Part shown: positions 1 through 64,000 of the stretch, one piece after another
How the letters are laid out: each line of letters opens with the position of its first letter
How positions within the stretch are numbered: the first letter of the stretch is position 1
Made by a program: the position numbers and the translations under genes
The notes under the pieces: generated by a model
The model's input: the letters and a program-made list of their open reading frames with translations, nothing else
Told to the model about the DNA's origin: nothing
Database searches by the model: none
Origin: Candidatus Multivorans sp.
GTDB taxonomy: Bacteria > Acidobacteriota > Thermoanaerobaculia > Multivoradales > Multivoraceae
Assembly (NCBI GenBank): GCA_965205095.1
Contig: OZ242040.1
Coordinates: 2,855,362-2,919,361 of the forward strand
Length of the DNA: 64,000 nucleotides
Reading direction: 5' to 3'

Positions 1-43
1 GCCCACGCCAAAGCTGAGAACTGACTCCGCCCGCCTCCACGTC

Positions 44-265
44 TCAGAACCGGTAGCGCAATCCCGCCGACACACCCACATACCCGATCCCGTCGAACTC
101 CAGGTCGCTGTCGAACAGGCTGAGACTGCCGGCCGCGGCGGCGGGGCGGTCCGCCAGGGTCAGGGGCGGCGCCACGTCCTGGAAGCCCTGGGCGAGGGTC
201 TTGCGGACCAGGCTCGCCCGGTAGCGGAGGTTCGTGCGCGCCCAGCCGGCGCCGATGCCCGGCGA
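44..265 (-). other. A 73-codon frame continuing in the same frame beyond the TGA stop of the upstream hydrolase. It ends ...DLEFDGIGYVGVSAGLRYRF*, which looks like an outer-membrane beta-barrel C-terminus. No ATG is present, so this may be a gene remnant or a read-through tail.
   Basis: Manual translation of the reverse complement of 44-265. The terminal Phe and the alternating hydrophobic pattern are typical of an OMP C-terminus. It is in frame with the 266..1180 CDS. Confidence 0.2.
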
Positions 266-1180
266 TCAGGCCTTGGTCTGACCCTCGACGAACGGCAGCA
301 TCGCCGCGACGCACTCTGCCGGCTGCTCGAGCTGGAGCAGGTGCGTCGTGTCCGGAACGAAGTCGTAGTCGAGGGCCAGGATCTCTCCGAGATCCACCGT
401 TGGCAGAAAGGAGAACGGCACGGTGGGATCGGAGCCGATGATCTTCACGGGACAGGAAACGCGGCTCAGGTCCGCTGCCCTTGCCCATCGCGGACCTTCC
501 AGCGAGATGGTCGCTTCGTACTCCCTTGGGCAGCGCAGTTCGTAGCCGTCGCCGTTCGAGGCCTGGCGCAGCGTAGTGCGCGCGATGAGTTCGGGCGCGC
601 CGGGACATAGAAGCTGGAAGGCGGGGGCGCGAAGGACGCGGTCCACGAACTCCCCGCGGCTGGTGAAGCGCTCGCGGCGCCTCAGGGCGGCTTGGCCCAG
701 GTGGCGGAGCGTCGTCTCCACCTTCCGCACGTCCTCCGGCCGGCAGCCGGGTGGGCAGACGACCGGGTCGAAGAGGACGAGGGCGGAGTAGGCGGAACTG
801 CGCGTGGCGCCAATGAGCGCCGATTGCGCCGACACGGAGTGGAAGACGCCTATCTTCGGCCTGGCCCCGAAGTGCAGGTCGATCGCTGCCGCGATGTGGC
901 CGTGGTCGTCGACGAATGTCTCGATGCCGTGGTTCTCGCGGTTGCCGACCAGGTTCCAGCCGTGATTGCGGAGGTCGAAGAGAACGACGTCGAACCGGTC
1001 CGTGAGCAGCGACCAGAACGGGTAGTAGGCGTCGGCCGCGAAGCCGTTGCAGTGGCTGACCACGAGCCGCGGGCCGCAGGGGTTGCCGTGCCGCCTGAGA
1101 ACGATGAATTCGCCGTCGGCCGTGCAGGCCTCGGCCGTCGCCAGGGGCTCCGGCACTTGCCACCGGGTTTGTTCCGCCAT
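266..1180 (-). CDS. alpha/beta-fold hydrolase
   Basis: This is the C-terminal 305 aa of ORF 266..1891, starting at the ATG at 1178-1180 (MAEQTRWQ...). It has an HGW oxyanion motif and a GxSxG-like nucleophile elbow (HSVSAQS). The upstream part of the long ORF is Arg-rich antisense junk that overlaps the next gene. Confidence 0.6.
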   Translation of the reverse strand: MAEQTRWQVPEPLATAEACTADGEFIVLRRHGNPCGPRLVVSHCNGFAADAYYPFWSLLTDRFDVVLFDLRNHGWNLVGNRENHGIETFVDDHGHIAAAIDLHFGARPKIGVFHSVSAQSALIGATRSSAYSALVLFDPVVCPPGCRPEDVRKVETTLRHLGQAALRRRERFTSRGEFVDRVLRAPAFQLLCPGAPELIARTTLRQASNGDGYELRCPREYEATISLEGPRWARAADLSRVSCPVKIIGSDPTVPFSFLPTVDLGEILALDYDFVPDTTHLLQLEQPAECVAAMLPFVEGQTKA

Positions 1181-1191
1181 TCGCCGGGATC

Positions 1192-1923
1192 CTACGGTCG
1201 CCGGCAGACGAACAGCTCGTACTCCCCCGGTTCGATCTCCGAGTGATCGCAGTCCACGGCCTTCGCTTCGAAGCCGACCTCGGCGAGCAGATCGAGCCAC
1301 TCGGCACGGCGGAAGAGGCCCGTGACGTGCCGGTCGTGCACGACCTCGACGCTGCCGTCCGCCTCGCGCAGCACGAAGGCGTAGTCCGTCGTGATCGTCG
1401 TGTCCGTGGGGTCCGGGTCCCAGGTGTTCTCGAGGTAGTGGGCGCTCCGGTCCTCTCCGTCGCAACCGCCGCAGTCCGTACTGGGCTGGAAGTTCTCGCG
1501 CAGGTGGTCGGGCGCGAAGAGGGCGGCGCCGCCGGGCCGGCAGTGGACCCAGGCCGTTTCGATGGCGGCGCGCAGGTCCTCGAGCGTCGTCATGTAGTCG
1601 ATCGCGTCGTGGATGAAGACGCAGTCGAACGTCCGGTCGAGGCGGACCGTTCGCATGTCGCCCTCGACGTGCCGGCACTCGGGATTGAGCTGCCTGCTCA
1701 TCGCCAGCATCCCCGGTGACAGGTCGACGAGGGTCATCTCGAAGTGCGCCTTGAGGTGCGAGGCATTGTGGCCGCCGCCGCTGCCGAGTTCGAGGGCGCT
1801 GCGGGGGGCGCCGTCGGAGGCTTCGAGCAGGTGCCGGAGGTAGATGCCGGCTTCCTCCTGGTACTCGGCAGGTGGCGAGATGAGCGGCCACCAGGGGGCG
1901 ATTTCGGCATAGAGCTTGGGCAT
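1192..1923 (-). CDS. class I SAM-dependent methyltransferase
   Basis: ORF 1192..1923. It carries the SAM-binding motif ELGSGGGH followed by acidic loop motifs typical of the Methyltransf_11/12/23 folds. Confidence 0.65.
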   Translation of the reverse strand: MPKLYAEIAPWWPLISPPAEYQEEAGIYLRHLLEASDGAPRSALELGSGGGHNASHLKAHFEMTLVDLSPGMLAMSRQLNPECRHVEGDMRTVRLDRTFDCVFIHDAIDYMTTLEDLRAAIETAWVHCRPGGAALFAPDHLRENFQPSTDCGGCDGEDRSAHYLENTWDPDPTDTTITTDYAFVLREADGSVEVVHDRHVTGLFRRAEWLDLLAEVGFEAKAVDCDHSEIEPGEYELFVCRRP

Positions 1924-1937
1924 GAGTCGTGGAGGAT

Positions 1938-1997
1938 ACGGGCTCGCCGCTTCGCGGCGTCGCGCGGATGCCGGCGAGGGCGCCGGCGCACCCGGTG
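1938..1997. repeat. REP-like repeat copy A: hairpin module CGCCGC-ttc-GCGGCG + GATGCCGGCGAGGGCGCCGGCGCACCCGGTG
   Basis: Near-identical to 2733-2793 (copy B). Shares modules with the other copies. Confidence 0.75.
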
Positions 1998-2004
1998 CGG
2001 AGAG

Positions 2005-2706
2005 TCAGCCCGAGTGCGAGGAGGTCGAGGCGGCGATGATGGCGGGCATGACGGCGGCTGCGGCGACGGCGGCTTGCGCGGCCTCGACGGCGTTGGACGT
2101 GGCCTTGCCGATGACGTCTCCCTTGGTGAGGCTCTTGATGCGCTGCTTGCGGGGCCTCAGTTCCCGGCGGCCGAAGGTCGGGTTGAGCAGGCCCACCGCG
2201 TGCGCGAGCGCGGCCAGGACGACCGTCCGGGGCTCGACTTCCCGGTCGTCGCTGAAGATCGCTGTCCGCAGGCGCTCGATGATCTCCCGCTCCGGGCCCG
2301 GGTCGATTTCCGGGAAGACGCGTCGCTTGAAGATGAGGAGGATCTCCTGCTCATCCGCCCGCAGGATTCGCCGGGCGCAGAGCTGTTCCGCAACCCGGTG
2401 GTGGAGCTTCTTCGTGGAGGAGAAGCGCGTGATCCAGGTCTGGATCGAAGCCCGCCGCTTGGCGGACCGGATTCTCTTCAGGCACTCGTTGAGGATGGCG
2501 TCTTCGGTGCGGCGGATCTCGCGGACCTCGACCAGCTTGCGCCAGCGGCGCGACTCGTCGATGCGGATGCGCTCCTGGAGCAGGAGTTCGGCGGCCATCG
2601 CGCCGCCGAGTCCGATGCTCGTGTGGGCGCCGCCCAGGGTGCCCTTCGTGTCGTGCAGGGCGAGGAGCAGCAGTTCTTCGTGGAGGTGCAGGGGGGTGTG
2701 CCGCAT
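2005..2706 (-). CDS. GPP34/GOLPH3-family protein
   Basis: ORF 2005..2706. The N-terminal segment EELLLLALHDTKGTL... matches the bacterial GPP34 family signature. Confidence 0.55.
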   Translation of the reverse strand: MRHTPLHLHEELLLLALHDTKGTLGGAHTSIGLGGAMAAELLLQERIRIDESRRWRKLVEVREIRRTEDAILNECLKRIRSAKRRASIQTWITRFSSTKKLHHRVAEQLCARRILRADEQEILLIFKRRVFPEIDPGPEREIIERLRTAIFSDDREVEPRTVVLAALAHAVGLLNPTFGRRELRPRKQRIKSLTKGDVIGKATSNAVEAAQAAVAAAAVMPAIIAASTSSHSG

Positions 2707-2732
2707 CGTGTTGGGAGGCTAGCAGCGGGCGG

Positions 2733-2793
2733 TACGGGCTCGCCGCTTCGCGGCGTCGCCAAGATGCCGGCCAGAAGGCCGGCGCACCCAGTG
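2733..2793. repeat. REP-like repeat copy B
   Basis: tacgggctcgccgcttcgcggcgtcgc...gatgccggcc...ggccggcgcacccagtg, between the GH15 and GPP34 genes. Confidence 0.75.
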
Positions 2794-2794
2794 A

Positions 2795-4600
2795 TCAGAA
2801 GGCCTCGCTCCAGGGGCGGCTGAGGCGCAGGGCGGAGTTGATCAGGCCGACCATCGAGTAGGTCTGGGGGAAGTTGCCCCAGAGTTCGCCGGTCTCCGGG
2901 TCGAGGTCCTCGGAGAGAAGTCCCACCGGGTTGCGGCGGTCGAGCATCTGCTGGAACAGCTCGCGGGCTTCCTCGCGGCGGCCGAGGGCGTTGATCGCGT
3001 CGATGTACCAGAAGCTGCAGACGGCGAAGGAGGTGGCCGGGGAACCGAAGTCGTCCTCCCGGTAGCGGAAGAAGTGGCTGCCGGAACGCAGCGGCTCGAG
3101 GGACTCGACGGTGGCCGCGAAGCAGGGATCGTCGGCGTCGAGGAAGCCCAGGTCGTGGAGCAGGAGCAGGCTGGCGTCGATACCCTCGCCGTCCAGCGTG
3201 GCGGCGAGGCCGCCGCCTTCGGTCTCGGCGTGCCGGAGGACATGCGAACGGATCGCTTCGGCCTGGTTCGTCCAGTGCCGCTGACGATCGGCCAGGCCGA
3301 GCGCCCTCGCGATGCGCGCCAGGCGGTCGCAGGCGGCCCAGCACATCACGCTCGAGAAGGTGTGGACGGCGCTCCGCTGCCGGAACTCCCAGAGACCGGC
3401 GTCGGGTTGGTCGAACAGGGCCACGGCCTGGTCGCCGAGCTGTTCCAGCCAGCCGAACACGCGCCGGTTGCCGGGCTTGACCAGCCGGCGGTCGAAGAAG
3501 CTCTGGGTGACGGAGAGAATCGCGCTGCCGTAGCTGTCGTTCTGGAGCTGACGCCAGGCGTCGTTTCCGACCCGGACCGGCGGCATGCCGCGGTAGCCCG
3601 GCAGGCCGTCGACTGTGCGCTCGGTGAGTTCCCGCTCGAACTTGATGCCGTAGACCGGCTGCAGAACGCCGCCCTCGGCGGCAGCGGCGAGGTTCGTGAT
3701 GTAGCCGAGGTAGCCCTCCATCGTTCGCGTGGCGCCCAGGCGGTTGAGCGCCTGGACGACGAAGTGGGAGTCCCGCAGCCAGCAGAAACGGTAGTCCCAG
3801 TTGCGGCCGCTGTCCGGCGCTTCGGGGATCGAGGTGGTCATCGCCGCGAGCACGGCCCCGGTCTCCTCGAAACTGCAGAGCTGGAGCGTGATCGCGGCGC
3901 GGATCACCGCCTCCTGCCACTCGAAGGGCACCGCCAGGTGGCGCACGAACTCGCGCCACCAGGTCTCCGTCCGGCTCCGGAACTCGCGCGCCACCGAGTC
4001 GACGGGGTCGGTCAGGCTCTCGTCCGGTCCGAGCAGCAGGGTGAGCGGCTGTTCCAGGACGAAGGAGATCTCGTCGGTGATCAGCGAGACCGGCGCATCG
4101 GTGGTCAACCGAAGCGTCAGGGCGGGTCCGACGTAGCGGATGTGGTTGCTGCCGCGGGTTACTTCGGGGCGGCGCGAACCGTAGTCGAACCGCGGCCGCA
4201 GCCGGATGCGGATGCGCGGCTCGCCGGAGAGCCGCTCGACCGTGCGGACGATCATCGTTGGCCGGAAGGAACGGCCGAACTGCTCGAAGCGAGGCGCGAA
4301 GTCGGTGATCCGGACCGCGGCGCCGTTGCCGTCGCGGAGCGTCGTCACCAGGATCGCGGTGTTCTCCAGGTACTGCTGCTCGCTTTCACGGAACCCTTCG
4401 AGCAGCACGTCGAAGAAGCCGCCGGCCTCGGGGTCGCCGTCCCTGTCGTCCTTGCCGCCGAGGAGGGAATGGAAGACGGGGTCGCCGTCGAAGTGGGGCA
4501 GGCAGGCCCAGCAGATCCGGCCGCGCGGGTCGATCAGGGCACCGAAGCCGCAATTGCCGATCACGCCGCCGTCGAGCGGCCGCGCGTCACCGGTCGTCAT
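2795..4600 (-). CDS. glycoside hydrolase family 15 (glucoamylase/trehalase-like)
   Basis: 601-aa ORF with GH15 hallmarks (IGNCGFGALID... WLRDS... catalytic-domain alpha/alpha toroid motifs). Its ATG overlaps the otsB stop in an ATGA arrangement at 4597-4600. Confidence 0.8.
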   Translation of the reverse strand: MTTGDARPLDGGVIGNCGFGALIDPRGRICWACLPHFDGDPVFHSLLGGKDDRDGDPEAGGFFDVLLEGFRESEQQYLENTAILVTTLRDGNGAAVRITDFAPRFEQFGRSFRPTMIVRTVERLSGEPRIRIRLRPRFDYGSRRPEVTRGSNHIRYVGPALTLRLTTDAPVSLITDEISFVLEQPLTLLLGPDESLTDPVDSVAREFRSRTETWWREFVRHLAVPFEWQEAVIRAAITLQLCSFEETGAVLAAMTTSIPEAPDSGRNWDYRFCWLRDSHFVVQALNRLGATRTMEGYLGYITNLAAAAEGGVLQPVYGIKFERELTERTVDGLPGYRGMPPVRVGNDAWRQLQNDSYGSAILSVTQSFFDRRLVKPGNRRVFGWLEQLGDQAVALFDQPDAGLWEFRQRSAVHTFSSVMCWAACDRLARIARALGLADRQRHWTNQAEAIRSHVLRHAETEGGGLAATLDGEGIDASLLLLHDLGFLDADDPCFAATVESLEPLRSGSHFFRYREDDFGSPATSFAVCSFWYIDAINALGRREEARELFQQMLDRRNPVGLLSEDLDPETGELWGNFPQTYSMVGLINSALRLSRPWSEAF

Positions 4601-5400
4601 GGGCCCGCCAGCCGCTCGCGCAGCGCCTCCAGCCAGCGGTGCAACTCCCGCACACCGCCCAGGCCGTGCCTGGCGACGCTGTCGCGGCTGCCGTCCGGCT
4701 CCAGGCCGACGACGATCGCTGCGCCGCCGCCGCCCTGGGCGGCTTCGAACCCTTCCTCGTCGGTGATGTCGTCGCCGATGAACACGGGCGCTCGTCCGCG
4801 GAAGGGCGCTTCGGCCATGAAGTCCTCGACCACCGTGCGCTTGTTCGGGCGGTGCGGCTTGAGTTCGAGCACCATCTTGCCCTCCTGCACCCGGTAGCCC
4901 GAACCGAGTGCGGCGCGCACCCGCTCCATCGCCTCGCGGGCCGGGGCCTCTGCGTAGGCCGCGCGGCGGTAGTGGAGCGCCAGGGTCGCCGACTTGTCCT
5001 CCAGCAGCGTGCCCGGATGCTCGTCGACGAAGCGCTCCAGGTTCCGCCGCGCCGGTTCGAGCGCGGCCGAGCCGTCGCTCCGGCTGACCGCGCCGGCCGC
5101 CGACCGCCGCTCCAGGCCGTGCAGTCCCGCCGCCGGAAGGGCCAGCGGCGCGAAGAAGCGGTCGAGCACGTCGAGTGACCGGCCGCTGGCGAGCGCGAGC
5201 GCACCGTCGAGGCTCTCGCTGAGGCGGGCCAGCAGGCTGCCGACGCCTTCGTCGACATGGACCGCGTCGGGCGCCTCGGCGATCTCGATCAGGGTGCCGT
5301 CCACGTCCAGGAACAGGGCCCAGGAATCGGGCGGCGGCGCGGCGGAGCCCGTTTCCAGGAGGGCCCAGGCGGTGCGTGGCGGATGCGCTCTCTGCTTCAC
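4597..5400 (-). CDS. otsB: trehalose-6-phosphate phosphatase (HAD superfamily)
   Basis: ORF 4597..5400 with the LFLDVDGTL HAD motif I and OtsB-like length and context. It is divergent from otsA. Confidence 0.75.
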   Translation of the reverse strand: MKQRAHPPRTAWALLETGSAAPPPDSWALFLDVDGTLIEIAEAPDAVHVDEGVGSLLARLSESLDGALALASGRSLDVLDRFFAPLALPAAGLHGLERRSAAGAVSRSDGSAALEPARRNLERFVDEHPGTLLEDKSATLALHYRRAAYAEAPAREAMERVRAALGSGYRVQEGKMVLELKPHRPNKRTVVEDFMAEAPFRGRAPVFIGDDITDEEGFEAAQGGGGAAIVVGLEPDGSRDSVARHGLGGVRELHRWLEALRERLAGP

Positions 5401-5438
5401 ATGCCCCCCGACCGAGATCCCTTACGATACTGAAACCG

Positions 5439-6836
5439 ATGGCCCCTCAGGATCTGCCGGCTGCCCAGCAGTCGGAACTGGTGATTGTCGCCAACACCTT
5501 GCCCGTGCGTCGCGAGGAGGTGGATGGGGAACTGGGCTGGGCGCAAAGTCCCGGCGGCCTCGTCAGCGCCCTGTCGCCGATCGTGCGCGAGGCGGGCGGG
5601 TGCTGGGTGGGCTGGACCGGCGGCGCGGACGACGCGCCCGAGCCGTTCCGGCACGAAGGCATCCTGAACGTCGCGGTTCCGGTGTCGGAGGCGGAGGTCG
5701 CCGGCTCCTACCAGGGCATGTGCAACTCGACCCTGTGGCCGCTCTACCACGACGCGGTGCGGCCGCCCGAGTACCACCGCCACTGGTGGAACCCGTACGT
5801 CGCGGTCAACCGCCGCTTCGCCGAGGAGGCCGCGCGCCGTACCGCGCCCGGCGGCCGGGTGTGGATCCAGGACTACCACCTCCAGCTCGTGCCGCGGATG
5901 CTGCGCGAGCTGCGGCCGGACATCAGCTCCGGCTTCTTCCTGCACATCCCGTTCCCGCCGATCGAACTGTTCCTGCGCCTGCCGTGGCGGCGGGCGGTGC
6001 TGGAGGGACTGCTCGGCGCCGACGTGATCGGCTTCCAGACGCCGGCCGGCGCCTACAACTTCACGCGGCTCGCCGACCGGCTGATCGAGGCGGAGCCCCA
6101 GGGCGAGACGATCCGCTACCAGGGCCGCGACATCCGGGTCGGCGCCTTTCCGATCTCCATCGACACGGACCGCTACGCGAACGCGGCGCTGGCGCCCGAG
6201 ATCCGGGAGCGCGCCGAGCAGCTCCAGCAGCTCCGCCGCGGGCGGAAGATCATCCTCTCCGTCGACCGGCTCGACTACACGAAGGGCATCGACCTGCGGC
6301 TCAAGGCGTTCCTCGAGTGGCTGGGTCGCGAGGACCGATCGATCCGCGACGCGGTGATGGTCCAGGTCGCGGTGCCCAGTCGCGAGCGCATCTCGGAGTA
6401 CCAGATCCTGCGGCGCGACGTGGAGGAACTCGTCGGTCAGATCAACGGCGAGTACGGCGAACTCGGCGTCGTGCCGGTCCAGTACTTCCGGCGCAACCTG
6501 CCGTTCGAGGAACTCATCGCCTTCTACCTCGTCGCCGACGTGATGCTGGTGACGCCCCTCTGCGACGGCATGAACCTGGTGGCCAAGGAGTACGTCGCCA
6601 CGCGGCTCGAAGACGACGGCGTCCTCGTGCTCTCCGAGTTCGCGGGCGCGGCAGCCGAGCTGCCGGACGCCCTGCTGGTCAATCCCCACGACGTGAACGC
6701 GATGGCGGCCACGATTGAACAGGCGATCACCCTCGACCCGGAGGATGGAACGCGGCGGATGAAGGCAATGCGCGAGGTGGTTCGCCGCCACTCCGTCCAC
6801 GAGTGGGCGGCGCAGTTCATCGAGGCCCTGACCTGA
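5439..6836 (+). CDS. otsA: alpha,alpha-trehalose-phosphate synthase (UDP-forming), GT20
   Basis: In-frame ATG at 5439 (MAPQDLPAAQQSELVIVANTLPV...) within ORF 5376..6836. GT20 OtsA signatures are present throughout. The track's 5376 start would overlap otsB, so I rejected it. Confidence 0.85.
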   Translation: MAPQDLPAAQQSELVIVANTLPVRREEVDGELGWAQSPGGLVSALSPIVREAGGCWVGWTGGADDAPEPFRHEGILNVAVPVSEAEVAGSYQGMCNSTLWPLYHDAVRPPEYHRHWWNPYVAVNRRFAEEAARRTAPGGRVWIQDYHLQLVPRMLRELRPDISSGFFLHIPFPPIELFLRLPWRRAVLEGLLGADVIGFQTPAGAYNFTRLADRLIEAEPQGETIRYQGRDIRVGAFPISIDTDRYANAALAPEIRERAEQLQQLRRGRKIILSVDRLDYTKGIDLRLKAFLEWLGREDRSIRDAVMVQVAVPSRERISEYQILRRDVEELVGQINGEYGELGVVPVQYFRRNLPFEELIAFYLVADVMLVTPLCDGMNLVAKEYVATRLEDDGVLVLSEFAGAAAELPDALLVNPHDVNAMAATIEQAITLDPEDGTRRMKAMREVVRRHSVHEWAAQFIEALT

Positions 6837-8074
6837 CGCGGTATGGAACGGCGGGGCGTGCAACCGTGAAGGCCGGGCAGCAGCGCGGAGCACCCCCAGT
6901 CAGTGATGCCGAAGCGGGGTTCGAGGTAGGCGAGGGCTTCGAACGCTTTTCGCAGAAGGACGACATCTTCTGCCGTTCGTTCTGGGACCCCGAGGTGCGG
7001 ACCTCCCGCTCGGACATGTTCTACGAGACGTACCGCACGCCGGAGCTGCGCTGGCGTCCGGTCGACGGGTTCACGCGGCGCGACTACGCGCTACGCAACG
7101 CTTCCTGGCACGTCACCGACCTGTTCGCGGAGCTGCGGGGAGACGCCGACCGTCGCGAGGGCTTCCTCGACCCCTACACGGTGCTCCGGGACGGTCCGGG
7201 TCCGCCGGACGAGAGCGACGAACCGGAGGATGTCCTCGCCGCTCGACTCGCCGCCGATCTGAAGACGGCCGCCCACGCGCTGGGCGCCGACCTGATCGGC
7301 ATTACTGCAAACGACGAGCGCTGGGTGTACACACACGCGTACTCGCGGGAGAACGAGACGGAGAAACCGCAGGAGCTCCCGGGCGAACTCGGGAATGTCG
7401 TCGTCATTGCGCAGGCGATGGACCGGGGTCTGGTGGAGACCGTGCCGTCGGCCCTGAGCGGGACGGCGACAGGGGTCGGTTACAGCAGCGACACGGTGGT
7501 GCTGCTCGCGATCGCCCAGTACATCCTGAACATGGGCTACGCCGCGGTGCCGACGATGAACGACACGGCGCTGGCGATTCCGCTCGCGATCAAGGCGGGG
7601 CTGGGCGAATACGGCCGTCACGGGCTGCTGATCACCAGGGAGTTCGGCCCCAGGGTGCGGCTCGGGAAGATCTTCACCGACATGCCCCTGGCGCACGACC
7701 GTCCGTTGCGCTTCGGGGTGCGCGAGACCTGCGACGTGTGCCGCGCGTGTTCGGATGCCTGCCCGCCGAAGGCCATCGCGATGGACGCACCGGCGGACCG
7801 GATCTACAACATCTCCAACATCCGCGGCGTGAGGAAGTGGACGACGGACGCCGAGAAGTGCTTCCGGTTCTGGTCGAACCAGAACACCGACTGCTCGATC
7901 TGCGTCAGGGTCTGCCCCTACAACCGGGACTACTCCAGGCGCCTCAGCCGGCTCTGGAGGTGGATGGCGGGGACTCGCCTGCGCCGGCTCGCCCTCTGGC
8001 TCGACCGCCGGAGCGGCCGCGGACGGAGGGTTGAGCCCCAGACGTGGTGGGGCCGCGCCCTGCCTGGCTGGTAG
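6803..8074 (+). CDS. reductive dehalogenase / QueG-superfamily iron-sulfur protein (RdhA-like, non-respiratory type)
   Basis: The C-terminus has two ferredoxin-type motifs: CDVCRACSDACP, then C-x12-CSICVRVCPYNR (RdhA/QueG pattern). It also has LITREFGPRVRLGKIFTDMPL, which resembles the conserved RdhA core. There is no Tat signal and no rdhB neighbour. The start is uncertain: an alternative in-frame GTG at 6866 avoids a 34-nt overlap with otsA. Confidence 0.55.
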   Translation: MGGAVHRGPDLTRYGTAGRATVKAGQQRGAPPVSDAEAGFEVGEGFERFSQKDDIFCRSFWDPEVRTSRSDMFYETYRTPELRWRPVDGFTRRDYALRNASWHVTDLFAELRGDADRREGFLDPYTVLRDGPGPPDESDEPEDVLAARLAADLKTAAHALGADLIGITANDERWVYTHAYSRENETEKPQELPGELGNVVVIAQAMDRGLVETVPSALSGTATGVGYSSDTVVLLAIAQYILNMGYAAVPTMNDTALAIPLAIKAGLGEYGRHGLLITREFGPRVRLGKIFTDMPLAHDRPLRFGVRETCDVCRACSDACPPKAIAMDAPADRIYNISNIRGVRKWTTDAEKCFRFWSNQNTDCSICVRVCPYNRDYSRRLSRLWRWMAGTRLRRLALWLDRRSGRGRRVEPQTWWGRALPGW

Positions 8075-8168
8075 GCTTGAACGTAGCGTCCGGCCGCCGA
8101 GCGCAGGAGAACAGGAGGAAAGGCCGAACGGAATAGCGACTCTGCCCGTCCCGTTCGGATCCAATGCC

Positions 8169-9260
8169 ATGTGGATCAAGAAGTACGACCCCGCCCGTTA
8201 CCTCCCCTCCGACTCCGGTGTCGCGCTGCCGAGCAGCGAGCCGACGCCGCGCGACGTCTACATGGACCGGCGCAAGTTCGTGGCCGCGGCCACGGTCGGC
8301 ATCGCCGGCGCGTCGCCCCTGGCCGCCCAATTCCGCCAGCAGGTGCCGGCGCCTCCTCCGGCGCCGCCGATCGAGGACAAGCTGAAGCCGGCCCTCGAGA
8401 GGCCTGATGTGTACGGCGCCGAGCTCAGCGCGCGGCCCAAGCGGAACACGAAGTTCGCGGATCCGCCGGCCAGCATCGGCGGTGAACTGACGCCGCGCGA
8501 GGCGGCGGGCAGCCACAACAACTTCTACGAGTTCTATCCCGGTCGTGGCGGCCCGGTATGGAAGTTCGCCGGCAAGTTCACCGTCGAGCCCTGGAAGGTC
8601 GAGGTCACGGGCCTCTGCGACAACCCGATGACGCTCGATCTCGACGACATCTTCGGCTTCGAGCACGAGGAGCGGCTCTACCACTTCCGCTGCGTCGAGC
8701 GCTGGGCCATGAACGTGCCCTGGAGCGGCTTCCCCCTCAGCAAGCTGATCGAGAAGGCGCAACCGAAGTCGTCAGCCAGGCATGTCCGTTTCTTCACTGC
8801 TCTCAAGCGGGACCAGATGCCGGGCGTCAGGGAGGCCCACTGGTACCAGTGGCCCTACTTCGAAGCTCTCCGCATGGATGAGGCGATGAACGAGCTGGCC
8901 TTTGTCGCCACCGGCATCTACGGCGAGCCGCTGGTCAAGCAACACGGTGCGCCGCTGCGGCTCGCGATCCCGTGGAAGTACGGCTACAAGAGCGCGAAGT
9001 CGATCGTGAAGATCGAGTTCGTGGCCGAGGAGCCGAAGATCTTCTGGCAGATTCAGCCGCACGAGTACGGCTACCTCTCCAACGTGAACCCGAACATTCC
9101 GCATCCACGCTGGAGCCAGGCGACCTCGCACTGGCTGCACAACAGCCAGCCGTTCGAGACACCGATCTTCAACGGCTACGGCGAGTACGTCTCGAAGCTC
9201 TATCCCGAGGAGCCGACCACGATGCAGCGCGCGCTGCGCCAGGGTCAGGTCGCCCGGTAG
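8169..9260 (+). CDS. msrP: protein-methionine-sulfoxide reductase catalytic subunit MsrP (YedY, molybdopterin)
   Basis: In-frame ATG at 8169 inside ORF 8031..9260. The N-terminal leader is followed by the Tat motif MDRRKFVAAATVG. Conserved NNFYEF, RCVE-WAMNVPW-G and PWKYGYKS-K blocks match E. coli YedY throughout. Confidence 0.85.
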   Translation: MWIKKYDPARYLPSDSGVALPSSEPTPRDVYMDRRKFVAAATVGIAGASPLAAQFRQQVPAPPPAPPIEDKLKPALERPDVYGAELSARPKRNTKFADPPASIGGELTPREAAGSHNNFYEFYPGRGGPVWKFAGKFTVEPWKVEVTGLCDNPMTLDLDDIFGFEHEERLYHFRCVERWAMNVPWSGFPLSKLIEKAQPKSSARHVRFFTALKRDQMPGVREAHWYQWPYFEALRMDEAMNELAFVATGIYGEPLVKQHGAPLRLAIPWKYGYKSAKSIVKIEFVAEEPKIFWQIQPHEYGYLSNVNPNIPHPRWSQATSHWLHNSQPFETPIFNGYGEYVSKLYPEEPTTMQRALRQGQVAR

Positions 9261-9300
9261 GGCGCTAGACGGAGAACACGGCCGGTTCGTATCTGTAGTC

Positions 9301-9561
9301 ATGGGCGCCGCCACGGACACGCTGGGCACGGCCGACGCACTTGAAGGCGCCGGTCTTGATGCCGACACCGCCAAGGCAACAGCGCGCGCGATCGAAACGG
9401 GCTGCGCCTCCGCCGTCGAGGGGCTGGTGACGCGAGACGGCCTCAGGGCCGAGTTGAAGTCGCTGGAGACACGATTGGTCCTGTGGGGCGCGGGCATCGT
9501 GCTCGGTGGCGCCGCCCTGGTGCTGAGCGGAGTCGGCGTGCTGTTGAGACTGGTCGCCTAG
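9301..9561 (+). CDS. small DUF1640-like coiled-coil / C-terminal membrane-anchor protein
   Basis: 86-aa ORF with ...RAELKSLETRLVLWGAGIVLGGAALVL..., a pattern like the DUF1640 family. Its 3' end overlaps the ampG stop by 4 nt in a convergent arrangement. Confidence 0.4.
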   Translation: MGAATDTLGTADALEGAGLDADTAKATARAIETGCASAVEGLVTRDGLRAELKSLETRLVLWGAGIVLGGAALVLSGVGVLLRLVA

Positions 9562-11147
9562 CGGCTGGCCGCCATTCCCGCCCCGTGCCGCGCGGCCTGC
9601 ACCGCGGCCGCGAACAGGCCGATCGCGACGCCGAAGGTGATCAGACCTACGAGTTGCAGCCAGCCGAACATGTCCGATGGCGTGGCGATCGAGAGCAGCG
9701 CGGATCCGAAGCCGAAGTCGGCGAACTCGCCGGCGCGCACGGCCTCCAGTGCGGCCAGACCCGTGAGCAGAAGGGCGCCTCCGGCGAGAGTTAGAGCGCC
9801 GTAGGTCACGCCGTGGGCAGCGAGTTGTGCCGGTGACCGCGGCGGCAGCGGCTCCTGGCGGCGAACCTCGAACTTCGGTTCGCGCTCGCTCGGCTTGACG
9901 AAGCGGCTGAGCATGTAGAGGCCGGGCAGGCCGAGCGGGATCGTGAAGAGAAAGAAGTTCGACCACCCGACCGAATGGACCATGAAGCCCGCGATGGGGC
10001 CGGAGACGATCCGTCCCATGCCGAAGAGAGTCGAGAACAGGGCGTACTGAGTAGCCGAGAAGCGCTTCTGCGTCATGCGCAGCAGCAGCACGGAGAAGGC
10101 GCCCGTCCCCAATCCCTGGCATAGCGATTCGAAGCCCATCGCGCCGTAGAGAAGGCCCGGCTGCATCGGCAGGTTGGCGAGCAGGATGTAGCCGACGTTC
10201 GAGAAGATCTGCAGGAACCCGAAGATCCACAGCGCCCTTCCGAGTCCGATCACGTTGGTCCCCAGACCACCGACGATCGAGCCGACGATCGTCGCCGTCG
10301 TGCCGACGGTAGCCAGGGCTACACCGCGGTGGAACTCGGTGTAGCCCATGTCGACCAGGAAGGGCCGTAGCAGGCCCTGGGCCAGGTTGTCGCCGAACTT
10401 GAACAGAATGACGAAGGCGAGAATCTCGACCGCCCTGTGGCGGGAAAGAAAGCCCAGAAACGGTTGCCAGACGGCGTCCCGGAGCGTCTTCGGGCCGGGA
10501 GGCAGGTTCTTCGGCTCGGGCGCCAGGATGGTGATCGCGAGCATTGGCAGGTAGAGCGCCGCCAGGCCGACGCAGACGAGCGGCCACGAGGTGCTGCCGG
10601 CGACCGTGATGGCGGTCCCGCCGGCAACGAGCATGGCCATCCGGTAGAGGCCGATGCGGGCGCCGACCGCCGCTCCCTGTTCCTCTTTGCGGAGCACGTC
10701 CACGGCGTAGGCGTCGACGGCAATGTCCTGGGATGCGGCCGCCATGGCGATGGCCAGGGTCAGAGCCAGAGCCAGCCAGGGAGTGTCCGGATGATCGCCG
10801 ACGCCTGCCAGAGAGAGCGTGCCAAGCAGCAGGCACACCTGGGCGACTGCTGCCCAGCCCCGGCGGCGACCGAGGAAGGGCAGGGGGAAGCGGTCCATGA
10901 GGGGCGCCCAGACGACGTTGAACGTCCATGGCGCTTGCGCCAGCGTGAAGAGGCCGACCAGCCGGATGTCGACGCCGGAATCGCGCATCCAGTCCGGTAT
11001 TGCGATCCAGACCAGCCCGAGCGGCATGCCGGACGAGAACGAGAGGAGAACGACGGACAGCGTCCGCCAGGAGCGGACGGCCTGTACGAGGCTCTGCAGC
11101 GTTCCGAGCCGCTCCGGCGCCTGCTCCTCCTCGGCCATTGGACTCAT
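9558..11147 (-). CDS. ampG: AmpG-family muropeptide MFS permease
   Basis: 529-aa polytopic protein with AmpG signatures (LGFSSGLPL-like, RRRGW) and MFS topology. Confidence 0.8.
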   Translation of the reverse strand: MSPMAEEEQAPERLGTLQSLVQAVRSWRTLSVVLLSFSSGMPLGLVWIAIPDWMRDSGVDIRLVGLFTLAQAPWTFNVVWAPLMDRFPLPFLGRRRGWAAVAQVCLLLGTLSLAGVGDHPDTPWLALALTLAIAMAAASQDIAVDAYAVDVLRKEEQGAAVGARIGLYRMAMLVAGGTAITVAGSTSWPLVCVGLAALYLPMLAITILAPEPKNLPPGPKTLRDAVWQPFLGFLSRHRAVEILAFVILFKFGDNLAQGLLRPFLVDMGYTEFHRGVALATVGTTATIVGSIVGGLGTNVIGLGRALWIFGFLQIFSNVGYILLANLPMQPGLLYGAMGFESLCQGLGTGAFSVLLLRMTQKRFSATQYALFSTLFGMGRIVSGPIAGFMVHSVGWSNFFLFTIPLGLPGLYMLSRFVKPSEREPKFEVRRQEPLPPRSPAQLAAHGVTYGALTLAGGALLLTGLAALEAVRAGEFADFGFGSALLSIATPSDMFGWLQLVGLITFGVAIGLFAAAVQAARHGAGMAASR

Positions 11148-11254
11148 CCTATGCGTAACCGTCTATGAGTCGGAGGAGACCCGGTGACCTGGAACCCAGG
11201 TCGTGCAGAATCCGTAGTTGAACGTGAGCAGTCTCTCTTGAGGAGGAACCGACC

Positions 11255-11464
11255 GTGACCGCGACAGCCACCCAGTCCCGCCCCCTTCATCGCTCCGGGT
11301 CCGACCGCCTGATCGGCGGCGTCTGCGGAGGCATCGCCGCCTGGCTGGGCTGGAACCCGACGGGCGTCCGCCTTCTCTACGTCCTGGTCTCGATCCTCTC
11401 GGTCGCGTTTCCCGGGATCATCGTCTACATCCTGCTCTGGATCGTGATGCCGCTCGGCGACTGA
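11255..11464 (+). CDS. PspC-domain protein
   Basis: 69 aa: SDRLIGGVCGGIAAWLGWNPTGVRLLYVL... is the PspC domain. A GTG start at 11255 follows an AGGAGGA RBS at 11241-11247. Confidence 0.6.
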   Translation: MTATATQSRPLHRSGSDRLIGGVCGGIAAWLGWNPTGVRLLYVLVSILSVAFPGIIVYILLWIVMPLGD

Positions 11465-11492
11465 GCCGCCAGCTACCGGCTGCGCCGCGGTC

Positions 11493-11550
11493 CACTGGGT
11501 GCGCCGGCGCCCCCGCCGGCTCTCTGAGGAACACGCGCCGCGAAGCGGCG
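11493..11550. repeat. REP-like repeat copy C (inverted orientation) between pspC and glcD
   Basis: cactgggtgcgccggcgcccccgccggc ... cgccgcgaagcggcg. Confidence 0.7.
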
Positions 11551-11590
11551 GCAGCACTCCGGCTCCGCTGGGTTGGTAGGCTGACTGCCC

Positions 11591-13048
11591 ATGGCCCCGG
11601 CCGACGCAGCCGACTTTCTCGACGCACTGAAACGGCGCCTCGGCGCCGAGCGCGTCCTCACCGGCGCGGCCCCCATGGCGGCCTACGAGTCGGACGCGCT
11701 GACCGCCTTCCGGGCCCGGCCCCGCGCCGTGGTGCTGGTCGACTCGGCGGAGGAAGTCGTCGACGTCGTGCGCCTTTGCGCAGCGGCCGAAGTGCCGTTC
11801 CTTGCCCGTGGCAGCGGCACGAGCCTGTCCGGCGGTTCGCTGCCGGTCCACGACGGCGTCGTGATCGCGATGAACCGGCTGAACCGGATCCTCGAAGTCG
11901 ACCCGGTGCGGCGGACGGCGGTCGTCGAGCCCGGCGTCGTCAACCTCGCCGTGTCCGACGCAGCGGAGCCCTACGGCCTCTACTACTCGCCCGACCCGTC
12001 GAGCCAGTCCGTCTGCACGATCGGCGGCAACCTGGCCTTCAACTCCGGCGGCGCGCACTGCCTGAAGTACGGCATGACGAGCAACCACGTGCTAGGTCTC
12101 GAAGTCGTACTCCCGGACGGCGAGGTGATCGAGCTCGGCGGAGACAGCCTGGAAGGCGTTGGCCCCGACCTCGTCGGGCTGTTCGTCGGCTCGGAGGGCC
12201 TGTTCGGCATCGCGACGAAGATCACCCTGCGCCTGCTGCCGAAGCCCGAGACGTACTTCACCCTGCTGGCGGCCTACGATTCGCTGGCGGCCGCGGGCGA
12301 GGCGGTGGCTGCCGTCGTTGCTTCGGGCCTGCTGCCCGGGGCGATGGAGATCATGGACAACCTGGCGATCGAGGCGGCCGAGGCGGCGGTCGGCGCCGGC
12401 TATCCGCTGGATGCCGAGGGGCTGCTGATCGTCGAACTGGAGGGCGAGAAGCAGCAGGTGGCCGCCGAGAGCGAGCTGCTGCTGGAAGTCGTCAGGCAAT
12501 CGAAGCCCTATCTCGAGCACATAGCGAGCGACCCGGATGACCGCATGCGGATCTGGAAGGGCCGCAAGAGCGCCTTCTCCGCGGTCGGGAGGCTGAGCCC
12601 GGACTACATCGTCCAGGACGGAGTGGTGCCGCGGTCCCGGCTTGGCGAGGCGCTGACCGAGATCCAGCGATTGGGCGCCAAGCACGGGATCCGCGTGGCG
12701 AACGTCTTCCATGCCGGCGACGGCAACCTGCACCCGCTGATCCTCTTCGACGGCCGGGTCGAGGGCGAACTGGAGCGGGCGGAGGAATTGGCGGGCGAGA
12801 TCCTTCGTCTCTGCATCGACCTCGGCGGCTCGATCACCGGCGAGCACGGCGTGGGGATGGAGAAGCGGCAGTACCTGGGCGAGATGTTCGACGACGCCGA
12901 CCTGGACGCGATGCGCCGGATCCGCATGGCGATCGATCCCGGCGAACTGGCGAACCGGGGCAAGATGTTCCCGGACGCCGAGGCGCCGGCGCTGCTGAGC
13001 CACGGTCCGCACCCCTTGGAAGTGGCCGGAGTCATCTCGCGCGAATGA
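11591..13048 (+). CDS. glcD: glycolate oxidase subunit GlcD (FAD-linked oxidase)
   Basis: 485 aa with FAD_binding_4 and C-terminal FAD-oxidase_C blocks ([19 protein letters not shown]). Confidence 0.85.
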
Positions 13049-13088
13049 GGCGCGGCGGCGCGGTCAACAACGGAGGGGCGGAAGACTC

Positions 13089-14210
13089 GTGACCGGCATC
13101 GTCCATCAGCCGGGTTCGGCGGCCGAGGTTGCCGAGGCCGTACGCGGTGCGGAGTTGGTCGTTCCGCGGTGCGGCGGAACGAAGCCTGCGCTGTCGGCGG
13201 TGGACGGCGCCGAAGTGCTCGACCTGTCGGCTCTCACCGGCATCACCGAGTACCTGCCGAGCGAGTACACGGTGACGGCCCTGGCCGGCACGCCGCTCGC
13301 CGATGTCGAGGCGCGGCTCGCTGCCGAGGGCCAGTACTTGCCGTTCGATCCGTTGCTGGTCGACGCCGGCAGCACGATCGGCGGCGCCGTGGCTGCGGGG
13401 GCCAACGGCCCCGGCCGGCTGCGCTACGGCGGGCTGCGTGACTTCCTGCTCGCGGTGACCTTCGTCGACGGCCGGGGCGAGATCGTCCGCGGCGGCGCCA
13501 AGGTGGTCAAGAACGCCGCCGGCTTCGATCTTCCCAAGCTCATGGTCGGCAGCCTGGGTCGCCTGGGCGTTCTCACGGAGTGCACGTTCAAGGTCTTTCC
13601 GCACCCGGAGAGTTGCGCCACCGTGCGCGTCGCCGGCAAGACGCTGGACGAGGCCCTCGAGGCCGCCGCCCGCGTTGGGTCCGGCGCGGTCGAGCTGGAG
13701 TGTCTGGACCTGGTGCACGGTCTGGCCGGCTGGGACCTGGAGATTCGCATCGGCGGCCGCAGCTTCGCCCTGGACGCTCGGTTGAAGCGGGTCGCCGATC
13801 TTCTCGACACGGACGTCACCACTCTCTCGGGAGATGGCGACGCCACGCACTGGCGCAGCCGCCGCGAGTTCGGCTGGGCTCCGCCGGACGCCTCCGTCCT
13901 CAAGCTCCCCCTGACGCCGGCCACGGCGGCCGTCCTGGAACAGGTCCTGGCCGACCTCGACGCTTCCCACGTAGCCAGGGTCTACAGCGCCGGCATCCAG
14001 CAGGCTTTCGTCGCCTGGCCCGCTGAACGCGCAGCCGACCTGCCATCCCTCGACCGCGCCTTGACTGCGGCGAAACTGACAGCGCTCGCGCTGCGCGCAC
14101 CGGTCGCCGCAGCAAGCCAGCCGATCCTCGGTTACCGCACCGGCGGCGAGCTGCTACGCCGCGTCGAGCAAGCCCTCGACCCGGCCGGCCGCTTCGGCCG
14201 CCTGGGCTGA
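13089..14210 (+). CDS. glcE: glycolate oxidase FAD-binding subunit GlcE
   Basis: 373 aa with an FAD-binding PCMH-type domain, directly downstream of glcD. GTG start. No glcF follows. Confidence 0.7.
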   Translation: MTGIVHQPGSAAEVAEAVRGAELVVPRCGGTKPALSAVDGAEVLDLSALTGITEYLPSEYTVTALAGTPLADVEARLAAEGQYLPFDPLLVDAGSTIGGAVAAGANGPGRLRYGGLRDFLLAVTFVDGRGEIVRGGAKVVKNAAGFDLPKLMVGSLGRLGVLTECTFKVFPHPESCATVRVAGKTLDEALEAAARVGSGAVELECLDLVHGLAGWDLEIRIGGRSFALDARLKRVADLLDTDVTTLSGDGDATHWRSRREFGWAPPDASVLKLPLTPATAAVLEQVLADLDASHVARVYSAGIQQAFVAWPAERAADLPSLDRALTAAKLTALALRAPVAAASQPILGYRTGGELLRRVEQALDPAGRFGRLG

Positions 14211-14249
14211 ACCTTTCAATCTGCCGGCTCCCAACCTTTCAATCTGCCG
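14210..14249. repeat. tandem 17-bp direct repeat AACCTTTCAATCTGCCG x2 with 23-bp period
   Basis: Exact copies at 14210-14226 and 14233-14249, immediately after the glcE stop. Confidence 0.8.
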
Positions 14250-14311
14250 ACGGCCGGCCTGGGACGCCACGGACGCCCGGGTAGAATCGACAGCGCCAGG
14301 GATCGCTTGCG

Positions 14312-14326
14312 ACCTAGACGCTAGGT
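14312..14326. promoter_or_regulatory. perfect inverted repeat ACCTAG-acg-CTAGGT abutting the MNT start codon (putative operator)
   Basis: The palindrome at 14312-14326 ends 1 nt before the ATG at 14327. Confidence 0.4.
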
Positions 14327-14671
14327 ATGCGGACCATGCTCACCCTCGACTCGAGAGAACAGACTTGGCTTGACGGGTACAGGCGGGCCCTGAAGCGCGA
14401 ACACGCCGACGCCGTGCTGCGCCTGGTCGTGTACGGCTCCAAGGCGCGCGGCGACTCGCATGACGAGAGCGACCTCGATCTCCTCCTCATCGTCGATGAC
14501 TCCGCCTCCGACATGAAGAAGGCTCTCCGCCGCATCGGCCACGAATTGGCTGCCCCCCTGATTGTTCTGCCGTCCATCATGGCCTACACCGAAGGAGAGT
14601 GGAACCAGCTCGAGCGCTACCGTTCGGCCTACCATGCCGCCGCTGAGCGCGAAGGCGTCGCGGTACTTTGA
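14327..14671 (+). CDS. minimal nucleotidyltransferase (MNT / Pol-beta superfamily, MntA-like)
   Basis: 114 aa with GSKARGDSHDESDLDLLLIV, the GS-x9-DxD nucleotidyltransferase motif. Confidence 0.6.
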   Translation: MRTMLTLDSREQTWLDGYRRALKREHADAVLRLVVYGSKARGDSHDESDLDLLLIVDDSASDMKKALRRIGHELAAPLIVLPSIMAYTEGEWNQLERYRSAYHAAAEREGVAVL

Positions 14672-14774
14672 ACAGGACAAGGGGCTGCCTCGGCCAGCTG
14701 CTGTGACGGGCGCGTAGCGTCAAGGGAAGTTGACGTTTGAACGTCGCCGGTAAGCTGGCTGCTAGTGTTCCCGC

Positions 14775-14918
14775 ATGAGTCGGGCGCTTGGTAACGATCC
14801 GGCTGCGGCCGCGGACTTGGAGCGTCTGCCGACGCGAGCGGATCTCTGGAAGGTGGGGGTCGGCGTCGTAGCGGCCAACGTAGCGCTCACGGCCGTGATG
14901 ATCCGGCTGTGGGTCTGA
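14775..14918 (+). CDS. small ORF (47 aa) with hydrophobic C-terminal segment
   Basis: ATG at 14775 is the first start after an in-frame stop. The product ends ...VGVGVVAANVALTAVMIRLWV. Its TGA stop is followed by 3 nt and then the GTG of the next ORF. Confidence 0.2.
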   Translation: MSRALGNDPAAAADLERLPTRADLWKVGVGVVAANVALTAVMIRLWV

Positions 14919-14921
14919 TCG

Positions 14922-15251
14922 GTGGTCGTCGGCGCTTCTTTGGAACGGACACTGAAGATGGATGTCAAAGAGGCGGTAAGAAGGGCCAAGCGGTACCTCG
15001 GGGAGATCTTCTCCGGTGAGAAGATCACCCACGTGGGCCTCGAAGAGGTCGTCTTCGACGACGCGGCGAACTGCTGGAAGATCACCTTGGGGTTCTTTCG
15101 CCCATGGGATCTGGATATGGAGCAGACTCTTGTGAATCCTCTGGCCCGGATCGACAGTCACTCGCGGAGGACGTACAAGATCGTCCAGATCGACGACGAC
15201 AGCGGCAAAGCCGTGTCAATCACGAACCGCCGCCCGTCTACCGCTGCTTGA
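14922..15251 (+). CDS. hypothetical PepSY-like alpha+beta protein (putative partner of downstream PIN)
   Basis: The track ORF starts at a GTG at 14922. An alternative ATG lies at 14958. The helix + beta-strand pattern (EKITHVGLEEVVFDDAANCWKITLGF ... RRTYKIVQIDDDSGKAVSITN) resembles the PepSY fold. There is no signal peptide. Confidence 0.4.
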   Translation: MVVGASLERTLKMDVKEAVRRAKRYLGEIFSGEKITHVGLEEVVFDDAANCWKITLGFFRPWDLDMEQTLVNPLARIDSHSRRTYKIVQIDDDSGKAVSITNRRPSTAA

Positions 15252-15254
15252 GTC

Positions 15255-15716
15255 GTGCCGGCAGCAGCGTTCTTCGTCGACGCCAACCTCCTCGTGCTCT
15301 TCGTGGCCGGCATCGTCGATGAGACGCTGATCGGGAAACATCGCCGACTGCGCGAGTTCTCCGTGGCCGACTACGAGAGGCTGCGTGATCTGATCGCGCG
15401 CGTGGAGCGAGTTCTGGTGACGCCGAACACACTCACCGAAGCGTCCAATCTGCTCGGACAGCACCGCGAACCGGAACGCTCGCGCCTCCTGGACGGACTT
15501 CAGTACGTCATCGAGGGGAGCCGGGAGATCGTCGTTGCGAGCGCTGAAGCGGCACAGAGCCCCGTCTTTCGGCGCTTGGGATTAACCGACGCGGCGTTGT
15601 TCGAAGGGGCGACGGCCGAGCGGCCGCTACTGACCGTTGACCTCGACCTGTACCTGGCGGTTTGCTCAAGAGATGCGGCAGCGGTCGAGAACTTCAACTA
15701 CTCCCGCGATCTGTGA
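15255..15716 (+). CDS. PIN-domain nuclease (VapC-like)
   Basis: 153 aa with FFVDANLLV (Asp9), TEASNLL, LTDAAL and TVDLDLY acidic motifs. The GTG start lies 3 nt after the upstream stop. Confidence 0.6.
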   Translation: MPAAAFFVDANLLVLFVAGIVDETLIGKHRRLREFSVADYERLRDLIARVERVLVTPNTLTEASNLLGQHREPERSRLLDGLQYVIEGSREIVVASAEAAQSPVFRRLGLTDAALFEGATAERPLLTVDLDLYLAVCSRDAAAVENFNYSRDL

Positions 15717-15823
15717 TCCAGAGGCTGAACCGTCTCGTCAAGCGCCCGAAGCTCCATCTCGCGGATAGCGGCGTTGGCGTGACTCGGGCTTCGGCCTGCT
15801 GTTTCGCGGCTTGGGGGTGATCT

Positions 15824-16000
15824 CTACGTCTTGGGCGAGGCTGTCGCAAGCAGCAGCGCCTCCCAGCCTTTGGCCAGGTCTTCCTGGATCAAGGCGTTGC
15901 GCTCGCTCGACAGCTTCACCAGGGAGATCGTCTGTTTCCCGAGCGCGAGGAACTGGGCCATGTTGAGCGCCGTCGGGTTCCAGCCATAGGGCCCAGGAAG
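15824..16000 (-). other. short orphan frame (57 codons: LPGPYGWNPTALNMAQFLALGKQTISLVKLSSERNALIQEDLAKGWEALLLATASPKT*), possibly a gene remnant
   Basis: Manual translation. It is bounded upstream by an in-frame TAG. It has no obvious family. Confidence 0.15.
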
Positions 16001-16070
16001 CTAGAGGCGAGCGTTCACTGGGACCCCGCCCGGCTCCTCGGCGAGCGGGTCCAGGTACGGCACCGCCGCC

Positions 16071-17507
16071 TCAGCTCGCCTTCGGCAGAGCCCCCATCAC
16101 GGCCTTGACCTCCAGGAACTCCTCGAAGCCGAAGTCGCCCCATTCGCGGCCGTTGCCGGACTGCTTGTAGCCGCCGAAGGGGGCGCCGAAGTCGGCGGGG
16201 GCGCCGTTGATGTGGACGTTGCCGGCGCGAATGCGCGAAGCGACGCTGCGGGCGTGGTCGAGGTCGCCGGACTGGACGTAGCTCGACAGGCCGTACGGCG
16301 TGTCGTTGGCGATCCGGATCGCTTCCTCCTCGGTCTGGTAGGGGAGGATGGAGAGCACCGGGCCGAAGATCTCCTCCTGGGCGATCGTCATGTCGTTGCT
16401 CACGCCGCCGAAGACGGTGGGGCGGACGTAGTAGCCGCTGTCCATGCCTTCGGGGCGGTCCGTGCCGCCGGTGACGAGTTCGGCGCCCTCTTCGACGCCC
16501 TTGGCGATCAGGGCCTGGATCTTGTCGTACTGGACCTTGCTGACGACCGGGCCGATGGCTACGCCTTCCTGTCCCGGCGGGCCGACGGCGGTCGCTTCGG
16601 CGGCCGCCTTGGCGACCTCGAGCGCACGGGCGTGCGAGGCCGCCGGCACGAGCATCCGCGTGGGCGCGTTGCAGGACTGGCCGCTGTTCAGGAAGCACTG
16701 GCGGGTGCCGGCCTTGACCGCCTTGTCGATGTCCGCGTCCTCGAGGACGATGTTCGGCGACTTGCCGCCGAGTTCCTGGGCGACGCGCTTGATCGAGTCG
16801 GCGGCGGCCTTGGCGACGGCGCGGCCGGCCCGCGTCGAGCCGGTGAAGGACATCATGTCGATGCCCGGGTGACCCGACAGCGCGGCGCCGACCTCGGGGC
16901 CTTCGCCGTTGATCAGGTTGAAGACGCCCGGCGGAACGCCCGCGTCGTGGAGGATCTCGGCGAGCAGGATCGCGTTGAGCGGCGCCACCTCGCTCGGCTT
17001 GAGCACCATCGTGCAGCCCGCGGCGAGCGCCGGCGCGACCTTGCAGGCGATCTGGTTGATCGGCCAGTTCCACGGCGTGATCAGACCGCAGACGCCGACC
17101 GGTTCCTTGACGATGTTCGTCGTGCCGCGGGTCTCGACGAAGTCGTAGTCCTTCAGCACGTTCAGGGCGCCGGCGAAGTGGCCGAGGCCTGAGGGCGCCT
17201 GGGCGGCCTTGGCGAGCCAGGCCGGGGCGCCCATCTCCATCGAGATCGTCTCCGCCATCTCGCCGATCCGGGCCTGGTAACCGGCGACGATCCGGCCCAG
17301 GAGCTCGACCCGCTCTTCCTGACTGGTCCGGGAGAAGGACTCGAAGGCGGCCTGTGCCGCCGCGACGGCCTTGTCGACGTCCGCCGCGCTGCCGAGGCTG
17401 ATCCGGCCGATCGCCTCTTCCGTCGACGGATCGATCACGTCCATCGTCTTTGGGGTCGCCGGGTCGACCCACTCACCGTTGATGTAGAACTGCAGCGCTT
17501 CCTTCAT
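16071..17507 (-). CDS. NAD(P)-dependent aldehyde dehydrogenase
   Basis: ATG at 17505-17507 (MKEALQFYINGEWV...). ALDH signatures include ELGGKSP and a catalytic Cys region. The N-terminal 35 aa of the track ORF were rejected. Confidence 0.85.
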   Translation of the reverse strand: MKEALQFYINGEWVDPATPKTMDVIDPSTEEAIGRISLGSAADVDKAVAAAQAAFESFSRTSQEERVELLGRIVAGYQARIGEMAETISMEMGAPAWLAKAAQAPSGLGHFAGALNVLKDYDFVETRGTTNIVKEPVGVCGLITPWNWPINQIACKVAPALAAGCTMVLKPSEVAPLNAILLAEILHDAGVPPGVFNLINGEGPEVGAALSGHPGIDMMSFTGSTRAGRAVAKAAADSIKRVAQELGGKSPNIVLEDADIDKAVKAGTRQCFLNSGQSCNAPTRMLVPAASHARALEVAKAAAEATAVGPPGQEGVAIGPVVSKVQYDKIQALIAKGVEEGAELVTGGTDRPEGMDSGYYVRPTVFGGVSNDMTIAQEEIFGPVLSILPYQTEEEAIRIANDTPYGLSSYVQSGDLDHARSVASRIRAGNVHINGAPADFGAPFGGYKQSGNGREWGDFGFEEFLEVKAVMGALPKAS

Positions 17508-17630
17508 GGGACTGTCTCCGAGGGGTGTTGTTTGCCGGGACGGGTGAGTGTAGCGGTATGCACGATGGTGCTTACCTCGAACTCTCCTTGAGAAGTCGTA
17601 CTCGCGGCACATCTTGCCGGGTTCAACGTA

Positions 17631-19043
17631 TCAATGCACGCGGTTGGTGGCGAGCAGCCATTGCGCTGCTTGCTCCCCGCACTCGGCGCCGACGGCGATC
17701 GCCCGGCTCAGGCCGACGCCGTGGAGCGCGTTGCCGGCCAGGCAGAAGCCGTCGATCGGGTCCAGGGCGGCCTCGATTCGGGCCACTCGCCGCGGGTGAC
17801 CGGGGGCGTACTGCGGGATGGCGTGCGGCCAGCGGGCGACGCTCGTGTAGGTCGGCTCGGCGTCCAGGCCTACAGTTCGGCGTAGCTCCCGGAGAGTCAG
17901 CTCGACGAGCTGAGCGTCGCCGAGGTCGGCAGCCTCGGGGTCTACGCTGCCGCCGAACATCGAGCGGGTCAGGAACGTGCCTTCGGGGCCGCGGCCGCGG
18001 AAGGTAGCGGTCTCGTACTGGCAGCCGAGCATGCGGATGCCCTCGCCGCGGGCGACGAGGAAGCCGTAAGCCGGCTCGATGTGGTCCGCGGCCGCGGCGT
18101 CGAACGCGGTGTGGACGACGGCCATCGGCGGCAATTCGATCTGCCGGAGTTCGTCGGCGGCCCCTGCCGAGACGCCGTCGACGAGATCGGCGGCCGAAGG
18201 CAGGTCGGCCGCGACGATGACTGCATCTCCAGTGACTTCGCCGCCGGAAGAAGCGACCCTGAAGCCGCTGCCGCGCCGTTCGATCGCGGTGACCCGCCGG
18301 TTGCAGCGGACTTCGATTCCCGGCAGGCCTGCGACGGCCTGCGGAAGGGCCTGAATGCCGCGGCAAAAGGTCCGGTGCCCCGGCGGCGGAACGCCGCGCC
18401 TGCGGCCGGCGCGCATCGCCTTGAACAGGGAACCGTAGGCCCGTTCCATCGCGACCAGGCGCGGGAACGCGGCCGCCGCCGAGAGCTTCCGCGCGTCGCC
18501 CGCGAAGATGCCGAGGACGACGGGCGAGATGAGGCGGCGGGCCGCCTGCCGGCCCATGCGCCGGGCGGCAAAGTCGTACAGCGACTCGTCTTCGCCGTCG
18601 CTGCCTTCCGCATCGCCGTCGTGCCGACTCCGCACCAGGGGTTCCATCGCCAGTCTCGCCAGGCCGAGCGGTCCCAGCAGGCCGCTCTTCGCGAAAGCCA
18701 ATGGGCTGCGCTGCAACTCCCGCAGCCTGCCGCCCCGGTAGATGTAGCGGCGGTTCGCGGCCGGTTCGGGCGCCAGCACTTCGTCCTCGAGGACGCACGC
18801 CTCGACCATCTCCCGTACGACCGGCTGATCGTCGAGGAAACTCTGGGGGCCGGTCTCGATCAGGAAGCCGCCGGCCTGCTCGGTCCGCGCCTTGCCTCCG
18901 ACTTCGCCGTCCGCCTCGAGCACGAGGATCTCGATCTCGCCGCCGGCGCGCTCCGCCTCGACCGACGCCTTCCAGGCGGCGGCCAGTCCGGAAGGCCCGC
19001 CGCCGACGACAACCAGGCGACGGGCCGACGGCTGTTCGCTCAA
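17631..19043 (-). CDS. hemY: oxygen-dependent protoporphyrinogen oxidase (FAD)
   Basis: C-terminal ~470 aa of ORF 17631..19427. VVVGGGPSGLAAAW is the dinucleotide-binding motif and PPOX family blocks are present. The TTG start overlaps the hemE TGA (TTGA at 19040-19043). Confidence 0.75.
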   Translation of the reverse strand: MSEQPSARRLVVVGGGPSGLAAAWKASVEAERAGGEIEILVLEADGEVGGKARTEQAGGFLIETGPQSFLDDQPVVREMVEACVLEDEVLAPEPAANRRYIYRGGRLRELQRSPLAFAKSGLLGPLGLARLAMEPLVRSRHDGDAEGSDGEDESLYDFAARRMGRQAARRLISPVVLGIFAGDARKLSAAAAFPRLVAMERAYGSLFKAMRAGRRRGVPPPGHRTFCRGIQALPQAVAGLPGIEVRCNRRVTAIERRGSGFRVASSGGEVTGDAVIVAADLPSAADLVDGVSAGAADELRQIELPPMAVVHTAFDAAAADHIEPAYGFLVARGEGIRMLGCQYETATFRGRGPEGTFLTRSMFGGSVDPEAADLGDAQLVELTLRELRRTVGLDAEPTYTSVARWPHAIPQYAPGHPRRVARIEAALDPIDGFCLAGNALHGVGLSRAIAVGAECGEQAAQWLLATNRVH

Positions 19044-20134
19044 GCGTCCTCCGCCTCGGCGTGGACGGACTCGACCAGGGCCTGCACCGCCTGAAGCGGA
19101 GTCTCCGGCAGCACGCCGTGTCCCAGGTTCACGATGTGGCCAGGTCGCGGCAAGCTGGCGAGCAGGAGTCCGGTCTCGCGCCGGACCGCCTGTTCGCCGG
19201 CCAGGAGTGCGGCGGGGTCCAGGTTGCCCTGCAGGCAGAGGTCCGGCCGCCGCCGCCGGAGCGCTCCGAGGTCGGTGCGCCAGTCGACGCCGAGCGCCTC
19301 GCAGGGCAGGCCGGCGTAGTCGTCGACCAACTGGGGTGCGGCGTGGAGGAAGAGGATGCGGGGGACGCCGGCGTCGCCGAGCCGCCGGAGCAGCCGATCG
19401 AGGTGCGGCCGAATCCTCTGTCGCCATTCGGCGCGCGGGAAGAGACCGGCCCAGGAATCGAAGACCTGTACCGCGTCGGCGCCGGCCCGGTGCTGGCCGA
19501 GGAGATAGCGGGCGCAGAGCCGTCCCAGGCGGTCGAGCAGGGCGTCAAATGCCGCCGGCTCCTGGTAGGCGAACGCCCGCAGCCGCGGGAAGTCGCGGAC
19601 GCCGCGGCCCTCGACCAGGTAGGCCGCGAGGGTCAACGGAGCGCCCGCGAAGCCGAGGAGCGCCGTCTCCGGGACGAGCTCGGACCGGACGATCCGCTGG
19701 GCGGCCGCGACCTCCGGGGCGATCGCGGCCTCGTCGAGGTCGTCGGGATCGGGCAGGGCGGCGACGTCCCGCGCGCTGCGGATCGGCTCGGCGATCACCG
19801 GCCCCGGATCGAAGCGGAAGTCGACACCGAGGGCCGGCATGGGCGACATGATGTCCGCGAACGTGATCGCGGCGTCGAAGGGGAAGCGCCGGAGCGGCAT
19901 CAGGGTGACTTCGGCCGCCAGTTCCGGGTCGCGCGCGAGGCCGGCGAAGCCGTGGCGCTCCTTGAGTGCCCGGTACTCGGGCAGGATGCGTCCGGCCTGA
20001 CGCATCATCCACAGCGGCCGTCGCGGCGTGTCCTCGAATCGAAGGGCGCGCAGCAGCAGGGGTTCGGCCGGCGGGGCGGTGGCGGCGGCCGGGGCGGCAG
20101 CAGGCCCGGCCGCGGTCGTCGGCAGGGTGTTCAC
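19040..20134 (-). CDS. hemE: uroporphyrinogen decarboxylase
   Basis: URO-D signatures (PLWMMRQAGRILPEY...). The putative GTG start at 20132-20134 overlaps the hemA TGA (GTGA). The upstream part of the track ORF was rejected. Confidence 0.8.
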   Translation of the reverse strand: MNTLPTTAAGPAAAPAAATAPPAEPLLLRALRFEDTPRRPLWMMRQAGRILPEYRALKERHGFAGLARDPELAAEVTLMPLRRFPFDAAITFADIMSPMPALGVDFRFDPGPVIAEPIRSARDVAALPDPDDLDEAAIAPEVAAAQRIVRSELVPETALLGFAGAPLTLAAYLVEGRGVRDFPRLRAFAYQEPAAFDALLDRLGRLCARYLLGQHRAGADAVQVFDSWAGLFPRAEWRQRIRPHLDRLLRRLGDAGVPRILFLHAAPQLVDDYAGLPCEALGVDWRTDLGALRRRRPDLCLQGNLDPAALLAGEQAVRRETGLLLASLPRPGHIVNLGHGVLPETPLQAVQALVESVHAEAEDA

Positions 20135-21489
20135 TCGCCGGCCGTCCAGCGGGTCGATGGCTCGGAGGGCCTGTCGGCGCGCCGCTGTTCGAGCAGCTCC
20201 GGCGCCGCCGCGGCAAGGAAGGCGTCGACGCCGTCCTGACCGATCTCGATCGCCACCGCGCGCAGCCCCACGACCGGCAGGTGGCTCAGACGCTTCGCCA
20301 TCACGGCGGTCCACTCCCGGAGCGCTTCCCGTTCCGCCTCCGAGAGGCCCGCGAGATCGCCCTGCAGCAGGCGGTCCAGGTTGGCGCCCAGGGAATCCTG
20401 GTACTTGGCGCCGATCGCCCGGATCGCGCCGGCGACGGACCTGGTGGCCATTGCTTCGCGGTAGGCGTCGAGTTCCTCGTCGATCAGCACGCGGGCATCG
20501 GCGGTGCGCCCGCGCCGGTCGCGGAGGGTCTTCTGGGCCAGTTCATTGATCTGGTCCATGCCGATCCGCTTCAGACCCGCGACGCGGGCGTCGGCTGGAG
20601 CGACATCGGCCGGGATCGCCATGTCGATCACCAGCGGTGAGGCGCCGTACCGGGCGTCGCCGGCCGCGGCCAGGACCGACAGGCACCGCCGATCGACCAC
20701 CGGCCCCGGGGCGCCGGTCGAGAAAAGTGCCGCGGTCACCGGCGGCGGCTCGGACCGGAACCAGTCGAGGCTCATCGTTTCGACGGTCTTTGCGGATCCG
20801 TTCGCCGCGGTCGTGCCGCCCGTTCTTTCGGCAAGGTCGTCGGCCTTCGAGCGGGTGCGGTTGACCAGGACCAGGGGGATTCCGCGGGAGTGCAGCCGTT
20901 CCGTACACGTCTCGGTCATCGCCGCGACGCCGACCAGCGCCACCGGCCCCGGATGCTCCGCGGCGCGCTCGGTCAACAGGTCGGCCGCGATCTCCGACAG
21001 CGACGTGCGCCCGGCGCCGACCCCGGTCTCCCGGTGTACCCGCTTGCCGGCCCGAAGCGCCGATTCGACCACGCGCCGCAACTCCGGGTCGACCGTGCCG
21101 CTGGCCGTCGCCTCCTCCAGCGCGTCGCGCAACTGGCCGCGGATCTCCCGCTCTCCAGGCTGGGCCGAGTCGAGGCCGGCCGCTACCAGGTACAGGTGCT
21201 CGACCGCGCCTTCCCCTTCCCAGCTCCGGAAGACTCGCCGCGCCGCCCCCTCGCCGGCCACCAGCCGCAACAGCTCCCGCCGGCACGAGGCCAAGGTAGC
21301 TCCGGGCTCGGCCGAGAAGGCGAACGCCACCCGGTTGCACGTGGCGAGATAGATCAGCCCCTGAGCGCCGATCCGCTGCTTCAGCCGCCGCATCTCGGCG
21401 GCCCGCCGCTCATCCGGCACGGTGTACTGCGCGATCTCCTCGGCGCTCGCGTACCGCCAGGTCACCGCCACGACGCAACAGTTGTCCAT
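20131..21489 (-). CDS. hemA: glutamyl-tRNA reductase
   Basis: ATG at 21487-21489 (MDNCCVVAVTWRYA...). It has the LATCNRV signature and an NADPH-binding domain. Confidence 0.85.
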   Translation of the reverse strand: MDNCCVVAVTWRYASAEEIAQYTVPDERRAAEMRRLKQRIGAQGLIYLATCNRVAFAFSAEPGATLASCRRELLRLVAGEGAARRVFRSWEGEGAVEHLYLVAAGLDSAQPGEREIRGQLRDALEEATASGTVDPELRRVVESALRAGKRVHRETGVGAGRTSLSEIAADLLTERAAEHPGPVALVGVAAMTETCTERLHSRGIPLVLVNRTRSKADDLAERTGGTTAANGSAKTVETMSLDWFRSEPPPVTAALFSTGAPGPVVDRRCLSVLAAAGDARYGASPLVIDMAIPADVAPADARVAGLKRIGMDQINELAQKTLRDRRGRTADARVLIDEELDAYREAMATRSVAGAIRAIGAKYQDSLGANLDRLLQGDLAGLSEAEREALREWTAVMAKRLSHLPVVGLRAVAIEIGQDGVDAFLAAAAPELLEQRRADRPSEPSTRWTAGE

Positions 21490-21523
21490 CGGGCGATTCT
21501 GACCTAGTGGGACGCCTGGATTG

Positions 21524-22660
21524 TCACGGTTGTGTCGGCGTCGACGGTCCACTCTCGCGCACGCCGCATCTCGGCGGCACGTCTGATGCCGGCGGGGGCG
21601 CCGGCGCACCCAGTGTTCGCCACTCGCGGGTGTTGCGGAGGATCAGGTCGGTCAGCGCGTCGAGATGGTCGGGGCGGTCGTTGAGGCAGGGGATGTAACG
21701 AAGGCGCTCGCCGCCGGACTCCTCGAAGTAGCCGCGATTCTCGACCTCGATCTCTTCGAGCGTCTCGATGCAGTCGGCGGAGAAGCCGGGACAGGCGACG
21801 TCGACGTTCCCGAGGCCGGCCTCGGGCAGCTCGCGCATCGTGGCATCCGTCTTCGGGCCGATCCACAACTCGCGGCCGAACTGGGACTGGAAGGTGCTGA
21901 CCACCCGTTCCTCGTCGACGCCGAGCTCCCGGACCAGCAGGCGCGTGGTCTCCAGGCACTGGCACTGGTACGGGTCGCCGTTGTCGATGTAGCGCTGCGG
22001 CACGCCATGGTAGGAGAGGACGAGCCGGTCGGGCTCTCCGTCGCTCCAGGTTTCGCGGATGCTCGCGGCGAGCGAGCGCAGGAAGCCGGGGTCGTCGTAG
22101 TAGCTGTTGATCGTCCGCAGTTCGGGCACCCAACGCCAGCGGCCGAGTTGCCGGGCGAGCATGTCGATCGTGGACGCCGTGGTGGCGGCCGAGTACTGCG
22201 GGAAGAGCGGGAAGAACAGGAGGCGCGTGCATCCCCTGTTGCGGAGTTCCGCGAGCGCGTTTCCGATCGACGGTTCGCCGTAGCGCATCCCGAGGGCGAC
22301 ATGGAACGGGGGACCGCTTTCGCCCTGCTGCTGCCGTAGCCTCGCGGCGATGCCCTCGACCTGGCGTTTGCCGATCGCGAGGAGCGGCGAGCCCTCGTCG
22401 GTCCAGATCTTCTCGTAGAGCTTCGCGACCCGCTGGGGCCGCGTCGTCAGCACGAACAGGTAGAGGATCGGCAGCCACTTCCAGCGCGGCACCTCGGCGA
22501 TGCGGGTGTCGCTCAGGAACTGCCGGAGGTAGCGGCGCAGGGCCCCCGCCGTGGGCGCCGCGGGGGTGCCGACGTTGGCGAGCAGGACGCCGATGGCGCC
22601 GCGGTCCACGGAGGCGTCGACGCGCGGTTCGGGTTCGTAGAGGGATGTGCCGCTGGTCAT
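21524..22660 (-). CDS. hemH: ferrochelatase
   Basis: 378 aa with ferrochelatase blocks throughout. The last ~30 codons (LGAPAPPPASDVPPRCGVRESGPSTPTQP) are a translation of a REP-like repeat copy. Confidence 0.85.
   Translation of the reverse strand: MTSGTSLYEPEPRVDASVDRGAIGVLLANVGTPAAPTAGALRRYLRQFLSDTRIAEVPRWKWLPILYLFVLTTRPQRVAKLYEKIWTDEGSPLLAIGKRQVEGIAARLRQQQGESGPPFHVALGMRYGEPSIGNALAELRNRGCTRLLFFPLFPQYSAATTASTIDMLARQLGRWRWVPELRTINSYYDDPGFLRSLAASIRETWSDGEPDRLVLSYHGVPQRYIDNGDPYQCQCLETTRLLVRELGVDEERVVSTFQSQFGRELWIGPKTDATMRELPEAGLGNVDVACPGFSADCIETLEEIEVENRGYFEESGGERLRYIPCLNDRPDHLDALTDLILRNTREWRTLGAPAPPPASDVPPRCGVRESGPSTPTQP
21560..21615. repeat. REP-like GC-rich repeat copy D (module GATGCCGGCGGGGGCGCCGGCGCACCCAGTG), embedded in the 3' end of hemH
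   Basis: Shares the GCGCCGGCGCACCCAGTG core with copies at 1970-1997, 2778-2793, 11493-11520, 37224-37252 and 41185-41215. Confidence 0.7.
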
Positions 22661-22670
22661 GCGGTGTCGG

Positions 22671-23675
22671 TCAGATCCAGTCGCGGCGGACCAGGAAGTC
22701 GGAGGAGAGGCGGGCTTCGGGGGTTCCGGGTTCGGGCGCGTAGTCGTAGCGCCACGCCGCCAGCGGCGGCAGGGACGCCAGGATCGACTCGGTTCGGGCC
22801 CTCGCCTGGAGTCCGTAGCGCGTGCCGCGGTCGTACACCAGGTTGAACTCCACGTAGCGCCCCCTGCGGTAGAGCTGGAAGTCGCGCTCGCGCTCGCCGT
22901 AGGAAAGACCCCTGCGGCGCTCCAGGATCGGCAGGTAGGCGGGCAGGAAGTGGTCGCCGACGCTGCGGGCGAAGGAGAAGCAGCGTTCGAAGCGGCTGAG
23001 TTCGGCCGGTCGTTCGAGCCGGTTCAGATCGTCGAAGAAGAGACCGCCGACGCCGCGCATCTCCTGCCGGTGGGGAAGGTAGAAGTAGTCGTCGCAGGCG
23101 GCCTTGTAGCGGGCGTAGAGGTCGTCGCCGTAAGGCGCGCAGGCCTCGGCCGCGGTGCGGTGCCAGTGAACCGCGTCCTCCTCGAAGCCGTAGTAGGGGG
23201 TCAGATCGAAGCCGCCGCCGAACCACCAGCCCTCCTCGTCCGCATGGGCGGCGCCCTGGGGTTCGGCGTCCGCGGGCGGATGCGCGATGAAGAAGCGGAT
23301 GTTGGCGTGGCTCGTCGGTGCGTACGGGTTGCGCGGGTGCACGATCAGGGACACGGAGGTCGCCTCGAAGGAACGCCCCGCCAGTTCCGGCCGCCGCTCG
23401 GTCGCGGCGAGGGGCAGGGAGTCGCCGCGTGAATGGCTGAAGTTCACGGCGGCCTTCTCGATCACGGGGCCGTCGGTCAGCACCCTGGGCCGGGCGCATC
23501 CGCCCCGCTCGTTCGTCAACTCGCGGGCGTCGAACGGGGTGCCGTCGATCTCGACCAGTGCGTTGCAGATGCCGTCCTGCAGGCCGCGGAAGTAGGCGGC
23601 AACCGCGCCGGCGTCGTTCTGCGGTTCCCCGGCCGCCGTCGACTGGTCGGCGCTCGTACCGGAAGCGGGACTCAC
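22671..23675 (-). CDS. hemF: oxygen-dependent coproporphyrinogen III oxidase
   Basis: HemF blocks ([21 protein letters not shown]...). In-frame GTG at 23675-23673 overlaps the hemL TGA (GTGA). The N-terminal 200 codons of the track ORF were rejected. Confidence 0.8.
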
Positions 23676-24970
23676 GGCGCCGGAATCTCCGCCAGGGCTT
23701 CGCCGACCGCCGTGGCGAAAGCGCCGAGCGTCTCCTCGTCGTGGGCGAGGGAAAGGAAGCCGACCTCGAACGCGGACGGGGCGAGCATGTAGCCGCGGTC
23801 GAGCAGCCCGCGGTGGAGGAGGCCGAAGACCTCGGCCGTGTTCGGGTGGAAGCGGTCGGCCCGGCGCGGCGGTTCGCCGTCGCCGTACGCGAGCCAGAAG
23901 ATCGACCCGCAGCGGACGAGCCGGTAGGGGTGGCCGCTCGTTTCGAGGACGGGGCCGAGCTCGCGGTCGAGGAGCGCGCCCTGGTCTTCCATCCGCTTCC
24001 ATCCATCGCCGGCCGCGAGTTCGCGCAGGGTGGCGAGTCCGCCGGCGACGGCGAGCGGGTTCCCGGACAACGTGCCCGCCTGGTAGACGGGGCCGAGCGG
24101 CGAAAGCCGGTCCATCAGCCGCGCCGGGCCGCCGTAGGCGCCGACCGGCAGTCCGCCGCCGATCACCTTGCCGAGCGTGACGAGATCGGGCTCGATGCCG
24201 AGCTGAGCGCCGACGGTGACTCCGGGGACCCGGAAGCCGCTCAACACTTCGTCGAAGATCAGCAGTGCGCCGTGCTCGGTGCACAGGCGGCGCAGGAGTT
24301 GCAGATAGCCCCGCCGCTGCACCAGGAGGCCGTTGTTCGCCGGCAGCGGCTCGATGATCGTGGCCGCCAGGTTGTCCCCGTGGCGCCGGAAGGCCTCCTT
24401 CAGCGCCTCCTCGTCGTCGAGCGGCAGGACGATCGTGTCGCGCGCGGTCGCCGCCGGGATGCCGGCGCTCGAGGCGATCCCGAAGGTGGCGAGACCGCTT
24501 CCGGCTTCGACCAGCAGGGCGTCGACGTGGCCGTGGTAGCAGCCTTCGAACTTGAGCACCAGGTCGCGGCCGGTACAGCCGCGGGCGAGCCGGACCGCCG
24601 ACTGGGTCGCCTCGGTGCCGGAGTTGACGAACCGGATCTTCTCGATGACCGGCACGAGTTCCTTGACCATCCGCGCCAGCTCAACCTCGCCCTCGTGGGG
24701 CGCGGCGAAGGACGTGCCGCGCGCTGCCGCCTCGCACACCGCCTCGACCACGGCCGGGTGGCTGTGTCCCAGCACCAGGGGCCCGAAGGAGCCGACGAAG
24801 TCGACGTAGCTCCTGCCGTCGACCGAGCGCATGACCGCCCCTTCGGCCTCGGCGATGAAGGGCGGCGTGCCGCCGACCGCGCGGTATGCCCGCACCGGAC
24901 TGTTCACGCCGCCGACCAGGTGGCGCTGCGCCTCCACCCAGAGGTCTTCACTGCTTCGTCCGGCGCTCAT
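23672..24970 (-). CDS. hemL: glutamate-1-semialdehyde 2,1-aminomutase
   Basis: 432 aa, class-III aminotransferase with a GSA-AT signature. Its ATG overlaps the hemC-hemD fusion stop (ATGA). Confidence 0.9.
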
Positions 24971-26856
24971 TCAGTCCCCCTCGGGTCCGCGTCCGCTTCG
25001 TCGAGCCACAGGCGTTCGATGCCGGCGGCGGTCGGTTCCTCTGCGCACTTCACGTTGCCGGCTCCGGCGCTGCGGAGCGCCGCGGCTGTGGCGGCTCCGA
25101 TCGCCCAGCAGCTTCCCGGCCAGTCCAGGCCGGACGCTGCGAAGGCGGAAACCGCCGATGGAGCCGTGAAGAGTACGCGGGCGTGGGCCGCTTGCCAACC
25201 TTGCGGCCAGTCGAGTGCGTCGTTCGGATGCACGGTGTAGGCCGCCCAGGCAGTGACCTGGCGGCCGGCCGCCTGGAGCGCCTCGACGAGCGACGCTCCG
25301 CCGCGGGCGGAATGCGGCACGAACAGCGGGCAACGCGGGTCGAGCACCCGGGCCGCGTAGCCGGCAAGGTCCCGGCCGCCGGAGGCCCGCGCGGCCAGGT
25401 TCGGCGGCACGCCGGCCGCGAGCAGCGCGCGGGCGGTCCCTTCGCCCAGCGCGCACCACGGCAGCCGGCCCCAGACCGGCTCGCGCGCGGCGCGCTCCGC
25501 GACGACGCACGCGGCGTTCGGCGAGGAGACGAGCAGCCACGGCCACTGGCGTCGCGGACGGTCCAGGTCGATACGGTCCGCCGGCCAGGGGGTGTCGAAG
25601 ATCTCGACGGTGGTCGCCGGCAGAGCGGCGACGCCCACGCCTGGAGGCAGCCGCCTCGTCAGGCGCCGAACAGTCGTCGGGCCGGAAGTCACGATGAGGT
25701 CCGGCGTCGGATCGGTAGGACGCTCCTCACTGGGTGCGCCGGCGCCCTCGCCGGCCGCCGCCGCAGGCGGCTTCGAGAACGCGCCGGCCGTCAGGCCGGC
25801 ACCGAACTCCGCCAGACCCCGCTCAATCCGCTCCGCCAACGCGTCAAGATCGATGCCCCCGGCTCGGTCAGCGATCGAGACCGCTGCGCCGACGGCAGCC
25901 GGCGCCTCCCCGACCGCGGCCGCCTCCCGCCACTCATCGGGTGCGATCAGGGCATGGACCTCACGCAGTACGACCTCTTCCGCCTCCCCCTCGCCGGCGT
26001 CCGCCCAAGCCCCGAAAGGCCGCAGACAGCCACCCCCCAACCGGCCGAGCAGGGCACGCTCGGCGAAGGCCGCCGCCCGGCTCGGAGAGTGGTCGAGCGC
26101 CGCCATTGCCGCATGGCCATCCAGCCGCCCGCCGCGCAGGACCTGCACCGCGAGGGCGCCCTGGCCGGGAGCGCATGGCCAGGAGCGAAGGTCCAGCCGG
26201 AAACCGCGGATGGCGCCGGCTGAAGCTTCCAGCTCGCCGTTTCGCGCCAGGCGCAGGACGCCCGCTTCCGCCGCCAGCAGGGCGTCGATCGCGCCGCTCC
26301 GGAGCCACTCGAGCCGGCGTCCCACCGAGCCGCGGACGGCGCAGCAGACGAGGTCCGGCCGCAGAGCCAGCGCCCCGGCCTGCCGGCGTGGCGACGAGGT
26401 GCCCAGGCGCGCGCCGACCGAGAGCGGCGCGAACGCCGCGGCCGCCGGCCTGGTCTGCTTCTCCAGGGCGTCGTCGCCGTGATCGATCAGCTCCGCGAGC
26501 GTCGGCGCCCCTTCGCTCGCCTCGTTCGCTTCGTCGCCCGGCGCGAACAGCAGCAGATCGAACGGTCGCTCCCGCTCCGGCACCGCCGCGATCACCAGGT
26601 CCCGCTCGTCCTCCACCGGCAGGTCCTTCAGCGAGTGGACGACGAGATCCACGGAGCCGTCGCGCAGGGCCGCGGTCAGCTCGCCGGTGAATACGCCCTT
26701 GGCCTGGGCGAAACTGCCGCCGAGGCTGCGGTCGCCCTGGGAAGACATGGCTCGCACTGCCGTGTCCACGCCGAGCTCGCCGAGCCGCCGGGCGACCAGG
26801 TCGGCCTGAATCCGCGCCAGTGGCGTTGCCCTGGTGCCGATGACGATCGGGGCCAT
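24967..26856 (-). CDS. hemCD: bifunctional hydroxymethylbilane synthase / uroporphyrinogen-III synthase (HemC-HemD fusion)
   Basis: Single 629-aa ORF. The N-terminal ~330 aa is porphobilinogen deaminase (IVIGTRATPLARIQA..., cofactor Cys in GGGCLRPFGAWA). The C-terminal ~250 aa carries HemD blocks (LLVSSPNA..., VLFTAPSAV). Confidence 0.8.
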   Translation of the reverse strand: MAPIVIGTRATPLARIQADLVARRLGELGVDTAVRAMSSQGDRSLGGSFAQAKGVFTGELTAALRDGSVDLVVHSLKDLPVEDERDLVIAAVPERERPFDLLLFAPGDEANEASEGAPTLAELIDHGDDALEKQTRPAAAAFAPLSVGARLGTSSPRRQAGALALRPDLVCCAVRGSVGRRLEWLRSGAIDALLAAEAGVLRLARNGELEASAGAIRGFRLDLRSWPCAPGQGALAVQVLRGGRLDGHAAMAALDHSPSRAAAFAERALLGRLGGGCLRPFGAWADAGEGEAEEVVLREVHALIAPDEWREAAAVGEAPAAVGAAVSIADRAGGIDLDALAERIERGLAEFGAGLTAGAFSKPPAAAAGEGAGAPSEERPTDPTPDLIVTSGPTTVRRLTRRLPPGVGVAALPATTVEIFDTPWPADRIDLDRPRRQWPWLLVSSPNAACVVAERAAREPVWGRLPWCALGEGTARALLAAGVPPNLAARASGGRDLAGYAARVLDPRCPLFVPHSARGGASLVEALQAAGRQVTAWAAYTVHPNDALDWPQGWQAAHARVLFTAPSAVSAFAASGLDWPGSCWAIGAATAAALRSAGAGNVKCAEEPTAAGIERLWLDEADADPRGTE

Positions 26857-26902
26857 CGGACCGGGATTCTATGGAGCCGCGCTCCGGCGTGCCGGCGCGG
26901 AG

Positions 26903-26973
26903 CCCTGGAATAGAGTCGATACTCGGTCCCGCCGTTGGCCGCCTGGAGCCGATTGGGGCCTGGAACCGATAGG
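26903..26973. repeat. three direct repeats CCTGGA-n3-GAT-like (cctggaatagagtcgat / cctggagccgattgg / cctggaaccgatagg) in the hemCD-ACE divergent intergenic region
   Basis: Seen at 26903-26920, 26942-26956 and 26959-26973. Confidence 0.5.
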
Positions 26974-26984
26974 GAGGACTCGCC

Positions 26985-28820
26985 GTGTCGCTGATTCCGC
27001 TTCGAACCCGAGCAATTCCTGTTTACCTGGGCCCCTTCTGCCTGCTCCTGGCCGCTACCGCGGCCGTCCTGCTTGCCGGCTGCGCCGGCGAAGCACGGCC
27101 GACGGCGGCCGAGTTCACGGCAGCGGCCGAGGAGACGCTCATGGAGCACTACTACGACGGCAGCCGCGCGGCCTGGGTGCAATCGACGTACATCAACGAG
27201 GACACGACCGCCCTGGCGGCCCGTGCCGGAGCGGAGGCGCTGACCCGCGCGATCGACTTCGCGCAGGAGGCGGCGACCTACGACGCGGCGTTGGAGGCGG
27301 ACGAGGTGGCGCGCAAGCTCAACCTGCTTCGCGGCGGACTGACCGTGGCCGCGCCCGCTGACGAGGCGAAGATCGAGGAACTGAGCCAGATCACGACCAG
27401 GATGGAAGCGGCCTACGGCACCGGCAGGCACTGTCCGAGCGGGCCGGATTCCTGCCGTTCGCTCGACGATCTGGAGGACGTGATCGACAACAGCCGGGAC
27501 GCTGCCGCTCTGCTCGACGCCTGGGAGGGCTGGCGCACGATCTCGCCGCCGATGCGCGCGGACTACCAGCGCTTCGTCGAGCTTTCGAACGAGGGCGCCC
27601 GGGGCCTCGGCTACGACGACACCGGCGCGATGTGGCGGTCGGGCTACGACATGCCGCCGAACGACTTCGCCGCGGAGACGGACCGTCTCTGGGAGCAGGT
27701 GAAGCCGCTCTACGACGATCTGCACTGCCACGTCCGCGCCGAACTCGCGGAGCAGTACGGTCCGGACGTCGTGGATCCCGAGGGCGCCATCCCGGCGCAC
27801 GTTCTCGGCAACATGTGGGCGCAGACGTGGTCCAACGTGTTCGACCTCGTCGCGCCGCAGACGGCCGATCCCGGATACGACCTGACGGAGATTCTCCGCG
27901 AGCGTCAGACGTCGGAGCGGGAGATGGTCGAGATCGCCGAGGGCTTCTTCACCTCGCTCGGGATGGAAGAGCTTCCCGACACCTTCTGGCGGCGCTCCCA
28001 GTTCCTCCGGCCCCGAGACCGCGATGTCGTCTGTCACGCGAGCGCCTGGCAGCTCGACCTGGACGAGGACGTCCGGATCAAGATGTGCATCCAGATCAAC
28101 GCCGAGGATTTCTCGACGATCCACCATGAACTCGGCCACACCTACTACCAGCTCGGCTACCGGGAGCTGCCGCCCCTGTTCCGGGACAGCGCGAACGACG
28201 GGTTCCACGAGGCGCTGGGCGACACGATTTCCCTGTCCGTCACGCCGGGCTACCTCGTCGACATCGGTCTGCTCGACGAGGAGCCGCCGGCCGAGGCCGA
28301 CCTCTCGCTCCTCATGCGGATGGCGCTGGACAAGGTCGCCTTCCTGCCCTTCGGCCTGCTCGTCGACCGCTGGCGCTGGGGCGTGTTCTCCGGCGAGACG
28401 CCGCCCGAGGAGTACAACGCGGCCTGGTGGCGCCTGCGCGAGCAGTACCAGGGAGTGACCGCTCCATCGACGCGAACGGAGGAGGACTTCGACCCGGGCG
28501 CGAAGTACCACGTGCCGGGCAACACGCCGTACACGCGCTACTTCCTGGCGCACATCCTCCAGTTCCAGTTCCACCGCGACCTGTGCGCGGCGATCGGCTA
28601 CGAAGGTCCGCTCCACCGCTGCTCGATCTACGGCGAGGAAGAGGCGGGCCGTCGCCTGCGCGAGATGATGGCGATGGGTCTGAGCCGGCCGTGGCCCGAG
28701 GCGCTCGAGGCCATGGGCGGCAGCCGGGAGATGGACGCCACGGCGATCCTCGACTACTTCGCCCCGCTCGCCGACTGGCTCAAGGAGCAGAACGCCGGCC
28801 GGTCCTGCGGCTGGAGCTAG
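26985..28820 (+). CDS. peptidyl-dipeptidase A (angiotensin-converting-enzyme homologue, M2 family) lipoprotein
   Basis: 611 aa. The lipobox is LLAGCAG. It has the HHELGHTYY zincin motif plus a downstream HEALGD. M2 family blocks run across the full length. Confidence 0.8.
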   Translation: MSLIPLRTRAIPVYLGPFCLLLAATAAVLLAGCAGEARPTAAEFTAAAEETLMEHYYDGSRAAWVQSTYINEDTTALAARAGAEALTRAIDFAQEAATYDAALEADEVARKLNLLRGGLTVAAPADEAKIEELSQITTRMEAAYGTGRHCPSGPDSCRSLDDLEDVIDNSRDAAALLDAWEGWRTISPPMRADYQRFVELSNEGARGLGYDDTGAMWRSGYDMPPNDFAAETDRLWEQVKPLYDDLHCHVRAELAEQYGPDVVDPEGAIPAHVLGNMWAQTWSNVFDLVAPQTADPGYDLTEILRERQTSEREMVEIAEGFFTSLGMEELPDTFWRRSQFLRPRDRDVVCHASAWQLDLDEDVRIKMCIQINAEDFSTIHHELGHTYYQLGYRELPPLFRDSANDGFHEALGDTISLSVTPGYLVDIGLLDEEPPAEADLSLLMRMALDKVAFLPFGLLVDRWRWGVFSGETPPEEYNAAWWRLREQYQGVTAPSTRTEEDFDPGAKYHVPGNTPYTRYFLAHILQFQFHRDLCAAIGYEGPLHRCSIYGEEEAGRRLREMMAMGLSRPWPEALEAMGGSREMDATAILDYFAPLADWLKEQNAGRSCGWS

Positions 28821-28824
28821 CGGC

Positions 28825-29601
28825 TTGCTGATTGCCACCTGGAACATCAACGGCCTGGGAGCGCGCTTCGACTTCCTGGTCCACTGGCTCAAGGCGCGGC
28901 GGCCCGATGTCGTCGGCCTTCAGGAACTCAAGGCGACCGCCGACAACGTCCCGATCCCGGCGCTCGAGGAACTCGGCTACCACGCCGCCGTGTGCGGCCA
29001 GAAGGCCTGGAACGGCGTCGCTGTCCTCTCGCGCCATCCGATTGAGGAGGTCCAGTCCGGCCTGCCGGGCGAAGAGGAGGCCGGCGCGCGCCTGCTACGG
29101 GTGAAGACCGCGGGCCTCGACTTCACGACCGTCTACTGCCCGAACGGCAAGGACATCGATCACCTGGACTACCCGCGCAAGCTGGCGTGGTTCGACTCGC
29201 TCCGGGACTACCTGGGCGGTTCACTCGGCGCGGACGAGTCCGCGGTTCTCTGCGGCGACTTCAACATCGCGCCGACGCGCCTCGACACTCACGACGAGGA
29301 TCGTCTGGCCGGCGGCATCCACCACACGGAGGCGGAGCGCGACCGGTTTCGCGCGCTGCTGGACCTCGGCTTCGTCGACCTGTTCCGGGAACTCCATCCG
29401 GAGACGGTCAAGTTCTCCTGGTGGGACTACCGGTTCGGCGCCTTTCACCGCAACCTGGGCCTGCGGATCGACTTCCTGCTGGCGACCGAAACCGTACGGG
29501 AGCGTGTCCAGGAGGTCGAGACCGACCGCGACTACAGGAAGAAGAAGGAGGGGCTCATCGCCTCCGACCACGCGCCGGTGATGGCAAGGCTGGGTGCGTA
29601 G
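28825..29601 (+). CDS. xthA: exodeoxyribonuclease III
   Basis: TTG start. The MLIATWNINGL motif and EEP-superfamily catalytic residues (D, N, H near the C-terminus: SDHAPV) are present. Confidence 0.85.
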   Translation: MLIATWNINGLGARFDFLVHWLKARRPDVVGLQELKATADNVPIPALEELGYHAAVCGQKAWNGVAVLSRHPIEEVQSGLPGEEEAGARLLRVKTAGLDFTTVYCPNGKDIDHLDYPRKLAWFDSLRDYLGGSLGADESAVLCGDFNIAPTRLDTHDEDRLAGGIHHTEAERDRFRALLDLGFVDLFRELHPETVKFSWWDYRFGAFHRNLGLRIDFLLATETVRERVQEVETDRDYRKKKEGLIASDHAPVMARLGA

Positions 29602-29606
29602 CGCGG

Positions 29607-31217
29607 TCAGGCCGCCTCGACGACTTCGCCGACGGCCTGCGCGCGCTCGATCCGCGTGCTCTCATCGTTCGCCACCGAGCGGCCGGCCAGCCAGAAGAAG
29701 ATCACGCCGAGGACGTACGCGCCAAGGCTGGCGAGCATCGCCAGTTGCAACGAGCGGCCGGAGTCGACGCCGCCAGCCTCCAGGGTCGTGCTCAGCCAGC
29801 CCATGAGGAAAGGACCCAGGGCGAGACCCACGAAGGTCATCATGAGGATGTAGAACGCCGATGCGGTTCCGCGCATTCTGGGCAGCACGAGGTCGTTGGC
29901 CATGGCGACGGCCGAACCGATCCAGGCTGATCCGAAGACCGTGAAGAGGAAGTTCATCACGTAGGCGGTCGTGACGCTCTCGGTCAGCACGAGGAAGGCG
30001 CCCAGGGGGATCGAGCCGACGGCGATGATGATGCCGCAGAGCGGCCGGGCGTTCGGCCTCTTCCGCTTCATGCGGTCGGAGAACCAGCCGCCTCCGGCGA
30101 CGCCGAGCCAGCCGGCGACGGCGGCCGTGAGGCCGAGAATCAGGCCGGCTTCGCCGGCGCTCTGGTCGTGAACCCGCCGGAAGAACGTGGGCGCCCAGAA
30201 GCCGAGGCCGTAACCGACGAACGCCATCCAGCCGAAGCCGAACATGCCGTAGATCATCGACCGGGACCGGTAGATCAACTCGAACGTGGGCCTGTCCCGC
30301 AGCTTCAGGCCCTGCACCCAGGACAGGAAGGCATAGGCGCCGATGGCGAGCGCGATCCACTGCACCGGGTTGCCGAAGACCTGGATCAGGCCGAAGGCGA
30401 CTACGGCGCATCCGACGGCTATCAGCAGGTTTCGGCTGATCGCGCGAAAGCCGCCGCTCGCGAAGAGCGAGAACACGGTGAGCGGCGGCAGAATGGCGGC
30501 CGTTTCCTTGCCCAGTTCCTTGAACGGCGCGGGATGCGGGGGAGTGACGATGCCCTCGCTCTGGCCCCGCACGGGCTCTTTCAGAGTCCACACCCAGATC
30601 GCCATCAGCAGGCCCGGCAGCCCGACGGCGAAGAAGGCGACCTGCCAGCCGACGAGGCCGAAAGGCGCCCCGCCGTCGGCGTACGCGTTGTTCCAGCGGT
30701 CGACGATCTGACCGCCGATCAGGATGCCGAGGCCGGCGCCGATGTAGACGCCGCTCGAGTACATCGCGGTCACCGTGGCCCGCAGCCGCGGCGGGTAGTA
30801 GTCCCCGAGCATGGAGAACGCGGCCGGTCCGGCGCTCGATTCGCCGATGCCGACGCCGACCCGGTAGGCGGCGAGCGAAGCGAAGCCGCGCGCGGTGCCC
30901 GACAGCGCGGTCATCAGGCTCCACGCGGCCAGGCCGACCGAGATCAGGCTCTTGCGGGTCCACATGTCGGCCAGGCGGCCGATCGGAATCCCGAAGATGG
31001 CGTAGAAGACGGCGAACGCGGTGCCGTAGAGGAAGCCGAGCTGGGCGTCGCTGACGCCGAGGTCGTTGCGGATGTCCTCGGCGAGGATCGAGAGGATCTG
31101 ACGGTCGATGAAGTTGAAGACGTAGACCAGGACGAGGACGCCCAGGACGTAGTTGGAGTACCGCCGGCTGGGCGCCTGCGGGGCTGGGGTCTGGCTGTCC
31201 TGGTCTGTTGACGTCAT
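29607..31217 (-). CDS. MFS transporter (Spinster-like family)
   Basis: 536 aa, 12+ TM segments, with the FNFIDRQILSIL motif. Confidence 0.75.
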   Translation of the reverse strand: MTSTDQDSQTPAPQAPSRRYSNYVLGVLVLVYVFNFIDRQILSILAEDIRNDLGVSDAQLGFLYGTAFAVFYAIFGIPIGRLADMWTRKSLISVGLAAWSLMTALSGTARGFASLAAYRVGVGIGESSAGPAAFSMLGDYYPPRLRATVTAMYSSGVYIGAGLGILIGGQIVDRWNNAYADGGAPFGLVGWQVAFFAVGLPGLLMAIWVWTLKEPVRGQSEGIVTPPHPAPFKELGKETAAILPPLTVFSLFASGGFRAISRNLLIAVGCAVVAFGLIQVFGNPVQWIALAIGAYAFLSWVQGLKLRDRPTFELIYRSRSMIYGMFGFGWMAFVGYGLGFWAPTFFRRVHDQSAGEAGLILGLTAAVAGWLGVAGGGWFSDRMKRKRPNARPLCGIIIAVGSIPLGAFLVLTESVTTAYVMNFLFTVFGSAWIGSAVAMANDLVLPRMRGTASAFYILMMTFVGLALGPFLMGWLSTTLEAGGVDSGRSLQLAMLASLGAYVLGVIFFWLAGRSVANDESTRIERAQAVGEVVEAA

Positions 31218-31230
31218 TCGGCTCCCGTGG

Positions 31231-31758
31231 TCATTCGGCTCCGTCCGTTCCCGGTTCCGCCATGGCGCCGGGGACCGTGCCCTTCGCGAGTTCCTGGTCG
31301 ATCATCAGCATACCGACGCCGTCGCCGCCCACCAGGCGCAGCCGGCCGAGCAGTGTGCGGGCGACGTTCTCCTCCTCGACCTGCTCGTTGATGAACCACT
31401 GGAGCATGATCGAGGCGGCGCGGTCGTGGACCTTCTCGGAGAGGTCGTAGAGCTTCTCGATCGCCCTGGTGACCCGCTGCTCGCTCTCGAGAATGTCGGC
31501 GACGGCGGCTTCCGGCGATTCCCACTCGGTCGGCTGGGCCGGAATCTCGGGAATCTTCACGAGCAGATCGCGGTCGGCCAGGTGGTCGATGATGCGGTGG
31601 GCGTGGCCGAGTTCGTCGGCCGACTGGCCGCGCAGCCAGGCGCCGAAGCCGGGCAGGTCGATGCGCTCGAGCCAGAGCGCCATCGAGAGGTAGCGATGCG
31701 CGGCCTCGAACTCGAGCCCAAGGTGGGTATTCAAACGGTCGTGGAGCTTCTGGTCCAT
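31231..31758 (-). CDS. ftn: non-heme ferritin
   Basis: 175 aa with ferroxidase-centre residues (EFEAAHRY... ELGHAHR...) in the ferritin-like fold. Confidence 0.8.
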   Translation of the reverse strand: MDQKLHDRLNTHLGLEFEAAHRYLSMALWLERIDLPGFGAWLRGQSADELGHAHRIIDHLADRDLLVKIPEIPAQPTEWESPEAAVADILESEQRVTRAIEKLYDLSEKVHDRAASIMLQWFINEQVEEENVARTLLGRLRLVGGDGVGMLMIDQELAKGTVPGAMAEPGTDGAE

Positions 31759-31863
31759 CGTGTTCTCCGTGTCGGGCGATTGGGGCAGTTGAAGGCGGGC
31801 GCCGCCAGCATAGCGCCGCCCGATGGAGAAGCGGTGAAGCGGGAACCGCCCGCCTGCCTTGCG

Positions 31864-32844
31864 CTACGGCAGCAACTCTTCGACGCCGGCGCGCTCTTCG
31901 AACAGCTCGTCCAGAGTCGCCTGCATCCGCCCCTGGCTGAACTCGTCGACGTCGAGGCCCTGCACGATCTCGTAGTCGCCGCCGCTGGTGGTCACCGGGA
32001 AGGAGTAGATGACGCCTTCGCGCGCGCCGTAGCTGCCGTCGGCGGGAATCGCCATGCTGACCCAGTCGCCGTCGGCCGTGCCCTGGACCCAGGTGCGGAT
32101 GTGGTCGATCGCCGCGGCGGCCGCCGAGGCCGCGGACGAGGCCCCGCGTGCCTTGATGATCGCCGCGCCGCGCTGCTGAACGGTGGGGATGAACTCCTCG
32201 CGGGTCCAGGCCTCGTCGACGAGTTCCGGCGCCGGCCGGCCGTCGACCAGGGCGTGGTTGAGGTCCGGGTACTGGGTCGCCGAGTGGTTGCCCCAGATCG
32301 TCATCCGGCGCACGCGGGTCGTGTGGGCGCCGGTCTTCTCCGCGAGCTGGCTGATCGCCCGGTTGTGGTCGAGGCGGGTCATCGCCGTGAACTGGCGCCG
32401 GTCCAGGCTCGGCGCGTTGCTGGCCGCGATCAGGGCGTTCGTGTTCGCCGGATTGCCGACGACGACCACCCGCACGTCGCGGCTGGCGTGGGCGTCGAGC
32501 GCCTTGCCCTGCACCGAGAAGATCGCCGCGTTCGCCTGCAGCAGGTCCTTGCGCTCCATGCCCGGCCCGCGCGGCCGCGCGCCGACCAGCATCGCGACGT
32601 CCGCGCCGTCGAAGGCCTCGTCCGCGTCGGAACTCGTCACGATGTCGTGCAGGAGCGGATAGGCCGAGTCGCGAAGCTCCATGACGACGCCGGCGAGGGC
32701 ATCCATCGCCGGCGGAATCTCCAGAAGCTGGAGGCTCACCGGCTGCTCCGGTCCGAGCATCTCGCCGGCGGCGATCCGGAAGATCAGGGAATAGCCGATC
32801 TGACCGGCGGCTCCGGTGACGGCGACTCGAACGGGTGTTGGCAT
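31864..32844 (-). CDS. mdh: malate dehydrogenase (LDH-like type 2)
   Basis: [15 protein letters not shown]-binding motif and the MTRLDHNRA catalytic-loop signature. Confidence 0.85.
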
Positions 32845-32987
32845 GGCGTGATTTCCTCCTCGATCCGGCGCGGGATCGTAGCACCGCCGAGTCGCGGATC
32901 CGTGAGTGGCGCTTGCGGTGCCCCTGCCCGGGGATCGCTAGCGTCGCAACGGGCGGGACAGGTTCGGCCCTGCCGAGGACGAGGCGG

Positions 32988-33359
32988 CTATGGCGCGTCT
33001 CGCGTGACGAGCCAACGCGTTTCAGTTCTCAACGTCCGCGCGAACCGGCCGCCTTCGGCTTGCAACCGCCGCCACTCGTGGGCCGTGTAGACGAGCAGGT
33101 CTGTCGGCACCGGCAGATTCTCGGTGGGCCACTCGCGGGTCCTCTCCATCGCCGGCCGGTCGTCGGCTTCGACGATCGCTATCAGGTCCAGGTCGCTGCC
33201 GAAGCCCTCGTCACCGCGCGCGTAGGACCCGAAGTAGCCGAGCGCGATCAGGTCGTGGCGTCGTTTGGCTGCTGTTTCGCCCCAATCCTCGAGAACACGG
33301 AGGACGGCGTCAGTGTTCGGCCAGCGCTTGATCGACGAAATCGAAGATGTGACGGGCAT
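32988..33359 (-). CDS. minimal nucleotidyltransferase (MNT), cognate of upstream HEPN
   Basis: ATG at 33357-33359 (MPVTSS...). GSYARGDEGFGSDLDLIAIV is the nucleotidyltransferase motif. Its 5' end overlaps the HEPN 3' end by ~50 nt in a different frame. Confidence 0.6.
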   Translation of the reverse strand: MPVTSSISSIKRWPNTDAVLRVLEDWGETAAKRRHDLIALGYFGSYARGDEGFGSDLDLIAIVEADDRPAMERTREWPTENLPVPTDLLVYTAHEWRRLQAEGGRFARTLRTETRWLVTRDAP

Positions 33360-33699
33360 GGCTGAGCGCCAGTTCGCTCTGAATCGGACCATAGTGTTCG
33401 AACGGGGCGCCTTCGGCGTGTCCGTTCGGGTAACGCGCAGGAACGTAGAAGTTGTCGAGGACTTTAGCGCTGTCTACGAGCTCCGCCGGTGCGGACGTGG
33501 GCAGATCGGCCAGGAGTCGAGCCACGACGTGGCCCCATGCCTCCTGGCCCAGCGCGAGGTGGAGCGCCTTGACCGCCTTCTCGGCCGCCTGGTGGGCCGC
33601 GAAGCAAGCCCATTCGTGCCGTCCGTTCTCCCTGTTCTCTGCGGCGGTCTCCAGGTCGCGCTGGGCCTGGTTCCACCAGTCCTGTGAGCGCTGCGCCAT
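33310..33699 (-). CDS. HEPN-domain protein
   Basis: 129 aa, all-alpha, with the NFYVPARYPN region typical of HEPN proteins paired with MNT. Confidence 0.6.
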   Translation of the reverse strand: MAQRSQDWWNQAQRDLETAAENRENGRHEWACFAAHQAAEKAVKALHLALGQEAWGHVVARLLADLPTSAPAELVDSAKVLDNFYVPARYPNGHAEGAPFEHYGPIQSELALSHARHIFDFVDQALAEH

Positions 33700-33751
33700 C
33701 TGAACTCCCTTCGATCAGTGTACCGGCCGAAGCGCCAATAGACTCGCGCGC

Positions 33752-34777
33752 ATGGCGAAGCGCGTTCTGGTCACCGGCGGAGCCGGCTTTATCGGCAGTC
33801 ACACCTGCGTCGAGCTGCTCGCTTCCGGTTGGGACGTGACCGTCATCGACGATCTCTCGAACAGTTCGCCCGAGGCGTTGCGCCGGGTACAGGAACTGGC
33901 GGGGCGGGACCTGCGTTTCGTCGAAGGAGACGTGCTCGACGAGGCTGCGCTCGAGCGAGCGTTCGGCGACGGCGGCTGTGCGGCGGTCATCCACTTCGCC
34001 GCGAAGAAGGCGGTGGGCGAGTCCTGCGCCGACCCGCTTGGCTACTACCGTACGAACGTGGCGGGCACCATCAGTCTGCTGAGGGCGATGCGCCGGCACG
34101 ACGTGCGCCGGCTGGTCTTCTCGTCGTCCGCGACGGTCTACGGCGATCCGGGGCCGGGCGCCTGCCCGCTGGCCGAGAGCGCGCCGCTCAGGCCCTCCAA
34201 TCCCTACGGCCAGACGAAGCTCTGCGTCGAGCGCATGCTGCGAGATGTGGCCGCTTCGGAGGAGGACTGGCGGATCCTCTCGCTGCGCTACTTCAACCCC
34301 GCCGGGGCTCACCCGAGCGGCCGGATCGGCGAGGACCCACGGGGCCTTCCAGAGAACCTGCTGCCGAGCGCGATGCAGGCCGCGGTTGGAACGTTGCGCG
34401 AGCTTCGCGTGTTCGGGACGGACTATCCGACCCGGGACGGCACGGCGATCCGGGACTATCTCCATGTGGTGGACGTCGCGACCGGGCATCTGCGGGCGCT
34501 GGACCGCCTGCCTGCGGTCAACGGCTGCTCCGAGTACAACCTGGGCACCGGCTGCGGGGTCACGGTGTTCGAGGTGCTCGAGGCGGTGAAGCGGGCCAGC
34601 GGCCGGGAAGTACCGACCGTGCTCGAAGGGCGGCGGCAGGGCGACGCGACGGAGGTATGGGCGGATCCGTCGCTCGCGGGCCGCGACCTTGACTGGACGG
34701 CGGAGCGCGGCCTGGACGACATCTGCGCCGACGCCTGGCGCTGGCAGAACGCGAACCCCGAGGGGTACGGAAGTTGA
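33752..34777 (+). CDS. galE: UDP-glucose 4-epimerase
   Basis: VLVTGGAGFIGSH Rossmann motif, YxxxK catalytic motif and SDR-extended family blocks. Confidence 0.85.
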   Translation: MAKRVLVTGGAGFIGSHTCVELLASGWDVTVIDDLSNSSPEALRRVQELAGRDLRFVEGDVLDEAALERAFGDGGCAAVIHFAAKKAVGESCADPLGYYRTNVAGTISLLRAMRRHDVRRLVFSSSATVYGDPGPGACPLAESAPLRPSNPYGQTKLCVERMLRDVAASEEDWRILSLRYFNPAGAHPSGRIGEDPRGLPENLLPSAMQAAVGTLRELRVFGTDYPTRDGTAIRDYLHVVDVATGHLRALDRLPAVNGCSEYNLGTGCGVTVFEVLEAVKRASGREVPTVLEGRRQGDATEVWADPSLAGRDLDWTAERGLDDICADAWRWQNANPEGYGS

Positions 34778-35436
34778 GCGGAGACGGCAGGCCGAGCGCG
34801 GGAGATGCGCCGCTCGAGGTGTTCGTCTACTACGACTTCGCCTCCAGCCTGAGCTATGTGGCGCACCGGGTCCTGGCCCGGGTCGACGAGGCGCTAGCGG
34901 CGGAGCGCGTCGACCTGCGGTGGAAGGCGATCGACCTGACCGGCGTGGGGAACTTCCAGCGCGGCCGGCTTCTTGACCCGGCACGGCGGCAGAGCCTGCT
35001 GAGGGTGGCTGCGGCGCTGGACGTGAACTTCGACCCACCCGCGCGCTGGCCCGACTCGCGCCTGGCCGGCGAGGTAGCGGTGGTCCTGGACGAGCGCATC
35101 GACCGCGGACTCGACCCGGCGATCGAACGGGAATGGCGGGAGGCGGTGTTCGCGGCCTGTTACGAGCGCGCCGTCGAGGTCGAGGATCTGCTGCGGGACT
35201 TCGAGCGCCGTGTTCCCTTCCCGCTCGGATCGGCCGACGATCTTGCCGCCGGCCGCCGGCTGGCCGAGGTCACGCGGAACGCGGTGGCGGCCGGGGTCGA
35301 GGGCGTGCCGACCCTGATGTTCGACGTCTTCCCTCTGTGCGGCATCCACGACGAGGAGACGATGCTGGGGATGATCCGGCGCTATGCCCGGCGACGCCGT
35401 CGGCTGGAGGCGGATGCCGCAGCCGGGGTCAATTGA
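34774..35436 (+). CDS. DsbA-like thioredoxin-fold protein lacking the CxxC motif (kappa-GST / HCCA-isomerase family)
   Basis: FVYYDFASSLSY occupies the position of DF-CPWC-Y. GVPTLMFD is the cis-Pro loop region. Its start overlaps the galE stop (ATGA). Confidence 0.5.
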   Translation: MSGDGRPSAGDAPLEVFVYYDFASSLSYVAHRVLARVDEALAAERVDLRWKAIDLTGVGNFQRGRLLDPARRQSLLRVAAALDVNFDPPARWPDSRLAGEVAVVLDERIDRGLDPAIEREWREAVFAACYERAVEVEDLLRDFERRVPFPLGSADDLAAGRRLAEVTRNAVAAGVEGVPTLMFDVFPLCGIHDEETMLGMIRRYARRRRRLEADAAAGVN

Positions 35437-37160
35437 TGCGTCTCCTCGCTTTGTCCGCGACCGCAGCCGCGATCCTCGGTTGCGCGGTGGAGGACGGCGC
35501 TTCGGAGCCGCCGGCTGCGCCGTCGGCGGACGTCGCGGCCGCGGGAGGTGTGCGATTCGTCGACGTGACCGCCGAGACCGGCCTCGACTTCGTTCACGCG
35601 ACGGACTCCGCCGGGGCCTTTCCGATGCCGGCGATCATGGGCGGCGGCGTCGCGGCGTTCGATGCGGACGGCGACGGTCTGCTCGACCTCTACTTCCCGA
35701 ACGCGGGCAGCGAGATCGCCGGCGAGGCGGGGCGCAACCGCTTCTACCTGCAGCGGCCGCGCGGCCGTTTCGTCGACGCGACGGCGGGGTCGGGTCTGGA
35801 CAATCCCGGCTACGGCATGGGCGCGGCCGTCGGGGACATCGACAACGACGGCGACTTCGATCTCTACGTGACGAACTTCGGGCCCGATGTGCTCTACCGC
35901 AACGAAGGCGGCGGCCGCTTCGTCGACGTGACGGAGGACTTCGGTGTTGTGACGCCCGGCTGGTCGACCTCGGCCGTGCTCTTCGACGCGGATCTCGACG
36001 GCTGGCTGGACCTCTACGTCGCTCGCTACGTTCAGTGGAACGAGGCCCGCGAGTGCCAGGTCCAGGGCGGTCGGGTCGACTACTGCGGTCCGCAGCAGTT
36101 CGAGGGCGAGGCGGACGTCTTCTACCGGAACGAGGGCGGCCGGCGCTTCGTCGATCGCAGCCGGGATGCGGGCGTTTCGCTGATCGAGGACGCGGGCCTG
36201 GGCGTCGTTGCCGCCGACCTCGACGAGGACGGACTGCCCGACGTCTACGTCGCCAACGACGCCGACCCGAACCAGCTCTGGATCAACCGTGGCGGCGGCG
36301 TGTTCGAGGACGACGCGGTGCTGCTCGGTGCCGCCTACAATCGGTTTGGTGTAGGCGAGGCGGGTATGGGCATAGCACTGGGTGACATCGACGGCGACGG
36401 AGACGTGGACCTGTTCCTGAGTCACCTGATCGAGGAGACGAACACGCTGTACGTGAACCTGGGTGGAACACCGGGGGCGGCGGCCGGCTTCGAGGACCGG
36501 GCCGCCGAAGCCGGCCTGGCGGCGCCCAGCACGCCGTACACCGGCTTCGGAACCGCCTTCTTCGACGCCGACAACGACGGCGACCTGGACCTCGCCGTGG
36601 TCAACGGCGCGGTCAAGCAACGCCCGGAGACGCTCTCCGACCGTGACGACTGGTTCTGGCGCGGCTACGCCGAGCCCAACCTGCTGATGCTCGGTGATGG
36701 GGCCGGCGCCTTCGCCGATGCCAGCGGCGCTTCGGCCGACTTCGGGACGGCGCTCGACGTAAGCCGCAGCCTGGTTCCCTTCGACCTGGAGGGCGACGGC
36801 GATCTGGACCTGCTGGTCAGCAATCTGGAGGGGCCGGCGCGCGTCTATCGCAACGAGACGATCACGGAGACCGCGGCGGCCGCAGGGGGCTGGGTGGGGC
36901 TGCGTGTCGTCGACCCGGAACTGCGCCGCACGGCCCTGGGTGCCTCGGTCACTGCGTGGATCGACGGCCGGCCGGTTCGCCGCCTCGTGCTGCCGCTCGG
37001 CGGCTACCTGACCGGAGGCGAGGCGCCGCTCCACATCGGCCTTGGGGACGCCAACAACGTCGAGCGCTTCGAGGTGACCTGGCCGGGCGGCGCGGTCGAG
37101 GAGTTCGACGGCGCGGCAAGCGGTAGCGAAGTGACGCTCCTGCGCGGAGAAGGCCGATGA
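35436..37160 (+). CDS. CRTAC1-family (ASPIC/UnbV + FG-GAP repeat) lipoprotein
   Basis: In-frame ATG at 35436 (MRLLALSATAAAILGCAVEDG, a lipobox). It has repeated FG-GAP/VCBS D-x-D-G-D motifs and the UnbV_ASPIC C-terminus. The upstream part of the track ORF was rejected. Confidence 0.7.
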   Translation: MRLLALSATAAAILGCAVEDGASEPPAAPSADVAAAGGVRFVDVTAETGLDFVHATDSAGAFPMPAIMGGGVAAFDADGDGLLDLYFPNAGSEIAGEAGRNRFYLQRPRGRFVDATAGSGLDNPGYGMGAAVGDIDNDGDFDLYVTNFGPDVLYRNEGGGRFVDVTEDFGVVTPGWSTSAVLFDADLDGWLDLYVARYVQWNEARECQVQGGRVDYCGPQQFEGEADVFYRNEGGRRFVDRSRDAGVSLIEDAGLGVVAADLDEDGLPDVYVANDADPNQLWINRGGGVFEDDAVLLGAAYNRFGVGEAGMGIALGDIDGDGDVDLFLSHLIEETNTLYVNLGGTPGAAAGFEDRAAEAGLAAPSTPYTGFGTAFFDADNDGDLDLAVVNGAVKQRPETLSDRDDWFWRGYAEPNLLMLGDGAGAFADASGASADFGTALDVSRSLVPFDLEGDGDLDLLVSNLEGPARVYRNETITETAAAAGGWVGLRVVDPELRRTALGASVTAWIDGRPVRRLVLPLGGYLTGGEAPLHIGLGDANNVERFEVTWPGGAVEEFDGAASGSEVTLLRGEGR

Positions 37161-38569
37161 GAGCGTTCAGTAGAGCCGAGCCGTCCGTTGGCCGGCGCGT
37201 TTCTCCCGCCGCCTACGGCGGCAGCCGGCGAGGGCGCCGGCGCACCCAGTGGTCGGGCGGCCGCTGCGGCGTCGTCATTGCAGTCCTGGTACTCGTTCCC
37301 GCCGTCACCCAGGCCGCCGAACTCCCCACCCCCGACCTCACCGCCGTCGAACCCCGGGTCCGAGCCGCCATCGAAAAGGAGCTCGCCACCGCCACCCGCG
37401 AACCCGACTCTCCAGCCGTCTGGGGCCGCCTCGCCATGACCCTCCACGCCCACCAGTTCGACGAGGGGGCCGCGGCCGCGTACGCCGAGGCTTCGCGGCT
37501 GGCGCCCGGCGACTTCCGCTGGGTCTATCTGCGAGCGAACGTGGAAGAGGCCCGCGATCCGGCCGCGGCGGCGGCGTTCTACCGCCGGGCCGTCGAACTC
37601 GACCCCAACTACGCGCCGGCCCGCATCCGCCTCGCCTCCGCCCTCGAGAAGATCGGCCTCGCCGCCGACGCGGACGAGCACTACCGGGAAGCCGCGCGTC
37701 TCGAACCCGACAACGCGGTCGCGCACCTCGGCCTCGGCCGCCTCGCTCTCGGGCGCGGCGAAGTCGATCAGGCCATCCGTGATCTCGAACGCGCCTACGA
37801 TTTGAGTTCCGATACGCAGGCCGTCGTCGCCATGCTGTCGCGCGCCCGGCACCGGGCAGGCGACCGCGACGGGGCGAGGCGTCTCGCCCAGGCGGCGCGG
37901 GACCTGCCGCCGCTGCTCCACCAGCGCGACCCGCGCCGCGCCCAGGTCGACCTGCTGGCCGTGGACTCGGAGAGCTTTCTGCGCCGGAGCAAGACCTACC
38001 GGGAGACGGGGCAGTTGCAGGCTTCCCTCGGGGAACTACGGCGGCTGATCGAACTGGAACCCGGGAACGCCCAGGCGCACTTCGCCGCGGCCGGCGTTCA
38101 CGACCGGATGAACCGGCCGAGGGAGGCCGCCGCGGCCGCGCGCCGCGCTCTCGAACTCGACCCCGATCTGGCGGGCGGGCGAGCGGTGCTGGCTGGCGCT
38201 TTGTTCAAGCTCGGGCAGTTCGGGGAGGCGGCCGCCGAGGCCGAGCGGGTCCTTGCCGAAGATCCGGACGATGTCCACATGCTGCTCGTCACGACCATGC
38301 TGGCGATGCGGGAGAACGACGTGGCGCGGGCTCTCGAGCGGCTGGACCGGGCGGCCGCTGCCGGCGTCGCGGACAACCTGATGCGGGATCTGATGGTTCA
38401 GCTCCAGCTCGAGCTGGCCGACGCTCTGGGAGGTGCGGGCTTCTACGACGACGCGGCGCGCCGGATCGAGCAGGTGATCGAAGCGCTGGAGCAGGGCGGG
38501 GCCAGCGAAAGCGAGTTGCGGCTTCACCAGCGCCGGCTTGCGCAGTACCGGGAAAGGGCGCGCGGATGA
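37157..38569 (+). CDS. TPR-repeat protein (typical partner of CRTAC1-family gene)
   Basis: Multiple TPR units. The N-terminal 35 codons are a translation of a REP-like repeat copy, followed by a hydrophobic signal-like segment. ATGA overlap with the upstream gene. Confidence 0.6.
   Translation: MRAFSRAEPSVGRRVSPAAYGGSRRGRRRTQWSGGRCGVVIAVLVLVPAVTQAAELPTPDLTAVEPRVRAAIEKELATATREPDSPAVWGRLAMTLHAHQFDEGAAAAYAEASRLAPGDFRWVYLRANVEEARDPAAAAAFYRRAVELDPNYAPARIRLASALEKIGLAADADEHYREAARLEPDNAVAHLGLGRLALGRGEVDQAIRDLERAYDLSSDTQAVVAMLSRARHRAGDRDGARRLAQAARDLPPLLHQRDPRRAQVDLLAVDSESFLRRSKTYRETGQLQASLGELRRLIELEPGNAQAHFAAAGVHDRMNRPREAAAAARRALELDPDLAGGRAVLAGALFKLGQFGEAAAEAERVLAEDPDDVHMLLVTTMLAMRENDVARALERLDRAAAAGVADNLMRDLMVQLQLELADALGGAGFYDDAARRIEQVIEALEQGGASESELRLHQRRLAQYRERARG
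37206..37252. repeat. REP-like repeat copy E inside the 5' end of the TPR gene
   Basis: cgccgcctacggcggc (perfect hairpin) + gccggcgagggcgccggcgcacccagtgg. Confidence 0.7.
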
Positions 38570-40056
38570 GCGACGCGGAACACGGGACCGACGCGCCGGT
38601 ACGCGTACGGGTGGCGCCGTCGCCGACCGGCGACCCCCACGTCGGCACCGCCTACCAGGCACTGGTCAACCTGGCCTTCGCGCGCAGCCGCGGCGGCGTC
38701 TTCGTGCTGCGGATCGAGGACACGGACCGCGCCCGTTCGAGCCGCGCGTCAGAGGCCGCGATCCTCGACGCCCTGCGCTGGCTGGGTCTGAATTGGGACG
38801 AGGGGCCCTACCGCCAGAGCGAGCGGCTGGACCTCTACCGCTCGGAGGTCGACCGGCTGCTCGCCGCGGGCAGCGCCTACCGCTGCTTCTGCACGCGGGA
38901 GCGGCTCGACGAGATGCGCCGGGAGAACCGGGCAGAGCAGCGCTTCCCGGGCTACGACCGCCGCTGCCGGAGCCTGTCGTCTGCCGAGTCCGAGCGCCGG
39001 GCGGCGGCCGGGGAACCACACACGGTCCGTCTGGCGATGCCCACCGAGGGCGAATGCGTCATGCAGGACCTCCTGCGCGGCGAGATCCGGCGCGAGTGGG
39101 AGCTGATCGACGACCAGGTCATCCTGAAGGCCGACGGCTATCCCACCTACCACCTGGCCTGCACCGTCGACGACCACGCGATGGCGATCAGCCACGTGAT
39201 CCGGGGGGAGGAGTGGATCAACTCCCTGCCGAAGCACCTGCGGCTCTACGAAGCGCTGGGCTACGAGCCGCCGACCTTCTGCCACCTGCCGCTCCTGCGC
39301 AACAACGACGCGAACCGCTCCAAGCTCTCGAAGCGCCGCAATCCGACCTCGATCACCTGGTTCCGGGATGCCGGCTTCCTGCCCGAGGCGCTGCTGAACT
39401 TCCTGGGGCTCATGGTGTCCAGCCGGTCGGAGGGCGAAGAGAAGTTCAGCTTCGAGGAGCTCGCCAAGGCCTTCCGGTTCGAGGACATCTCGCTCGGAGG
39501 CCCCGTCTTCGACCTCGACAAGCTGCGCTGGCTCAACGCCCGCTACCTGCGCGAGGACTACGACGCGGTCGGGCTTGCCGGTCTCGTCCGCGACTGGTCG
39601 ATGGGGTCGGAGCGGCTCGCCGCCATCGCCGCTCTAGCCCAGCCGCGCCTCGAGACCCTGGGCGACTGGGGGCGGCTGACGAGCTTCCTGTTCGTCGATG
39701 CGCCCGCCGTCGAGCGTGAGAAGCTGGCCGTCAAGGGTCTGGAAGAGGCACAGGTGGCGGAAGCGCTTCAGTTCATGCTGTGGACGCTGGAACGCGAGCA
39801 GACCTTCACCGCCGAGGTCGTCCAGGGCCACTTCCGGCGCCTGTCCGAAGCGTTGGACGTCAGCCTGCGCAACCTGACCCGGCCCTTCTACGTCGCCATG
39901 TCCGGCGAGACCGCCTCGCTGCCGCTGTTCCAGTCGATGGAGATCCTCGGACCCGACCTGGTGCGAGCCCGCATCCGCCGCGCCATCGAAGCGCTGGGCG
40001 GCATCTCCGGCAAGCGGATGAAGAAGCTGCAGAAGCGCTTCGAAGAGTTGGCCTGA
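38566..40056 (+). CDS. gltX: glutamate--tRNA ligase
   Basis: HIGH-type motif (PHVGTA) and KLSKR (the KMSKS motif). It covers the full length of class I GluRS. Confidence 0.9.
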   Translation: MSDAEHGTDAPVRVRVAPSPTGDPHVGTAYQALVNLAFARSRGGVFVLRIEDTDRARSSRASEAAILDALRWLGLNWDEGPYRQSERLDLYRSEVDRLLAAGSAYRCFCTRERLDEMRRENRAEQRFPGYDRRCRSLSSAESERRAAAGEPHTVRLAMPTEGECVMQDLLRGEIRREWELIDDQVILKADGYPTYHLACTVDDHAMAISHVIRGEEWINSLPKHLRLYEALGYEPPTFCHLPLLRNNDANRSKLSKRRNPTSITWFRDAGFLPEALLNFLGLMVSSRSEGEEKFSFEELAKAFRFEDISLGGPVFDLDKLRWLNARYLREDYDAVGLAGLVRDWSMGSERLAAIAALAQPRLETLGDWGRLTSFLFVDAPAVEREKLAVKGLEEAQVAEALQFMLWTLEREQTFTAEVVQGHFRRLSEALDVSLRNLTRPFYVAMSGETASLPLFQSMEILGPDLVRARIRRAIEALGGISGKRMKKLQKRFEELA

Positions 40057-40082
40057 CGCAACCCCGGTGCCGGTGCGCCGTG

Positions 40083-40173
40083 TCGGTGCGCCGGCCTTCT
40101 GGCCGGCTGGGTTCGCGGGTCCTCTGACCCGCTGCCGCCGAAGGCGGCCAGGAGCACGCGCCGCGAAGCGGCG
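40083..40173. repeat. diverged REP-like copy F between convergent gltX and DUF2384 gene (possible bidirectional terminator)
   Basis: ggtgcgccggcc...ccggccttctggccgg palindrome plus the cgccgcgaagcggcg hairpin. Confidence 0.5.
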
Positions 40174-40191
40174 ACCTTCATGCGGCGGGGC

Positions 40192-40554
40192 CTATGCGTA
40201 GCCGCCGGCTGCCAGCCTGTCGAGATAAGCATGGACGTGCTCGGTTCTGCCTTCCCGCAGCAGCATGCACGCCGTTGCTCCACCGAATCCGGACAGCGGC
40301 TCCGAGCGAAACCAGGCGTAGGCCGCAAGCGGCGAGCCAGTTTCGGCCCGAACCTGGTTCAGAATCTCCAGCATCTGGCGGAGACGGCCTTGGGTCTTTC
40401 GAGCCCTGATCCGCGAGTCACGCGAGAGGGCGTCGCGCTCCAATCCAAGTGTGCCGGCGATCTCTGCCCTCGTGGTGCGCAACTCAGCGGCGATGAGCGC
40501 CGGAGACAAGACCTGGTTTTCGACGAGTCTCGCCAGAGCGCCCTTCGTCGTCAT
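40192..40554 (-). CDS. Xre-HTH + DUF2384 (MbcA/ParS-type antitoxin domain) protein
   Basis: ATG at 40552-40554 (MTTKGALARL...). It has an HTH-like LSPALIAAELRTTRAEIAGTLGL. The C-terminal WFRSEPLSGFGGATACMLLREGRTEHVHAYLDRLAAGGYA matches the DUF2384 toxin-binding domain consensus. Confidence 0.55.
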   Translation of the reverse strand: MTTKGALARLVENQVLSPALIAAELRTTRAEIAGTLGLERDALSRDSRIRARKTQGRLRQMLEILNQVRAETGSPLAAYAWFRSEPLSGFGGATACMLLREGRTEHVHAYLDRLAAGGYA

Positions 40555-41093
40555 TGCGGGAACAGGTCGAACACGTCGCCGGGCTTGTAGTCGGGTTTCA
40601 GGTCCCAGTACCACTCGTCGCCCTGCCAGACCCGTTTCGAGCCCAGTTCGCGGAGGCGGCCACGCAGACGATCGAGGGTGTCGGCCAGGCAGTTGTCGGG
40701 GTCGTGGAGGATGCGCGCGTCCTCGGTCATGTCGAGCAGGAGCGGGGTCCCGAGACGCAGCTCCCGGGGGGTCTTGAAGATGGGCGCCAGGCGGGTGTGG
40801 ATTCCGAGGTCGGCGGCCGTGTCGAACAACGGCTGCAGCCGGCCCGCCATGGTGCGGAACTCCTCGACCCGAGCGATCCGGCCATCCGGCAGATCTTCCG
40901 CCACGAGGAGGAGGTCGATGTCGGAGTCGGCCCTGGGCGTGGCGCGGCCGACGGATCCGTAGACGGCGAGGGCGGCCAATCGGCTTCCGTAGTGCGCCTT
41001 GCAGGCCTTGAGGACGGTGCCAAGGAGGTTGTCGTACTGACTCACCAGTCGCGCGGTCGCGCGGCTCTGCTCGGAGGATCGACGGACGGCCAT
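40551..41093 (-). CDS. nucleotidyltransferase (MNT fold) with C-terminal extension, translationally coupled to the DUF2384 gene
   Basis: ATG at 41091-41093 (MAVRRSSEQ...). VYGSVGRATPRADSDIDLLLV is the GS...DxD motif. Its stop overlaps the downstream start (ATGA at 40551-40554). Confidence 0.55.
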   Translation of the reverse strand: MAVRRSSEQSRATARLVSQYDNLLGTVLKACKAHYGSRLAALAVYGSVGRATPRADSDIDLLLVAEDLPDGRIARVEEFRTMAGRLQPLFDTAADLGIHTRLAPIFKTPRELRLGTPLLLDMTEDARILHDPDNCLADTLDRLRGRLRELGSKRVWQGDEWYWDLKPDYKPGDVFDLFPQ

Positions 41094-41160
41094 GGCTCCC
41101 TGATTGTAGGACGGACAGGCCATCACCGGTCCCGAGCCGGTCCCACAAACCGAGTGCGCC

Positions 41161-41230
41161 GGCATCCCCGCGGACTCAATCCACACTGGGTGCGCCGGCG
41201 CCCCCGCCGGCCTTAGTGGAGTCGCGCGGG
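41161..41230. repeat. REP-like repeat copy G (inverted) between glnS stop and MNT start
   Basis: cactgggtgcgccggcgcccccgccggcc. Confidence 0.65.
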
Positions 41231-41233
41231 GCG

Positions 41234-42937
<1,704 letters not shown>

Positions 42938-43001
42938 GGCGGCTTGGCCTGAGGCGTATTGCTGCGGAGCAGCGGAGGTTATCGCGCCCGGTTGCGCAGC
43001 G

Positions 43002-43715
43002 TCAGCCGTCGAACCGGTACCCCAGCCCGTGTACCGTGACGATGAACTCCGGCCGGCCCGGACTCGGCTCGATCTTCTGCCGCAACGACGACACGTGCAC
43101 GTCGACGGTGCGGGTCGTCGGCGTCGCGTCGTAACCCCAGACCTCGTCGAGCAGCCGGTCCCGGTCGTGGACCTGCCCGCGGTGCTCGATCAGGAACCTG
43201 AGCAGCCGGTACTCGAGCGCCGAGCAGGCGACTTCGGACTCGGCTCCGCCGTCGTCGATGCGCCACACCTGGGCGCTGTCGAAGTCGACGCGGATGTTGC
43301 CGAAACGGTACGTGCCGTCGGCCGCCGTTGACGCCGTTGCTCCGGCCTGGCTGCGTCGCAGCAGCGCCTCGACCCGCGCCAGCAACTCCAACGTCTCGAA
43401 CGGCTTCGCGAGGTAGTCGTCGGCGCCGAGCTTGAGGCCGAGAACGCGGTCGACCAGTTCGTTGCGGGCGGTGAGCATGAGAATCGGCGTCGACGTGCCG
43501 CCCTGGCGCAGATCGCGACAGACGTCGAAGCCGTTCTTGCCCGGCAGGTTGACGTCGAGCAGGACAAGATCGAAGCTGCCGTCCGCGGCCAGCCGCTGCC
43601 CTGAAGGGCCGTCGCCTGCGACCTCGACTTCGTAGCCCTCGGCGGCCAACCGGTCGCCCAGGGTGCGGGCAAGGCTGGGTTCGTCCTCGACCAGGAGCAG
43701 GCGCCGGGACGTCAT
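43002..43715 (-). CDS. OmpR/PhoB-family response regulator
   Basis: ATG at 43713-43715. The receiver domain (LLLVEDEP... D in VLLDVNLPG) is followed by a winged-helix trans_reg_C. Its start overlaps the kinase stop. Confidence 0.8.
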
Positions 43716-45532
43716 GCGGCGCTCGCCGGCAGCGAGACGCTGAACGTCGTGCGCCCGGGCTCGCTGTCCACGGTGATGGAGCCGCCGTGCTCCTCGATCG
43801 TGTTGCGCGCGAGGCTCAGACCAAGTCCGGAGCCGGGCTGAGTGCCCTCGGTCGCGGCCTTGCCGCGGACGAAGGGGTCGAAGATCCGACGCTGCTCGGC
43901 CTTCGGGATCCCGGGGCCGCGGTCGGTGACGGCGACGGTCACCCGCCGCCGGGCGGCGTCGCAGCTCGCTTCGACGCGCGCTCGCACGGCGCCGTCGGCG
44001 TCCCGGCCGTACTTCGCTGCGTTGTGCAGGAGGTTCATGAAGGCCGTGATCAGGGCGTCGCGGTCGCCCGGGATCGAGGGCAGATCGTCCAGCCCTTCGA
44101 GGTCCAGTTCGACACCGTGCTCCTCCAGGAACCAGGTCGATTCGGCCACTGTCGCGCGCAGCAGTTCGCCGGGGTCGATCTCGGCAGTCGCGTTCCGGGC
44201 AGAAGCCCGGCCGATGCCCGCCCACTGGAGCGCCTGTGCGACCAGTCGGGACAATCGGCGCCCCTCGCGTTCGATCATCTCGCCGTAGCCGCGGACGTCG
44301 TCGGGCCTGTGGACGATTCCCGCGCGCAGGTTCTCGCCCGCCGAACGGATCGCCTGGAGCGGAGTGTTCAGTTCGTGGGAGACCCCGGCCACGAAGTCGA
44401 CCTGCTGGGCGGCGAGTGACTGCGCGCGGCGAGCGGAAACGAGGACCAGGCCAAAGCCCACCGCGATCAGGGTCAGGACTCCGGAACTGACATAGAGGTT
44501 CCGTCGGCGGGCGGCGCTCGTGGCCGCTTCAAGCGATCCGCTGCGATGGGTGATCCGAACCTGCCAGGCTCCGGCGGACCGGTCCCGGTCGCGGCCGCCG
44601 TCGCGGCGTTCTCGTTCGCCGAGTGAGAAGCGACGCCGGTCGTCGCGGTCGTCGCGGTCGTTCGGTCGGAAGCCCGGCCTGTCGCGGTCGCTCTGGCGTT
44701 CGCGGAACGGTCGCGTCCGCAGCACCCGGAACTGGATGTCCGCTGCCCCGGATGGGATGGTGGACGTGCGCCCTGGAGCGCCTGCCGGGTCGGGAAAGAC
44801 CTGGCGCGGCGCGGGGCCGGACACGTCGGTCACCGAAACCCGATAGGGCGGCTCCTCGCCGGGAGATACGGCGCCGAAGTACCGTTCGATCATCGCCGGG
44901 AGCATCTCCTGTTCGAGGACCGAGACCTCGATACTGGCCACGATCAGACTGGTCGGTGGGCCGGGGCGACCGCTCCGGTTCCGCGTCGGTAGCGGGATCA
45001 CGAGCCGGTCGGTACGCTGCGGCGGCGTCAGACGACCGGGCGGCCGCAGCGCGCGCACCGCTTCCTCCAGGTCGGCGGGTGCCCCGCCGGGCTCCAGTCG
45101 GCCGCTGTCCTCGTCGAGCCGGAAGGCGTTGCGCGTTCCTTCCCGGCGGTCGGTCAGCACGAGCCAGGTTTCGTCGAGAATGTACGGGAAGGCCGCGTTT
45201 CTCCGCCAGTCCCGGACGACTCGCGCCAAGAGTTCTTCGAACTGTGCCGGCTGCCCTGCCGTTGGAGCCCGGCCCGGCTCGGTCAGGGTCGCGACACGCA
45301 GGAGAGCGGTGTAGAGCTGAGCCAGGGGCGCTTCGATGTCCCCGGCAAGCAGCCGGCTCGACTCCTCCAGGTTCGCGCGCATCCGCTCGCTGGCGGCGGC
45401 GCTGAGTTCGCCGGTCCAGCGGTACTGGAGGACGGCGAGGGTCACGAGCAGGACGGAGGCGACCGCGGCGACGATCAGCGTCCAGCGGTTGCTCGAACCG
45501 GTCTTCAGTCCGGGAATGCGCCGGACAGCCAT
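43712..45532 (-). CDS. sensor histidine kinase (HisKA + HATPase_c) with Arg/Asp-rich periplasmic region
   Basis: ATG at 45530-45532 (MAVRRIPGL... with TM1). It has a second TM, an H-box (GVSHELNTPL) and N/G1/G2 boxes. The periplasmic segment contains a low-complexity RPNDRDDRDDRRRF...RDRDRS region. Confidence 0.7.
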   Translation of the reverse strand: MAVRRIPGLKTGSSNRWTLIVAAVASVLLVTLAVLQYRWTGELSAAASERMRANLEESSRLLAGDIEAPLAQLYTALLRVATLTEPGRAPTAGQPAQFEELLARVVRDWRRNAAFPYILDETWLVLTDRREGTRNAFRLDEDSGRLEPGGAPADLEEAVRALRPPGRLTPPQRTDRLVIPLPTRNRSGRPGPPTSLIVASIEVSVLEQEMLPAMIERYFGAVSPGEEPPYRVSVTDVSGPAPRQVFPDPAGAPGRTSTIPSGAADIQFRVLRTRPFRERQSDRDRPGFRPNDRDDRDDRRRFSLGERERRDGGRDRDRSAGAWQVRITHRSGSLEAATSAARRRNLYVSSGVLTLIAVGFGLVLVSARRAQSLAAQQVDFVAGVSHELNTPLQAIRSAGENLRAGIVHRPDDVRGYGEMIEREGRRLSRLVAQALQWAGIGRASARNATAEIDPGELLRATVAESTWFLEEHGVELDLEGLDDLPSIPGDRDALITAFMNLLHNAAKYGRDADGAVRARVEASCDAARRRVTVAVTDRGPGIPKAEQRRIFDPFVRGKAATEGTQPGSGLGLSLARNTIEEHGGSITVDSEPGRTTFSVSLPASAA

Positions 45533-45585
45533 GGGCGGCAGTGTAGCCGCAGGCAGCGCCAGGGAAACCGTGTTGGCGCAGGGCT

Positions 45586-45625
45586 TTACAAGCGTTACAA
45601 ACATCTTGCAGCGGCTTGATGACTG
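45586..45625. promoter_or_regulatory. 40-bp element TTACAAGCGTTACAAACATCTTGCAGCGGCTTGATGACTG (copy 1), 67 nt upstream of the cytochrome gene and in the kinase-divergent intergenic region
   Basis: Identical to 46323-46362. It contains the direct repeat TTACAA-n3-TTACAA and a -35-like TTGCAG. Confidence 0.55.
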
Positions 45626-45692
45626 GCCTCCTGCGGGTCCGTACGGTTCCTCGCGTTCGATTCCCGTCCCGCCAAATGAGGAGCTGCCTGAA

Positions 45693-46307
45693 ATGAAGAC
45701 ACCCCGGAACCGTTCGATCGTGTTCACGCGCACCTTGCTGCCTGGCCTGCTGCTCGTGGCCGCCGCTTCGTCCGCGAATTGCCAGGAGTGGGAGCGCCGC
45801 TCGGACGAGCGCTGGAGGCGCGGCGATGCCCGCGCGGCAATCAGCCCGGAAGCGCTGGCGGCGATGCGACCGGTGCTCGAGCTCCAGGGCGACCCGCAGC
45901 GGGGCGAGGCCCTGTTCCGCGACCTCTGCGCGCGTTGCCACCTTGCCGGGGACATCGGCGGTGGACCGGGCCCCGATCTCTCCGGCGTCGGCGGCTGGAG
46001 CCCGGAGAGACTCCTGCACGACCTTCTGAATCCGAACGCGGAGGTGGACGCCGACTATGCGAGCTACGTCGTCGAAACGGTCGAGGGCGAGGTGTTCTCC
46101 GGACTCCTGGCTGAGAGTCCGGGCGGCGACGTCGTCCTGCTCACTGCTGGAGACACCACTGTCAGCCTCCCCGCCGGGCGGATCCGGGAGGTGCGCAAGG
46201 ACGACCTGTCCATGATGCCCGAAGGGCTGCTGGCGGGTCTCGAGCCCGCGGATGTGGCCGATCTTCTCGCGTTCCTGCGTCCCTCCGGGCAGCGAGACCG
46301 CAGGTAG
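45693..46307 (+). CDS. secreted c-type cytochrome / PSCyt-type heme-binding domain protein
   Basis: Signal peptide, then the CARCH heme-binding motif. The C-terminus (...MMPEGLLAGLEPADVADLLAFL) resembles the Planctomycete/Verrucomicrobial-type heme-binding domain. Confidence 0.55.
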   Translation: MKTPRNRSIVFTRTLLPGLLLVAAASSANCQEWERRSDERWRRGDARAAISPEALAAMRPVLELQGDPQRGEALFRDLCARCHLAGDIGGGPGPDLSGVGGWSPERLLHDLLNPNAEVDADYASYVVETVEGEVFSGLLAESPGGDVVLLTAGDTTVSLPAGRIREVRKDDLSMMPEGLLAGLEPADVADLLAFLRPSGQRDRR

Positions 46308-46322
46308 CGCGTGCGGCACGCC

Positions 46323-46362
46323 TTACAAGCGTTACAAACATCTTGCAGCGGCTTGATGACTG
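46323..46362. promoter_or_regulatory. 40-bp element copy 2, 65 nt upstream of the Spy/CpxP-like gene
   Basis: 100% identical to 45586-45625. The RBS and signal-peptide regions downstream are also similar between the two genes. Confidence 0.55.
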
Positions 46363-46427
46363 ACCGCCGCGGCGACCCGTACTGTTTGTCCACGTTTGAT
46401 TCCCTGCCACCCAAGGAGGTGCTTGAA

Positions 46428-46940
46428 ATGAGAACAACCCTGAGACGTTCGATGTCGATCGCCCGCGTTCTGCTTCCCGGTCTGCTGCTCGCAGCCGGGG
46501 CCATGGTCGCGGCGGCAGATGATGGCGATGATCGCGGCTCCAGGCGCGGTGCGCGCGGCGACTTCGCGGAGCGCGACGCCGAACGCATGGCCCGAGCGCT
46601 CCAGTTGACCGAATCCCAGCAGGAGGAGTGGCGGCGTCTGCGCGAGGAGCACGAAGCGAGCGTGCGATCTCTGATGCGCCAGATGCGCGACACGACGGAG
46701 CGCCTCGAGACCGAGGCGGACCTCCAGAGCCCCGACCCGACCATCGTCGGGCAGTTGGAGCTCGACCGGCGGAGCATCGTGCGCCAGTTGAGAGAGTCGC
46801 GAACCCAGGTCGACGAGGACCTGGCGCGGCTGCTCGACCGCGACCAGACGATCCGCTGGGAAGCCCTGCGGGAGAACGGCCGCGGCGGCTTCCGGGGACC
46901 CTTTGGCCCCGGTGGGCGCGGTCCTCGTCCTCGGAACTGA
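46428..46940 (+). CDS. periplasmic Spy/CpxP-family (LTxxQ motif) protein
   Basis: ATG at 46428 with an AAGGAGG RBS. It has a signal peptide and the LQLTESQQEEW LTxxQ motif, and a helical charged composition. The upstream part of the track ORF was rejected. Confidence 0.5.
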   Translation: MRTTLRRSMSIARVLLPGLLLAAGAMVAAADDGDDRGSRRGARGDFAERDAERMARALQLTESQQEEWRRLREEHEASVRSLMRQMRDTTERLETEADLQSPDPTIVGQLELDRRSIVRQLRESRTQVDEDLARLLDRDQTIRWEALRENGRGGFRGPFGPGGRGPRPRN

Positions 46941-46967
46941 ACCGGAGGCAACCAGCCTCCATTGCAT

Positions 46968-47003
46968 GGGCGGGCGTCCTTCGGGCGCCCGCCCTTCTTC
47001 GTT
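46968..47003 (+). terminator. rho-independent terminator (GGGCGGGCG-loop-CGCCCGCCC + TTCTTCGTT)
   Basis: 9-bp perfect GC stem followed by a T-rich tract, 28 nt after the Spy-like stop. Confidence 0.6.
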
Positions 47004-47074
47004 CGGCGGCGCTAGGATCGCGCCTCATCGATCAGTTCGGGCGGCGCGACAGGCCGCTTGAGGAGGCGCTTGGT

Positions 47075-47959
47075 ATGGCAGACGTTGCGTTCGTCGGACT
47101 TGGAGTCATGGGATACTCGATGGCCGGCCACCTGGCGGCCGCCGGCCACCGGGTGACGGTGTACAACCGCACGGCGGCCAAGGCGGAGCAGTGGGTCGGA
47201 GAGCACGGCGGCAGGAGCGCCCCGACTCCGGCCGAGGCGGCGGCGGGCGCCGAGTTCGTCTTCTGCTGCGTCGGCAATGACGACGACGTGCGGGCGGTGA
47301 CCCTGGCGCAGGGCGGCGCGCTGGAGGGCATGGCCGCGGCCAGCGTGCTCGTCGACCACACGACGGCGTCGGCGCGGCTCGCCCGCGAACTCGCGGGGGC
47401 GTGCGCGGAGAAGGACCTCGGCTTCGTCGACGCGCCAATCTCGGGTGGCCAGGCCGGCGCCGAGAACGGGGCGCTGACCGTCATGTGCGGCGGCGAAGCG
47501 GACGTCTTCAAGCGGGTGAACGCGGTCATCGACTGCTACAGCCGGGCGGTCACCCTGCTCGGCCCGGCCGGCAGCGGCCAGTTGACGAAGGCCGTCAACC
47601 AGCTCTGCATCGCCGGCATCGTCCAGGGCCTCTCCGAGGGCATCCACTTCGCCGAGAAAGCCGGCCTCGATCCGCTGGCGGTCATCGGCGCGATCTCGAC
47701 CGGCGCCGCCGGCTCCTGGCAGATGGACAACCGCGCCGAGACGATGGTCCAGGGCAAGTTCGACTACGGCTTCGCGGTCCAGTGGATGCGCAAGGACCTC
47801 GGGATCGCGCTGGAGGAGGCTCGGCGGAACGGCGCCCACCTGCCAATGGCTGCGCTCGTCGACCAGTTCTACAGCGAGGTCACCGCGCTCGGCGGCCTGC
47901 GCTGGGACACGTCGAGCCTGGTGGTGCGGCTGCGGTCGATGAGTGAGGGCGGCGGCTAG
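47075..47959 (+). CDS. NAD(P)-dependent oxidoreductase, 3-hydroxyisobutyrate dehydrogenase family
   Basis: ATG at 47075 with an AGGAGG RBS. FVGLGVMGYSMAGHL is the N-terminal Rossmann motif and HIBADH blocks are present. Confidence 0.8.
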   Translation: MADVAFVGLGVMGYSMAGHLAAAGHRVTVYNRTAAKAEQWVGEHGGRSAPTPAEAAAGAEFVFCCVGNDDDVRAVTLAQGGALEGMAAASVLVDHTTASARLARELAGACAEKDLGFVDAPISGGQAGAENGALTVMCGGEADVFKRVNAVIDCYSRAVTLLGPAGSGQLTKAVNQLCIAGIVQGLSEGIHFAEKAGLDPLAVIGAISTGAAGSWQMDNRAETMVQGKFDYGFAVQWMRKDLGIALEEARRNGAHLPMAALVDQFYSEVTALGGLRWDTSSLVVRLRSMSEGGG

Positions 47960-47962
47960 CGT

Positions 47963-48610
47963 TCAGGCGCTCGATCCCCTGGACACGTTCGGGTCGCCTG
48001 CGACGTAGAAGCGCCAGAGCCGGTTCGGCGCTCTCGAGACGCCGATGCGGCCGCTGCGGCCGGGTGCGTCCGGAGGCGGCGTGCCGTCGTCGGCGATGAA
48101 GACAGGTAGGCGCTGTCGGGGGTGGGCGGACGCGCTCACCAGATCGGCCGCGTCGTCGCGGCGGTCGAGGCCGAAGGCCTGGCACAGGCGGGCGGGGCCG
48201 GAGCAGAGGTCGACGGAACGGAACGGCTCGGTGGAACGCCGCCGGCTGGCCGCGTTGCGGGCGCGGCGCATGATGCCGGTGCCGGCCAGCGGCGCCGCGG
48301 CGCGCAGCAGGACGGCGGAGCAGACGCCGTCCTCGCCGCACACGACGTTGGCGCAGTGGTGCATCCCGTAGGTGAAGTAGACGTAGAGGTGGCCGGGCGG
48401 CCCGAACATCGTCCGGGTGCGGTCCGTCATCCCGCGGTGGCCGTGGCTGGATGGGTCGTTCGCGCCCTCGTAGGCCTCGACCTCGACGATGCGGGCGGCG
48501 CGGTTGCCGCGGACGAGGATCTTGTTGAGGAGCCGCGGCGCCACTTCGAGCGCCGTGGGCCTGTAGAACGAGCGGGGTAGCGGCGAGAGGCGGGACGAGC
48601 CGGTGCTCAG
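47963..48610 (-). CDS. DNA-3-methyladenine glycosylase (Mpg/AAG family)
   Basis: C-terminal ~200 aa of ORF 47963..49276: EVEAYEGANDPSSHGHRGMTDRTRTMFGPPGHLYVYFTYGMHHCANVV matches the AAG family. The start is uncertain. The only in-frame candidate upstream of the conserved N-terminal block is a CTG at 48610 overlapping the thioesterase TGA. Confidence 0.55.
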   Translation of the reverse strand: MSTGSSRLSPLPRSFYRPTALEVAPRLLNKILVRGNRAARIVEVEAYEGANDPSSHGHRGMTDRTRTMFGPPGHLYVYFTYGMHHCANVVCGEDGVCSAVLLRAAAPLAGTGIMRRARNAASRRRSTEPFRSVDLCSGPARLCQAFGLDRRDDAADLVSASAHPRQRLPVFIADDGTPPPDAPGRSGRIGVSRAPNRLWRFYVAGDPNVSRGSSA

Positions 48611-49023
48611 ACGGCCACCTCGTCCAGGTCCGTCTCCGGCCCCATGTAGGAGCGAATCTCGGCAGGCGTCTCCATCTTCGTGTACTCCGGGTCGTGCACG
48701 CTGACGTAGAGCACTTCCGCGGTGAACACGAGCCGCCCCTCGTGGGTACCGCGATAGCCGAGGGTCCAGGAGGTCCGGCCCCAGTGCCTGATGGCGAGGT
48801 CGACGTCCAGCAGGTCGCCGTCGGTGACCGAACCGAGGAAATCGATCGTGGTGCGCCGCAGCATCATCTCCCAGCCGAGTTTCTGGCGGACCTCCCGGAT
48901 GCCGAGCAGCCAGTTCTCGAGCGCGTCGTCCATGTACGCCATGTAGTGGGCGTTGAAGACGACGCCCTGCTTGTCGACCTCGCCGTAGCGGACGCGGATC
49001 GTGTGCCGGTAGGGCGTTGCCAT
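48607..49023 (-). CDS. acyl-CoA thioesterase (hotdog fold, YbgC/4HBT-like)
   Basis: ATG at 49021-49023 (MATPYRHTIRVRYGEVDKQGVVFNAHY...). Confidence 0.65.
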   Translation of the reverse strand: MATPYRHTIRVRYGEVDKQGVVFNAHYMAYMDDALENWLLGIREVRQKLGWEMMLRRTTIDFLGSVTDGDLLDVDLAIRHWGRTSWTLGYRGTHEGRLVFTAEVLYVSVHDPEYTKMETPAEIRSYMGPETDLDEVAV

Positions 49024-49034
49024 GGGAACGGCGG

Positions 49035-51209
49035 CTACAGGCCCGGCTCGAGGCCGACCGCCCAGGCGGCGAAGGCCCATTGGTCAGCGACGTCCTCGAT
49101 CTGCATCCAGGTCGGCTTGCCCGCGCCGTGGCCGGCCCGGGTTTCGACCCGGATGAGGACCGGGTTGTCGCAGCCCTGCGCCTGCTGCATCTCGGCCGCG
49201 TACTTGAAGCTGTGCCAGGGCACGACCCGGTCGTCGTGGTCGGCGGTCGTGACCAGGGTCGGCGGGTAGCAGGCACCGTCCTTCACGTTGTGCAGCGGCG
49301 AGTAGGCGTACTGGGCCCGGAACTCGTCCTCGTTCTCGGACAGGCCGTAGTCCGTCGACCAGTTGCGGGCGTTCGCGCTGGGCAGGTGGTAGCGGAGCAT
49401 GTCGAGGACGCCGACCGCCGGCAGGGCCGCCGCGAACAGGTCGGGCCTCTGGTTCAGCGTCGCGCCGACCAGGAGACCGCCGTTGCTGCCACCCTGGATC
49501 GCGATCCGCCCGGAGCTCGTGTAGCCCTCGGCGATCAGCCATTCGGCGGCGGCGATGAAGTCGTCGAAGACATTCTGCTTGTGCTCTTTCGTGCCGGCGA
49601 GGTGCCAGTCCCGGCCGTACTCGCCGCCTCCACGCAGGTTCGGGATCGCCAGCATGCCGCCCATCTCGAGCCAGGCAAGGCGGGACGACGAGAATCCGGG
49701 CGTCAGCGAGATGTTGAAGCCGCCGTAGCCGTAGAGGAGCGTGGGGTTGTCGCCGTCCTTCTCGATCCCCTTGCGGTGGGTGATGAACATCGGGATGCGG
49801 GTGCCGTCGCGGCTTTCGTAGAAGACCTGCTCCGTCTCGTAGCCGTCGAGGTCCGCGTCGATCGCGGGGCTGCGGACCAGCGAACTCTCGCCGCTGCCCA
49901 CGTCGTAGCGGTGGATCTGCGACGGCGTGCCGAAGCTGGAGTAGGAGTAGAAGGTCTCCGTGTCCTCCCAGCGGCCGCCGAAACCGCCGGCGCTGCCGAT
50001 GCCCGGCAGCTCGACTTCGCCGGCCGGCGTCGCGGGTTTGGCGCCGTTCGGTTCGGCCAGACGGACGACGCTGCGGGCGTCGTGCAGGTAGTTGAGCACA
50101 AGCTTGCCGCCGACGGCGGAGGCGTAGGAGAGCGTGTCCTCGACTTCAGGGACCACCTCGTGCAGGGTCGGGTTCCCGGCCGGCGAACCGTCGTTCAGGT
50201 CAACCGCGACGATCCGGTTGCGCGGCGCGTCCTTGTTCGTTTCGAACAGGAACACGGGACCGAGGTTCACGATGTAGCCGTAGAGCGCGTCCCACTGGTC
50301 GAGCAGGGGGCGGATCGCCGAGTCCGGCTCGTCGATCTTCCGGTAGTGGACCGCGTTCTCGAGGTAGCCCTCCTGGAGGTTGACCAGCAGGTACTCGCCG
50401 TCTTCCGAGACGGACGCGTAGGGGTTGCGGCGGGGATGCTCGGGCTGGCTGAACACGAGCCGGTCCTCGCTCTGGTCCGTGCCCAGGGCATGGAAGTAGA
50501 CGGACACCGCCTTCGAGCCGTCGCCCCGGGTGGGGTCGTCTTCCCGTGGGGGATAGCGGCTGTAGAAGAAGCCCGAGTTGTCCGGCATCCAGGAGATCGA
50601 GGTGAACTTCGTGAAGTCGATCAGGTCGCCCGTGTCCTCGCCGCTTTCGACGTCCCGGACCTTCCACTTCCGCCAGTCCGAGCCGGCGTCAGACTGCGCA
50701 TAGGCGACGTAGCGGCCATCCCGACTGGGCGTCATACCGGCCAGCGCCACCGTTCCGTCGTCGCTCCAGCCGTTGGGATCGAGCAGGACGCGCCCGGGCG
50801 GCTCGTCGCCCTCCTGGTCCATCGACTCGGCGACGTAGACCACGCTCTGGTCCTGCAGCCCGTCGTTGTGGCTGTAGAAGTAGCGCTCACCCCGCTTGCC
50901 CGGCGTGCTCCAGCGCTCGTAGTCCCAGATCGCCAGCAGCCGCTTCTCGATCGCTTCGCGGCCCGGGAGCGCGGCCAGAAATGGCTCGGCGACGGCGTTC
51001 TGCGCCGCCACCCAGGCGGCCGTCTCCTCGCCGTCGAGGTCCTCAAGCCAGCGGTACGGGTCCGCGACCTGGACCCCGAAGTAGTCGTCGACCTGGTCGA
51101 CCGTCCGGGTCTCCGGATACTCGACCGGGCCAGGGTCGTAGGTGTCGGTGGAGCAGGCCAAGAGGGGAAGAACAAGAGCCGGCGCGAACCGGCGAAGAGT
51201 GGGTTTCAT
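49035..51209 (-). CDS. prolyl oligopeptidase (S9A) lipoprotein
   Basis: 724 aa. Lipobox LLACS, an N-terminal beta-propeller, then the catalytic domain with GGSNGG (Ser), D and H. Confidence 0.85.
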   Translation of the reverse strand: MKPTLRRFAPALVLPLLACSTDTYDPGPVEYPETRTVDQVDDYFGVQVADPYRWLEDLDGEETAAWVAAQNAVAEPFLAALPGREAIEKRLLAIWDYERWSTPGKRGERYFYSHNDGLQDQSVVYVAESMDQEGDEPPGRVLLDPNGWSDDGTVALAGMTPSRDGRYVAYAQSDAGSDWRKWKVRDVESGEDTGDLIDFTKFTSISWMPDNSGFFYSRYPPREDDPTRGDGSKAVSVYFHALGTDQSEDRLVFSQPEHPRRNPYASVSEDGEYLLVNLQEGYLENAVHYRKIDEPDSAIRPLLDQWDALYGYIVNLGPVFLFETNKDAPRNRIVAVDLNDGSPAGNPTLHEVVPEVEDTLSYASAVGGKLVLNYLHDARSVVRLAEPNGAKPATPAGEVELPGIGSAGGFGGRWEDTETFYSYSSFGTPSQIHRYDVGSGESSLVRSPAIDADLDGYETEQVFYESRDGTRIPMFITHRKGIEKDGDNPTLLYGYGGFNISLTPGFSSSRLAWLEMGGMLAIPNLRGGGEYGRDWHLAGTKEHKQNVFDDFIAAAEWLIAEGYTSSGRIAIQGGSNGGLLVGATLNQRPDLFAAALPAVGVLDMLRYHLPSANARNWSTDYGLSENEDEFRAQYAYSPLHNVKDGACYPPTLVTTADHDDRVVPWHSFKYAAEMQQAQGCDNPVLIRVETRAGHGAGKPTWMQIEDVADQWAFAAWAVGLEPGL

Positions 51210-51265
51210 GATGGGGCCGGATTATAGGGCTCCGGTGTCCGTACCGACGCGGAGGCCGCTCGGCG

Positions 51266-51946
51266 TCAGAAACCCGGCACCTCCCGGCACCACTCGCTGA
51301 CCGCCTCGGCGACCTCGAGGTCGACATCCTCCTGCGGGCGGCCTGACCGTTTCAGCACGTGCAGGCTGTGGTCGCCGCCGTCGATGCAGTGCAAGGTGGC
51401 GCGCGGCTCGAGCCGCTCGCAGACGCCGGCGAGCAGTTCCGGGTCGGCGAGGCGGTCGCGGGTGCCGTTCAGGAAGAGCATCGGCTTCTCGACCCGGTTC
51501 AGGTGGTCGGCACGCGACGTTGCGGGCTTTCCCGGCGGGTGCAGTGGGAAGGCGTGGAAGACGAATCCGGCGACGTCGAGCGCTTCGGCAGCATCGGCGT
51601 TCGAGGCCATGCGGCCTCCCATCGAGCGTCCGCCGGCAAGGAGCGGCAGCTCGGGCCGCATGGTCCTGGCATGCGCCACCGCCGCCCGGACGGATCGCTG
51701 CAGGACGAGCGGCGGGTCCGGACGCCGCCGGCCTGCTTCCGTGTAGGGAAACTGGAATCGGAGCGTGGCGATGCGAAACCCGGCGACGCCGCGGGCGAAG
51801 GTTTCGATCGTCGCGTGACGCATACCCGCGCCGGCGCCGTGGGCGAAGACGAGGAGGCAGCGCGCGCCGTCGGGTTCGAGCAGGATCGCGCTGACCCGGC
51901 GGTCGGCGGAAACGACGAAGCCGGTCCCGGTCGTTTCGACCCTCAC
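51266..51946 (-). CDS. alpha/beta hydrolase (dienelactone-hydrolase-like)
   Basis: In-frame GTG at 51946-51944 overlaps the lhgO TGA (GTGA). It has an HGAGAGM oxyanion region and a GRSMGG nucleophile elbow. Confidence 0.5.
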   Translation of the reverse strand: MRVETTGTGFVVSADRRVSAILLEPDGARCLLVFAHGAGAGMRHATIETFARGVAGFRIATLRFQFPYTEAGRRRPDPPLVLQRSVRAAVAHARTMRPELPLLAGGRSMGGRMASNADAAEALDVAGFVFHAFPLHPPGKPATSRADHLNRVEKPMLFLNGTRDRLADPELLAGVCERLEPRATLHCIDGGDHSLHVLKRSGRPQEDVDLEVAEAVSEWCREVPGF

Positions 51947-53151
51947 AGCCCGAACGTCTCCGCCGCCCGGTCGGCCAGGGTGTCGCCGATCGCTAAGGAG
52001 GCGGTGGCGCCCGGCGACGGTGCGTTCAGCACGTGGAGCATCCGCGGACTCGTCTCGATCGCGAAGTCGTCCACCAGGTTGCCCTTGCGGTCGAGGGCCT
52101 GGGCGCGGATGCCGGAGCCGCCCGGCATCAGGTCGGCGTCGCTCAGATCGGGAACGAAGCGCCGCAGGTCGCGGGCGAAGCGGGCGCGGCTGCCGGACCG
52201 CGCCATCTCGCTGATGCCGACCTTCCAGAAGCGGAGGGCCATCTTCCAGAAGCCCGGATAGCTCAGGCTGCTCCACGTGTCGCGGGCGTCGAAGCTGCCG
52301 CGGTCGTAGCCCTCGCGCTTGAGCGCCAGGACGGCGTTCGGACCGGCTTCGACCGAGCCGTCGACGCGCCGGGTCAGGTGGACTCCGAGGAAGGGGAAAC
52401 GGGGATCGGGGACCGGGTAGATCAGTCCCCGCAGCAGGTTGCGGCGCTCCGGGGCGATGTCGAAGTACTCGCCGCGGAAGGGGACGATCCGCACGTCCGG
52501 ATCGAGGCCCGCCATCCGCGCCACGCGGTCCGACTGGAGGCCGGCGCAGTTGATCGCGTGGCCGGCTTCGAAGTCGCCCGCCGTGGTCTCGACGACGACG
52601 CCGTCGGACCGCGGGACGATGCCGGTCACGCGGGTACGCAGGTGCAGCGGCACGCCGCTTTCCTCGAGTTCGTCGGCGTAGGCGCGTGCCACCGCCTGGT
52701 AGTCGACGATCCCGGTCTCGGGAACCCAGAGAGCGTCGACGCCGGTCGCGTGGGGCTCGAACTCCGGGATGCGCTCGGACGGCAGGCGCTCCAGGCCGGC
52801 GAGGCCGTTCGCCCGGCCGCGGCGCTCCAGTTCGTCGAGACGGGGGATCTCCTCCGGGTCGGTCGCGATGACGAGCTTGCCGCAGATCTCGTAGGGAATC
52901 CCGTGCCGGTCGCAGTACTCGATCAGCCGTTTCCGGCCGCCGACGCAGTTGCGCGCCTTGAGCGAGCCGGGCTTGTAGTAGAGGCCGGAGTGGATGACGC
53001 CGCTGTTGTGGCCGGTCTGGTGGACGGCGGGCCGGGGTTCCGCCTCGACCACCCGGATGTCGAGGTCGCTGAAGCGGTGCGAGAGGCTGCGCGCCGTCGC
53101 GAGGCCGATGATGCCGGCCCCGATGCAGACGACGTCGGCGCGCTCTGGCAA
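51943..53151 (-). CDS. lhgO: L-2-hydroxyglutarate oxidase/dehydrogenase (FAD)
   Basis: VVCIGAGIIGLA FAD motif, DAO-family fold, and LhgO-like length. Confidence 0.8.
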   Translation of the reverse strand: MPERADVVCIGAGIIGLATARSLSHRFSDLDIRVVEAEPRPAVHQTGHNSGVIHSGLYYKPGSLKARNCVGGRKRLIEYCDRHGIPYEICGKLVIATDPEEIPRLDELERRGRANGLAGLERLPSERIPEFEPHATGVDALWVPETGIVDYQAVARAYADELEESGVPLHLRTRVTGIVPRSDGVVVETTAGDFEAGHAINCAGLQSDRVARMAGLDPDVRIVPFRGEYFDIAPERRNLLRGLIYPVPDPRFPFLGVHLTRRVDGSVEAGPNAVLALKREGYDRGSFDARDTWSSLSYPGFWKMALRFWKVGISEMARSGSRARFARDLRRFVPDLSDADLMPGGSGIRAQALDRKGNLVDDFAIETSPRMLHVLNAPSPGATASLAIGDTLADRAAETFGL

Positions 53152-53159
53152 GGGCGGGC

Positions 53160-54371
53160 TCAGGCGCCGTCCGCGGCGGCGACAGCGGTTTCGTCGCCAT
53201 CCTCGCGCGGACGCTCTTCGGACGTCGGCGGCAACGCGCTCGGGTAGGTGCCGAGGATGCGGAGTTCCTTCGTCTTCTCTTCGATCGCCTCAAGTGCCTC
53301 GGTGACCGGCGCCGAGGCGGCGTGGCCGTCGATGTCCAGGTAGAACTGATAGCGCCAGGGCGTGGCGGGGATCGGCCTGGATTCGATCTTGGTCAGGTTG
53401 ACGCCCCGCCGCGAAAAGCTGCGCAGCACTTCGCCGAGGTCGCCCGGCTGGTGACCGGTCACCAGGAGCAGGGAGGTCTTGCAGGGCTGGTCGGGCGGGC
53501 ACGGCGCCGCCTCGCTGGCGACCTCGACGAAGCGGGTGAAGTTCCCGGCCTGGTTCTGGATGCCGTGGGCGAGAATCTCCAGGCCGAAGACCCGTGCCGC
53601 CGGCTCGCTGGCGATGGCGCCGACCGTCCGGTCGTTCCCTTCCCGGACGCGAGCGGCTGCGCCGGCGGTGTCGAACTCGGGCTGCGGCCGCAGCCAGTCG
53701 TGGTTGTGGAAGAACTGGTCGCACTGGCGGAGCGCCTGGGGGTGCGAGAGCACGAGCCGGAGATCGTCGATCTTCGTGCCGGGCAGCGCGAGCAGGCAAT
53801 GCGCCACCTTGCTGATGACTTCCGCGGTGATCACCAGGCCCCCTTCGGCCAGCAGGTCGTAGGTCTCGTTGATGCTGCCCGCGGTGCTGTTCTCGATGGG
53901 CAGCAGGGCGATGTCGTGGCGGCCGTCGCGGACGCCCTCGGCAGCCCCCCGAAACAGTTCGTAGCCCTGGAGCACGACGCCTCCGGGCCGTCCGGCGTAC
54001 TGCCGCTGGGCCGTCAGGTGGCTGAACGAGCCCTCGACGCCCTGGTAGGCGACTCGCAGCGGTGCCCGGTCGAGATCGCGGATGTAACCCTGCTGCGCCG
54101 CGATCGACATCTCGATCAGCAGCCGGAAGATGCGCTCGGTCTGGTGGGGGTCGAGGTCGAGTTCGGCGGCGATGGTCCGTACGCGGGTCAGCAGTTGCTC
54201 CTCGCGCAACTGGTCGCGGAACGGAAAGGCCGAGGCGATCTTGGCGCCCGCGACCTCCCGCGACAGTTCGACGCGGCGCCGGAACCCCTTCAGCAGTTCC
54301 TGGTCGACGTCCTCCAACTCCTGGCGCACCGCCTCGAGATCGGGCAAGACGTCATGCTCGGCAGCGGCCAT
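53160..54371 (-). CDS. pheA: bifunctional chorismate mutase / prephenate dehydratase (P-protein)
   Basis: CM_2 domain, PDT (ESRP motif TKIESRP) and a C-terminal ACT domain. Confidence 0.85.
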   Translation of the reverse strand: MAAAEHDVLPDLEAVRQELEDVDQELLKGFRRRVELSREVAGAKIASAFPFRDQLREEQLLTRVRTIAAELDLDPHQTERIFRLLIEMSIAAQQGYIRDLDRAPLRVAYQGVEGSFSHLTAQRQYAGRPGGVVLQGYELFRGAAEGVRDGRHDIALLPIENSTAGSINETYDLLAEGGLVITAEVISKVAHCLLALPGTKIDDLRLVLSHPQALRQCDQFFHNHDWLRPQPEFDTAGAAARVREGNDRTVGAIASEPAARVFGLEILAHGIQNQAGNFTRFVEVASEAAPCPPDQPCKTSLLLVTGHQPGDLGEVLRSFSRRGVNLTKIESRPIPATPWRYQFYLDIDGHAASAPVTEALEAIEEKTKELRILGTYPSALPPTSEERPREDGDETAVAAADGA

Positions 54372-54417
54372 GAGGAATCTCCGCGGCCTGGGATGGCCGC
54401 GGGGCGCAGTATACGGC

Positions 54418-55464
54418 TCAGCCGCGGTGCGGCCGGATGGCGACCTTCAGGGCGCGCCGGCCGATCATCAGGTCGAGCGCTTCCGTCAGCCGGTCGAGGG
54501 GCAGCTCGCGTTCCACCAGCGCGCCGTAGCGCTCCGGTGCCCCGATCAGACGGTCGAGCGCCGCCCGAAACGACGAGGGCCGGTGGTGGTAGACGCCCAG
54601 GAGCGTCTGTTCCTGGTAGTGGATCCGCTCCGCGTCGATCACCAGGTCGGTCCCCGGGCGGCAGCCGCCGAACAGGGCGGCGACCCCGCCGGGAGCGAGC
54701 GACTTCACGGCGTGATCCCAGCCGGCGGGCGTGCCGGTCGCATCGATCGCGAAGTCGAACGGGTCTTCGGCCGCTGGGTCGGCGCCGTCGCCGGCACGGC
54801 CGAGATGCGTCTCGGCAGCACCGAAGGAGCGCGCCATTTCGAGGCGCCGACGGTGCGGGTCGAGGGCGCGGACATGAGTACGCATGCTGTGGAACAGGTC
54901 GATCAGCATGAGGCCCAGCGGACCGCCGCCGATGACCAGGGTCCGCGCCTCGGTGGGCGGACCGCTCCAGGCGCCGAGGCAGCGTTCGAGGCAGTGGACG
55001 GCGCAAGCCAGAGGCTCCGCCATGGCGGCGACCACCGGTTCGAGGCCGGCTGGCCGCGGGTGCACGCTGCGCTTCGCGACGGCTTCGGGGATCAGCAGGT
55101 AGTCGGCGAAGGCGCCGTTCAGGTAGATGAGGTTGCGGCAGAGGTTCTCGCGTTTGTGCCGGCACGGCTGGCACTTGCCGCAGGAAGCGCTGTTGGCGAC
55201 GACGACGGCCTCGCCCTCGTTGTGAACGGCTCGGGCGCCGGCGCGGACAACGGTGCCGGTGACCTCGTGGCCGAAAGGCGACGGCAGGGCCAGCATGGTC
55301 GGATGGCCGCCGCGGCGGTAGACCTTTACGTCCGTGCCGCAGGTGGTCGCGGCGTCGACCCGGATCAGCAGTTCGCCGGGGCCTGGCTCGGGCATCGGCA
55401 GCCGCCTCAGCTCGACGCTCCCGGGGCCGGTGAGAAAGGCCTGGGTCTGGTGTTCCGGGATCAT
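54418..55464 (-). CDS. zinc-dependent alcohol dehydrogenase (MDR family)
   Basis: GHE zinc ligands (GHEVTG), a structural zinc motif CGKCQPC, and the Rossmann GGGPLG. Confidence 0.8.
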   Translation of the reverse strand: MIPEHQTQAFLTGPGSVELRRLPMPEPGPGELLIRVDAATTCGTDVKVYRRGGHPTMLALPSPFGHEVTGTVVRAGARAVHNEGEAVVVANSASCGKCQPCRHKRENLCRNLIYLNGAFADYLLIPEAVAKRSVHPRPAGLEPVVAAMAEPLACAVHCLERCLGAWSGPPTEARTLVIGGGPLGLMLIDLFHSMRTHVRALDPHRRRLEMARSFGAAETHLGRAGDGADPAAEDPFDFAIDATGTPAGWDHAVKSLAPGGVAALFGGCRPGTDLVIDAERIHYQEQTLLGVYHHRPSSFRAALDRLIGAPERYGALVERELPLDRLTEALDLMIGRRALKVAIRPHRG

Positions 55465-55468
55465 GGCT

Positions 55469-56485
55469 TCAGGGGTGCAGCAGGACTTTCAGCGCTGCCC
55501 GGCGCCGACACAGGTCGACGGCTTCGGCGGCGCGGTCGAGGGGCAGGCGGTGGGTGACGAGCGGCGACGGATCGAGGGCGCCGCCATGCATCATGTCGAG
55601 CACGCGTTTCTGTTCCGCGGGCGAGCCCGAGTAGGCGCCGATCACGTGGCGTTCGGACCTGAAGACCGCGTTGATGTCGAAGGTGACGCGGGCGTCCCGG
55701 GCGGCGTGGGCGAAGAGCACGACGCGGCCGCCTGGTCTCGTGGCCTGGAGAGCCAGGTCGAAGGCGTCCTGACCGCCGGCCGTGTCGAAGACGGCGTCGG
55801 CGCCGGCACGGGGGTCCGTTGGGTCGAACAGGTCGGTGAGCTCGCCGGGCGTCACAACGGTGTCGGCGCCGAGCTGTCTGGCGGTGGCGCGTCGGCCGGG
55901 GTCCGGCTCGGCGACGAGGATCCGGGCGCCGGGAAACGAGGCGCGCAGCACCAGCAGGTGGAGCAGGCCCATCGAGCCGGCGCCGATGACGACGACCGCG
56001 GGTTTCTCCGGTACCAGGCCGGCGCGATCGATGCCCCGCAGCACGCAGGCGGCCGGTTCGACGAACGCGGCCGCCTCGTCGGCGAGCCTGTCGTCGAGCT
56101 TTCGCACCGTGCGTTCGACCGCCCGGGCCTTGAGCCGCAGGCGCTCGCTGAAGCCGCCGGGGTCGAGCAGGTTCTCCGCGAATCGCGGGCACATCGTCTC
56201 GGCGCCGGAACGGCACAGGCGGCACTCGCCGCATGGAGCGTGGTGCGGCGCGACGAGCCGGTCGCCGGGCACGAGGGAGCCGGCGCGGCTCTCGACCACC
56301 CGGCCGACGACTTCGTGACCGAGGACCTCGCCCGGCGGCCGCCCGGCGTCGGCCAGCTTGTAGAGGTCCGTGCCGCAGAGGCCGCAACAGACGAGTTCGA
56401 TCAGCGCTTCGCCGGCCCTGATCGTGGGCTCCGGCGCCTCAGCCAGCTCCAGGTTGCCGTCGGCCGTGGTGCGAGCGACCTTCAT
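55469..56485 (-). CDS. zinc-dependent alcohol dehydrogenase (MDR family), tandem paralogue
   Basis: CGTD...GHEVVG, CGECRLCRSG and GAGSMGLL motifs. Confidence 0.8.
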   Translation of the reverse strand: MKVARTTADGNLELAEAPEPTIRAGEALIELVCCGLCGTDLYKLADAGRPPGEVLGHEVVGRVVESRAGSLVPGDRLVAPHHAPCGECRLCRSGAETMCPRFAENLLDPGGFSERLRLKARAVERTVRKLDDRLADEAAAFVEPAACVLRGIDRAGLVPEKPAVVVIGAGSMGLLHLLVLRASFPGARILVAEPDPGRRATARQLGADTVVTPGELTDLFDPTDPRAGADAVFDTAGGQDAFDLALQATRPGGRVVLFAHAARDARVTFDINAVFRSERHVIGAYSGSPAEQKRVLDMMHGGALDPSPLVTHRLPLDRAAEAVDLCRRRAALKVLLHP

Positions 56486-56739
56486 TTCCCCTCATTGTCG
56501 CCCATTTCGTCTCGCTCGGGTCCTGCGGTACGGGCGGCCGCTTTGACCAGGAGGCGGAACTGGTGTACGTTCCGCCTGCCGCCGGGTCCAGCTCGCAGTC
56601 CCCTGGTCGCGATGACGACCAAGAGCGCTTGATCGCCGCGCCAGGGTTGACGCAGCGGTGGACAGAGTCCTCCCCCTGCTTGCTCGCCCGCGCACAAACC
56701 GCTTCATCACTATCTCCCGACCAGAGGAGCTTTTCCCTC

Positions 56740-58191
56740 ATGCCCAAGAAACCTCGCGCAACCGGCCGGCGTTCGTCCGGTGGACGGCCGTCCGGCCGAA
56801 GGCCAGCCGGCCGTGGCCGGTCCGGCCGCACGCCGCAGAGCCACGATGCCGTCTGTGCCGAATGCGACAGTCCGACAACCGTCCCCTTCAGGCCCGCACC
56901 CGGCAGACCGGTGTATTGCCGCTCCTGCTTCAGCAACCGTCCGCAGGGCAACCGCAACCGCTCCGAGGGCAGCCGTCCCCAACGTAACCGTCCTCACGGC
57001 GGCGGCGCACGGGTGAACGGCGCCAAGCCCGTGGTCGAGCCGGCGGCGGATCCCGGGCACGACACTCACTCCGGCGCCGTGTTCGCCAGCCTGGAGCTTT
57101 CGCGCGCGACCAGGGCGGCGATCGGCCGAATGGCGATCTCCGAGCCGACACCCATTCAGGAGCAGTCCATCCCCGCGCTGCTGGCTGGGCGGGATCTGGT
57201 CGGGCAGGCGCAGACGGGATCCGGAAAGACGCTGGCCTTCGCCGTGCCCATTGCGGAGGTCTGCGATCCGTCGACCCGGCGCGTTCAGGCGCTGGTGCTG
57301 GTGCCGACCCGGGAGTTGGCCCTCCAGGTAGCCGGCGTCATCTCCCGTCTGGCTTCATCGGGCCGTGTGACCGTGACGCAGCTCGTCGGCGGCCGGCCGA
57401 TACGGCGCGAACAGGCGGCGCTCCGGCGAGGAGCCGATGTCGTCGTCGGCACGCCGGGCCGGACGCTGGACCACCTGCGCCAGGGGTCCCTGGATCTGGG
57501 CGCCGTGCGGTTCCTCGTCCTGGACGAGGCGGACGAGATGCTCGACCAGGGCTTCGCCCGCGACGTCGAGGCGATCCTCAGCCGCACTCCCGCTTCAAGG
57601 CAGACCGCCCTGTTCTCCGCCACCATGCCGAACTGGGTGGCGAAGACGGCGAAACAGTACCTGCGCAACCCGGTGAAGGTAGAGATCGACGCCCGGACGC
57701 AGGAGTCCGCGGTGGAGCATCTGGTCTACTCGATCCAGAAGGACGACAAGATCGCGGCACTCCGGACACTGCTGGACGGCCGCAACGGCGACCCGATTCT
57801 CGTCTTCGGTCGAACGAAGCACGGGGTCAGGAAGCTGGCGAAGAAGCTCGATGCGCTGGGCTATCCGGTGGGGGCGCTTCAGGGCAACCTCAGCCAGGGC
57901 GCCCGCGAGCGCGTGATGCGAGGTTTCCGTTCCGGTGCCGCGCCGATCCTGGTGGCGACGAATGTCGCCGCCCGCGGCATCGACGTCCAGGGCATCGGTC
58001 AGGTCATCAATTTCGACCTGCCGGACTCGCAGCGGCTGTTCACCCACCGCGTGGGACGAACCGGGCGGATGGGGAGTTCGGGCGAGGCGGTGACCTTCAT
58101 CACGCCGGACGAAGAGCGGAAGTGGCGCGAGATTCAGCGGGGGCTGGGTCGACGGTTTCCCCGCCGGCCGTGGCGGGCGCCGGCGAGCTGA
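56740..58191 (+). CDS. DEAD-box ATP-dependent RNA helicase with N-terminal RG-rich + CxxC-x17-CxxC zinc-ribbon extension
   Basis: ATG at 56740 with an AGAGGAG RBS. The core has a Q-motif (F...PTPIQ), AQTGSGKT, DEAD and SAT, and ends HRVGRTGR. Residues ~1-110 comprise the RG-rich segment and CAECD...CRSC. The track N-terminus was rejected. Confidence 0.85.
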   Translation: MPKKPRATGRRSSGGRPSGRRPAGRGRSGRTPQSHDAVCAECDSPTTVPFRPAPGRPVYCRSCFSNRPQGNRNRSEGSRPQRNRPHGGGARVNGAKPVVEPAADPGHDTHSGAVFASLELSRATRAAIGRMAISEPTPIQEQSIPALLAGRDLVGQAQTGSGKTLAFAVPIAEVCDPSTRRVQALVLVPTRELALQVAGVISRLASSGRVTVTQLVGGRPIRREQAALRRGADVVVGTPGRTLDHLRQGSLDLGAVRFLVLDEADEMLDQGFARDVEAILSRTPASRQTALFSATMPNWVAKTAKQYLRNPVKVEIDARTQESAVEHLVYSIQKDDKIAALRTLLDGRNGDPILVFGRTKHGVRKLAKKLDALGYPVGALQGNLSQGARERVMRGFRSGAAPILVATNVAARGIDVQGIGQVINFDLPDSQRLFTHRVGRTGRMGSSGEAVTFITPDEERKWREIQRGLGRRFPRRPWRAPAS

Positions 58192-58214
58192 CGGGGGCCG
58201 CCTGCGGGAAGCGG

Positions 58215-60068
58215 TCACGCCACTTGCCGCTTCCTCTCATGCGGGTCGAAATGACGCTTGCGTAGCCGGAGTTGAGCCGGAGTGACCTCGATCAGCTCGT
58301 CCTCGCGGATGAACTCGATGGACTGTTCCAGGGAGAGGCGGCGCGGCGGCACGGTCTTCTCGTAGGCGTTCGCGCTGGCGGCGCGCATGTTGGTCTGCCT
58401 TCTCTCGCGGGTGATGTTCACGTCGAGGTCGGAGCCGCGGCTCGATTCACCGACCAGCATTCCCTGGTAGACCGTTTCGTTCGGTCCGACGAACAGCTCG
58501 CCCCGACTCTGGAGGTTGTTCATCGCATAGGTGGTGACGCGGCCGCCGCGGTCGGCGACCAGCGCACCGGTCGCCCGGTGAACGATGCCGCCGGCCCAGG
58601 GCCGGTAGCCGATGAGCATGCGGGTGAGGATGCCGGTGCCCTTGGTATCGGAGAGGAACTCGGTGCGGTAGCCGATCAGGCCGCGGCTGGGAACCTCGAA
58701 CTCCAGGCGCACCCTTCCCGAACGGCGGGTGACCATCCGAGCCAGGACCGCTCTGCGCGCACCGAGCTTGCGGACGACCACCCCCTGGTACTCCTCGGCC
58801 ACGTCCATGACAGCCAGTTCGTAGGGTTCGTGCATGGCGCCCTGCACCGAGCGGGTCAGCACGCGGGGCATGCCGACCGAGAACTCGTAGCCTTCGCGGC
58901 GCATCTGCTCGATCAGGATGGCGAGCTGGAGTTCGCCGCGGCCGTAGACCAGAAACCGGTTGGCCGAGTCGGTGGTTTCGACCCGGAGCGCCAGGTTGTT
59001 TCGCGCCTCATCGAAGAGCCGCTCGCGGAGGTGGCGCGAGGTGAGGTACTTCCCGTCCCTGCCGCTCAGCGGGGAGTCGTTGATTCCGAACTCCATCGAC
59101 AGCGTGGGTTCCGCCACGTCGAGCGGCGGCAGGGCTTGGGGGTCTTCGGCGTCGGCGATGCTCTCGCCCAGTCCGACACCCTCCATGCCTGCCAGCGCGA
59201 TGATCTCTCCCGGGCCGGCCGACGGCACGGCGACCCGCCCGAGCCCCTCGTAGACGAACAGCTTCGAGACGACGGCGGGAGTCCGAGCCCCGGTGCGCCG
59301 GCACACCGTGACCGCCTGCCGGTGCCGGACGGTGCCGGCCACGACGCGTCCGATAGCCAGCGGACCGAGGTGATCGTCGGGCTGCACGTTGGTCACCAGC
59401 ACCTGCAGGGGGTGATCGGCATCTCCCGATGGCGGCGGAACGTGTTCGAGGATCGTCTCGAACAGGGGCCTGAGATCCGTCAGGTCCGCGTCGAGCGCCG
59501 TCGTGCACTTGCCTTCCCGGGCGACGGCGTACAGCACGGGGAAGTCGATCTGTTCCTCGGTGGCGTCGAGGTCGATGAACAGGTCGTAGATCTCGTCCAG
59601 GACCTCGCCGGCGCGTGCGTCCCTGCGGTCGATCTTGTTGATGACCACGATCGCGGGCAGTCCCAGCTCCAGGGCCTTGAGCAGGACGGCGCGGGTCTGG
59701 GGAAGCGGCCCCTCGGCGGCGTCGACGAGCAGCATGACGCCGTCGACCATGCGCAGGGTGCGTTCGACCTCGCCGCCGAAGTCGGCGTGCCCGGGTGTGT
59801 CGACGATGTTGATCTTGACGTCACCGCCGGGGTGCGATCCATCGTGTCCCTTGATCGCGGTTTCGCGCTTCCGCGGGGTGTAGGTCACGGCGGTGTTCTT
59901 CGCCATGATCGTGATGCCCTTCTCGCGCTCGAGGTCCATCGAGTCGAGAACCCGCTCCCGGACGTCCTGGTTGGCGCGGAAGATCCCGCTCTGCCAGAGC
60001 ATGGCGTCCACGAGCGTCGTCTTGCCGTGGTCGACATGCGCAACGATCGCTATGTTGCGAAGGTTCAT
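58215..60068 (-). CDS. typA: translational GTPase TypA/BipA
   Basis: ATG at 60066-60068 ([21 protein letters not shown]...). The 617 aa carry TypA blocks. The 366 codons upstream in the 983-aa track ORF are Arg-rich antisense and were rejected. Confidence 0.9.
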
Positions 60069-60118
60069 TCCGTACTCGGTTGAAGCGCGTGCCCCGGCCT
60101 GCGAGGCGCGGTCTTTGG

Positions 60119-61243
60119 TCAGTCGGCCGCGGATTCGGGCAGCCGGGTTTGCCGCGAAGGCGATTCCCTGATGTGGATGTCGTGCTGGCTGAACGGGATC
60201 TCGATCCCGGCGGCGGCGAACGCCCTGTGCGTCGCCTTGACCAGCTCGTGGGTGACGATGCCGCGAAGCACCGGCTCCTCGACCCAGCACAGCAGTTCGT
60301 AGTCGATGGACGAGGGGCCGAAGGTGCGGAACCGTACACGAGGTTCGGGCTGTTTGCACACCTTCGGGTTGTCCGCGGCGACCTGGAGCTGGACCGCTTC
60401 GACGTGGTCCACGTCGCTGCCGTAGGCGACCCCGACGCGCACCCGGATCCGGTACTTGACGTGCGGCCCGCCGCTCTCGTTGTTGATCTTCGCGTTCCCC
60501 ATCACCGCGTTGGGGATCGTGACCTCGATGTCGTCGCGGGTGAGCAGGCGCGTGCTGCGGATGCCGATCTCCGTGACCATGCCGCGCTCGCCGGTGTCGA
60601 GCGTGATGAAGTCGCCGATCTTGTACGGCCCGTCCGCGAAGATGAAGATGCCCGCGAACAGGTTCGCCAGCGTGTCCCGGGCGGCGAAACCGATCGCCAG
60701 TCCGGCGATGCCGCCTGCGGCGAGCAGCCCGGAGACGTCGGCGCCCCAGGCGTTGATCACCAGATAGGCCCCCAGGATCACGATCGCGACCTTGGCCAGG
60801 TTCTCGAAGAGGGGCTCGGTGTGCCTGGAGACGAGAGCGCCCTGGCTCCTGCGTCGCGCCAGGGCCCGTAGCAGGACTCCCGAGGCGCGCAGCGCCGCGA
60901 CGACCCAGAACAGCAGCGCGACGGTCTGCAGCGCGTCGACGATTCTCTGCTCGGAGGCGCCGGCGAGTTGCAATCGAGCGACGCCCATCCGCAAGCCGAT
61001 CAGGAAGACCGAAATCCAGAGCGGCCAGTGCGCCGCCTCGAGCAGTCGGTCGTCGACTTCGGTCTTTGTCTTCGCGACGAGTTTCGTCGCGCCGAACTTG
61101 AGGATCCACCAGACGACCCAGGCGCCTAGCGCGGAGACGAAGGCGATGGCCAGCAACTGCAGCCACGCGCCCCAGAGCTCGTGCACGTAGATCGGAAGCA
61201 GCTCGGCGAGCCGTCGTTCGAGTGCGGTCAGTTCTGCTACCAC
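60119..61243 (-). CDS. mechanosensitive ion channel (MscS family)
   Basis: TM helices followed by the MscS pore-helix/beta domain ([25 protein letters not shown]). The GTG start at 61243 is tentative. Confidence 0.65.
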
Positions 61244-61273
61244 AGGATGACTACGATAGCGTGACGCCTTGCA

Positions 61274-61654
61274 ATGAACTGGCTCGTTGTCGGACTCTTG
61301 ATGTGCGCCGCTTCGGTCGGCGCCGGCGCTTTCGGCGCGCACGGGCTGCGCTCCTCGCTCGACGCGGAGCACCTGGCGCTGTGGGAGACGGCGGCCCGCT
61401 ATCTCATGTACGGCGGAGTCGTGGTCAGCCTTCTCGGCCTCGCCGGACGCGTCTCGGCGGTCGATCTGCGGCTTGCCGGCTGGCTGCTGTTCGTCGGGTC
61501 CCTGATCTTCTCCGGGACGGTCGCGGCGATTGCCGTTGGCGGCCCTCGCTGGCTGGGCGCGATCACGCCGATAGGCGGCACTCTGCTGATCGTCGGCATT
61601 CTGGTTTTCGCCTGGAGGGTGCTGCAGGGTCCAGGTACTCCGGCCGGGTTCTGA
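61274..61654 (+). CDS. DUF423 (YgdD/TMEM256-family) membrane protein
   Basis: 126 aa with 4 TM segments. The GAFGAHGL motif is typical of DUF423. Confidence 0.6.
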   Translation: MNWLVVGLLMCAASVGAGAFGAHGLRSSLDAEHLALWETAARYLMYGGVVVSLLGLAGRVSAVDLRLAGWLLFVGSLIFSGTVAAIAVGGPRWLGAITPIGGTLLIVGILVFAWRVLQGPGTPAGF

Positions 61655-61776
61655 AACAACGGGGGAATGCCGGTTCGGCGCCGCGCGTTCGGACGATTCC
61701 CTACAGCCTCTGCGCGGTTTATGCTGCGGCCCCGGCCGCGCCCAGGCGGTCCTCACATTCCAGGAGATCAACTGAA

Positions 61777-63402
61777 ATGCCGAACGGCACATTGCAAGTA
61801 CCCGCACCCCGCAACGAACCCGTTCTCGACTATGCGCCCGGTTCCGCCGAGCGGGCCGCTCTCGAGGCGCGGTTGAAGCAGATGCTCGGCGAGCGGGTCG
61901 AGATTCCGGTCCTGGCCGGCGGCCGCGAGATCCGCACCGGCCGCACGCAGGACGTCGTCTGTCCTCATGACCACCGCCACGTTCTCGGCACCTGCCACCA
62001 GGCCGGCGCCGCGGAAGTCGAGGCGGCCGTGGCGGCTTCCCAGGAGGCCTGGCCGGCGTGGTCCGCGATGCCGTTCGAGGAGCGGGCGGCGATCTTCCTC
62101 CGCGCCGCGGAGCTTCTGGCCGGTTCGTGGCGGCAGACGGTGAACGCCGCGACCATGCTGAACCAGTCGAAGACGTGCTACCAGGCGGAGATCGACTCAG
62201 CCTGCGAACTGATCGACTTCCTGCGCTTCAACGTCGCGTTCGCGGAGGAGCTCTACGGCCAGCAGCCGGTCTCGTCGCCCGGGATCTGGAACTACGTCGA
62301 GTACCGGGCGCTCGAGGGCTTCGTGTTCGCGGTCACGCCGTTCAACTTCACCGCGATCGCCGGCAACCTGCCGACGTCCGCCGCGATCATGGGCAACACC
62401 GTGCTGTGGAAGCCGGCGTCCACGGCGCTGCTTTCCGGCTACTACTTCGTGAAACTGCTGGAGGAAGCGGGGCTGCCGCCCGGAGTGATCAACTTCGTGC
62501 CGGGTCCGGGCGCGACCGTGGGCGATCCGGTTCTCGCCAGCCGCCACCTGGCGGGCATCCACTTCACCGGTTCGACACCGGTCTTCCAGCGGATGTGGCG
62601 GACGATCGGAGACCGGATCCAGGACTACGACACGTACCCTCGCATCGTCGGCGAAACCGGCGGAAAGGACTTCGTCTTCGCGCATCCGTCGGCGGACCCC
62701 GCGGCGCTGACCACGGCGTTGATCCGGGGGTCTTTCGAGTACCAGGGGCAGAAGTGCTCCGCGGCGTCCCGGGCCTATGTTCCCGCTTCGCTTTGGGGCG
62801 AGGTGCGCGACCGGCTCTGCGCCGACCTGGAGACGGTGTCGATGGGCTCGCCGGTCGACTTCTCGAACTTCATGGCCGCGGTCATCGACCAGTCGTCCTG
62901 GGGCAACATCTCGGGCTACCTCGCCGACGCGGAGAACGGATCGCCGTACGAGGTCGTGTCAGGGGGCGGCCGGGACGATTCGGTCGGCTACTTCGTGGAG
63001 CCCACCGTCGTCCGCAGCGAGGATCCGCGCTCGCGCCTGATGAGCGAGGAGATCTTCGGCCCCGTTCTCACGGTCTACGTCTATGAGGACGGCGCGCTCG
63101 ACGAGGCGCTGGAACTCTGCGACACGACGAGCCCCTACGCTCTCACCGGCGCCGTGTTCGCCCGCGACCGCACGGCCGTCGCCCGAATCGGCGCCGCGCT
63201 GCGCAACGCCGCCGGCAACTTCTACATCAACGACAAGCCGACCGGAGCCGTCGTCGGCCAGCAGCCCTTTGGCGGCGCCCGTGCGTCCGGCACGAACGAC
63301 AAGGCGGGCTCCATGGCCAACCTGATGCGCTGGACGTCCCAGCGGGCTGTCAAGGAGAACTTCGCCCCGCCGACGGACTATGGCTACCCGCACATGGGCT
63401 GA
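61777..63402 (+). CDS. pruA: L-glutamate gamma-semialdehyde (1-pyrroline-5-carboxylate) dehydrogenase
   Basis: ATG at 61777 with a CAGGAGA RBS. ALDH fold with an ETGGKD/FEYQGQKCSA catalytic Cys region, and RocA/PruA-like length (541 aa). Confidence 0.8.
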   Translation: MPNGTLQVPAPRNEPVLDYAPGSAERAALEARLKQMLGERVEIPVLAGGREIRTGRTQDVVCPHDHRHVLGTCHQAGAAEVEAAVAASQEAWPAWSAMPFEERAAIFLRAAELLAGSWRQTVNAATMLNQSKTCYQAEIDSACELIDFLRFNVAFAEELYGQQPVSSPGIWNYVEYRALEGFVFAVTPFNFTAIAGNLPTSAAIMGNTVLWKPASTALLSGYYFVKLLEEAGLPPGVINFVPGPGATVGDPVLASRHLAGIHFTGSTPVFQRMWRTIGDRIQDYDTYPRIVGETGGKDFVFAHPSADPAALTTALIRGSFEYQGQKCSAASRAYVPASLWGEVRDRLCADLETVSMGSPVDFSNFMAAVIDQSSWGNISGYLADAENGSPYEVVSGGGRDDSVGYFVEPTVVRSEDPRSRLMSEEIFGPVLTVYVYEDGALDEALELCDTTSPYALTGAVFARDRTAVARIGAALRNAAGNFYINDKPTGAVVGQQPFGGARASGTNDKAGSMANLMRWTSQRAVKENFAPPTDYGYPHMG

Positions 63403-63417
63403 TGCGGTCGCCGCGCC

Positions 63418-63699
63418 GTGATCGTCGATTGCGCGGACAAGCGCACTGAGGCGTTCTACAGCGGTCGCCGGGTCGCAGCTTTTTCGGGCTTCGCCCGGAC
63501 GGCCTCGCGAAAGCTGGACCAGCTCGACGCGGCCACAAGCCTGGGCGACCTGGCCAGGCCGGGCAACCGTCTGAAGGCGCTCAAGGGTCGCCGCAAAGGA
63601 CAGTGGAGCATTCGCATCAACGACCAATGGCGAGTCTGTTTCAGGTGGCCTGCGGGAAGCCCGGGTCCCACGGACGTGGAGATCGTGGACTACCATTGA
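63418..63699 (+). CDS. higB: HigB-type toxin (RelE/ParE superfamily)
   Basis: GTG at 63418 is the first start after the in-frame TGA of pruA. NRLKALKGRRKGQWSIRINDQWRVCFRW...VEIVDYH is the HigB signature. Confidence 0.7.
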   Translation: MIVDCADKRTEAFYSGRRVAAFSGFARTASRKLDQLDAATSLGDLARPGNRLKALKGRRKGQWSIRINDQWRVCFRWPAGSPGPTDVEIVDYH

Positions 63700-63713
63700 G
63701 GCGGAGGCAGAAC

Positions 63714-64000
63714 ATGCGCGAGCCCATTCATCCCGGTGAGACGCTGCGCGAGGATCTCGACGCCCTCGGAATGAGCGCGGCGGAACTGGCGCGGCGGCTC
63801 GACGTGCCGGTGAGCCGCATCACAGAGATCCTCAAGGGTCGGCGCGCCGTTACCGGCGACACGGCTCTTCGGCTCGGGCGTTTCTTCGGCACCTCGGGGG
63901 AGTTTTGGCTCAACTTGCAGAAGCTCTACGAACTCCGGCTTGCGGAACGCGAAAACGGCTCGGCGATCTCTCGGTTGCCGACTCTGGATGCAGGCGGGGG
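63714..64000 (+). CDS. higA: HigA-type antitoxin (XRE HTH), 3'-partial at window edge
   Basis: ATG at 63714 with a GGCGGAGG RBS. The Cro/C1-type HTH is LGMSAAELARRLDVPVSRITEILKGRR. Confidence 0.65.
   Translation, partial: MREPIHPGETLREDLDALGMSAAELARRLDVPVSRITEILKGRRAVTGDTALRLGRFFGTSGEFWLNLQKLYELRLAERENGSAISRLPTLDAGG

Follow-up and report, generated by a model that had tools for sequence, protein, structure and literature searches.

The GC-rich repeats scattered through a 64-kb stretch of a Candidatus Multivorans genome (the window, 64,000 nt in full) can be assigned with high confidence to the REP elements of a REP/RAYT system (REPtron) of a Thermoanaerobaculia (Acidobacteriota) lineage, which extends an already known type of element to a new host group, an uncultured acidobacterial lineage. 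In this REPtron, GTGC stands in place of the canonical GTAG tag. Related genomes carry one RAYT gene, in a fixed syntenic position and with its HUH and tyrosine motifs intact, between inverted copies of the repeat; the hairpin of the repeat is maintained by compensatory changes and its tail is conserved, and the copies are dispersed, mostly extragenic and biased to the 3' ends of genes.

The core unit and its copies in the window

In its canonical layout, the repeat has a 28-nt core consisting of a hairpin with a perfect 7-bp GC stem and a 4-nt loop (GCCGGCG-RGGG-CGCCGGC), followed by an unpaired, single-stranded tail of 10 nt, GCACCCAGTG; on the complementary strand, 5'-CACTGGGTGC comes first, and then the hairpin. 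Classical REPs carry a canonical GTAG tag, the defining 5' tag being GT[AG]G. The core has no such 5' tag, and the position held by the GTAG "guide" in classical REPs is taken by an invariant GTGC inside the longer conserved CACTGGGTGC. The core is sharply bordered on its 3' side and variably on its 5' side, where one to three other GC hairpins usually lie, resulting in BIME-like mosaics, and it contains no stop codon in any of the six frames.

The core occurs seven times in the window (0.11 per kb) where none is expected by chance, which confirms the reality of the GC-rich repeat family proposed in the first-pass annotation. The second of the two modules described there, Y, was matched six times in the window with up to 3 mismatches (0.00 in 100 shuffles), and the tail GGCGCACCCAGTG seven times with up to 1 mismatch (0.27 expected). 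The window copies are singlets or same-orientation clusters (see the table), and the core hairpin is predicted by folding in every one of them, with a DNA fold z of -3.6 for copy 2 and a fold z of -3.4 for the degenerate cluster. The original list of copies had missed 25728-25800 and had included 40083-40173, which is a degenerate cluster of four hairpins. The gene context was taken from a crude codon-usage gene caller made for this analysis.

Table. Repeat copies of the 64-kb window, with their hairpins, tails and neighbouring genes
Feature	Position	Strand	Structure	Context
Copy 1	1937..1997	+	Core 1970-1997: hairpin GCCGGCG-AGGG-CGCCGGC 1970-1987, tail GCACCCGGTG 1988-1997 (1 mismatch); upstream hairpin CGCCGC-TTC-GCGGCG 1945-1959, within a block of 27 nt that recurs unchanged in copy 2	7 nt downstream of GPP34-domain gene stop (gene 2005-2706, -); upstream of methyltransferase start (1923), 14 nt away
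Copy 2	2733..2793	+	Core 2766-2793: compensatory stem, GCCGGCC-AGAA-GGCCGGC 2766-2783, tail GCACCCAGTG 2784-2793; upstream block 2733-2759, same 27 nt as copy 1	End 1 nt from GH15 stop codon (gene 2795-4600, -)
Copy 3	11493..11552	-	Core 11493-11520: tail 11493-11502, hairpin 11503-11520; upstream hairpin CGCCGC-TTC-GCGGCG 11536-11550	Between PspC-domain gene (stop 11464) and FAD-oxidase gene (start 11591)
Copy 4	21556..21615	+	Core hairpin 21588-21605, tail 21606-21615; upstream hairpin 21556-21581	In final ~36 codons of ferrochelatase ORF (21524-22660, -)
Copy 5	25728..25800	-	Three-hairpin cluster; canonical core 25728-25755: tail 25728-25737, hairpin GCCGGCG-AGGG-CGCCGGC 25738-25755; others GCCGCC-TGC-GGCGGC 25757-25771, GCCGGCC-TGAC-GGCCGGC 25783-25800	In frame between HemC and HemD domains of a 629-aa ORF (24967-26856, -); encodes ...AGLTAGAFSKPPAAAAGEGAGAPS...
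Copy 6	37180..37251	+	Core hairpin 37224-37241, tail 37242-37251; others decayed GCCG.CC..GGCCGGC, then GCCGCC-TAC-GGCGGC 37208-37222	Downstream of FG-GAP/ASPIC gene (stop 37160); inside 5' part of TPR-protein ORF if its start is ATG 37157
Degenerate cluster	40080..40173	-	Four hairpins: Y-like unit GCCGGCC-AGAA-GGCCGGC 40090-40107, decayed tail GCACCGACAC; second REP type GCGGGTC-AGAG-GACCCGC 40115-40132, tail GAACCCAG; GCCGCC-TTC-GGCGGC 40134-40148; CGCCGC-TTC-GCGGCG 40159-40173	Between convergent gltX (stop 40056) and NTP_transf_2 gene (stop 40551)
Copy 8	41184..41243	-	Core 41184-41211: tail 41184-41193, hairpin GCCGGCG-GGGG-CGCCGGC 41194-41211; upstream hairpin GCGAGGC-TGAC-GCCCCGC 41226-41243	Loop of upstream hairpin holds TGA stop codon of GlnRS gene (41234-42937, -)

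The single "module X" (CGCCGC-nnn-GCGGCG) of the first-pass annotation has to be abandoned, given that several different GC hairpins sit 5' of the core: CGCCGC-TTC-GCGGCG at 1945, 2741, 11536 and 40159, GCCGCC-nnn-GGCGGC at 25757, 37208 and 40134, GCCGGCC-TGAC-GGCCGGC at 25783, and GCGAGGC-TGAC-GCCCCGC at 41226. As the window, at 70% GC, has many six-bp GC hairpins (133, mostly within genes), those of module X are meaningful solely by their position beside Y.

Across all of the DNA examined, 356 matches to the tail were found, and a perfect 7-bp stem stands before 223 of them. The stem comes in six variants, with double (compensatory) changes at four of the seven pairs, and pairing is maintained in 97.8% of the cells, versus 78.4% after shuffling and 27-48% with the partner slid out of place. 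Between genomes, the stem varies through compensatory substitutions and the tail is constant at GCACCCAG.

Distribution, turnover and copies within genes

The exact 28-mer is present in at least 86 genome stretches, and all of the matches listed come from Thermoanaerobaculia, Ca. Multivorans or Holophagales MAGs. The proposal of a REP-like miniature repeat family is supported by this dispersed, mostly extragenic occurrence in many related genomes; additional copies were found, and duplication of a gene fragment does not account for the repeats. Most of the copies (131 of 156) are intergenic, and convergent spacers hold 38% of the intergenic copies versus 17% of all spacers, with a depletion in divergent spacers. 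The placement at gene ends or between convergent genes first proposed for most window copies needs correcting: only one window site lies between convergent genes, the rest being between co-directional genes or across ORF ends.

Many copies are kept at orthologous sites between species of 84-95% DNA identity, which indicates that most copies are old. At orthologous sites, module content or copy presence differs; for example, the site of copy 3 is also occupied in two orthologous loci (L077 and L085) with a different module content. Copy 6 is kept in the orthologous locus L056. Further signs of turnover are tandem duplications with periods of 42-63 nt and a composite of ~105 nt that recurs unchanged at five or more unrelated loci of one MAG. 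Inverted copy pairs are confined to some of the related loci (L015, L036 and L027).

Some copies lie in frame within genes. In the ferrochelatase ORF, the Pfam domain ends at residue 342 of 378, and the protein tail, ...TLGAPAPPPA..., is the REP in reverse frame. In the orthologs of the HemC-HemD fusion, the interdomain linker holds an array whose number of core modules varies from 0 to 5. The warning that such repeats can be mistaken for coding DNA was apt, yet the converse also applies, in that translation is very probable for at least one copy, that of the HemC-HemD linker.

The RAYT gene and the competing explanations

The presence of a RAYT, suggested as a check on the repeat family, was established in one related locus (L027, 7048-7716) and in eight further RAYT-centred loci (L087-L094), which were chosen by protein identity alone and of which L092 and L093 have the same protein; in these loci the gene is flanked by the repeats. 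The L027 protein scores 29.3 bits against Pfam Y1_Tnp (cutoff 23) and 78.5 bits (E 4e-22) against NCBIfam REP_Tyr_transpos, 1.5 bits under the curated cutoff, versus only 18 bits against the NCBIfam IS200 model (cutoff 55). Its only PDB match is E. coli TnpA_REP (4ER8), of low similarity (E 4e-4), in the alignment of which HUH, Y115, W94 and R104 are conserved. The motifs of the protein are NHVH, WM and YI..NP, and an N-terminal extension of ~65 aa carries GWHSRGY[HL]PH.

The core density over the nine RAYT loci is 1.40 per kb, ~13-fold that of the window, and in seven of the nine the gene is bracketed by inverted copies, one (+) copy lying upstream at a distance of 47-170 nt and one (-) copy downstream at -5 to 242 nt. 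The neighbourhood of the gene (APH, a sulfite-oxidase-like gene and cytochrome c) is constant in several genomes, which marks the RAYT as domesticated and not IS-like. Two of the RAYTs, P0021 and P0023, mutual closest relatives (72.5%), pair with GCGG[GA][CT]C stems, AGAA loops and a ...CAGAG tail; the other RAYTs pair with GCCG[GA]CG stems and ...CAGTG tails. A search for a RAYT within the 64-kb window found none. One protein identical (100%) to the window HemCD ORF (P0121) and one RAYT that is 93.7% identical to that of L027 (P0251) are each recorded on a contig of 5,110,295 bp, and we infer that the window genome carries this RAYT elsewhere on its 5.11-Mb chromosome.

In the proposed mechanism, the RAYT would bind the hairpin as single-stranded DNA, read the adjacent conserved bases, and cleave and rejoin the strand at these bases, which may result in new copies, tandem duplications and the shuffling of modules. 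Copies that are transcribed would form stable RNA hairpins at 3' ends, which may stabilise or punctuate mRNAs.

It is unlikely, on the other hand, that the repeats are in essence RNA-level elements, i.e., factor-independent terminators or mRNA-stabilising 3' hairpins selected at gene ends, with the nearby transposase incidental. Copies do lie directly past or across stop codons, show enrichment in convergent spacers and have very stable stems, and the near-absence of canonical intrinsic terminators from the window (4 in 40 kb, fewer than in shuffles) implies that something else may end or protect transcripts. However, no copy has a U-tract, so that the canonical terminator role suggested in the first-pass annotation is unsupported, and there is no orientation bias relative to transcription (40 opposite, 27 same), yet the 10-nt tail is conserved strand-specifically. 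An RNA role leaves this strand-specific conservation unexplained, as it does the enrichment and inverted bracketing at RAYT genes and the tracking of RAYT clade by stem type. A role at the RNA level is compatible with the REPtron as a secondary, exapted function.

It is very improbable that the repeats serve as binding sites at which a DNA-binding protein of the host, such as gyrase, a nucleoid protein or a restriction-modification enzyme, recognises the palindrome GCGCCGGCGC. The commonest variant does have this 10-bp palindrome, noted in the first-pass annotation, with several known restriction-site motifs, but no significance of the palindrome is supported. It is incidental, arising from one stem variant, and is lost in the variants CGTCGGC, GACCCGC and GGCCCGC, which keep the hairpin and the tail; selection therefore acts on intrastrand pairing and the tail, and not on the duplex palindrome.

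There is very little likelihood that the repeats are MITEs, deletion derivatives of a conventional insertion sequence that a DDE transposase mobilises in trans via terminal inverted repeats. The recurrent ~105-nt composite noted above does carry an outer stem (GCGCGGCA/TGCCGCGC), and each of its borders is CTAG, readable as a target duplication, but these borders may merely mirror insertion at gene ends, given that CTAG contains the stop codon TAG on both strands. Furthermore, the conserved core is asymmetric, a hairpin with a one-sided tail, of which the 3' border alone is sharp, and in ~700 kb of loci no transposase other than the Y1 RAYT was found beside the copies. Finally, the idea that GC-rich palindromes built up by chance in a genome of 70% GC, or that a coding motif recurs in it, to which the frequent six-bp GC hairpins of coding DNA and the several copies within ORFs might point, is refuted by the shuffle counts (zero matches expected), the tail expectation and the exact 28-nt match common to many species, and the copies are mostly intergenic.

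Comparison with known systems

The E. coli REP/BIME elements, with their TnpA_REP (RAYT; structure 4ER8), are reportedly the subject of Ton-Hoang 2012 and Messing 2012, and the Pseudomonas REPIN-RAYT systems are said to be treated in Bertels & Rainey 2011 and Bertels et al. 2017. The former system is summarised, and the latter work cited, in PMC6006769. Like the E. coli elements, the repeats described here are short, GC-rich and hairpin-forming, have a conserved unpaired motif at the hairpin foot, are present in hundreds of extragenic copies (as a total over the DNA examined), singly or in mosaics, and flank a single Y1/HUH transposase gene, in which the HUH, catalytic Tyr, W94 and R104 of 4ER8 are conserved. 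They differ in the GTGC inside the 10-nt conserved CACTGGGTGC, in place of GTAG, and their RAYT differs in its N-terminal extension, its low similarity and the replacement of Q95 by Met, E100 by Asp and H101 by Arg, Q95 being a guide-contacting residue of the E. coli enzyme (PMC6006769).

As in Pseudomonas, the RAYT is a single-copy gene with vertical inheritance and a fixed syntenic position, related species share conserved REP populations, and REP sequence co-varies with RAYT clade. The replicating unit in Pseudomonas, however, is an inverted REP doublet (REPIN), thought to be the mobile unit, whereas the window copies are singlets or same-orientation multi-hairpin mosaics.

The TIRYT/TIRtron elements of Acidobacteria (Di Nocera et al. 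2013, PMC3733652) and the TnpA_Y1 of subclass 2.1 and class 3 (Quentin et al. 2018, PMC6006769) share the phylum and have RAYT-like Y1 transposases flanked by inverted sequences. Their flanks are long TIRs, some with GGGGWSAS, or atypical CnGA-footed structures, with few or no dispersed copies (PMC3733652, PMC6006769), in contrast to the short hairpin REPs found here, which are abundant genome-wide. The RAYT motifs match no row of Table 1 of PMC6006769 exactly, the nearest being 2.4 and 2.7 (YIxNNP, YI[LR][NQ]NP).

The right ends of IS200/IS605-family elements (IS608, ISDra2; PMC6006769) likewise combine a subterminal hairpin with a short conserved stretch on its 3' side, which ends at a sharp boundary ~10 nt from the stem, and a Y1 HUH enzyme acting on single-stranded DNA, as predicted here. 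Unlike in those elements, the transposase, which is single-copy and syntenic, has no paired left end enclosing it as a mobile unit, and its Y motif is Y....NP versus Y...Q.

Lastly, the Rickettsia palindromic elements (RPEs), discussed with intragenic REPs by Di Nocera et al. 2013 (PMC3733652), are also palindromic repeats in frame in protein-coding genes, translated as extra peptide segments. They have a CGTC tag and are without a known transposase (PMC3733652), whereas the repeats described here form, across the HemC-HemD orthologs, a linker array that varies in its number of core modules.

The repeat core and its copies in the window

The REP-like repeat family proposed by the first-pass annotation is real, given that its module Y, GATGCCGGCG(A/G)GGGCGCCGGCGCACCCAGTG, has six matches in the window at up to three mismatches and none in 100 dinucleotide-preserving shuffles, and that the exact 28-mer of the core is present in at least 86 genome stretches. 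The GC content of the window is approximately 70% throughout, and the 13-nt end GGCGCACCCAGTG is matched seven times at up to one mismatch, against an expectation of 0.27. When the copies are set in one orientation, module Y is seen to be a hairpin, GCCGGCG-RGGG-CGCCGGC, followed by the tail GCACCCAGTG. This 28-nt core, with its 7-bp stem and 4-nt loop, has the form of a REP palindrome (approximately 20-40 nt, imperfect, stem-loop forming), and its hairpin is predicted by folding in all of the window copies.

The 64-kb window holds seven cores and one degenerate cluster in total. The sites that had been listed are all genuine, although the list lacked the copy at 25728, and the one at 40083-40173, while repeat-derived, in fact consists of four hairpins in a row on the minus strand, the tail having decayed. 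The modular description required more revision. Module X, presented as a single hairpin, is a set of different GC hairpins located 5' of the core, and the 10-bp palindrome GCGCCGGCGC, which had been pointed out within module Y, is confined to one stem variant and lost in the others. GC hairpins of 6 bp abound in this DNA, with 133 in the window and most of those in genes, so that module X is meaningful only by its position beside Y. With these corrections of detail, the interpretation as a REP-like family is supported.

Repeat cores in the window and the RAYT gene of a related locus (L027, a MAG contig)
Feature	Coordinates	Strand	Remark
Canonical core	1970-1997	+	copy 1
Canonical core	2766-2793	+	copy 2
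Canonical core	11493-11520	-	copy 3
Canonical core	21588-21615	+	copy 4
Canonical core	25728-25755	-	copy 5
Canonical core	37224-37251	+	copy 6
Degenerate four-hairpin run, decayed tail	40083-40173	-	
Canonical core	41184-41211	-	copy 8
RAYT ORF	L027 7048-7716		motifs PNHVHVL, YIWLNPV

Copy 2 has the stem GCCGGCC/GGCCGGC and the loop AGAA, a compensatory variant of the commonest stem. In the segment 1937-2793, a gene for a GPP34 (Golgi phosphoprotein 3) domain protein (2005-2706, minus strand) lies between two REPs of the same orientation, which share an identical 27-nt upstream block and have different core stems. The TGAC loop of one upstream hairpin, GCGAGGC-TGAC-GCCCCGC (41226-41243, minus strand), recurs in others, e.g., at 25783-25800. 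A known RNA family or a tRNA-derived repeat is ruled out, since the Rfam scan of the window at the gathering threshold and the tRNA/tmRNA scans returned no matches. The upstream hairpin of copy 4 shares 17 nt with the hemA coding sequence (21384-21402), a match compatible with chance in GC-rich DNA.

Distribution, gene context and turnover of the copies

The exact 28-mer was scanned against a genome collection, which gives a lower bound on its occurrence, and among the matches listed the sources were all Thermoanaerobaculia, Ca. Multivorans, Holophagales or Acidobacteriota MAGs. The unbiased part of the evidence for the stem comes from the 356 matches to the tail in all of the DNA examined, which have a bimodal distribution, with a perfect 7-bp stem preceding 223 of them and a background hump of 0-4 pairs for the remainder. 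Six stem variants were found (GCCGGCG, GCCGACG, GCCGGCC, GCGGGTC, GCGGGCC and GCGGACC), each with a matching 3' arm. Among 26 distinct cores, 97.8% of the cells are paired, compared with 78.4% in shuffles and 27-48% when the partner is slid, percentages that describe the family and are no blind test, given that this set was picked from sequences that already pair; four of the seven stem pairs in these cores have changes on both sides, i.e., compensatory changes. The tail is invariant, or almost so, at the positions GCACCC.G, and conservation ends one or two bases past ...CAGTG(K), while the 5' side is variable.

Gene context was established with our own codon-usage gene caller, checked with Pfam. 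In the window and 86 related loci (L001-L086), 131 of the 156 classifiable cores are intergenic. Convergent spacers, 17% of all spacers, hold 38% of these intergenic cores, and divergent spacers, also 17%, hold 11%. In co-directional spacers, the core is opposite to transcription in 40 cases and in the same direction in 27, which is no clear bias. Like REPs, then, the copies are numerous, dispersed, mainly extragenic and preferentially downstream of genes. In the window, a copy either follows a stop codon immediately or overlaps one: the stop of a GH15 gene is 1 nt from the end of copy 2, that of the GPP34-domain gene is 7 nt from copy 1, and the hairpin upstream of the copy 8 core has the TGA of the GlnRS gene (41234-41236) in its loop.

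Most copies are old and have been inherited, while local rearrangement continues and a few have spread recently, as indicated by the comparison of orthologous sites, the tandem duplications and a repeated composite. Parts of the window have orthologous counterparts in four related loci, with DNA identities of 84-95%. At the 11.5 kb site, a REP follows the PspC-domain gene in all three genomes, with two extra modules in one relative (L085) and 22 nt missing in another (L077). At the 9.3 kb site, a copy immediately follows the stop codon in one relative (L067), where the spacer is 92 nt, L077 has a short spacer and no REP, and the window has a 314-nt spacer of other sequence between the convergent genes (9261-9574). 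The spacer in the window contains a weak ORF of 86 aa (9301-9561) with no Pfam match. A compensatory stem, GCGGGCG/CGCCCGC, is present in a further relative (L017) at the 1.9 kb site, and several loci contain tandem duplications, whose periods are 42-63 nt. In the MAG jk18x40bins.27, an identical composite of approximately 105 nt stands at five or more unrelated loci (L003, L004, L013, L043 and L064). Its outer stem, GCGCGGCA/TGCCGCGC, surrounds the core together with a CGCCGC hairpin, and CTAG stands at either border; the copy in L064 has an internal duplication of 44 nt. As there is no similarity past these approximately 105 nt, a large repeated element or insertion sequence does not account for the shared flanks, and the composite suggests the recent spread of a larger unit. 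Metagenome assemblies are fragmented by the repeats, and many of the matches are on short contigs of one MAG.

Other features of the window concern its gene content. Two segments, 14204-16063 and 32890-33724, are absent from close relatives (L056 and L077), the former having a lower GC content (64%), an NTP_transf_2 gene (14327-14671) and small unannotated ORFs, and the latter a HEPN-domain gene (33310-33699); they are probably islands of the HEPN/nucleotidyltransferase toxin-antitoxin type. A third small gene with a nucleotidyltransferase domain (40551-41126, minus strand) is flanked by two REP clusters, at 40080-40173 and 41184-41243, that share their orientation. Beside the haem biosynthesis cluster, a full-length homolog of Peptidase_M2, the angiotensin-converting-enzyme family, is encoded at 26985-28820 on the plus strand (Pfam, 737 bits).

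The core is free of stops in all six frames, so that the repeats lead to distorted ORF calls where genes of this clade end, and the concern that they may be mistaken for coding sequence was well placed. Copy 5, a three-hairpin cluster (25728-25800), is in frame within the HemC-HemD ORF (24967-26856, minus strand), in the stretch that separates the HemC domain (aa 4-295) from the HemD domain (aa 426-612). HemC-HemD is a real bifunctional gene, given that the clade keeps the fusion even where identity falls to 44%. Three core variants, translated exactly, give the linker peptides AGEGAGAPS, AGGDAGAPS and AGQKTRAPS, and the orthologs have from zero to five translated modules, with one or more in 45 of the 108; the more distant orthologs (606-611 aa) have no core peptides in the linker. 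These linker arrays show that such elements are tolerated, in variable number, inside an essential fused enzyme.

Two more genes may have absorbed modules in the same way, i.e., in the C-terminus of ferrochelatase and in the Arg-rich N-terminus of a secreted TPR protein. Copy 4 (21556-21615) supplies the last 36 or so codons of the ferrochelatase ORF (21524-22660, minus strand), past the end of the Pfam domain, and the C-terminus read through this reverse-oriented REP is ...TLGAPAPPPASDVPPRCGV...; the copy seems to stand in place of the original stop codon or to have displaced it. In the segment 37157-37300 (plus strand), the sole in-frame upstream start of the TPR-protein ORF is the ATG at 37157, which overlaps the upstream stop as ATGA. 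If the ORF starts there, copy 6 would encode the Arg-rich ...SRRGRRRTQW... before the signal-peptide-like segment, VVIAVLVLVPAVTQA, which follows the copy. The arrangement is identical in L056.

The RAYT and its repeats

A gene for a REP-associated tyrosine transposase (RAYT) of the Y1/HUH type is present in L027, where ten copies of the repeat occur in 8 kb. Upstream of this gene are a minus copy, a plus copy and bare tails in a tandem array. The gene ends within a degenerate minus copy, which contains its stop codon, and the same block of minus copy, plus copy and tail array is found again after it. The bare-tail arrays, at 6879-6985 directly upstream of the RAYT and at 7940-8000 after the downstream REP block, have no hairpin and consist of GTGTGGCGTCGCACCCAGTGC alternating with GTGGTGTCACACCCGGTGT at a period of approximately 20 nt.

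Homologs of the RAYT number roughly 1,200, and the tracing of homologs to their contigs through protein identity alone, independently of the repeat, yielded eight loci (L087-L094), two of them (L092 and L093) with the same RAYT protein. All eight are crowded with hairpin-plus-tail units, and the density of cores is 1.40 per kb in these loci and L027, compared with 0.11 per kb in the window. In seven of the nine loci, the nearest upstream copy is on the plus strand, 47-170 nt before the RAYT start, and in the same seven the nearest downstream copy is on the minus strand, at a position between 5 nt within the gene and 242 nt past it, so that the two copies are inverted, with their tails towards the gene. 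The stem varies together with the enzyme, being GCCGGCG in L027, L090 and L092, GCCGACG/CGTCGGC in L091 and L094, and GCGGGYC or GCGGACC, with the loop AGAA and a tail ending in ...CAGAG, in L087-L089, whose two RAYTs are each other's closest relatives (72.5%). Genes of the APH-like (aminoglycoside-phosphotransferase), Oxidored_molyb and cytochrome c types adjoin the RAYT in L027, L090, L091 and L092, and are rearranged in L094. Such a shared neighborhood in several genomes suggests a domesticated, vertically inherited RAYT, and not an insertion sequence. No second RAYT copy was found by tblastn in the window and L001-L086 (approximately 700 kb).

The first-pass annotation had suggested a comparison with the presence of a RAYT, and this was borne out in the relatives, where the gene is flanked by the same repeats, but not in the window, where tblastn with the L027 RAYT found none. 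The window's own chromosome probably carries a RAYT, on strong but indirect evidence: the window's HemC-HemD ORF (629 aa) shares 100% identity with a protein (P0121) recorded on a contig of 5,110,295 bp, and a RAYT from the closest cluster (P0251; 222 aa, 93.7% identical to the L027 RAYT) is likewise recorded on a contig of 5,110,295 bp. At the core density of the window, a chromosome of this length would hold about 500 cores.

The conserved hairpin with its strand-specific tail, its co-variation with a catalytically intact Y1/HUH enzyme and the bracketing of the gene by inverted copies provide the basis for a proposed mechanism. By analogy with TnpA_REP and the TnpA of IS200/IS605, whose biochemistry is summarized in PMC6006769, the RAYT would bind the hairpin in single-stranded DNA, the bases at the foot of the hairpin (GTGC within CACTGGGTGC) may position its cleavage, and the rejoining of the strands could then give rise to new or duplicated copies. 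A secondary role of the copies as 3' RNA hairpins is plausible.

A reading that we hold tentatively, and that could well prove wrong, is that of an undescribed REP/RAYT lineage of the Acidobacteriota (Thermoanaerobaculia, Ca. Multivorans), in which an enzyme with a Gln-to-Met change reads the long non-GTAG tag CACTGGGTGC, and stop-free modules have been repeatedly absorbed into proteins, most clearly in the copy-number-variable, in-frame array of the HemC-HemD linker. If this is true, the family would offer natural variants of tag and enzyme for working out RAYT specificity, and an example of peptide linkers derived from selfish DNA hairpins. The Proteobacteria are the best-known hosts of REP/RAYT systems, and the host range is widened by an abundant REP family of the hairpin type that has its own RAYT in uncultured Thermoanaerobaculia, with a natural variant of the recognition tag, matched substitutions in the enzyme and several co-varying stem types. 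The literature searched had nothing relevant on REPs or REPINs of the Thermoanaerobaculia or Ca. Multivorans, and no description of this repeat family was found in it. RAYT subclasses whose repeats are atypical and lack GTAG are already known from surveys, which for the Acidobacteria report only TIR-flanked "TIRYT" genes or CnGA-footed structures (PMC3733652, PMC6006769).

Comparison with known systems

The repeats were compared with several other classes of element. They do not have the form of an intrinsic (Rho-independent) terminator, a GC hairpin followed by a U/T tract: GCACCCAGTG follows the stem, no copy has a T-tract, and none was flagged in the promoter and canonical terminator scans; the terminator role that had been suggested is not supported in its canonical form. 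Hairpin-plus-T-tract sites number four in 40 kb (1-20000 and 21401-41400), fewer than in shuffles (means of 7.5 and 6.1), and there were no matches to sigma-70-like promoters in the same two stretches; canonical signals of the E. coli type seem to be rare in this organism. MITEs have terminal inverted repeats and a target-site duplication of fixed length, and the core is asymmetric, with a variable 5' border, while the composite of approximately 105 nt in the related MAG has an outer stem and CTAG at both ends. The CGTC-tagged REPs have a palindrome ending in CGTC and no associated transposase (PMC3733652). The core has no CGTC, which is found at the stem end of some of the upstream hairpins (copies 1 and 2, GCGGCGTCGC) and not of others.

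The IS200/IS605 insertion sequences have a transposase with a Y...Q motif, are enclosed by left- and right-end hairpins and move as a unit, in several copies. The L027 RAYT scores only 18 bits against the IS200 model (cutoff 55), has a Y motif of the NP type and occupies a fixed syntenic position, and this class was rejected. The protein reaches 29.3 bits against Pfam Y1_Tnp (cutoff 23) and 78.5 bits (E 4e-22) against NCBIfam REP_Tyr_transpos, just below the cutoff of 80, and it has the RAYT signature, i.e., HUH (NHVH) and the Tyr of Y....NP (YIWLNP), distinct from the TnpA of IS200. Among the published RAYT subclasses, its motifs fit no row of Table 1 of PMC6006769 exactly.

In its structure, its distribution and its association with an enzyme, the family corresponds to the REP/RAYT systems, and it departs from them in the tag and, within the window, in the REPIN form. 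A REPIN consists of two inverted REPs a short distance apart, which form a long hairpin; the window copies are all singlets or clusters of the same orientation, while inverted pairs are present in some of the related loci (L015, L036 and L027). The classical GT[AG]G tag, 5' to the foot of the hairpin, is absent. The invariant bases at its position are GTGC (GCAC on the strand listed; columns 19-22), within the conserved CACTGGGTGC, and they agree with the GTGG variant in three of four bases. Atypical REPs that lack GT[AG]G are known for some RAYT subclasses (PMC6006769).

The boundary of the repeat, 10-11 nt 3' of the stem, is sharp and resembles the right end of the IS608-type elements. The sole relative of the L027 RAYT in the PDB is the TnpA_REP of E. 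coli (4ER8), in which the GTAG guide is contacted by W94, Q95, E100, H101 and R104 (PMC6006769). In the alignment with 4ER8, the L027 RAYT keeps the HUH motif, the catalytic Tyr115, W94 and R104, but differs from the E. coli enzyme in having Met for Q95, Asp for E100 and Arg for H101.

Follow-up and report, generated by a model that had tools for sequence, protein, structure and literature searches.

The gene that follows otsA in the DNA analyzed here, a 64-kb stretch (the window) of the genome of a Candidatus Multivorans-like acidobacterium, encodes a true homolog of reductive dehalogenases (RdhA), at the level of both the fold and the active site, rather than the epoxyqueuosine reductase QueG. 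The most likely interpretation, to which we assign a probability of about 0.6, is that the protein is a soluble, cytoplasmic, stand-alone cobalamin/Fe-S dehalogenase of the RdhA type that is non-respiratory and acts on natural organohalogens of the host. This interpretation presumes that cobalamin is bound and that the protein dehalogenates its substrate, and both the electron donor and the class of substrate are likewise presumed. The key features of the locus are summarized in Table 1.

Table 1. Features of the locus, with positions in the window (residues, here and in the text, follow the 423-aa numbering; 402-aa numbers are in brackets)
Feature	Positions	Strand	Remarks
otsA (trehalose-6-phosphate synthase)	5439..6836	+	29 nt upstream, same strand; Glyco_transf_20; PF00982 in L001, L002
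In-frame 5' extension of the mechanical ORF	6803..6865	+	spans the last part of otsA and the 29-nt spacer; site of a 44-nt indel; probably not translated
RdhA-like gene	6866..8074	+	402 aa + stop; start GTG 6866
N-terminal motif FERFSQKDDIFCRSFWD	6938..6988	+	close to the N-terminus here; deeper, behind a Tat-like leader, in Tat-bearing relatives
Tyr227 (Tyr206)	7481..7483	+	= PceA Tyr246 = NpRdhA Tyr426 in phmmer alignments to 4uqu and 4ras; invariant in the family
Asn253 (Asn232)	7559..7561	+	= PceA Asn272 in the alignment; invariant in the family
AGLGEYGRHGLLITREFGPRVRLGKIFTDMPL core including Arg286 (Arg265)	7595..7690	+	Arg286 = PceA Arg305 = NpRdhA Lys488; nearly invariant in 66 diverse relatives
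First [4Fe-4S] motif, CxxCxxCxxxCP	7730..7765	+	C310, C313, C316, C320, then P; residues 310-321; Fer4_16 and Fer4_7 matches
Second [4Fe-4S] motif, C-x10-CxxCxxxCP, then YNR	7859..7918	+	C353, C364, C367, C371; residues 353-372
msrP (periplasmic methionine-sulfoxide reductase catalytic subunit)	8169..9260	+	94 nt downstream, same strand; NF003767 350 bits vs cutoff 207

The gene and its start codon

The ORF at 6803..8074 on the + strand is intact, comprises 423 amino acids when counted from GTG 6803, and has a GC3 of 0.875, similar to that of the adjoining genes; the flanking otsA and msrP genes are those named in the initial annotation. That annotation left the start ambiguous between 6803 and GTG 6866, and an alignment of the DNA of some 20 close relatives settles it in favor of the latter. 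In the relatives that lack a 44-nt insertion, the start is an ATG located 6-7 nt past the otsA stop codon (MARPVSD...). The insertion, which is present in the window and in several relatives, shifts that ATG (position 6843 in the window) out of frame, and a GTG inside the insertion, in frame at 6866, is common to most of the aligned relatives that carry it (an ATG in L029). Because the insertion displaces the ATG from the frame and the GTG is kept in the insertion-bearing relatives, the alignment places the true start at GTG 6866, and the predicted length of 402 aa agrees with that of a database protein that is 98% identical (P0001). GTG 6803 falls within otsA and is unsupported as a start, and translation of the 5' extension is unlikely, its frame not being kept among the relatives. 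Neither promoter and terminator scans nor Rfam and tRNA scans returned anything informative, and no cobalamin riboswitch was found within the 64-kb window.

Fold and active site of a reductive dehalogenase

In phmmer searches against the PDB, the protein is most similar to PceA, the respiratory tetrachloroethene reductive dehalogenase, both of the Desulfitobacterium/Dehalobacter type (8q4h, 1.1e-48) and from Sulfurospirillum multivorans (4uqu, 4.3e-46), followed by NpRdhA (6.4e-26). The protein is closer to respiratory-type PceA (160-170 bits) than to NpRdhA (94 bits) or BhbA, reductive dehalogenases that tolerate oxygen and serve catabolism in aerobic marine Proteobacteria. The scores against the family profiles fall narrowly below the thresholds, both for TIGR02486 (RDH; 153 vs 160.35 bits) and for PF13486 (21.6 vs 24.3), and precomputed PF13486 matches are found on most homologs that are 67-93% identical to the protein. 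An AF2 model built with 66 diverse sequences (pLDDT 90.6, pTM 0.91) displays the RdhA fold, a nitroreductase-like corrinoid-binding core with an N-terminal region, over the whole length of the protein, and a Foldseek search with this model agrees, with respiratory PceAs being the closest solved structures.

All 8 cysteines of the two [4Fe-4S] clusters are present (Fer4_16, 36.6 bits vs cutoff 30). Both Fe-S motifs anticipated in the initial annotation, with the YNR that follows the second, are thus in place, although the spacing in the second motif is x10 and not x12; the LITREFGPRVRLGKIFTDMPL core noted there occupies residues 276-296. The Tyr, Arg/Lys and Asn positions constitute the RdhA active-site set that is tied to carbon-halogen cleavage in PceA and NpRdhA (PMC5500849, PMC6737245, PMC7565698): PceA Tyr246, the counterpart of NpRdhA Tyr426, is the proposed proton donor (PMC5500849, PMC7565698), and Asn272 is a conserved active-site residue (PMC6737245, PMC5500849). 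In the family to which the protein belongs, the residues aligned with PceA Tyr246, Asn272 and Arg305 do not vary, and over the 66 diverse relatives they are at least 90% conserved; conservation of the same three residues has been reported for Asgard RdhA proteins (PMC6737245). With respect to the substrate pocket, as assigned for PceA and NpRdhA (PMC5500849, PMC7565698), the region of the second motif holds Trp357 (PceA Trp376, NpRdhA Arg552) and Asp363, which takes the place of PceA Tyr382 and is invariant in the family. The ligands of the substrate hydroxyl in NpRdhA, Lys488 and Arg552, are accordingly replaced by Arg286 and Trp357, as in PceA (PMC7565698).

On the model of PceA and NpRdhA, a low-potential carrier with its own gene (ferredoxin or flavodoxin) would deliver electrons to the two [4Fe-4S] clusters, from which they would reach the corrinoid; the corrinoid would cleave the carbon-halogen bond reductively, with the conserved Tyr, positioned by the conserved Arg, supplying a proton and the halide being freed into the cytoplasm. 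Such an enzyme, non-respiratory in role, could detoxify or catabolize natural organohalogens or act as an electron sink.

The conservation of the family suggests a different possibility, namely, that the protein is an RdhA-fold cobalamin/Fe-S reductase of a conserved non-halogenated substrate, in which case dehalogenation would be the wrong reaction; as QueG illustrates, the RdhA/QueG superfamily is able to reduce an epoxide. The family forms one tight cluster with 67-98% identity, which is a single cluster at the 50% identity level, whereas the next relatives show at most 49% identity. Such conservation is unusual for RdhAs directed at xenobiotics and could reflect a single physiological substrate, conserved across the family and other than an organohalogen. 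The pocket differs from that of PceA at the Tyr382 position, where it has an invariant Asp, and no neighboring genes are linked to dehalogenation. However, the full Tyr/Asn/Arg set of PceA and NpRdhA is invariant (PMC5500849, PMC7565698, PMC6737245), and both the fold and the sequence are far nearer to dehalogenases than to QueG, the sole non-dehalogenase compared. Moreover, some Gemmatimonadota genomes encode paralogs that are 85-87% identical in different contexts of one metagenome-assembled genome (MAG; L067/L072, L076/L079), as is typical of RdhAs that diversify in substrate, but not of a housekeeping enzyme. A non-halogenated substrate hence appears unlikely, albeit worth keeping in mind.

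A cytoplasmic protein without partner genes

The protein is predicted from its sequence to be cytoplasmic, with no Tat signal, membrane segment or partner genes. The first 80 residues contain no RRxFLK-type motif, the N-terminus has no hydrophobic segment, and no Tat signal was seen in the homologs whose N-termini were read, these being variable and hydrophilic. The sole 19-residue segment with a Kyte-Doolittle value above 1.6 (residues 231-249) lies inside a long helix of the AF2 model. In agreement with the initial annotation, which noted the absence of Tat and RdhB, no gene for an rdhB-type small membrane protein is located beside the gene or elsewhere in the window, and none was seen among about 90 related loci. 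In these loci, which represent at least 7 different contexts, there is no rdhC, rdhK, rdhT or ferredoxin neighbor either, and no conserved neighbor that hints at the substrate or the electron donor. Genes for cobalamin synthesis or uptake are absent from the 64-kb window.

These features bear on the possibility that the protein, in the manner of PceA, completes an energy-conserving organohalide respiration as its terminal reductase, active when the host tissue is anoxic. Such a role would fit with the respiratory PceAs being the nearest solved structures and with the hosts being facultative anaerobes endowed with alternative respirations, as indicated by the literature (PMC10469786) and by species epithets. 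Nevertheless, the protein lacks the Tat signal, the transmembrane segment and rdhB, the gene has no quinol dehydrogenase or hydrogenase module next to it in any context, and a protein in the cytoplasm forgoes the usual periplasmic coupling, so that the enzyme would be at best a cytoplasmic electron sink. Unlike PceA, the protein has no respiratory context, and it comes from a lineage of facultatively aerobic heterotrophs and not from an organohalide respirer; we consider respiration quite improbable. The description of the genome as apparently aerobic receives only indirect support, from the Candidatus Multivorans-like host and from the Gemmatimonadota relatives, which have been described as facultative aerobes (PMC10469786).

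In being cytoplasmic and devoid of Tat and RdhB, the protein resembles NpRdhA and BhbA, whose class is defined by these features (PMC7565698, PMC4771760); NpRdhA, in particular, is a precedent for a cytoplasmic, Tat-less, oxygen-tolerant RdhA (PMC4771760, PMC7565698). The alignment with the approximately 700-aa NpRdhA, however, spans only residues ~351-614 of the latter (Foldseek TM score normalized to the target, 0.43), the extra N-terminal domain of NpRdhA is missing, and 402 aa leave no room for a fused domain such as an NAD(P)H reductase module. In architecture and length, the protein matches the Tat-less "minimal" RdhA homologs of Chloroflexota (e.g., Dehalococcoidia and Anaerolineae) and Loki-/Thorarchaeota known from metagenomes, which consist of ~350-420 aa and start at the RFxQKNxxFxRxxWD motif. 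This motif occurs in both Tat-less and Tat-bearing relatives, and the conserved part of the family opens at SDAEAGFEV, just upstream of FERFSQKDDIFCRSFWD. Outside the family, the nearest clusters belong to the minimal type; examples come from Anaerolineae (P0129, 45% identity) and Dehalococcoidia (P0137, annotated as "reductive dehalogenase", 39%). Yet, the family is a separate tight cluster with no more than 49% identity to any of these homologs, and occurs in reef-invertebrate Acidobacteriota and Gemmatimonadota, whereas theirs are strictly anaerobic sediment lineages.

The relationship with QueG

QueG, which functions in aerobes, is likewise cytoplasmic and combines a cobalamin-binding core with a ferredoxin-like domain containing two [4Fe-4S] clusters, but the similarity is confined to the central ~130-200 residues. 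The QueG equivalog model TIGR00276 yields 67.6 bits against a cutoff of 200, with the match limited to residues 249-377; the phmmer score against QueG (3.6e-11) trails far behind that against PceA; and the overall structure is not QueG-like. The initial annotation, which noted a difference from canonical QueG, is borne out. That the protein is the epoxyqueuosine reductase of the organism, whether as a QueG that has diverged or as a non-orthologous protein that has taken over the reaction on tRNA, is therefore highly improbable, notwithstanding the common superfamily core and twin Fe-S motifs and the "epoxyqueuosine reductase" labels of homologs in some databases (JGI names); neither queG nor queH, tgt or queA was found within the 64-kb window.

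Gene neighborhoods

The genes adjacent to the RdhA-like gene vary between lineages. The otsA neighbor is kept in the acidobacterial clade only and the msrP neighbor is also clade-specific; a general functional link to either gene was rejected, the synteny being limited to relatives that are at least 89% identical. In three loci (L004-6), there is a 4-nt overlap between the gene and that for a cation-chloride-cotransporter-like permease, an arrangement that would fit disposal of cytoplasmic halide; the L004 "AA_permease" is nearer to cation-chloride cotransporters. Other neighbors are amino-acid permeases (L089-93), a sodium:alanine symporter and aminotransferases. The pair of an aminotransferase and a TPP enzyme represents an xsc (TIGR03457, 738 bits) and tpa-like arrangement, probably a taurine-catabolism pair. 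Halogenated amino acids, a substrate class suggested by the permeases and aminotransferases, are retained solely as part of the speculative case because of the xsc/tpa pair, the reassignment of the L004 permease and the lack of a neighbor common to all contexts.

Distribution, transfer and possible substrates

The best 80 of 296 GTDB relatives all come from MAGs. Among these 80, those with at least 90% identity are all titled Acidobacteriota (Candidatus Multivorans, Thermoanaerobaculia and others), and those with 70-76% identity are titled Gemmatimonadota (Longimicrobiales, Candidatus Palauibacter), with a single exception titled Gammaproteobacteria (L048). The Acidobacteriota and Gemmatimonadota that carry the family belong to unrelated phyla and are known mostly from sponge and coral microbiomes. 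The members from Acidobacteriota and from Gemmatimonadota (Palauibacter/Longimicrobiales) are ~74% identical; for other genes of the loci, the background identity between the phyla is 26-43%, a range that comes from 6 proteins, too few for a real control. A neighbor-joining tree with bootstrap, from which L065 was left out and in which the acidobacterial clade is nested within Gemmatimonadota, implies transfer of the family between the phyla. Host association was read from MAG titles and species names, and many of those among the best 80 of 296 indicate sponge or coral hosts (see also PMC10469786). In the literature on Candidatus Multivorans and on reductive dehalogenases in sponge Acidobacteriota and Gemmatimonadota, we found no description of the family.

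To our knowledge, the non-respiratory reductive dehalogenases that have been characterized are few; NpRdhA, with its extra domain, and BhbA are among them. The statement of the initial annotation that such enzymes are few thus holds for characterized enzymes but not for homologs: among the nearest full-length representatives of 50%-identity clusters, 73 of 112 have no Tat-like N-terminus, and signal-less RdhA homologs are already common in metagenomes. A compact, stand-alone enzyme of 402 aa from oxygen-exposed bacteria, without a fused reductase and possibly oxygen-tolerant, would be an attractive scaffold for biocatalysis and bioremediation. If the substrate is non-halogenated, the known chemistry of the RdhA/QueG superfamily would be extended.

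Should the protein be a non-respiratory dehalogenase, its most plausible substrates would be aromatic metabolites carrying bromine or iodine, which sponge and coral hosts contain in abundance. Brominated sponge metabolites select for debrominating bacteria, and anaerobic Desulfoluna is currently credited with debromination in sponges (PMC12203066). If two dominant symbiont phyla share a conserved dehalogenase family, this would revise the view of who cycles the brominated metabolites of the host, such that organohalogen turnover in sponges would not be confined to rare anaerobic respirers of the Desulfoluna type, and would also provide a clear case of niche-driven gene sharing across phyla. 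More tentatively, this may be a cytoplasmic family specific to reef holobionts that was exchanged between symbionts of the Gemmatimonadota and the Acidobacteriota and was subsequently duplicated, enabling abundant, facultatively aerobic symbionts of sponges and corals to debrominate or deiodinate halogenated host aromatics, a scenario that is conceivable but that we regard with some doubt. The candidate aromatics here include bromophenols, compounds of the bromo- or iodotyrosine type, and breakdown products.

The gene and its start codon

The open reading frame at 6803-8074 (423 aa) is real, with a third-position GC of 0.875, a coding-region value. As the initial annotation had it, the gene lies between otsA and msrP. 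That annotation left the start ambiguous between 6803 and GTG 6866; comparison with relatives settles the matter for the GTG and against 6803. Relatives that lack a 44-nt insertion, which the window shares with about half of its close relatives, start at an ATG 6-7 nt past the otsA stop in the alignment. In the window, the insertion takes the ATG at 6843 out of frame, so that the start switches from the ATG beside the otsA stop to an internal GTG or ATG. The in-frame GTG 6866 is common to most of the insertion-bearing relatives aligned (L029 has ATG) and, therefore, the gene comprises 402 aa, the same extent as in the database protein P0001 (98% identical). Indels concentrate at the 5' end of the gene (6843-6901 and the corresponding stretch of the related loci L001-L031); L002 and L027 have an extra ~33 nt inserted there.

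Features of the window and of related loci (residues in 423-aa numbering)
Feature	Location	Strand	Remark
GH15, otsB	upstream side	-	
otsA, RdhA-like gene, msrP (in that order)	RdhA-like gene 6866-8074	+	
86-aa ORF	9301-9561	+	past msrP; C-terminal hydrophobic stretch
MFS transporter	after msrP	-	
URO-D/Amino_oxidase	17631-20314	-	frames -3 and -2
hemA	20131-21609		
hemL	23672-24970		
hemC-hemD fusion	24967-26856	-	629 aa
Peptidase_M2	26985-28820	+	611 aa, E 2e-221
FG-GAP/ASPIC (UnbV) repeat protein, then overlapping TPR protein	35133-38569	+	675 aa, 470 aa
xsc, then class-III aminotransferase	L073 6781-8565; L076 8597-9991		RdhA-like gene follows at ~10000
747-aa permease	L004-L006 11221-13464		
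LITREFGPRVRLGKIFTDMPL core	residues 276-296		
Fe-S motif 1	residues 310-321		CxxCxxCxxxCP
Fe-S motif 2	residues 353-375		C-x10-CxxCxxxCP-YNR
Active site	Tyr227		PceA Tyr246 (NpRdhA Tyr426)
Active site	Asn253		PceA Asn272
Active site	Arg286		PceA Arg305 (NpRdhA Lys488)
Active site	Trp357		PceA Trp376 (NpRdhA Arg552)
Active site	Asp363		PceA Tyr382

An RdhA homologue without leader or anchor

The protein is an RdhA proper, nearer to the respiratory dehalogenase PceA than to the catabolic NpRdhA. Among the NCBIfam models, it reaches 153 bits against TIGR02486 'reductive dehalogenase' (cutoff 160.35); in Pfam, Fer4_16 and Fer4_7 are over threshold and PF13486 'Dehalogenase' is slightly under. In phmmer comparisons with solved structures, PceA comes first (8q4h, 1.1e-48; 4uqu, 4.3e-46), ahead of NpRdhA (6.4e-26). 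A confident AlphaFold model built from 66 diverse homologues (pLDDT 90.6, pTM 0.91) agrees in Foldseek (TM 0.77, 0.70, 0.72 and 0.38). QueG, from whose canonical form the protein had been said to differ, is ruled out, with only 67.6 bits against TIGR00276 (cutoff 200) and a phmmer value of 3.6e-11 vs 1.1e-48 for PceA.

Both of the twin Fe-S motifs noted initially are present, although the second has a spacing of x10, two residues fewer than the claimed C-x12. The active-site equivalences (Table) were read from phmmer alignments, and the roles of the PceA and NpRdhA residues are documented (PMC5500849, PMC7565698, PMC6737245). The Tyr, Asn and Arg do not vary within the family, the tight cluster of homologues 67-98% identical to the window protein, and are at least 90% conserved over 66 diverse relatives.

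The lack of a Tat signal peptide is borne out, the first 80 residues containing neither a twin-arginine motif nor a hydrophobic stretch. The conserved part of the family starts at SDAEAGFEV..FERFSQKDDIFCRSFWD, and the region ahead of it varies in length and sequence among homologues. The RFxQKNxxFxRxxWD motif also occurs in Tat-bearing relatives, downstream of their Tat-like leader, and the window protein is therefore an RdhA minus the leader.

The protein has the fold, the clusters and the active site of RdhA but lacks the Tat signal and RdhB that define respiratory RdhAB, the extra domains and the Lys488 and Arg552 ligands of NpRdhA/BhbA, and the defining features of QueG. Metagenomes have already yielded RdhAs of this minimal, Tat-less type (PMC6737245, PMC12219181), none of them characterised. 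The present analysis adds a resolved gene model, a clear exclusion of QueG and a family common to, and probably exchanged among, two phyla of reef-invertebrate symbionts.

Distribution and probable transfer

A word-indexed protein search yields 2359 homologues, the best 120 of which range from 67 to 98% identity, most with 387-442 aa. When 50%-identity representatives are searched exhaustively, the entire family falls into one cluster, and identity drops to 35-49% for the next full-length relatives, of which the few with a source name come from Anaerolineae and Dehalococcoidia. These nearby representatives are mostly Tat-less (no Tat-like N-terminus in 73 of the 112 nearest full-length ones). 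No description of the family turned up in the literature that could be searched.

A GTDB scan with one genome per species gives 296 relatives. Among the best 80, those at least 90% identical are without exception Acidobacteriota MAGs (Ca. Multivorans/Multivoraceae, Thermoanaerobaculia, 'Holophagales' SB06xx bins, COS/RHO bins), and those at 70-76% bear Gemmatimonadota titles (Longimicrobiales, Ca. Palauibacter), except L048, whose title says Gammaproteobacteria. A check confirmed that the two lineages are separate phyla. Many titles and species names (P. irciniicola, P. rhopaloidicola, P. poriticola, 'ROBB21' sponge metagenomes, 'Plut'; PMC10469786) suggest sponge or coral hosts, an association that we infer from names rather than metadata.

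In a neighbour-joining tree (100 bootstraps), the family and its acidobacterial clade are each monophyletic in 100/100 replicates. The RdhA-like sequence of L065, a Longimicrobiales chromosome, was left out (23% identity over 261 columns, with a frameshift or wrong segment probable). All 100 replicates also unite the Acidobacteria with the main Gemmatimonadota clade and leave L004-L006, which are Gemmatimonadota too, outside, so that this phylum is paraphyletic. Sequences average 94% identity among the Acidobacteria and 85.5% in the main Gemmatimonadota clade, as against 74% from one phylum to the other. In an enzyme of such patchy distribution, this level of identity and the paraphyly indicate transfer between phyla, with Gemmatimonadota the probable donor and the Ca. 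Multivorans lineage the recipient. Genuine paralogues occur in two of the Gemmatimonadota MAGs (L067/L072, L076/L079), each with two copies that are 85-87% identical and lie in different contexts.

Gene neighbourhoods

The window synteny is restricted to relatives at least 89% identical, and those at 67-76% show at least 6 other contexts. The gene is preceded by an MsbA-like ABC exporter and followed by a secreted DinB_2 protein, peptidases, DUF885, an aminotransferase and a TonB-dependent receptor; is downstream of a sodium:solute symporter or of an amino-acid permease; is divergent from a TetR gene; directly follows an xsc (sulfoacetaldehyde acetyltransferase, 738 bits) and class-III aminotransferase pair; or overlaps by 4 nt a permease resembling a cation-chloride cotransporter. 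The absence of an RdhB anchor gene, initially proposed, extends beyond the window: no context examined has an rdhB-like anchor, rdhC/K/T, ferredoxin or reductase as a constant partner.

The xsc order recurs in L068, L075, L081 and L085 (Gemmatimonadota; L073 is Ca. Palauibacter irciniicola), with the RdhA-like start directly past the aminotransferase stop and a sodium:alanine symporter nearby, an arrangement that looks like a taurine-catabolism cluster. The permease that overlaps the RdhA-like gene does so at the stop of that gene and is found in one lineage only (L004-L006); among NCBIfam models it scores best against the K-Cl cotransporter family (303 bits, far under cutoff), and it is a possible partner in halide or cation handling. 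The 86-aa ORF, conserved in 5 acidobacterial loci, is not RdhB-like. No msrQ was seen adjoining msrP.

Proposed mechanism and role

Cofactor binding, reaction, donor and substrate are all four predicted. By homology, electrons would enter via two [4Fe-4S] clusters and pass to a corrinoid in the conserved core, and the carbon-halogen bond would be cleaved reductively, with a proton from Tyr206 aided by Arg265 (402-aa numbering). Because the protein is cytoplasmic, with no anchor or reductase domain, the donor would have to be a soluble carrier encoded by another gene, and a non-respiratory role would follow. So strongly conserved a family could also act on one conserved substrate that carries no halogen, which we consider unlikely. 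The most economical guess for the substrate is a natural organohalogen of the host, given that brominated metabolites of sponges select for debrominators (PMC12203066). Sponge-derived Palauibacterales are described as facultative aerobes (PMC10469786).

The rest of the window

The remaining genes of the window serve the ordinary housekeeping of a heterotroph (haem synthesis, gltX and glnS, for example); the window has no queG, cobalamin genes, Rfam matches or tRNA genes. The haem-synthesis cluster consists of a hemC-hemD fusion (porphobilinogen deaminase and uroporphyrinogen-III synthase), the adjoining hemL, hemA ~2 kb off, and a hemE-hemY gene. URO-D (uroporphyrinogen decarboxylase) and a protoporphyrinogen-oxidase-like Amino_oxidase domain are fused in one 829-aa gene of L001. 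The corresponding halves in the window, in pieces 93-99% identical, are broken near 19310 by a frameshift, pseudogenization or an assembly error. The Peptidase_M2 protein is homologous over its full length to angiotensin-converting enzyme; a peptidase of this eukaryote-like kind is encoded here by a host-associated bacterium. The FG-GAP/ASPIC and TPR proteins form a CRTAC1-like extracellular pair, possibly related to host interaction.

Follow-up and report, generated by a model that had tools for sequence, protein, structure and literature searches.

The glcE-aldehyde dehydrogenase interval

The analysed window is a stretch of 64,000 nt from Candidatus Multivorans sp. (GCA_965205095.1 OZ242040.1:2855362-2919361). 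The region under study lies between a glcE-like gene for an FAD-binding subunit (13089..14210, plus strand; Pfam FAD_binding_4) and an aldehyde dehydrogenase gene (aldh; 16071..17612, minus strand; Pfam Aldedh, E 4.7e-159). With a GC content of 0.636, positions 14211-16070 form the lowest 1.86-kb stretch in the window (mean 0.697, sd 0.020), and the GC3 of this islet is 0.77-0.81 compared with 0.87-0.91 for glcD, glcE and aldh. A GC content below the background had been predicted, and windowed GC and GC3 agree with it. The plus strand of the islet carries a gene for a minimal nucleotidyltransferase (MNT), a spacer with a 47-aa ORF, and two further genes, called A and T in the following; the 47-aa, 109-aa and 153-aa ORFs were found as they had been listed. 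A relic of a bnzB gene follows on the minus strand. A promoter and terminator scan of 14100-16200 yielded no matches.

Two tandem 23-nt units (14210..14255, plus strand) directly follow glcE, their first base being the last base of its stop codon. The exact 17-nt cores, AACCTTTCAATCTGCCG, occur in exactly two copies (14210-14226 and 14233-14249) with a period of 23 nt, as described in the original prediction, and 100 shuffles gave zero comparable matches. L001, the closest relative, lacks the repeat but is collinear apart from this; the duplication is specific to the source genome. A -10-like box, TAGAAT (14282..14287, plus strand), is located upstream of MNT. As GGTAGAATCG is kept upstream of MNT homologues both in L001 and in the unrelated contig L090, TAGAAT may well serve as a promoter element of MNT. 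Between this box and the MNT start lies the palindrome ACCTAG-N3-CTAGGT (14312..14326, plus strand; spacer acg), which L001 shares apart from a change in the spacer and which L090 lacks. It may act as an operator or form a hairpin in the 5' UTR. The palindrome had been described as abutting the MNT start. It does end just before ATG 14327, but the gene probably starts at ATG 14336, which matches the starts in L001 and L090.

An orphan nucleotidyltransferase gene and a non-coding spacer

The MNT gene (14336..14671, plus strand) encodes a protein of 111 aa if translation begins at ATG 14336 and of 114 aa if it begins at ATG 14327. The translation of 14327-14671 matches Pfam NTP_transf_2 (PF01909, E 1.9e-7), PF18765 (E 4.6e-6) and PADLOC PDC-S09 (E 9.5e-13) and carries the GS...DxD signature of minimal nucleotidyltransferases; with the NCBIfam MntA model it reaches 26 bits, short of the cut-off of 60. 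Compared with L001, dN/dS is 0.35. The nearest relative outside the lineage, in L090, is 79% identical; the gene after it overlaps it and encodes a HEPN protein (PF05168, E 2.7e-15), which provided the query for the HEPN search. Homology between the window and L090 ends 5 nt past the MNT stop. The ORF scan found no HEPN ORF of suitable size adjoining MNT, the L090 HEPN protein gave nothing below E = 1 in a tblastn search of the 64-kb window (best 1.5), and no obvious HEPN remnant was seen in the six-frame translation of 14640-14960. The absence of an adjacent HEPN, as originally predicted, was thus confirmed, and the gene is the orphan antitoxin half left from a HEPN-MNT pair.

The spacer between MNT and A (14672..14957, plus strand) arrived together with MNT. 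It contains the palindrome GACGTT-tg-AACGTC (14732-14745) and the 47-aa ORF (14775-14918, plus strand). Rfam and tRNA scans gave zero matches, so the spacer is not a known RNA. In L009 and L016, two Ca. Multivorans loci lacking MNT, nucleotide homology to the window restarts 4-12 nt before the start of A, at 14954 and 14946, respectively. Between the window and L001, 17 nucleotide changes in the 47-aa ORF lead to 12 amino acid changes (dN/dS 0.89), and homologues are found in none of the other loci. On these grounds the ORF was judged non-coding and appears to be a chance frame that evolves neutrally. Two identical junctions of stop, 3 nt and GTG had been taken as a sign of coupling. Both exist (TGA-TCG-GTG, 14916-14924; TGA-GTC-GTG, 15249-15257), but the first is a coincidence and not a real gene start, since A truly starts at ATG 14958, 36 nt past the supposed GTG.

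These observations bear on the proposal that MNT, the 47-aa ORF, the PepSY-like gene and the PIN gene form one composite defence or toxin-antitoxin (TA) system. The four are co-stranded in one low-GC block, which is collinear and 90% identical in L001. However, MNT accompanies A and T in one lineage only, consisting of the window, L001 and L008, and the latter two give identical matches and are apparently one MAG contig. In five Ca. Multivorans genomes the order is glcE-A-T-aldh and MNT is absent. Together with the HEPN partner of the nearest outside MNT homologue, the neutral rate and missing homologues of the 47-aa ORF and the downstream start of A, this contradicts a composite system, which we consider extremely improbable.

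Gene A encodes a cystatin/PepSY-like protein

Gene A (14958..15251, plus strand) encodes an acidic protein of 97 aa, proposed here as an antitoxin or inhibitor of T. The N-terminus from ATG 14958 (MDVKEAV) is kept in all homologues, and the 109-aa ORF of the original prediction is therefore too long. This N-terminus, MDVKEAVRRAKRYL, forms a conserved amphipathic helix without a hydrophobic signal, and neither a signal peptide, whose absence had been predicted, nor a membrane anchor was found in A. The structure model is confident (pLDDT 85) and consists of one helix packed on a four-stranded antiparallel sheet, a single alpha+beta domain. Invariant residues of A include R48, R71 and K74, and the protein also has a GLEE face. 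Its nearest structures are cystatin folds, latexin, PepSY domains, the fungalysin propeptide and the colicin M immunity protein, and the modelled fold can be assigned to the protein-inhibitor type. In the Foldseek search against the PDB no match was significant (best E 0.016). A has no match in Pfam, NCBIfam, PADLOC or PHROGs; the PepSY model PF03413 gives nothing at E <= 1 with the window protein and E 0.15 (12.8 bits, cut-off 24) with a cyanobacterial homologue. The term PepSY-like is therefore valid only in the sense of a generic cystatin-like fold. A DNA-binding domain (AbrB, RHH, Phd/YefM, HTH) was detected neither by Pfam nor in the model, which supports the view that the partner of the PIN nuclease is not an RHH/AbrB/Phd-type antitoxin. 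A look-up of the exact window protein (P0121) gave no record. Grouped at 50% identity, the A family contains 2553 clusters, and tandem duplications of A only were seen for P0241 and P0270.

Gene T encodes a VapC-like PIN nuclease

Gene T (15255..15716, plus strand) begins with a GTG 3 nt past the A stop and encodes a VapC-like PIN-domain nuclease of 153 aa, the proposed toxin. Among type II toxins, PIN/VapC proteins form the largest group. T has a PIN fold with the full Asp-Glu-Asp-Asp metal-binding site formed by D9, E62, D112 and D129, which is invariant, and its structural matches include many VapCs; the PIN nuclease expected as the third ORF is thus present. Mean column identity in the family is 73%, with many invariant non-catalytic positions. 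Searches of Pfam, NCBIfam and PADLOC gave nothing at E <= 1, including PF01850 (PIN) and the PIN clan. PHROGs gave no match, and a T homologue was not found in the phage collection. Profile searches of PDB sequences with A and T returned chance matches alone (E > 0.3). A DUF4143-like fragment at 15662-15820 was rejected, as it reaches only E 0.2 and overlaps the 3' end of T.

The fold of A also raises the possibility that A is the active partner, for example by inhibiting a protease or peptidoglycan enzyme of the host or of a phage, and that T is its helper. Most fold neighbours of A are protease inhibitors and propeptides, and the A-only tandem duplications would fit as well. On the other hand, A lacks the signal peptide or membrane anchor expected of extracytoplasmic PepSY/FTP domains, no recurrent peptidase gene is found among the neighbours of A-T loci, A always adjoins T and is translationally coupled to it, and the active site of T is intact and invariant. 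This reading is accordingly given very little weight.

Pairing, distribution and evolution of A and T

For analysis of the pairing, 87 loci were picked by T alone. A is located directly upstream of T in all 87, which come from about 10 phyla, and T without A was never found. The spacing is 4 nt in most loci, otherwise the genes overlap by 1 nt (ATGA). The identity matrices of A and T are correlated (r = 0.69, Mantel p = 0.001), which points to co-evolution. A evolves faster, with a mean identity of 48% against 60% in T; a faster-evolving antitoxin is the usual pattern in TA pairs. An intact A next to a T pseudogene was observed in L016, L036 and L095, the last of which was reached through an A-family match and is additional to the 87 loci. 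Among the 87 T-selected loci, pseudogenes number 3 for T and 1 for A, a weak asymmetry. In L051 the pair is duplicated in tandem. The pairing also holds in the distant locus L096, and on cyanobacterial plasmids, where T is 31-34% identical, A was found by hhalign with 97.8-98.6% probability.

Many A-T loci come with a -10-like box and a Shine-Dalgarno sequence of their own, and L022 and L035 are examples with a clear TAnnAT promoter; a common palindromic operator upstream of A was not evident by eye across the loci. Pfam sorts the 141 nearest neighbours, mostly housekeeping genes, into 89 families, the commonest of which was seen 7 times. No third gene recurs across the loci; a neighbour cluster from 12 loci was rejected, as it consists of out-of-frame shadow ORFs over T.

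The distribution is patchy, with matches in 436 of 185,579 species representatives. Pairs of about 60% identity occur in Acidobacteriota, Chloroflexota, Latescibacterota, Nitrospirota, Nitrospinota, Gemmatimonadota, Proteobacteria and Spirochaetia in unrelated contexts, which indicates horizontal transfer; we regard the module as mobile from these comparisons. Such identity between phyla suggests that genes are actively exchanged within a shared habitat. A-T is seemingly most frequent in marine and sponge-associated MAGs. Taken together, it is a large, unnamed, toxin-antitoxin-like family of many bacterial phyla.

In the window, A has a dN/dS of 0.21 and T one of 0.13, as low as in the housekeeping flank, and both genes are under purifying selection. 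In Ca. Multivorans, A-T is held at the same chromosomal site, between glcE and aldh, throughout the clade. T is unusually conserved for a toxin, and this conservation and the stable site would be compatible with a domesticated role without toxicity as well. A and T could then be a two-subunit enzyme of RNA processing or quality control, with A as specificity, regulatory or stabilising subunit. Such an enzyme would be in line with the many invariant non-catalytic positions of T, the low dN/dS, the mostly housekeeping neighbours and the lack of a DNA-binding domain in A. It would also suit the acidic nature of both proteins (median pI about 5.0 for A and 5.2 for T), which means that there is no charge complementarity between them. 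It accounts poorly for the patchy occurrence and the horizontal transfer between phyla. At the glcE-aldh site T falls into identity classes of 61-62% and 78-79%, while glcE is uniformly about 78-80% identical; divergent alleles at one site, copies on plasmids within defence operons, the tandem duplication in L051, the T pseudogenes and the low GC likewise speak against it. We therefore regard a non-toxic enzyme as unlikely, though clearly less so than the two readings above.

A variable defence slot

The A-T pair is bordered by glcE also in L001, L009, L016, L027, L028 and L033, and the aldehyde dehydrogenase gene is kept as the right flank in L001, L016, L027, L028 and L033. In L016 and L028, genes of the Bunzi system are located at this site. 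The BnzA-BnzB gene of L016 encodes 939 aa, the L028 genes are separate, and they match the PADLOC BnzA/BnzB models with E values of 1e-71 to 1e-88. The window contains a 3'-terminal bnzB relic (15851..15992, minus strand) with 84% nucleotide identity to the 3' end of the L016 gene; the relic itself does not match the PADLOC BnzB model. It is enclosed by the open frame at 15824-15994 on the minus strand. The predicted frame on the opposite strand is thus present but not an orphan, being a remnant of a gene that is intact in relatives. According to this alignment, the last ~140 nt (142 nt) of a deleted bnzB remain in the window, with no functional role here.

The interval between glcE and aldh is a variable integration slot of Thermoanaerobaculia (Ca. 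Multivoraceae-like) genomes, and the predicted defence/TA slot is borne out in relatives. The islet itself is a patchwork, in which the two-gene A-T cassette is the sole widely conserved part. The supposed composite islet is reduced to this one live module, and the orphan MNT, the non-coding spacer with its chance 47-codon ORF, the 23-nt duplication and the Bunzi remnant are accretions or debris.

Proposed function of the A-T module

We consider it fairly probable that A-T, residing in a variable defence slot, is a module that resembles type II toxin-antitoxin pairs, possibly acts by abortive infection, and has an antitoxin of non-canonical fold. In this scheme T would act as an endoribonuclease dependent on Mg2+/Mn2+, and A would bind to it directly and keep it silent; the inhibition is suggested by the synteny, by the co-evolution and by the type of fold of A. 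For growth arrest by T and its neutralisation by A, the T pseudogenes beside an intact A are the sole indirect support. T starts 3 nt past the A stop and its translation is coupled to that of A. When A is lost or displaced, free T would cut RNA and growth would stop. In contrast to VapB antitoxins, A shows no recognisable domain for DNA binding, so autoregulation of the operon should be different or absent. This lack, the acidic character of both proteins, the mostly housekeeping neighbours and the missing match in the phage collection count against the TA reading.

More tentatively, and with slightly less than even confidence, the A family may represent an unrecognised class of antitoxin or immunity proteins, globular inhibitors that lack a DNA-binding domain and would plug the catalytic pocket of a divergent VapC-like PIN RNase. 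On this view A-T would move horizontally as a TA or abortive-infection module among at least ten phyla and serve at times as a backup effector within BREX-related operons. If so, a PIN nuclease with a compact cystatin/PepSY-like partner would be a new mode of neutralisation, and two large families of hypothetical proteins absent from domain databases would obtain a function. A literature search for PIN nucleases with cystatin or PepSY antitoxins revealed nothing relevant. A-T could be a useful marker of defence/TA slots in MAGs of little-studied lineages such as Thermoanaerobaculia, Dehalococcoidia, Latescibacterota and Nitrospirota.

Comparison with known systems

The closest resemblance is to VapBC. 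In both, the nuclease is a small PIN protein that stands alone and has a conserved acidic quartet, and T matches many VapCs in structure. The partner gene is likewise translationally coupled, lies immediately upstream and evolves faster than the nuclease, and the module is mobile and patchily distributed. VapB-type antitoxins are defined by their DNA-binding domain, and to our knowledge all known antitoxins of PIN/VapC toxins combine such a domain with a flexible toxin-binding tail. In contrast, A is globular and shows neither the DNA-binding domain nor the disordered tail for toxin binding, and T matches neither PF01850 nor any PIN-clan model at E <= 1.

PepSY and FTP domains are active outside the cytoplasm. 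A differs from these propeptide and cystatin-like inhibitors in that it is cytoplasmic, without a signal peptide, in that its partner is a nuclease rather than a peptidase, and in that the PepSY sequence model (PF03413) is unmatched at E <= 1. With the HEPN-MNT system (MntA/HepT, type VII) the window shares the minimal nucleotidyltransferase, whose L090 homologue is paired with HEPN, but the HEPN toxin gene is missing, leaving an orphan gene and not a system. Relatives carry BnzA and BnzB of the Bunzi system between T and aldh, whereas the window has the relic only and no intact bnzA or bnzB.

On cyanobacterial plasmids, A-T is located between DUF499/DUF7680 and DUF1156 genes in BREX-related operons. 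PIN endoRNases in BREX-related DUF499/DUF1156 systems have been described as backup effectors; a small upstream partner is not described there, and PepSY or cystatin are not mentioned (PMC12839542). The window copy lies outside any BREX-related operon, but its distant A-T homologues are embedded in DUF499/DUF1156 operons like these auxiliary nucleases.

A conserved gene pair encoding a PIN nuclease and a small partner protein

Two adjacent plus-strand genes in the islet between glcE and the aldehyde dehydrogenase gene (aldh), here called A (97 aa, 14958-15251) and T (153 aa, 15255-15716), are best read as a type II toxin-antitoxin-like module. NCBI names both products 'hypothetical protein', and both are acidic. 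T gave no match to sequence models (Pfam, NCBIfam, PADLOC, PDB sequences). The reading of T as a PIN nuclease holds up. Four residues, D9, E62, D112 and D129, do not vary, and at least 90% of the sequences also have D131; all lie at canonical PIN positions (structure model pLDDT 78). The model of A (pLDDT 85) shows an N-terminal helix (residues 3-17) and a four-stranded antiparallel sheet (24-34, 39-47, 72-79, 85-90); an invariant RPW motif precedes an insert (49-70) that is variable and modelled with low confidence. Cystatin-fold and fungalysin-propeptide entries were among the top Foldseek hits of this model, but no hit reached significance (best E 0.016), and A has no PepSY sequence match. 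The unusual alpha+beta partner of the original prediction stands, but the term 'PepSY-like' fits it only in the broad sense of a cystatin-like fold. A carries neither a signal peptide nor a DNA-binding domain.

T homologues form at least 2232 clusters; nearly all are 150-155 aa long, and a Pfam domain is present in none. In a profile search, the A family came to at least 1559 clusters when grouped at 90% identity; at 50% identity there were 2553 representatives, 969 of them with E <= 1e-10. Almost all are stand-alone proteins of 90-100 aa, with a few tandem doublets. All homologues of the 109-aa ORF share the N-terminus MDVKEAV; therefore, the true start is ATG 14958 and A has 97 aa. The first 'stop + 3 nt + GTG' junction, thought to join this gene to a 47-aa ORF, is thus a coincidence and not a gene start. 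A lies directly upstream of T in 87/87 loci, which were selected by T alone, and the A stop is typically followed by a 4-nt gap or overlaps the T start as ATGA. Only this pair is conserved; the proposed MNT/47-aa/PepSY-like/PIN arrangement is not, and its 'triplet' is not a unit. A TAnnAT box and a GGAGG Shine-Dalgarno sequence are found just 5' of A in many loci. The pairwise identities among A proteins are correlated with those among T proteins (r = 0.69, Mantel p = 0.001), with faster divergence in A (mean identity 48% vs 60% for T). T was never found without A, while T pseudogenes occur beside an intact A in three loci (L016, L036, L095).

Distribution and genomic contexts

Within the Acidobacteriota, the pair was found in Thermoanaerobaculia/Ca. 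Multivorans, Vicinamibacterales and Bryobacterales. Further loci belong to Chloroflexota/Dehalococcoidia, Latescibacterota, Nitrospirota, Nitrospinota, Gemmatimonadota, Gamma- and Alphaproteobacteria and Spirochaetia. Judged by name, many of the source MAGs look marine or sponge-associated. Palauibacterales were reported from marine samples, sponges included (PMC10469786). The gene surroundings differ between contexts without relation to each other: the nearest neighbours (n=141) comprise 89 Pfam families with at most 7 occurrences per family, a minority being restriction, TA or defence-type domains (Mrr_cat 4, N6_N4_Mtase 3, NA-iREase1 3, Uma2 2, ApeA 2, PIN 2). In about 8 related Nitrospirales loci, among them L040 (4628-8074, minus strand), the gene immediately 3' of the pair encodes a Type ISP restriction-modification protein (Type_ISP_C, N6_Mtase, Eco57I).

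Several loci deviate from the simple arrangement. A Dehalococcoidia genome (L051:2058-5008) contains two A-T copies in tandem and a third, partial A. Tandem A-A fusions of about 200 aa were observed in P0241, P0270 and L095:2029-3100; in L095, a T gene with an in-frame stop at codon 71 follows the fusion. The distant pair of L096 (1400-2044, P0339) carries an A domain with a roughly 120-aa N-terminal extension and two HTH_3 genes just upstream; some members might in this way come under DNA-binding regulation. Other distant members are located on cyanobacterial plasmids, where T-like genes (31-34% identity) are annotated as 'PIN domain-containing protein' and overlap an upstream 98-100-aa 'hypothetical protein' that is A-like (hhalign probability 97.8-98.6%). 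In L088:1-5447 (NZ_CP046156.1) and L089:1-5432 (NC_019742.1) this pair lies between DUF499 plus DUF7680 and DUF1156; according to PMC12839542, such a setting is of the BREX-related 'type-1 BR' kind. The distant A-T of Leptolyngbya also has a macro-domain gene and a DUF5615 PIN-like/DUF433 pair as neighbours.

The islet and its lineage-specific parts

All predicted sequence features of the islet were found, and its low GC content is real. The GC content of 14211-16070 is 0.636, the lowest among all 1.86-kb stretches of the 64-kb window (mean 0.697, sd 0.020), and GC3 is 0.77-0.81 in the islet genes vs 0.87-0.91 in glcD, glcE and aldh. The 3' end of glcE (14210) is overlapped by the first of two exact copies of AACCTTTCAATCTGCCG (14210-14226 and 14233-14249, 23 nt apart), a 17-mer with no further copy in the window. 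The repeat is absent in the closest relative, L001, and is thus a recent local duplication. Plus-strand ORFs of 114, 47, 109 and 153 aa follow in that order.

The first ORF encodes a minimal nucleotidyltransferase (MNT; NTP_transf_2 and Polbeta domains, nearest PADLOC model PDC-S09). It occurs beside A-T only in the window and in L001/L008 (90% nucleotide identity, collinear across 13000-15778). The matches of L001 and L008 are identical except for a 2000-nt coordinate offset, and they appear to be one MAG contig in two collections. In five Ca. Multivorans genomes (L009, L016, L027, L028, L033) the order is glcE-A-T, with no MNT, and aldh comes next in every one but L009. Nucleotide homology to the window restarts 4-12 nt 5' of the A start in L009 and L016. 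Stretch 14211-14945 is thus a lineage-specific insertion, and the idea of a composite system of MNT and triplet did not hold. In L090, which has the closest MNT outside the lineage (79% aa identity), a HEPN gene (PF05168, E 2.7e-15) comes directly after the MNT and overlaps it; homology to the window ends 5 nt past the MNT stop. No HEPN is detectable within the 64-kb window, so the MNT is, as predicted, truly an orphan: the antitoxin member left from a HEPN-MNT pair. With a dN/dS of 0.35 it is still under some constraint. Its probable start, ATG 14336, agrees with the call in L001 and with the start in L090. The GGTAGAATCG box, with TAGAAT at 14282-14287, is common to the window and L090; the palindrome ACCTAG-acg-CTAGGT (14312-14326, abutting ATG 14327) between TAGAAT and the MNT start is kept in L001 but not in L090. 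The 47-aa ORF has 17 nt and 12 aa changes relative to L001 (dN/dS 0.89), lacks homologues elsewhere and is treated as non-coding. In the MNT-A spacer, a perfect palindrome, GACGTT-tg-AACGTC (14732-14745), overlaps a TTGACG motif within a roughly 100-nt stretch (about 14660-14760) that has six differences from L001, four in one hexamer.

Downstream of T, a short minus-strand frame (15824-15994) precedes the convergent aldh (16071-17612). It matches the C-terminal end of an L016 gene of 939 aa (84% DNA and 87% protein identity); what the window retains of a Bunzi system is therefore no more than the 3' stump. In L016 (4430-7249, minus strand), this system lies between the PIN gene and aldh as a single BnzA-BnzB fusion ORF, the 939-aa gene (PADLOC BnzA E 1.9e-88, BnzB E 1.1e-71), and in L028 (4504-7225, minus strand) bnzA and bnzB occupy the same place as two separate genes. 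L001 has 4.8 kb of other, unannotated genes here (6525-11311) that are missing from the window; the C-terminus of one ORF matches PADLOC PDC-S01 (E 4.7e-8), and the 73-aa and 737-aa genes have no Pfam or PADLOC match. Together, these findings indicate a variable slot between T and aldh, and the predicted low-GC defence slot is borne out.

Proposed mode of action and comparison with known systems

T would be a metal-dependent PIN endoribonuclease with predicted RNase activity and toxicity. A may be made first and in excess by translational coupling and would inhibit T by direct binding. The main alternative is a non-toxic two-subunit RNase, which fits the unusual conservation of T, the missing DNA-binding domain and the stable position of the pair within the clade. 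The toxin-antitoxin-like reading is favoured by gene order and coupling, strict pairing, co-evolution and the faster evolution of A, by mobility and low GC, by the tandem duplication in L051 and by T decaying beside an intact A but never occurring without it. It is also favoured by the location near or inside defence loci, namely Bunzi here and DUF499/DUF1156 BREX-related operons on cyanobacterial plasmids (PMC12839542). Moreover, divergent A-T alleles (T 61-62% vs 78-79% identical) at the glcE/aldh site stand beside a uniform glcE (about 78-80%), which suggests allele replacement and counts for the same reading. The original observation is confirmed and its interpretation partly supported; what gives the result its value is less this one islet than the widespread A-T family, which is uncharacterised.

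The searchable literature yielded no account of a PIN nuclease that has a cystatin/PepSY-like protein as its partner. The pair would resemble VapBC in its proposed mode of action but differs from it in lacking a sequence-family match and the architecture of a DNA-binding antitoxin, and the modelled A is similar to PepSY and cystatin inhibitors in fold only. A-T is rated as a putative PIN toxin module in which the fold of the partner is new, part of a large unannotated family.
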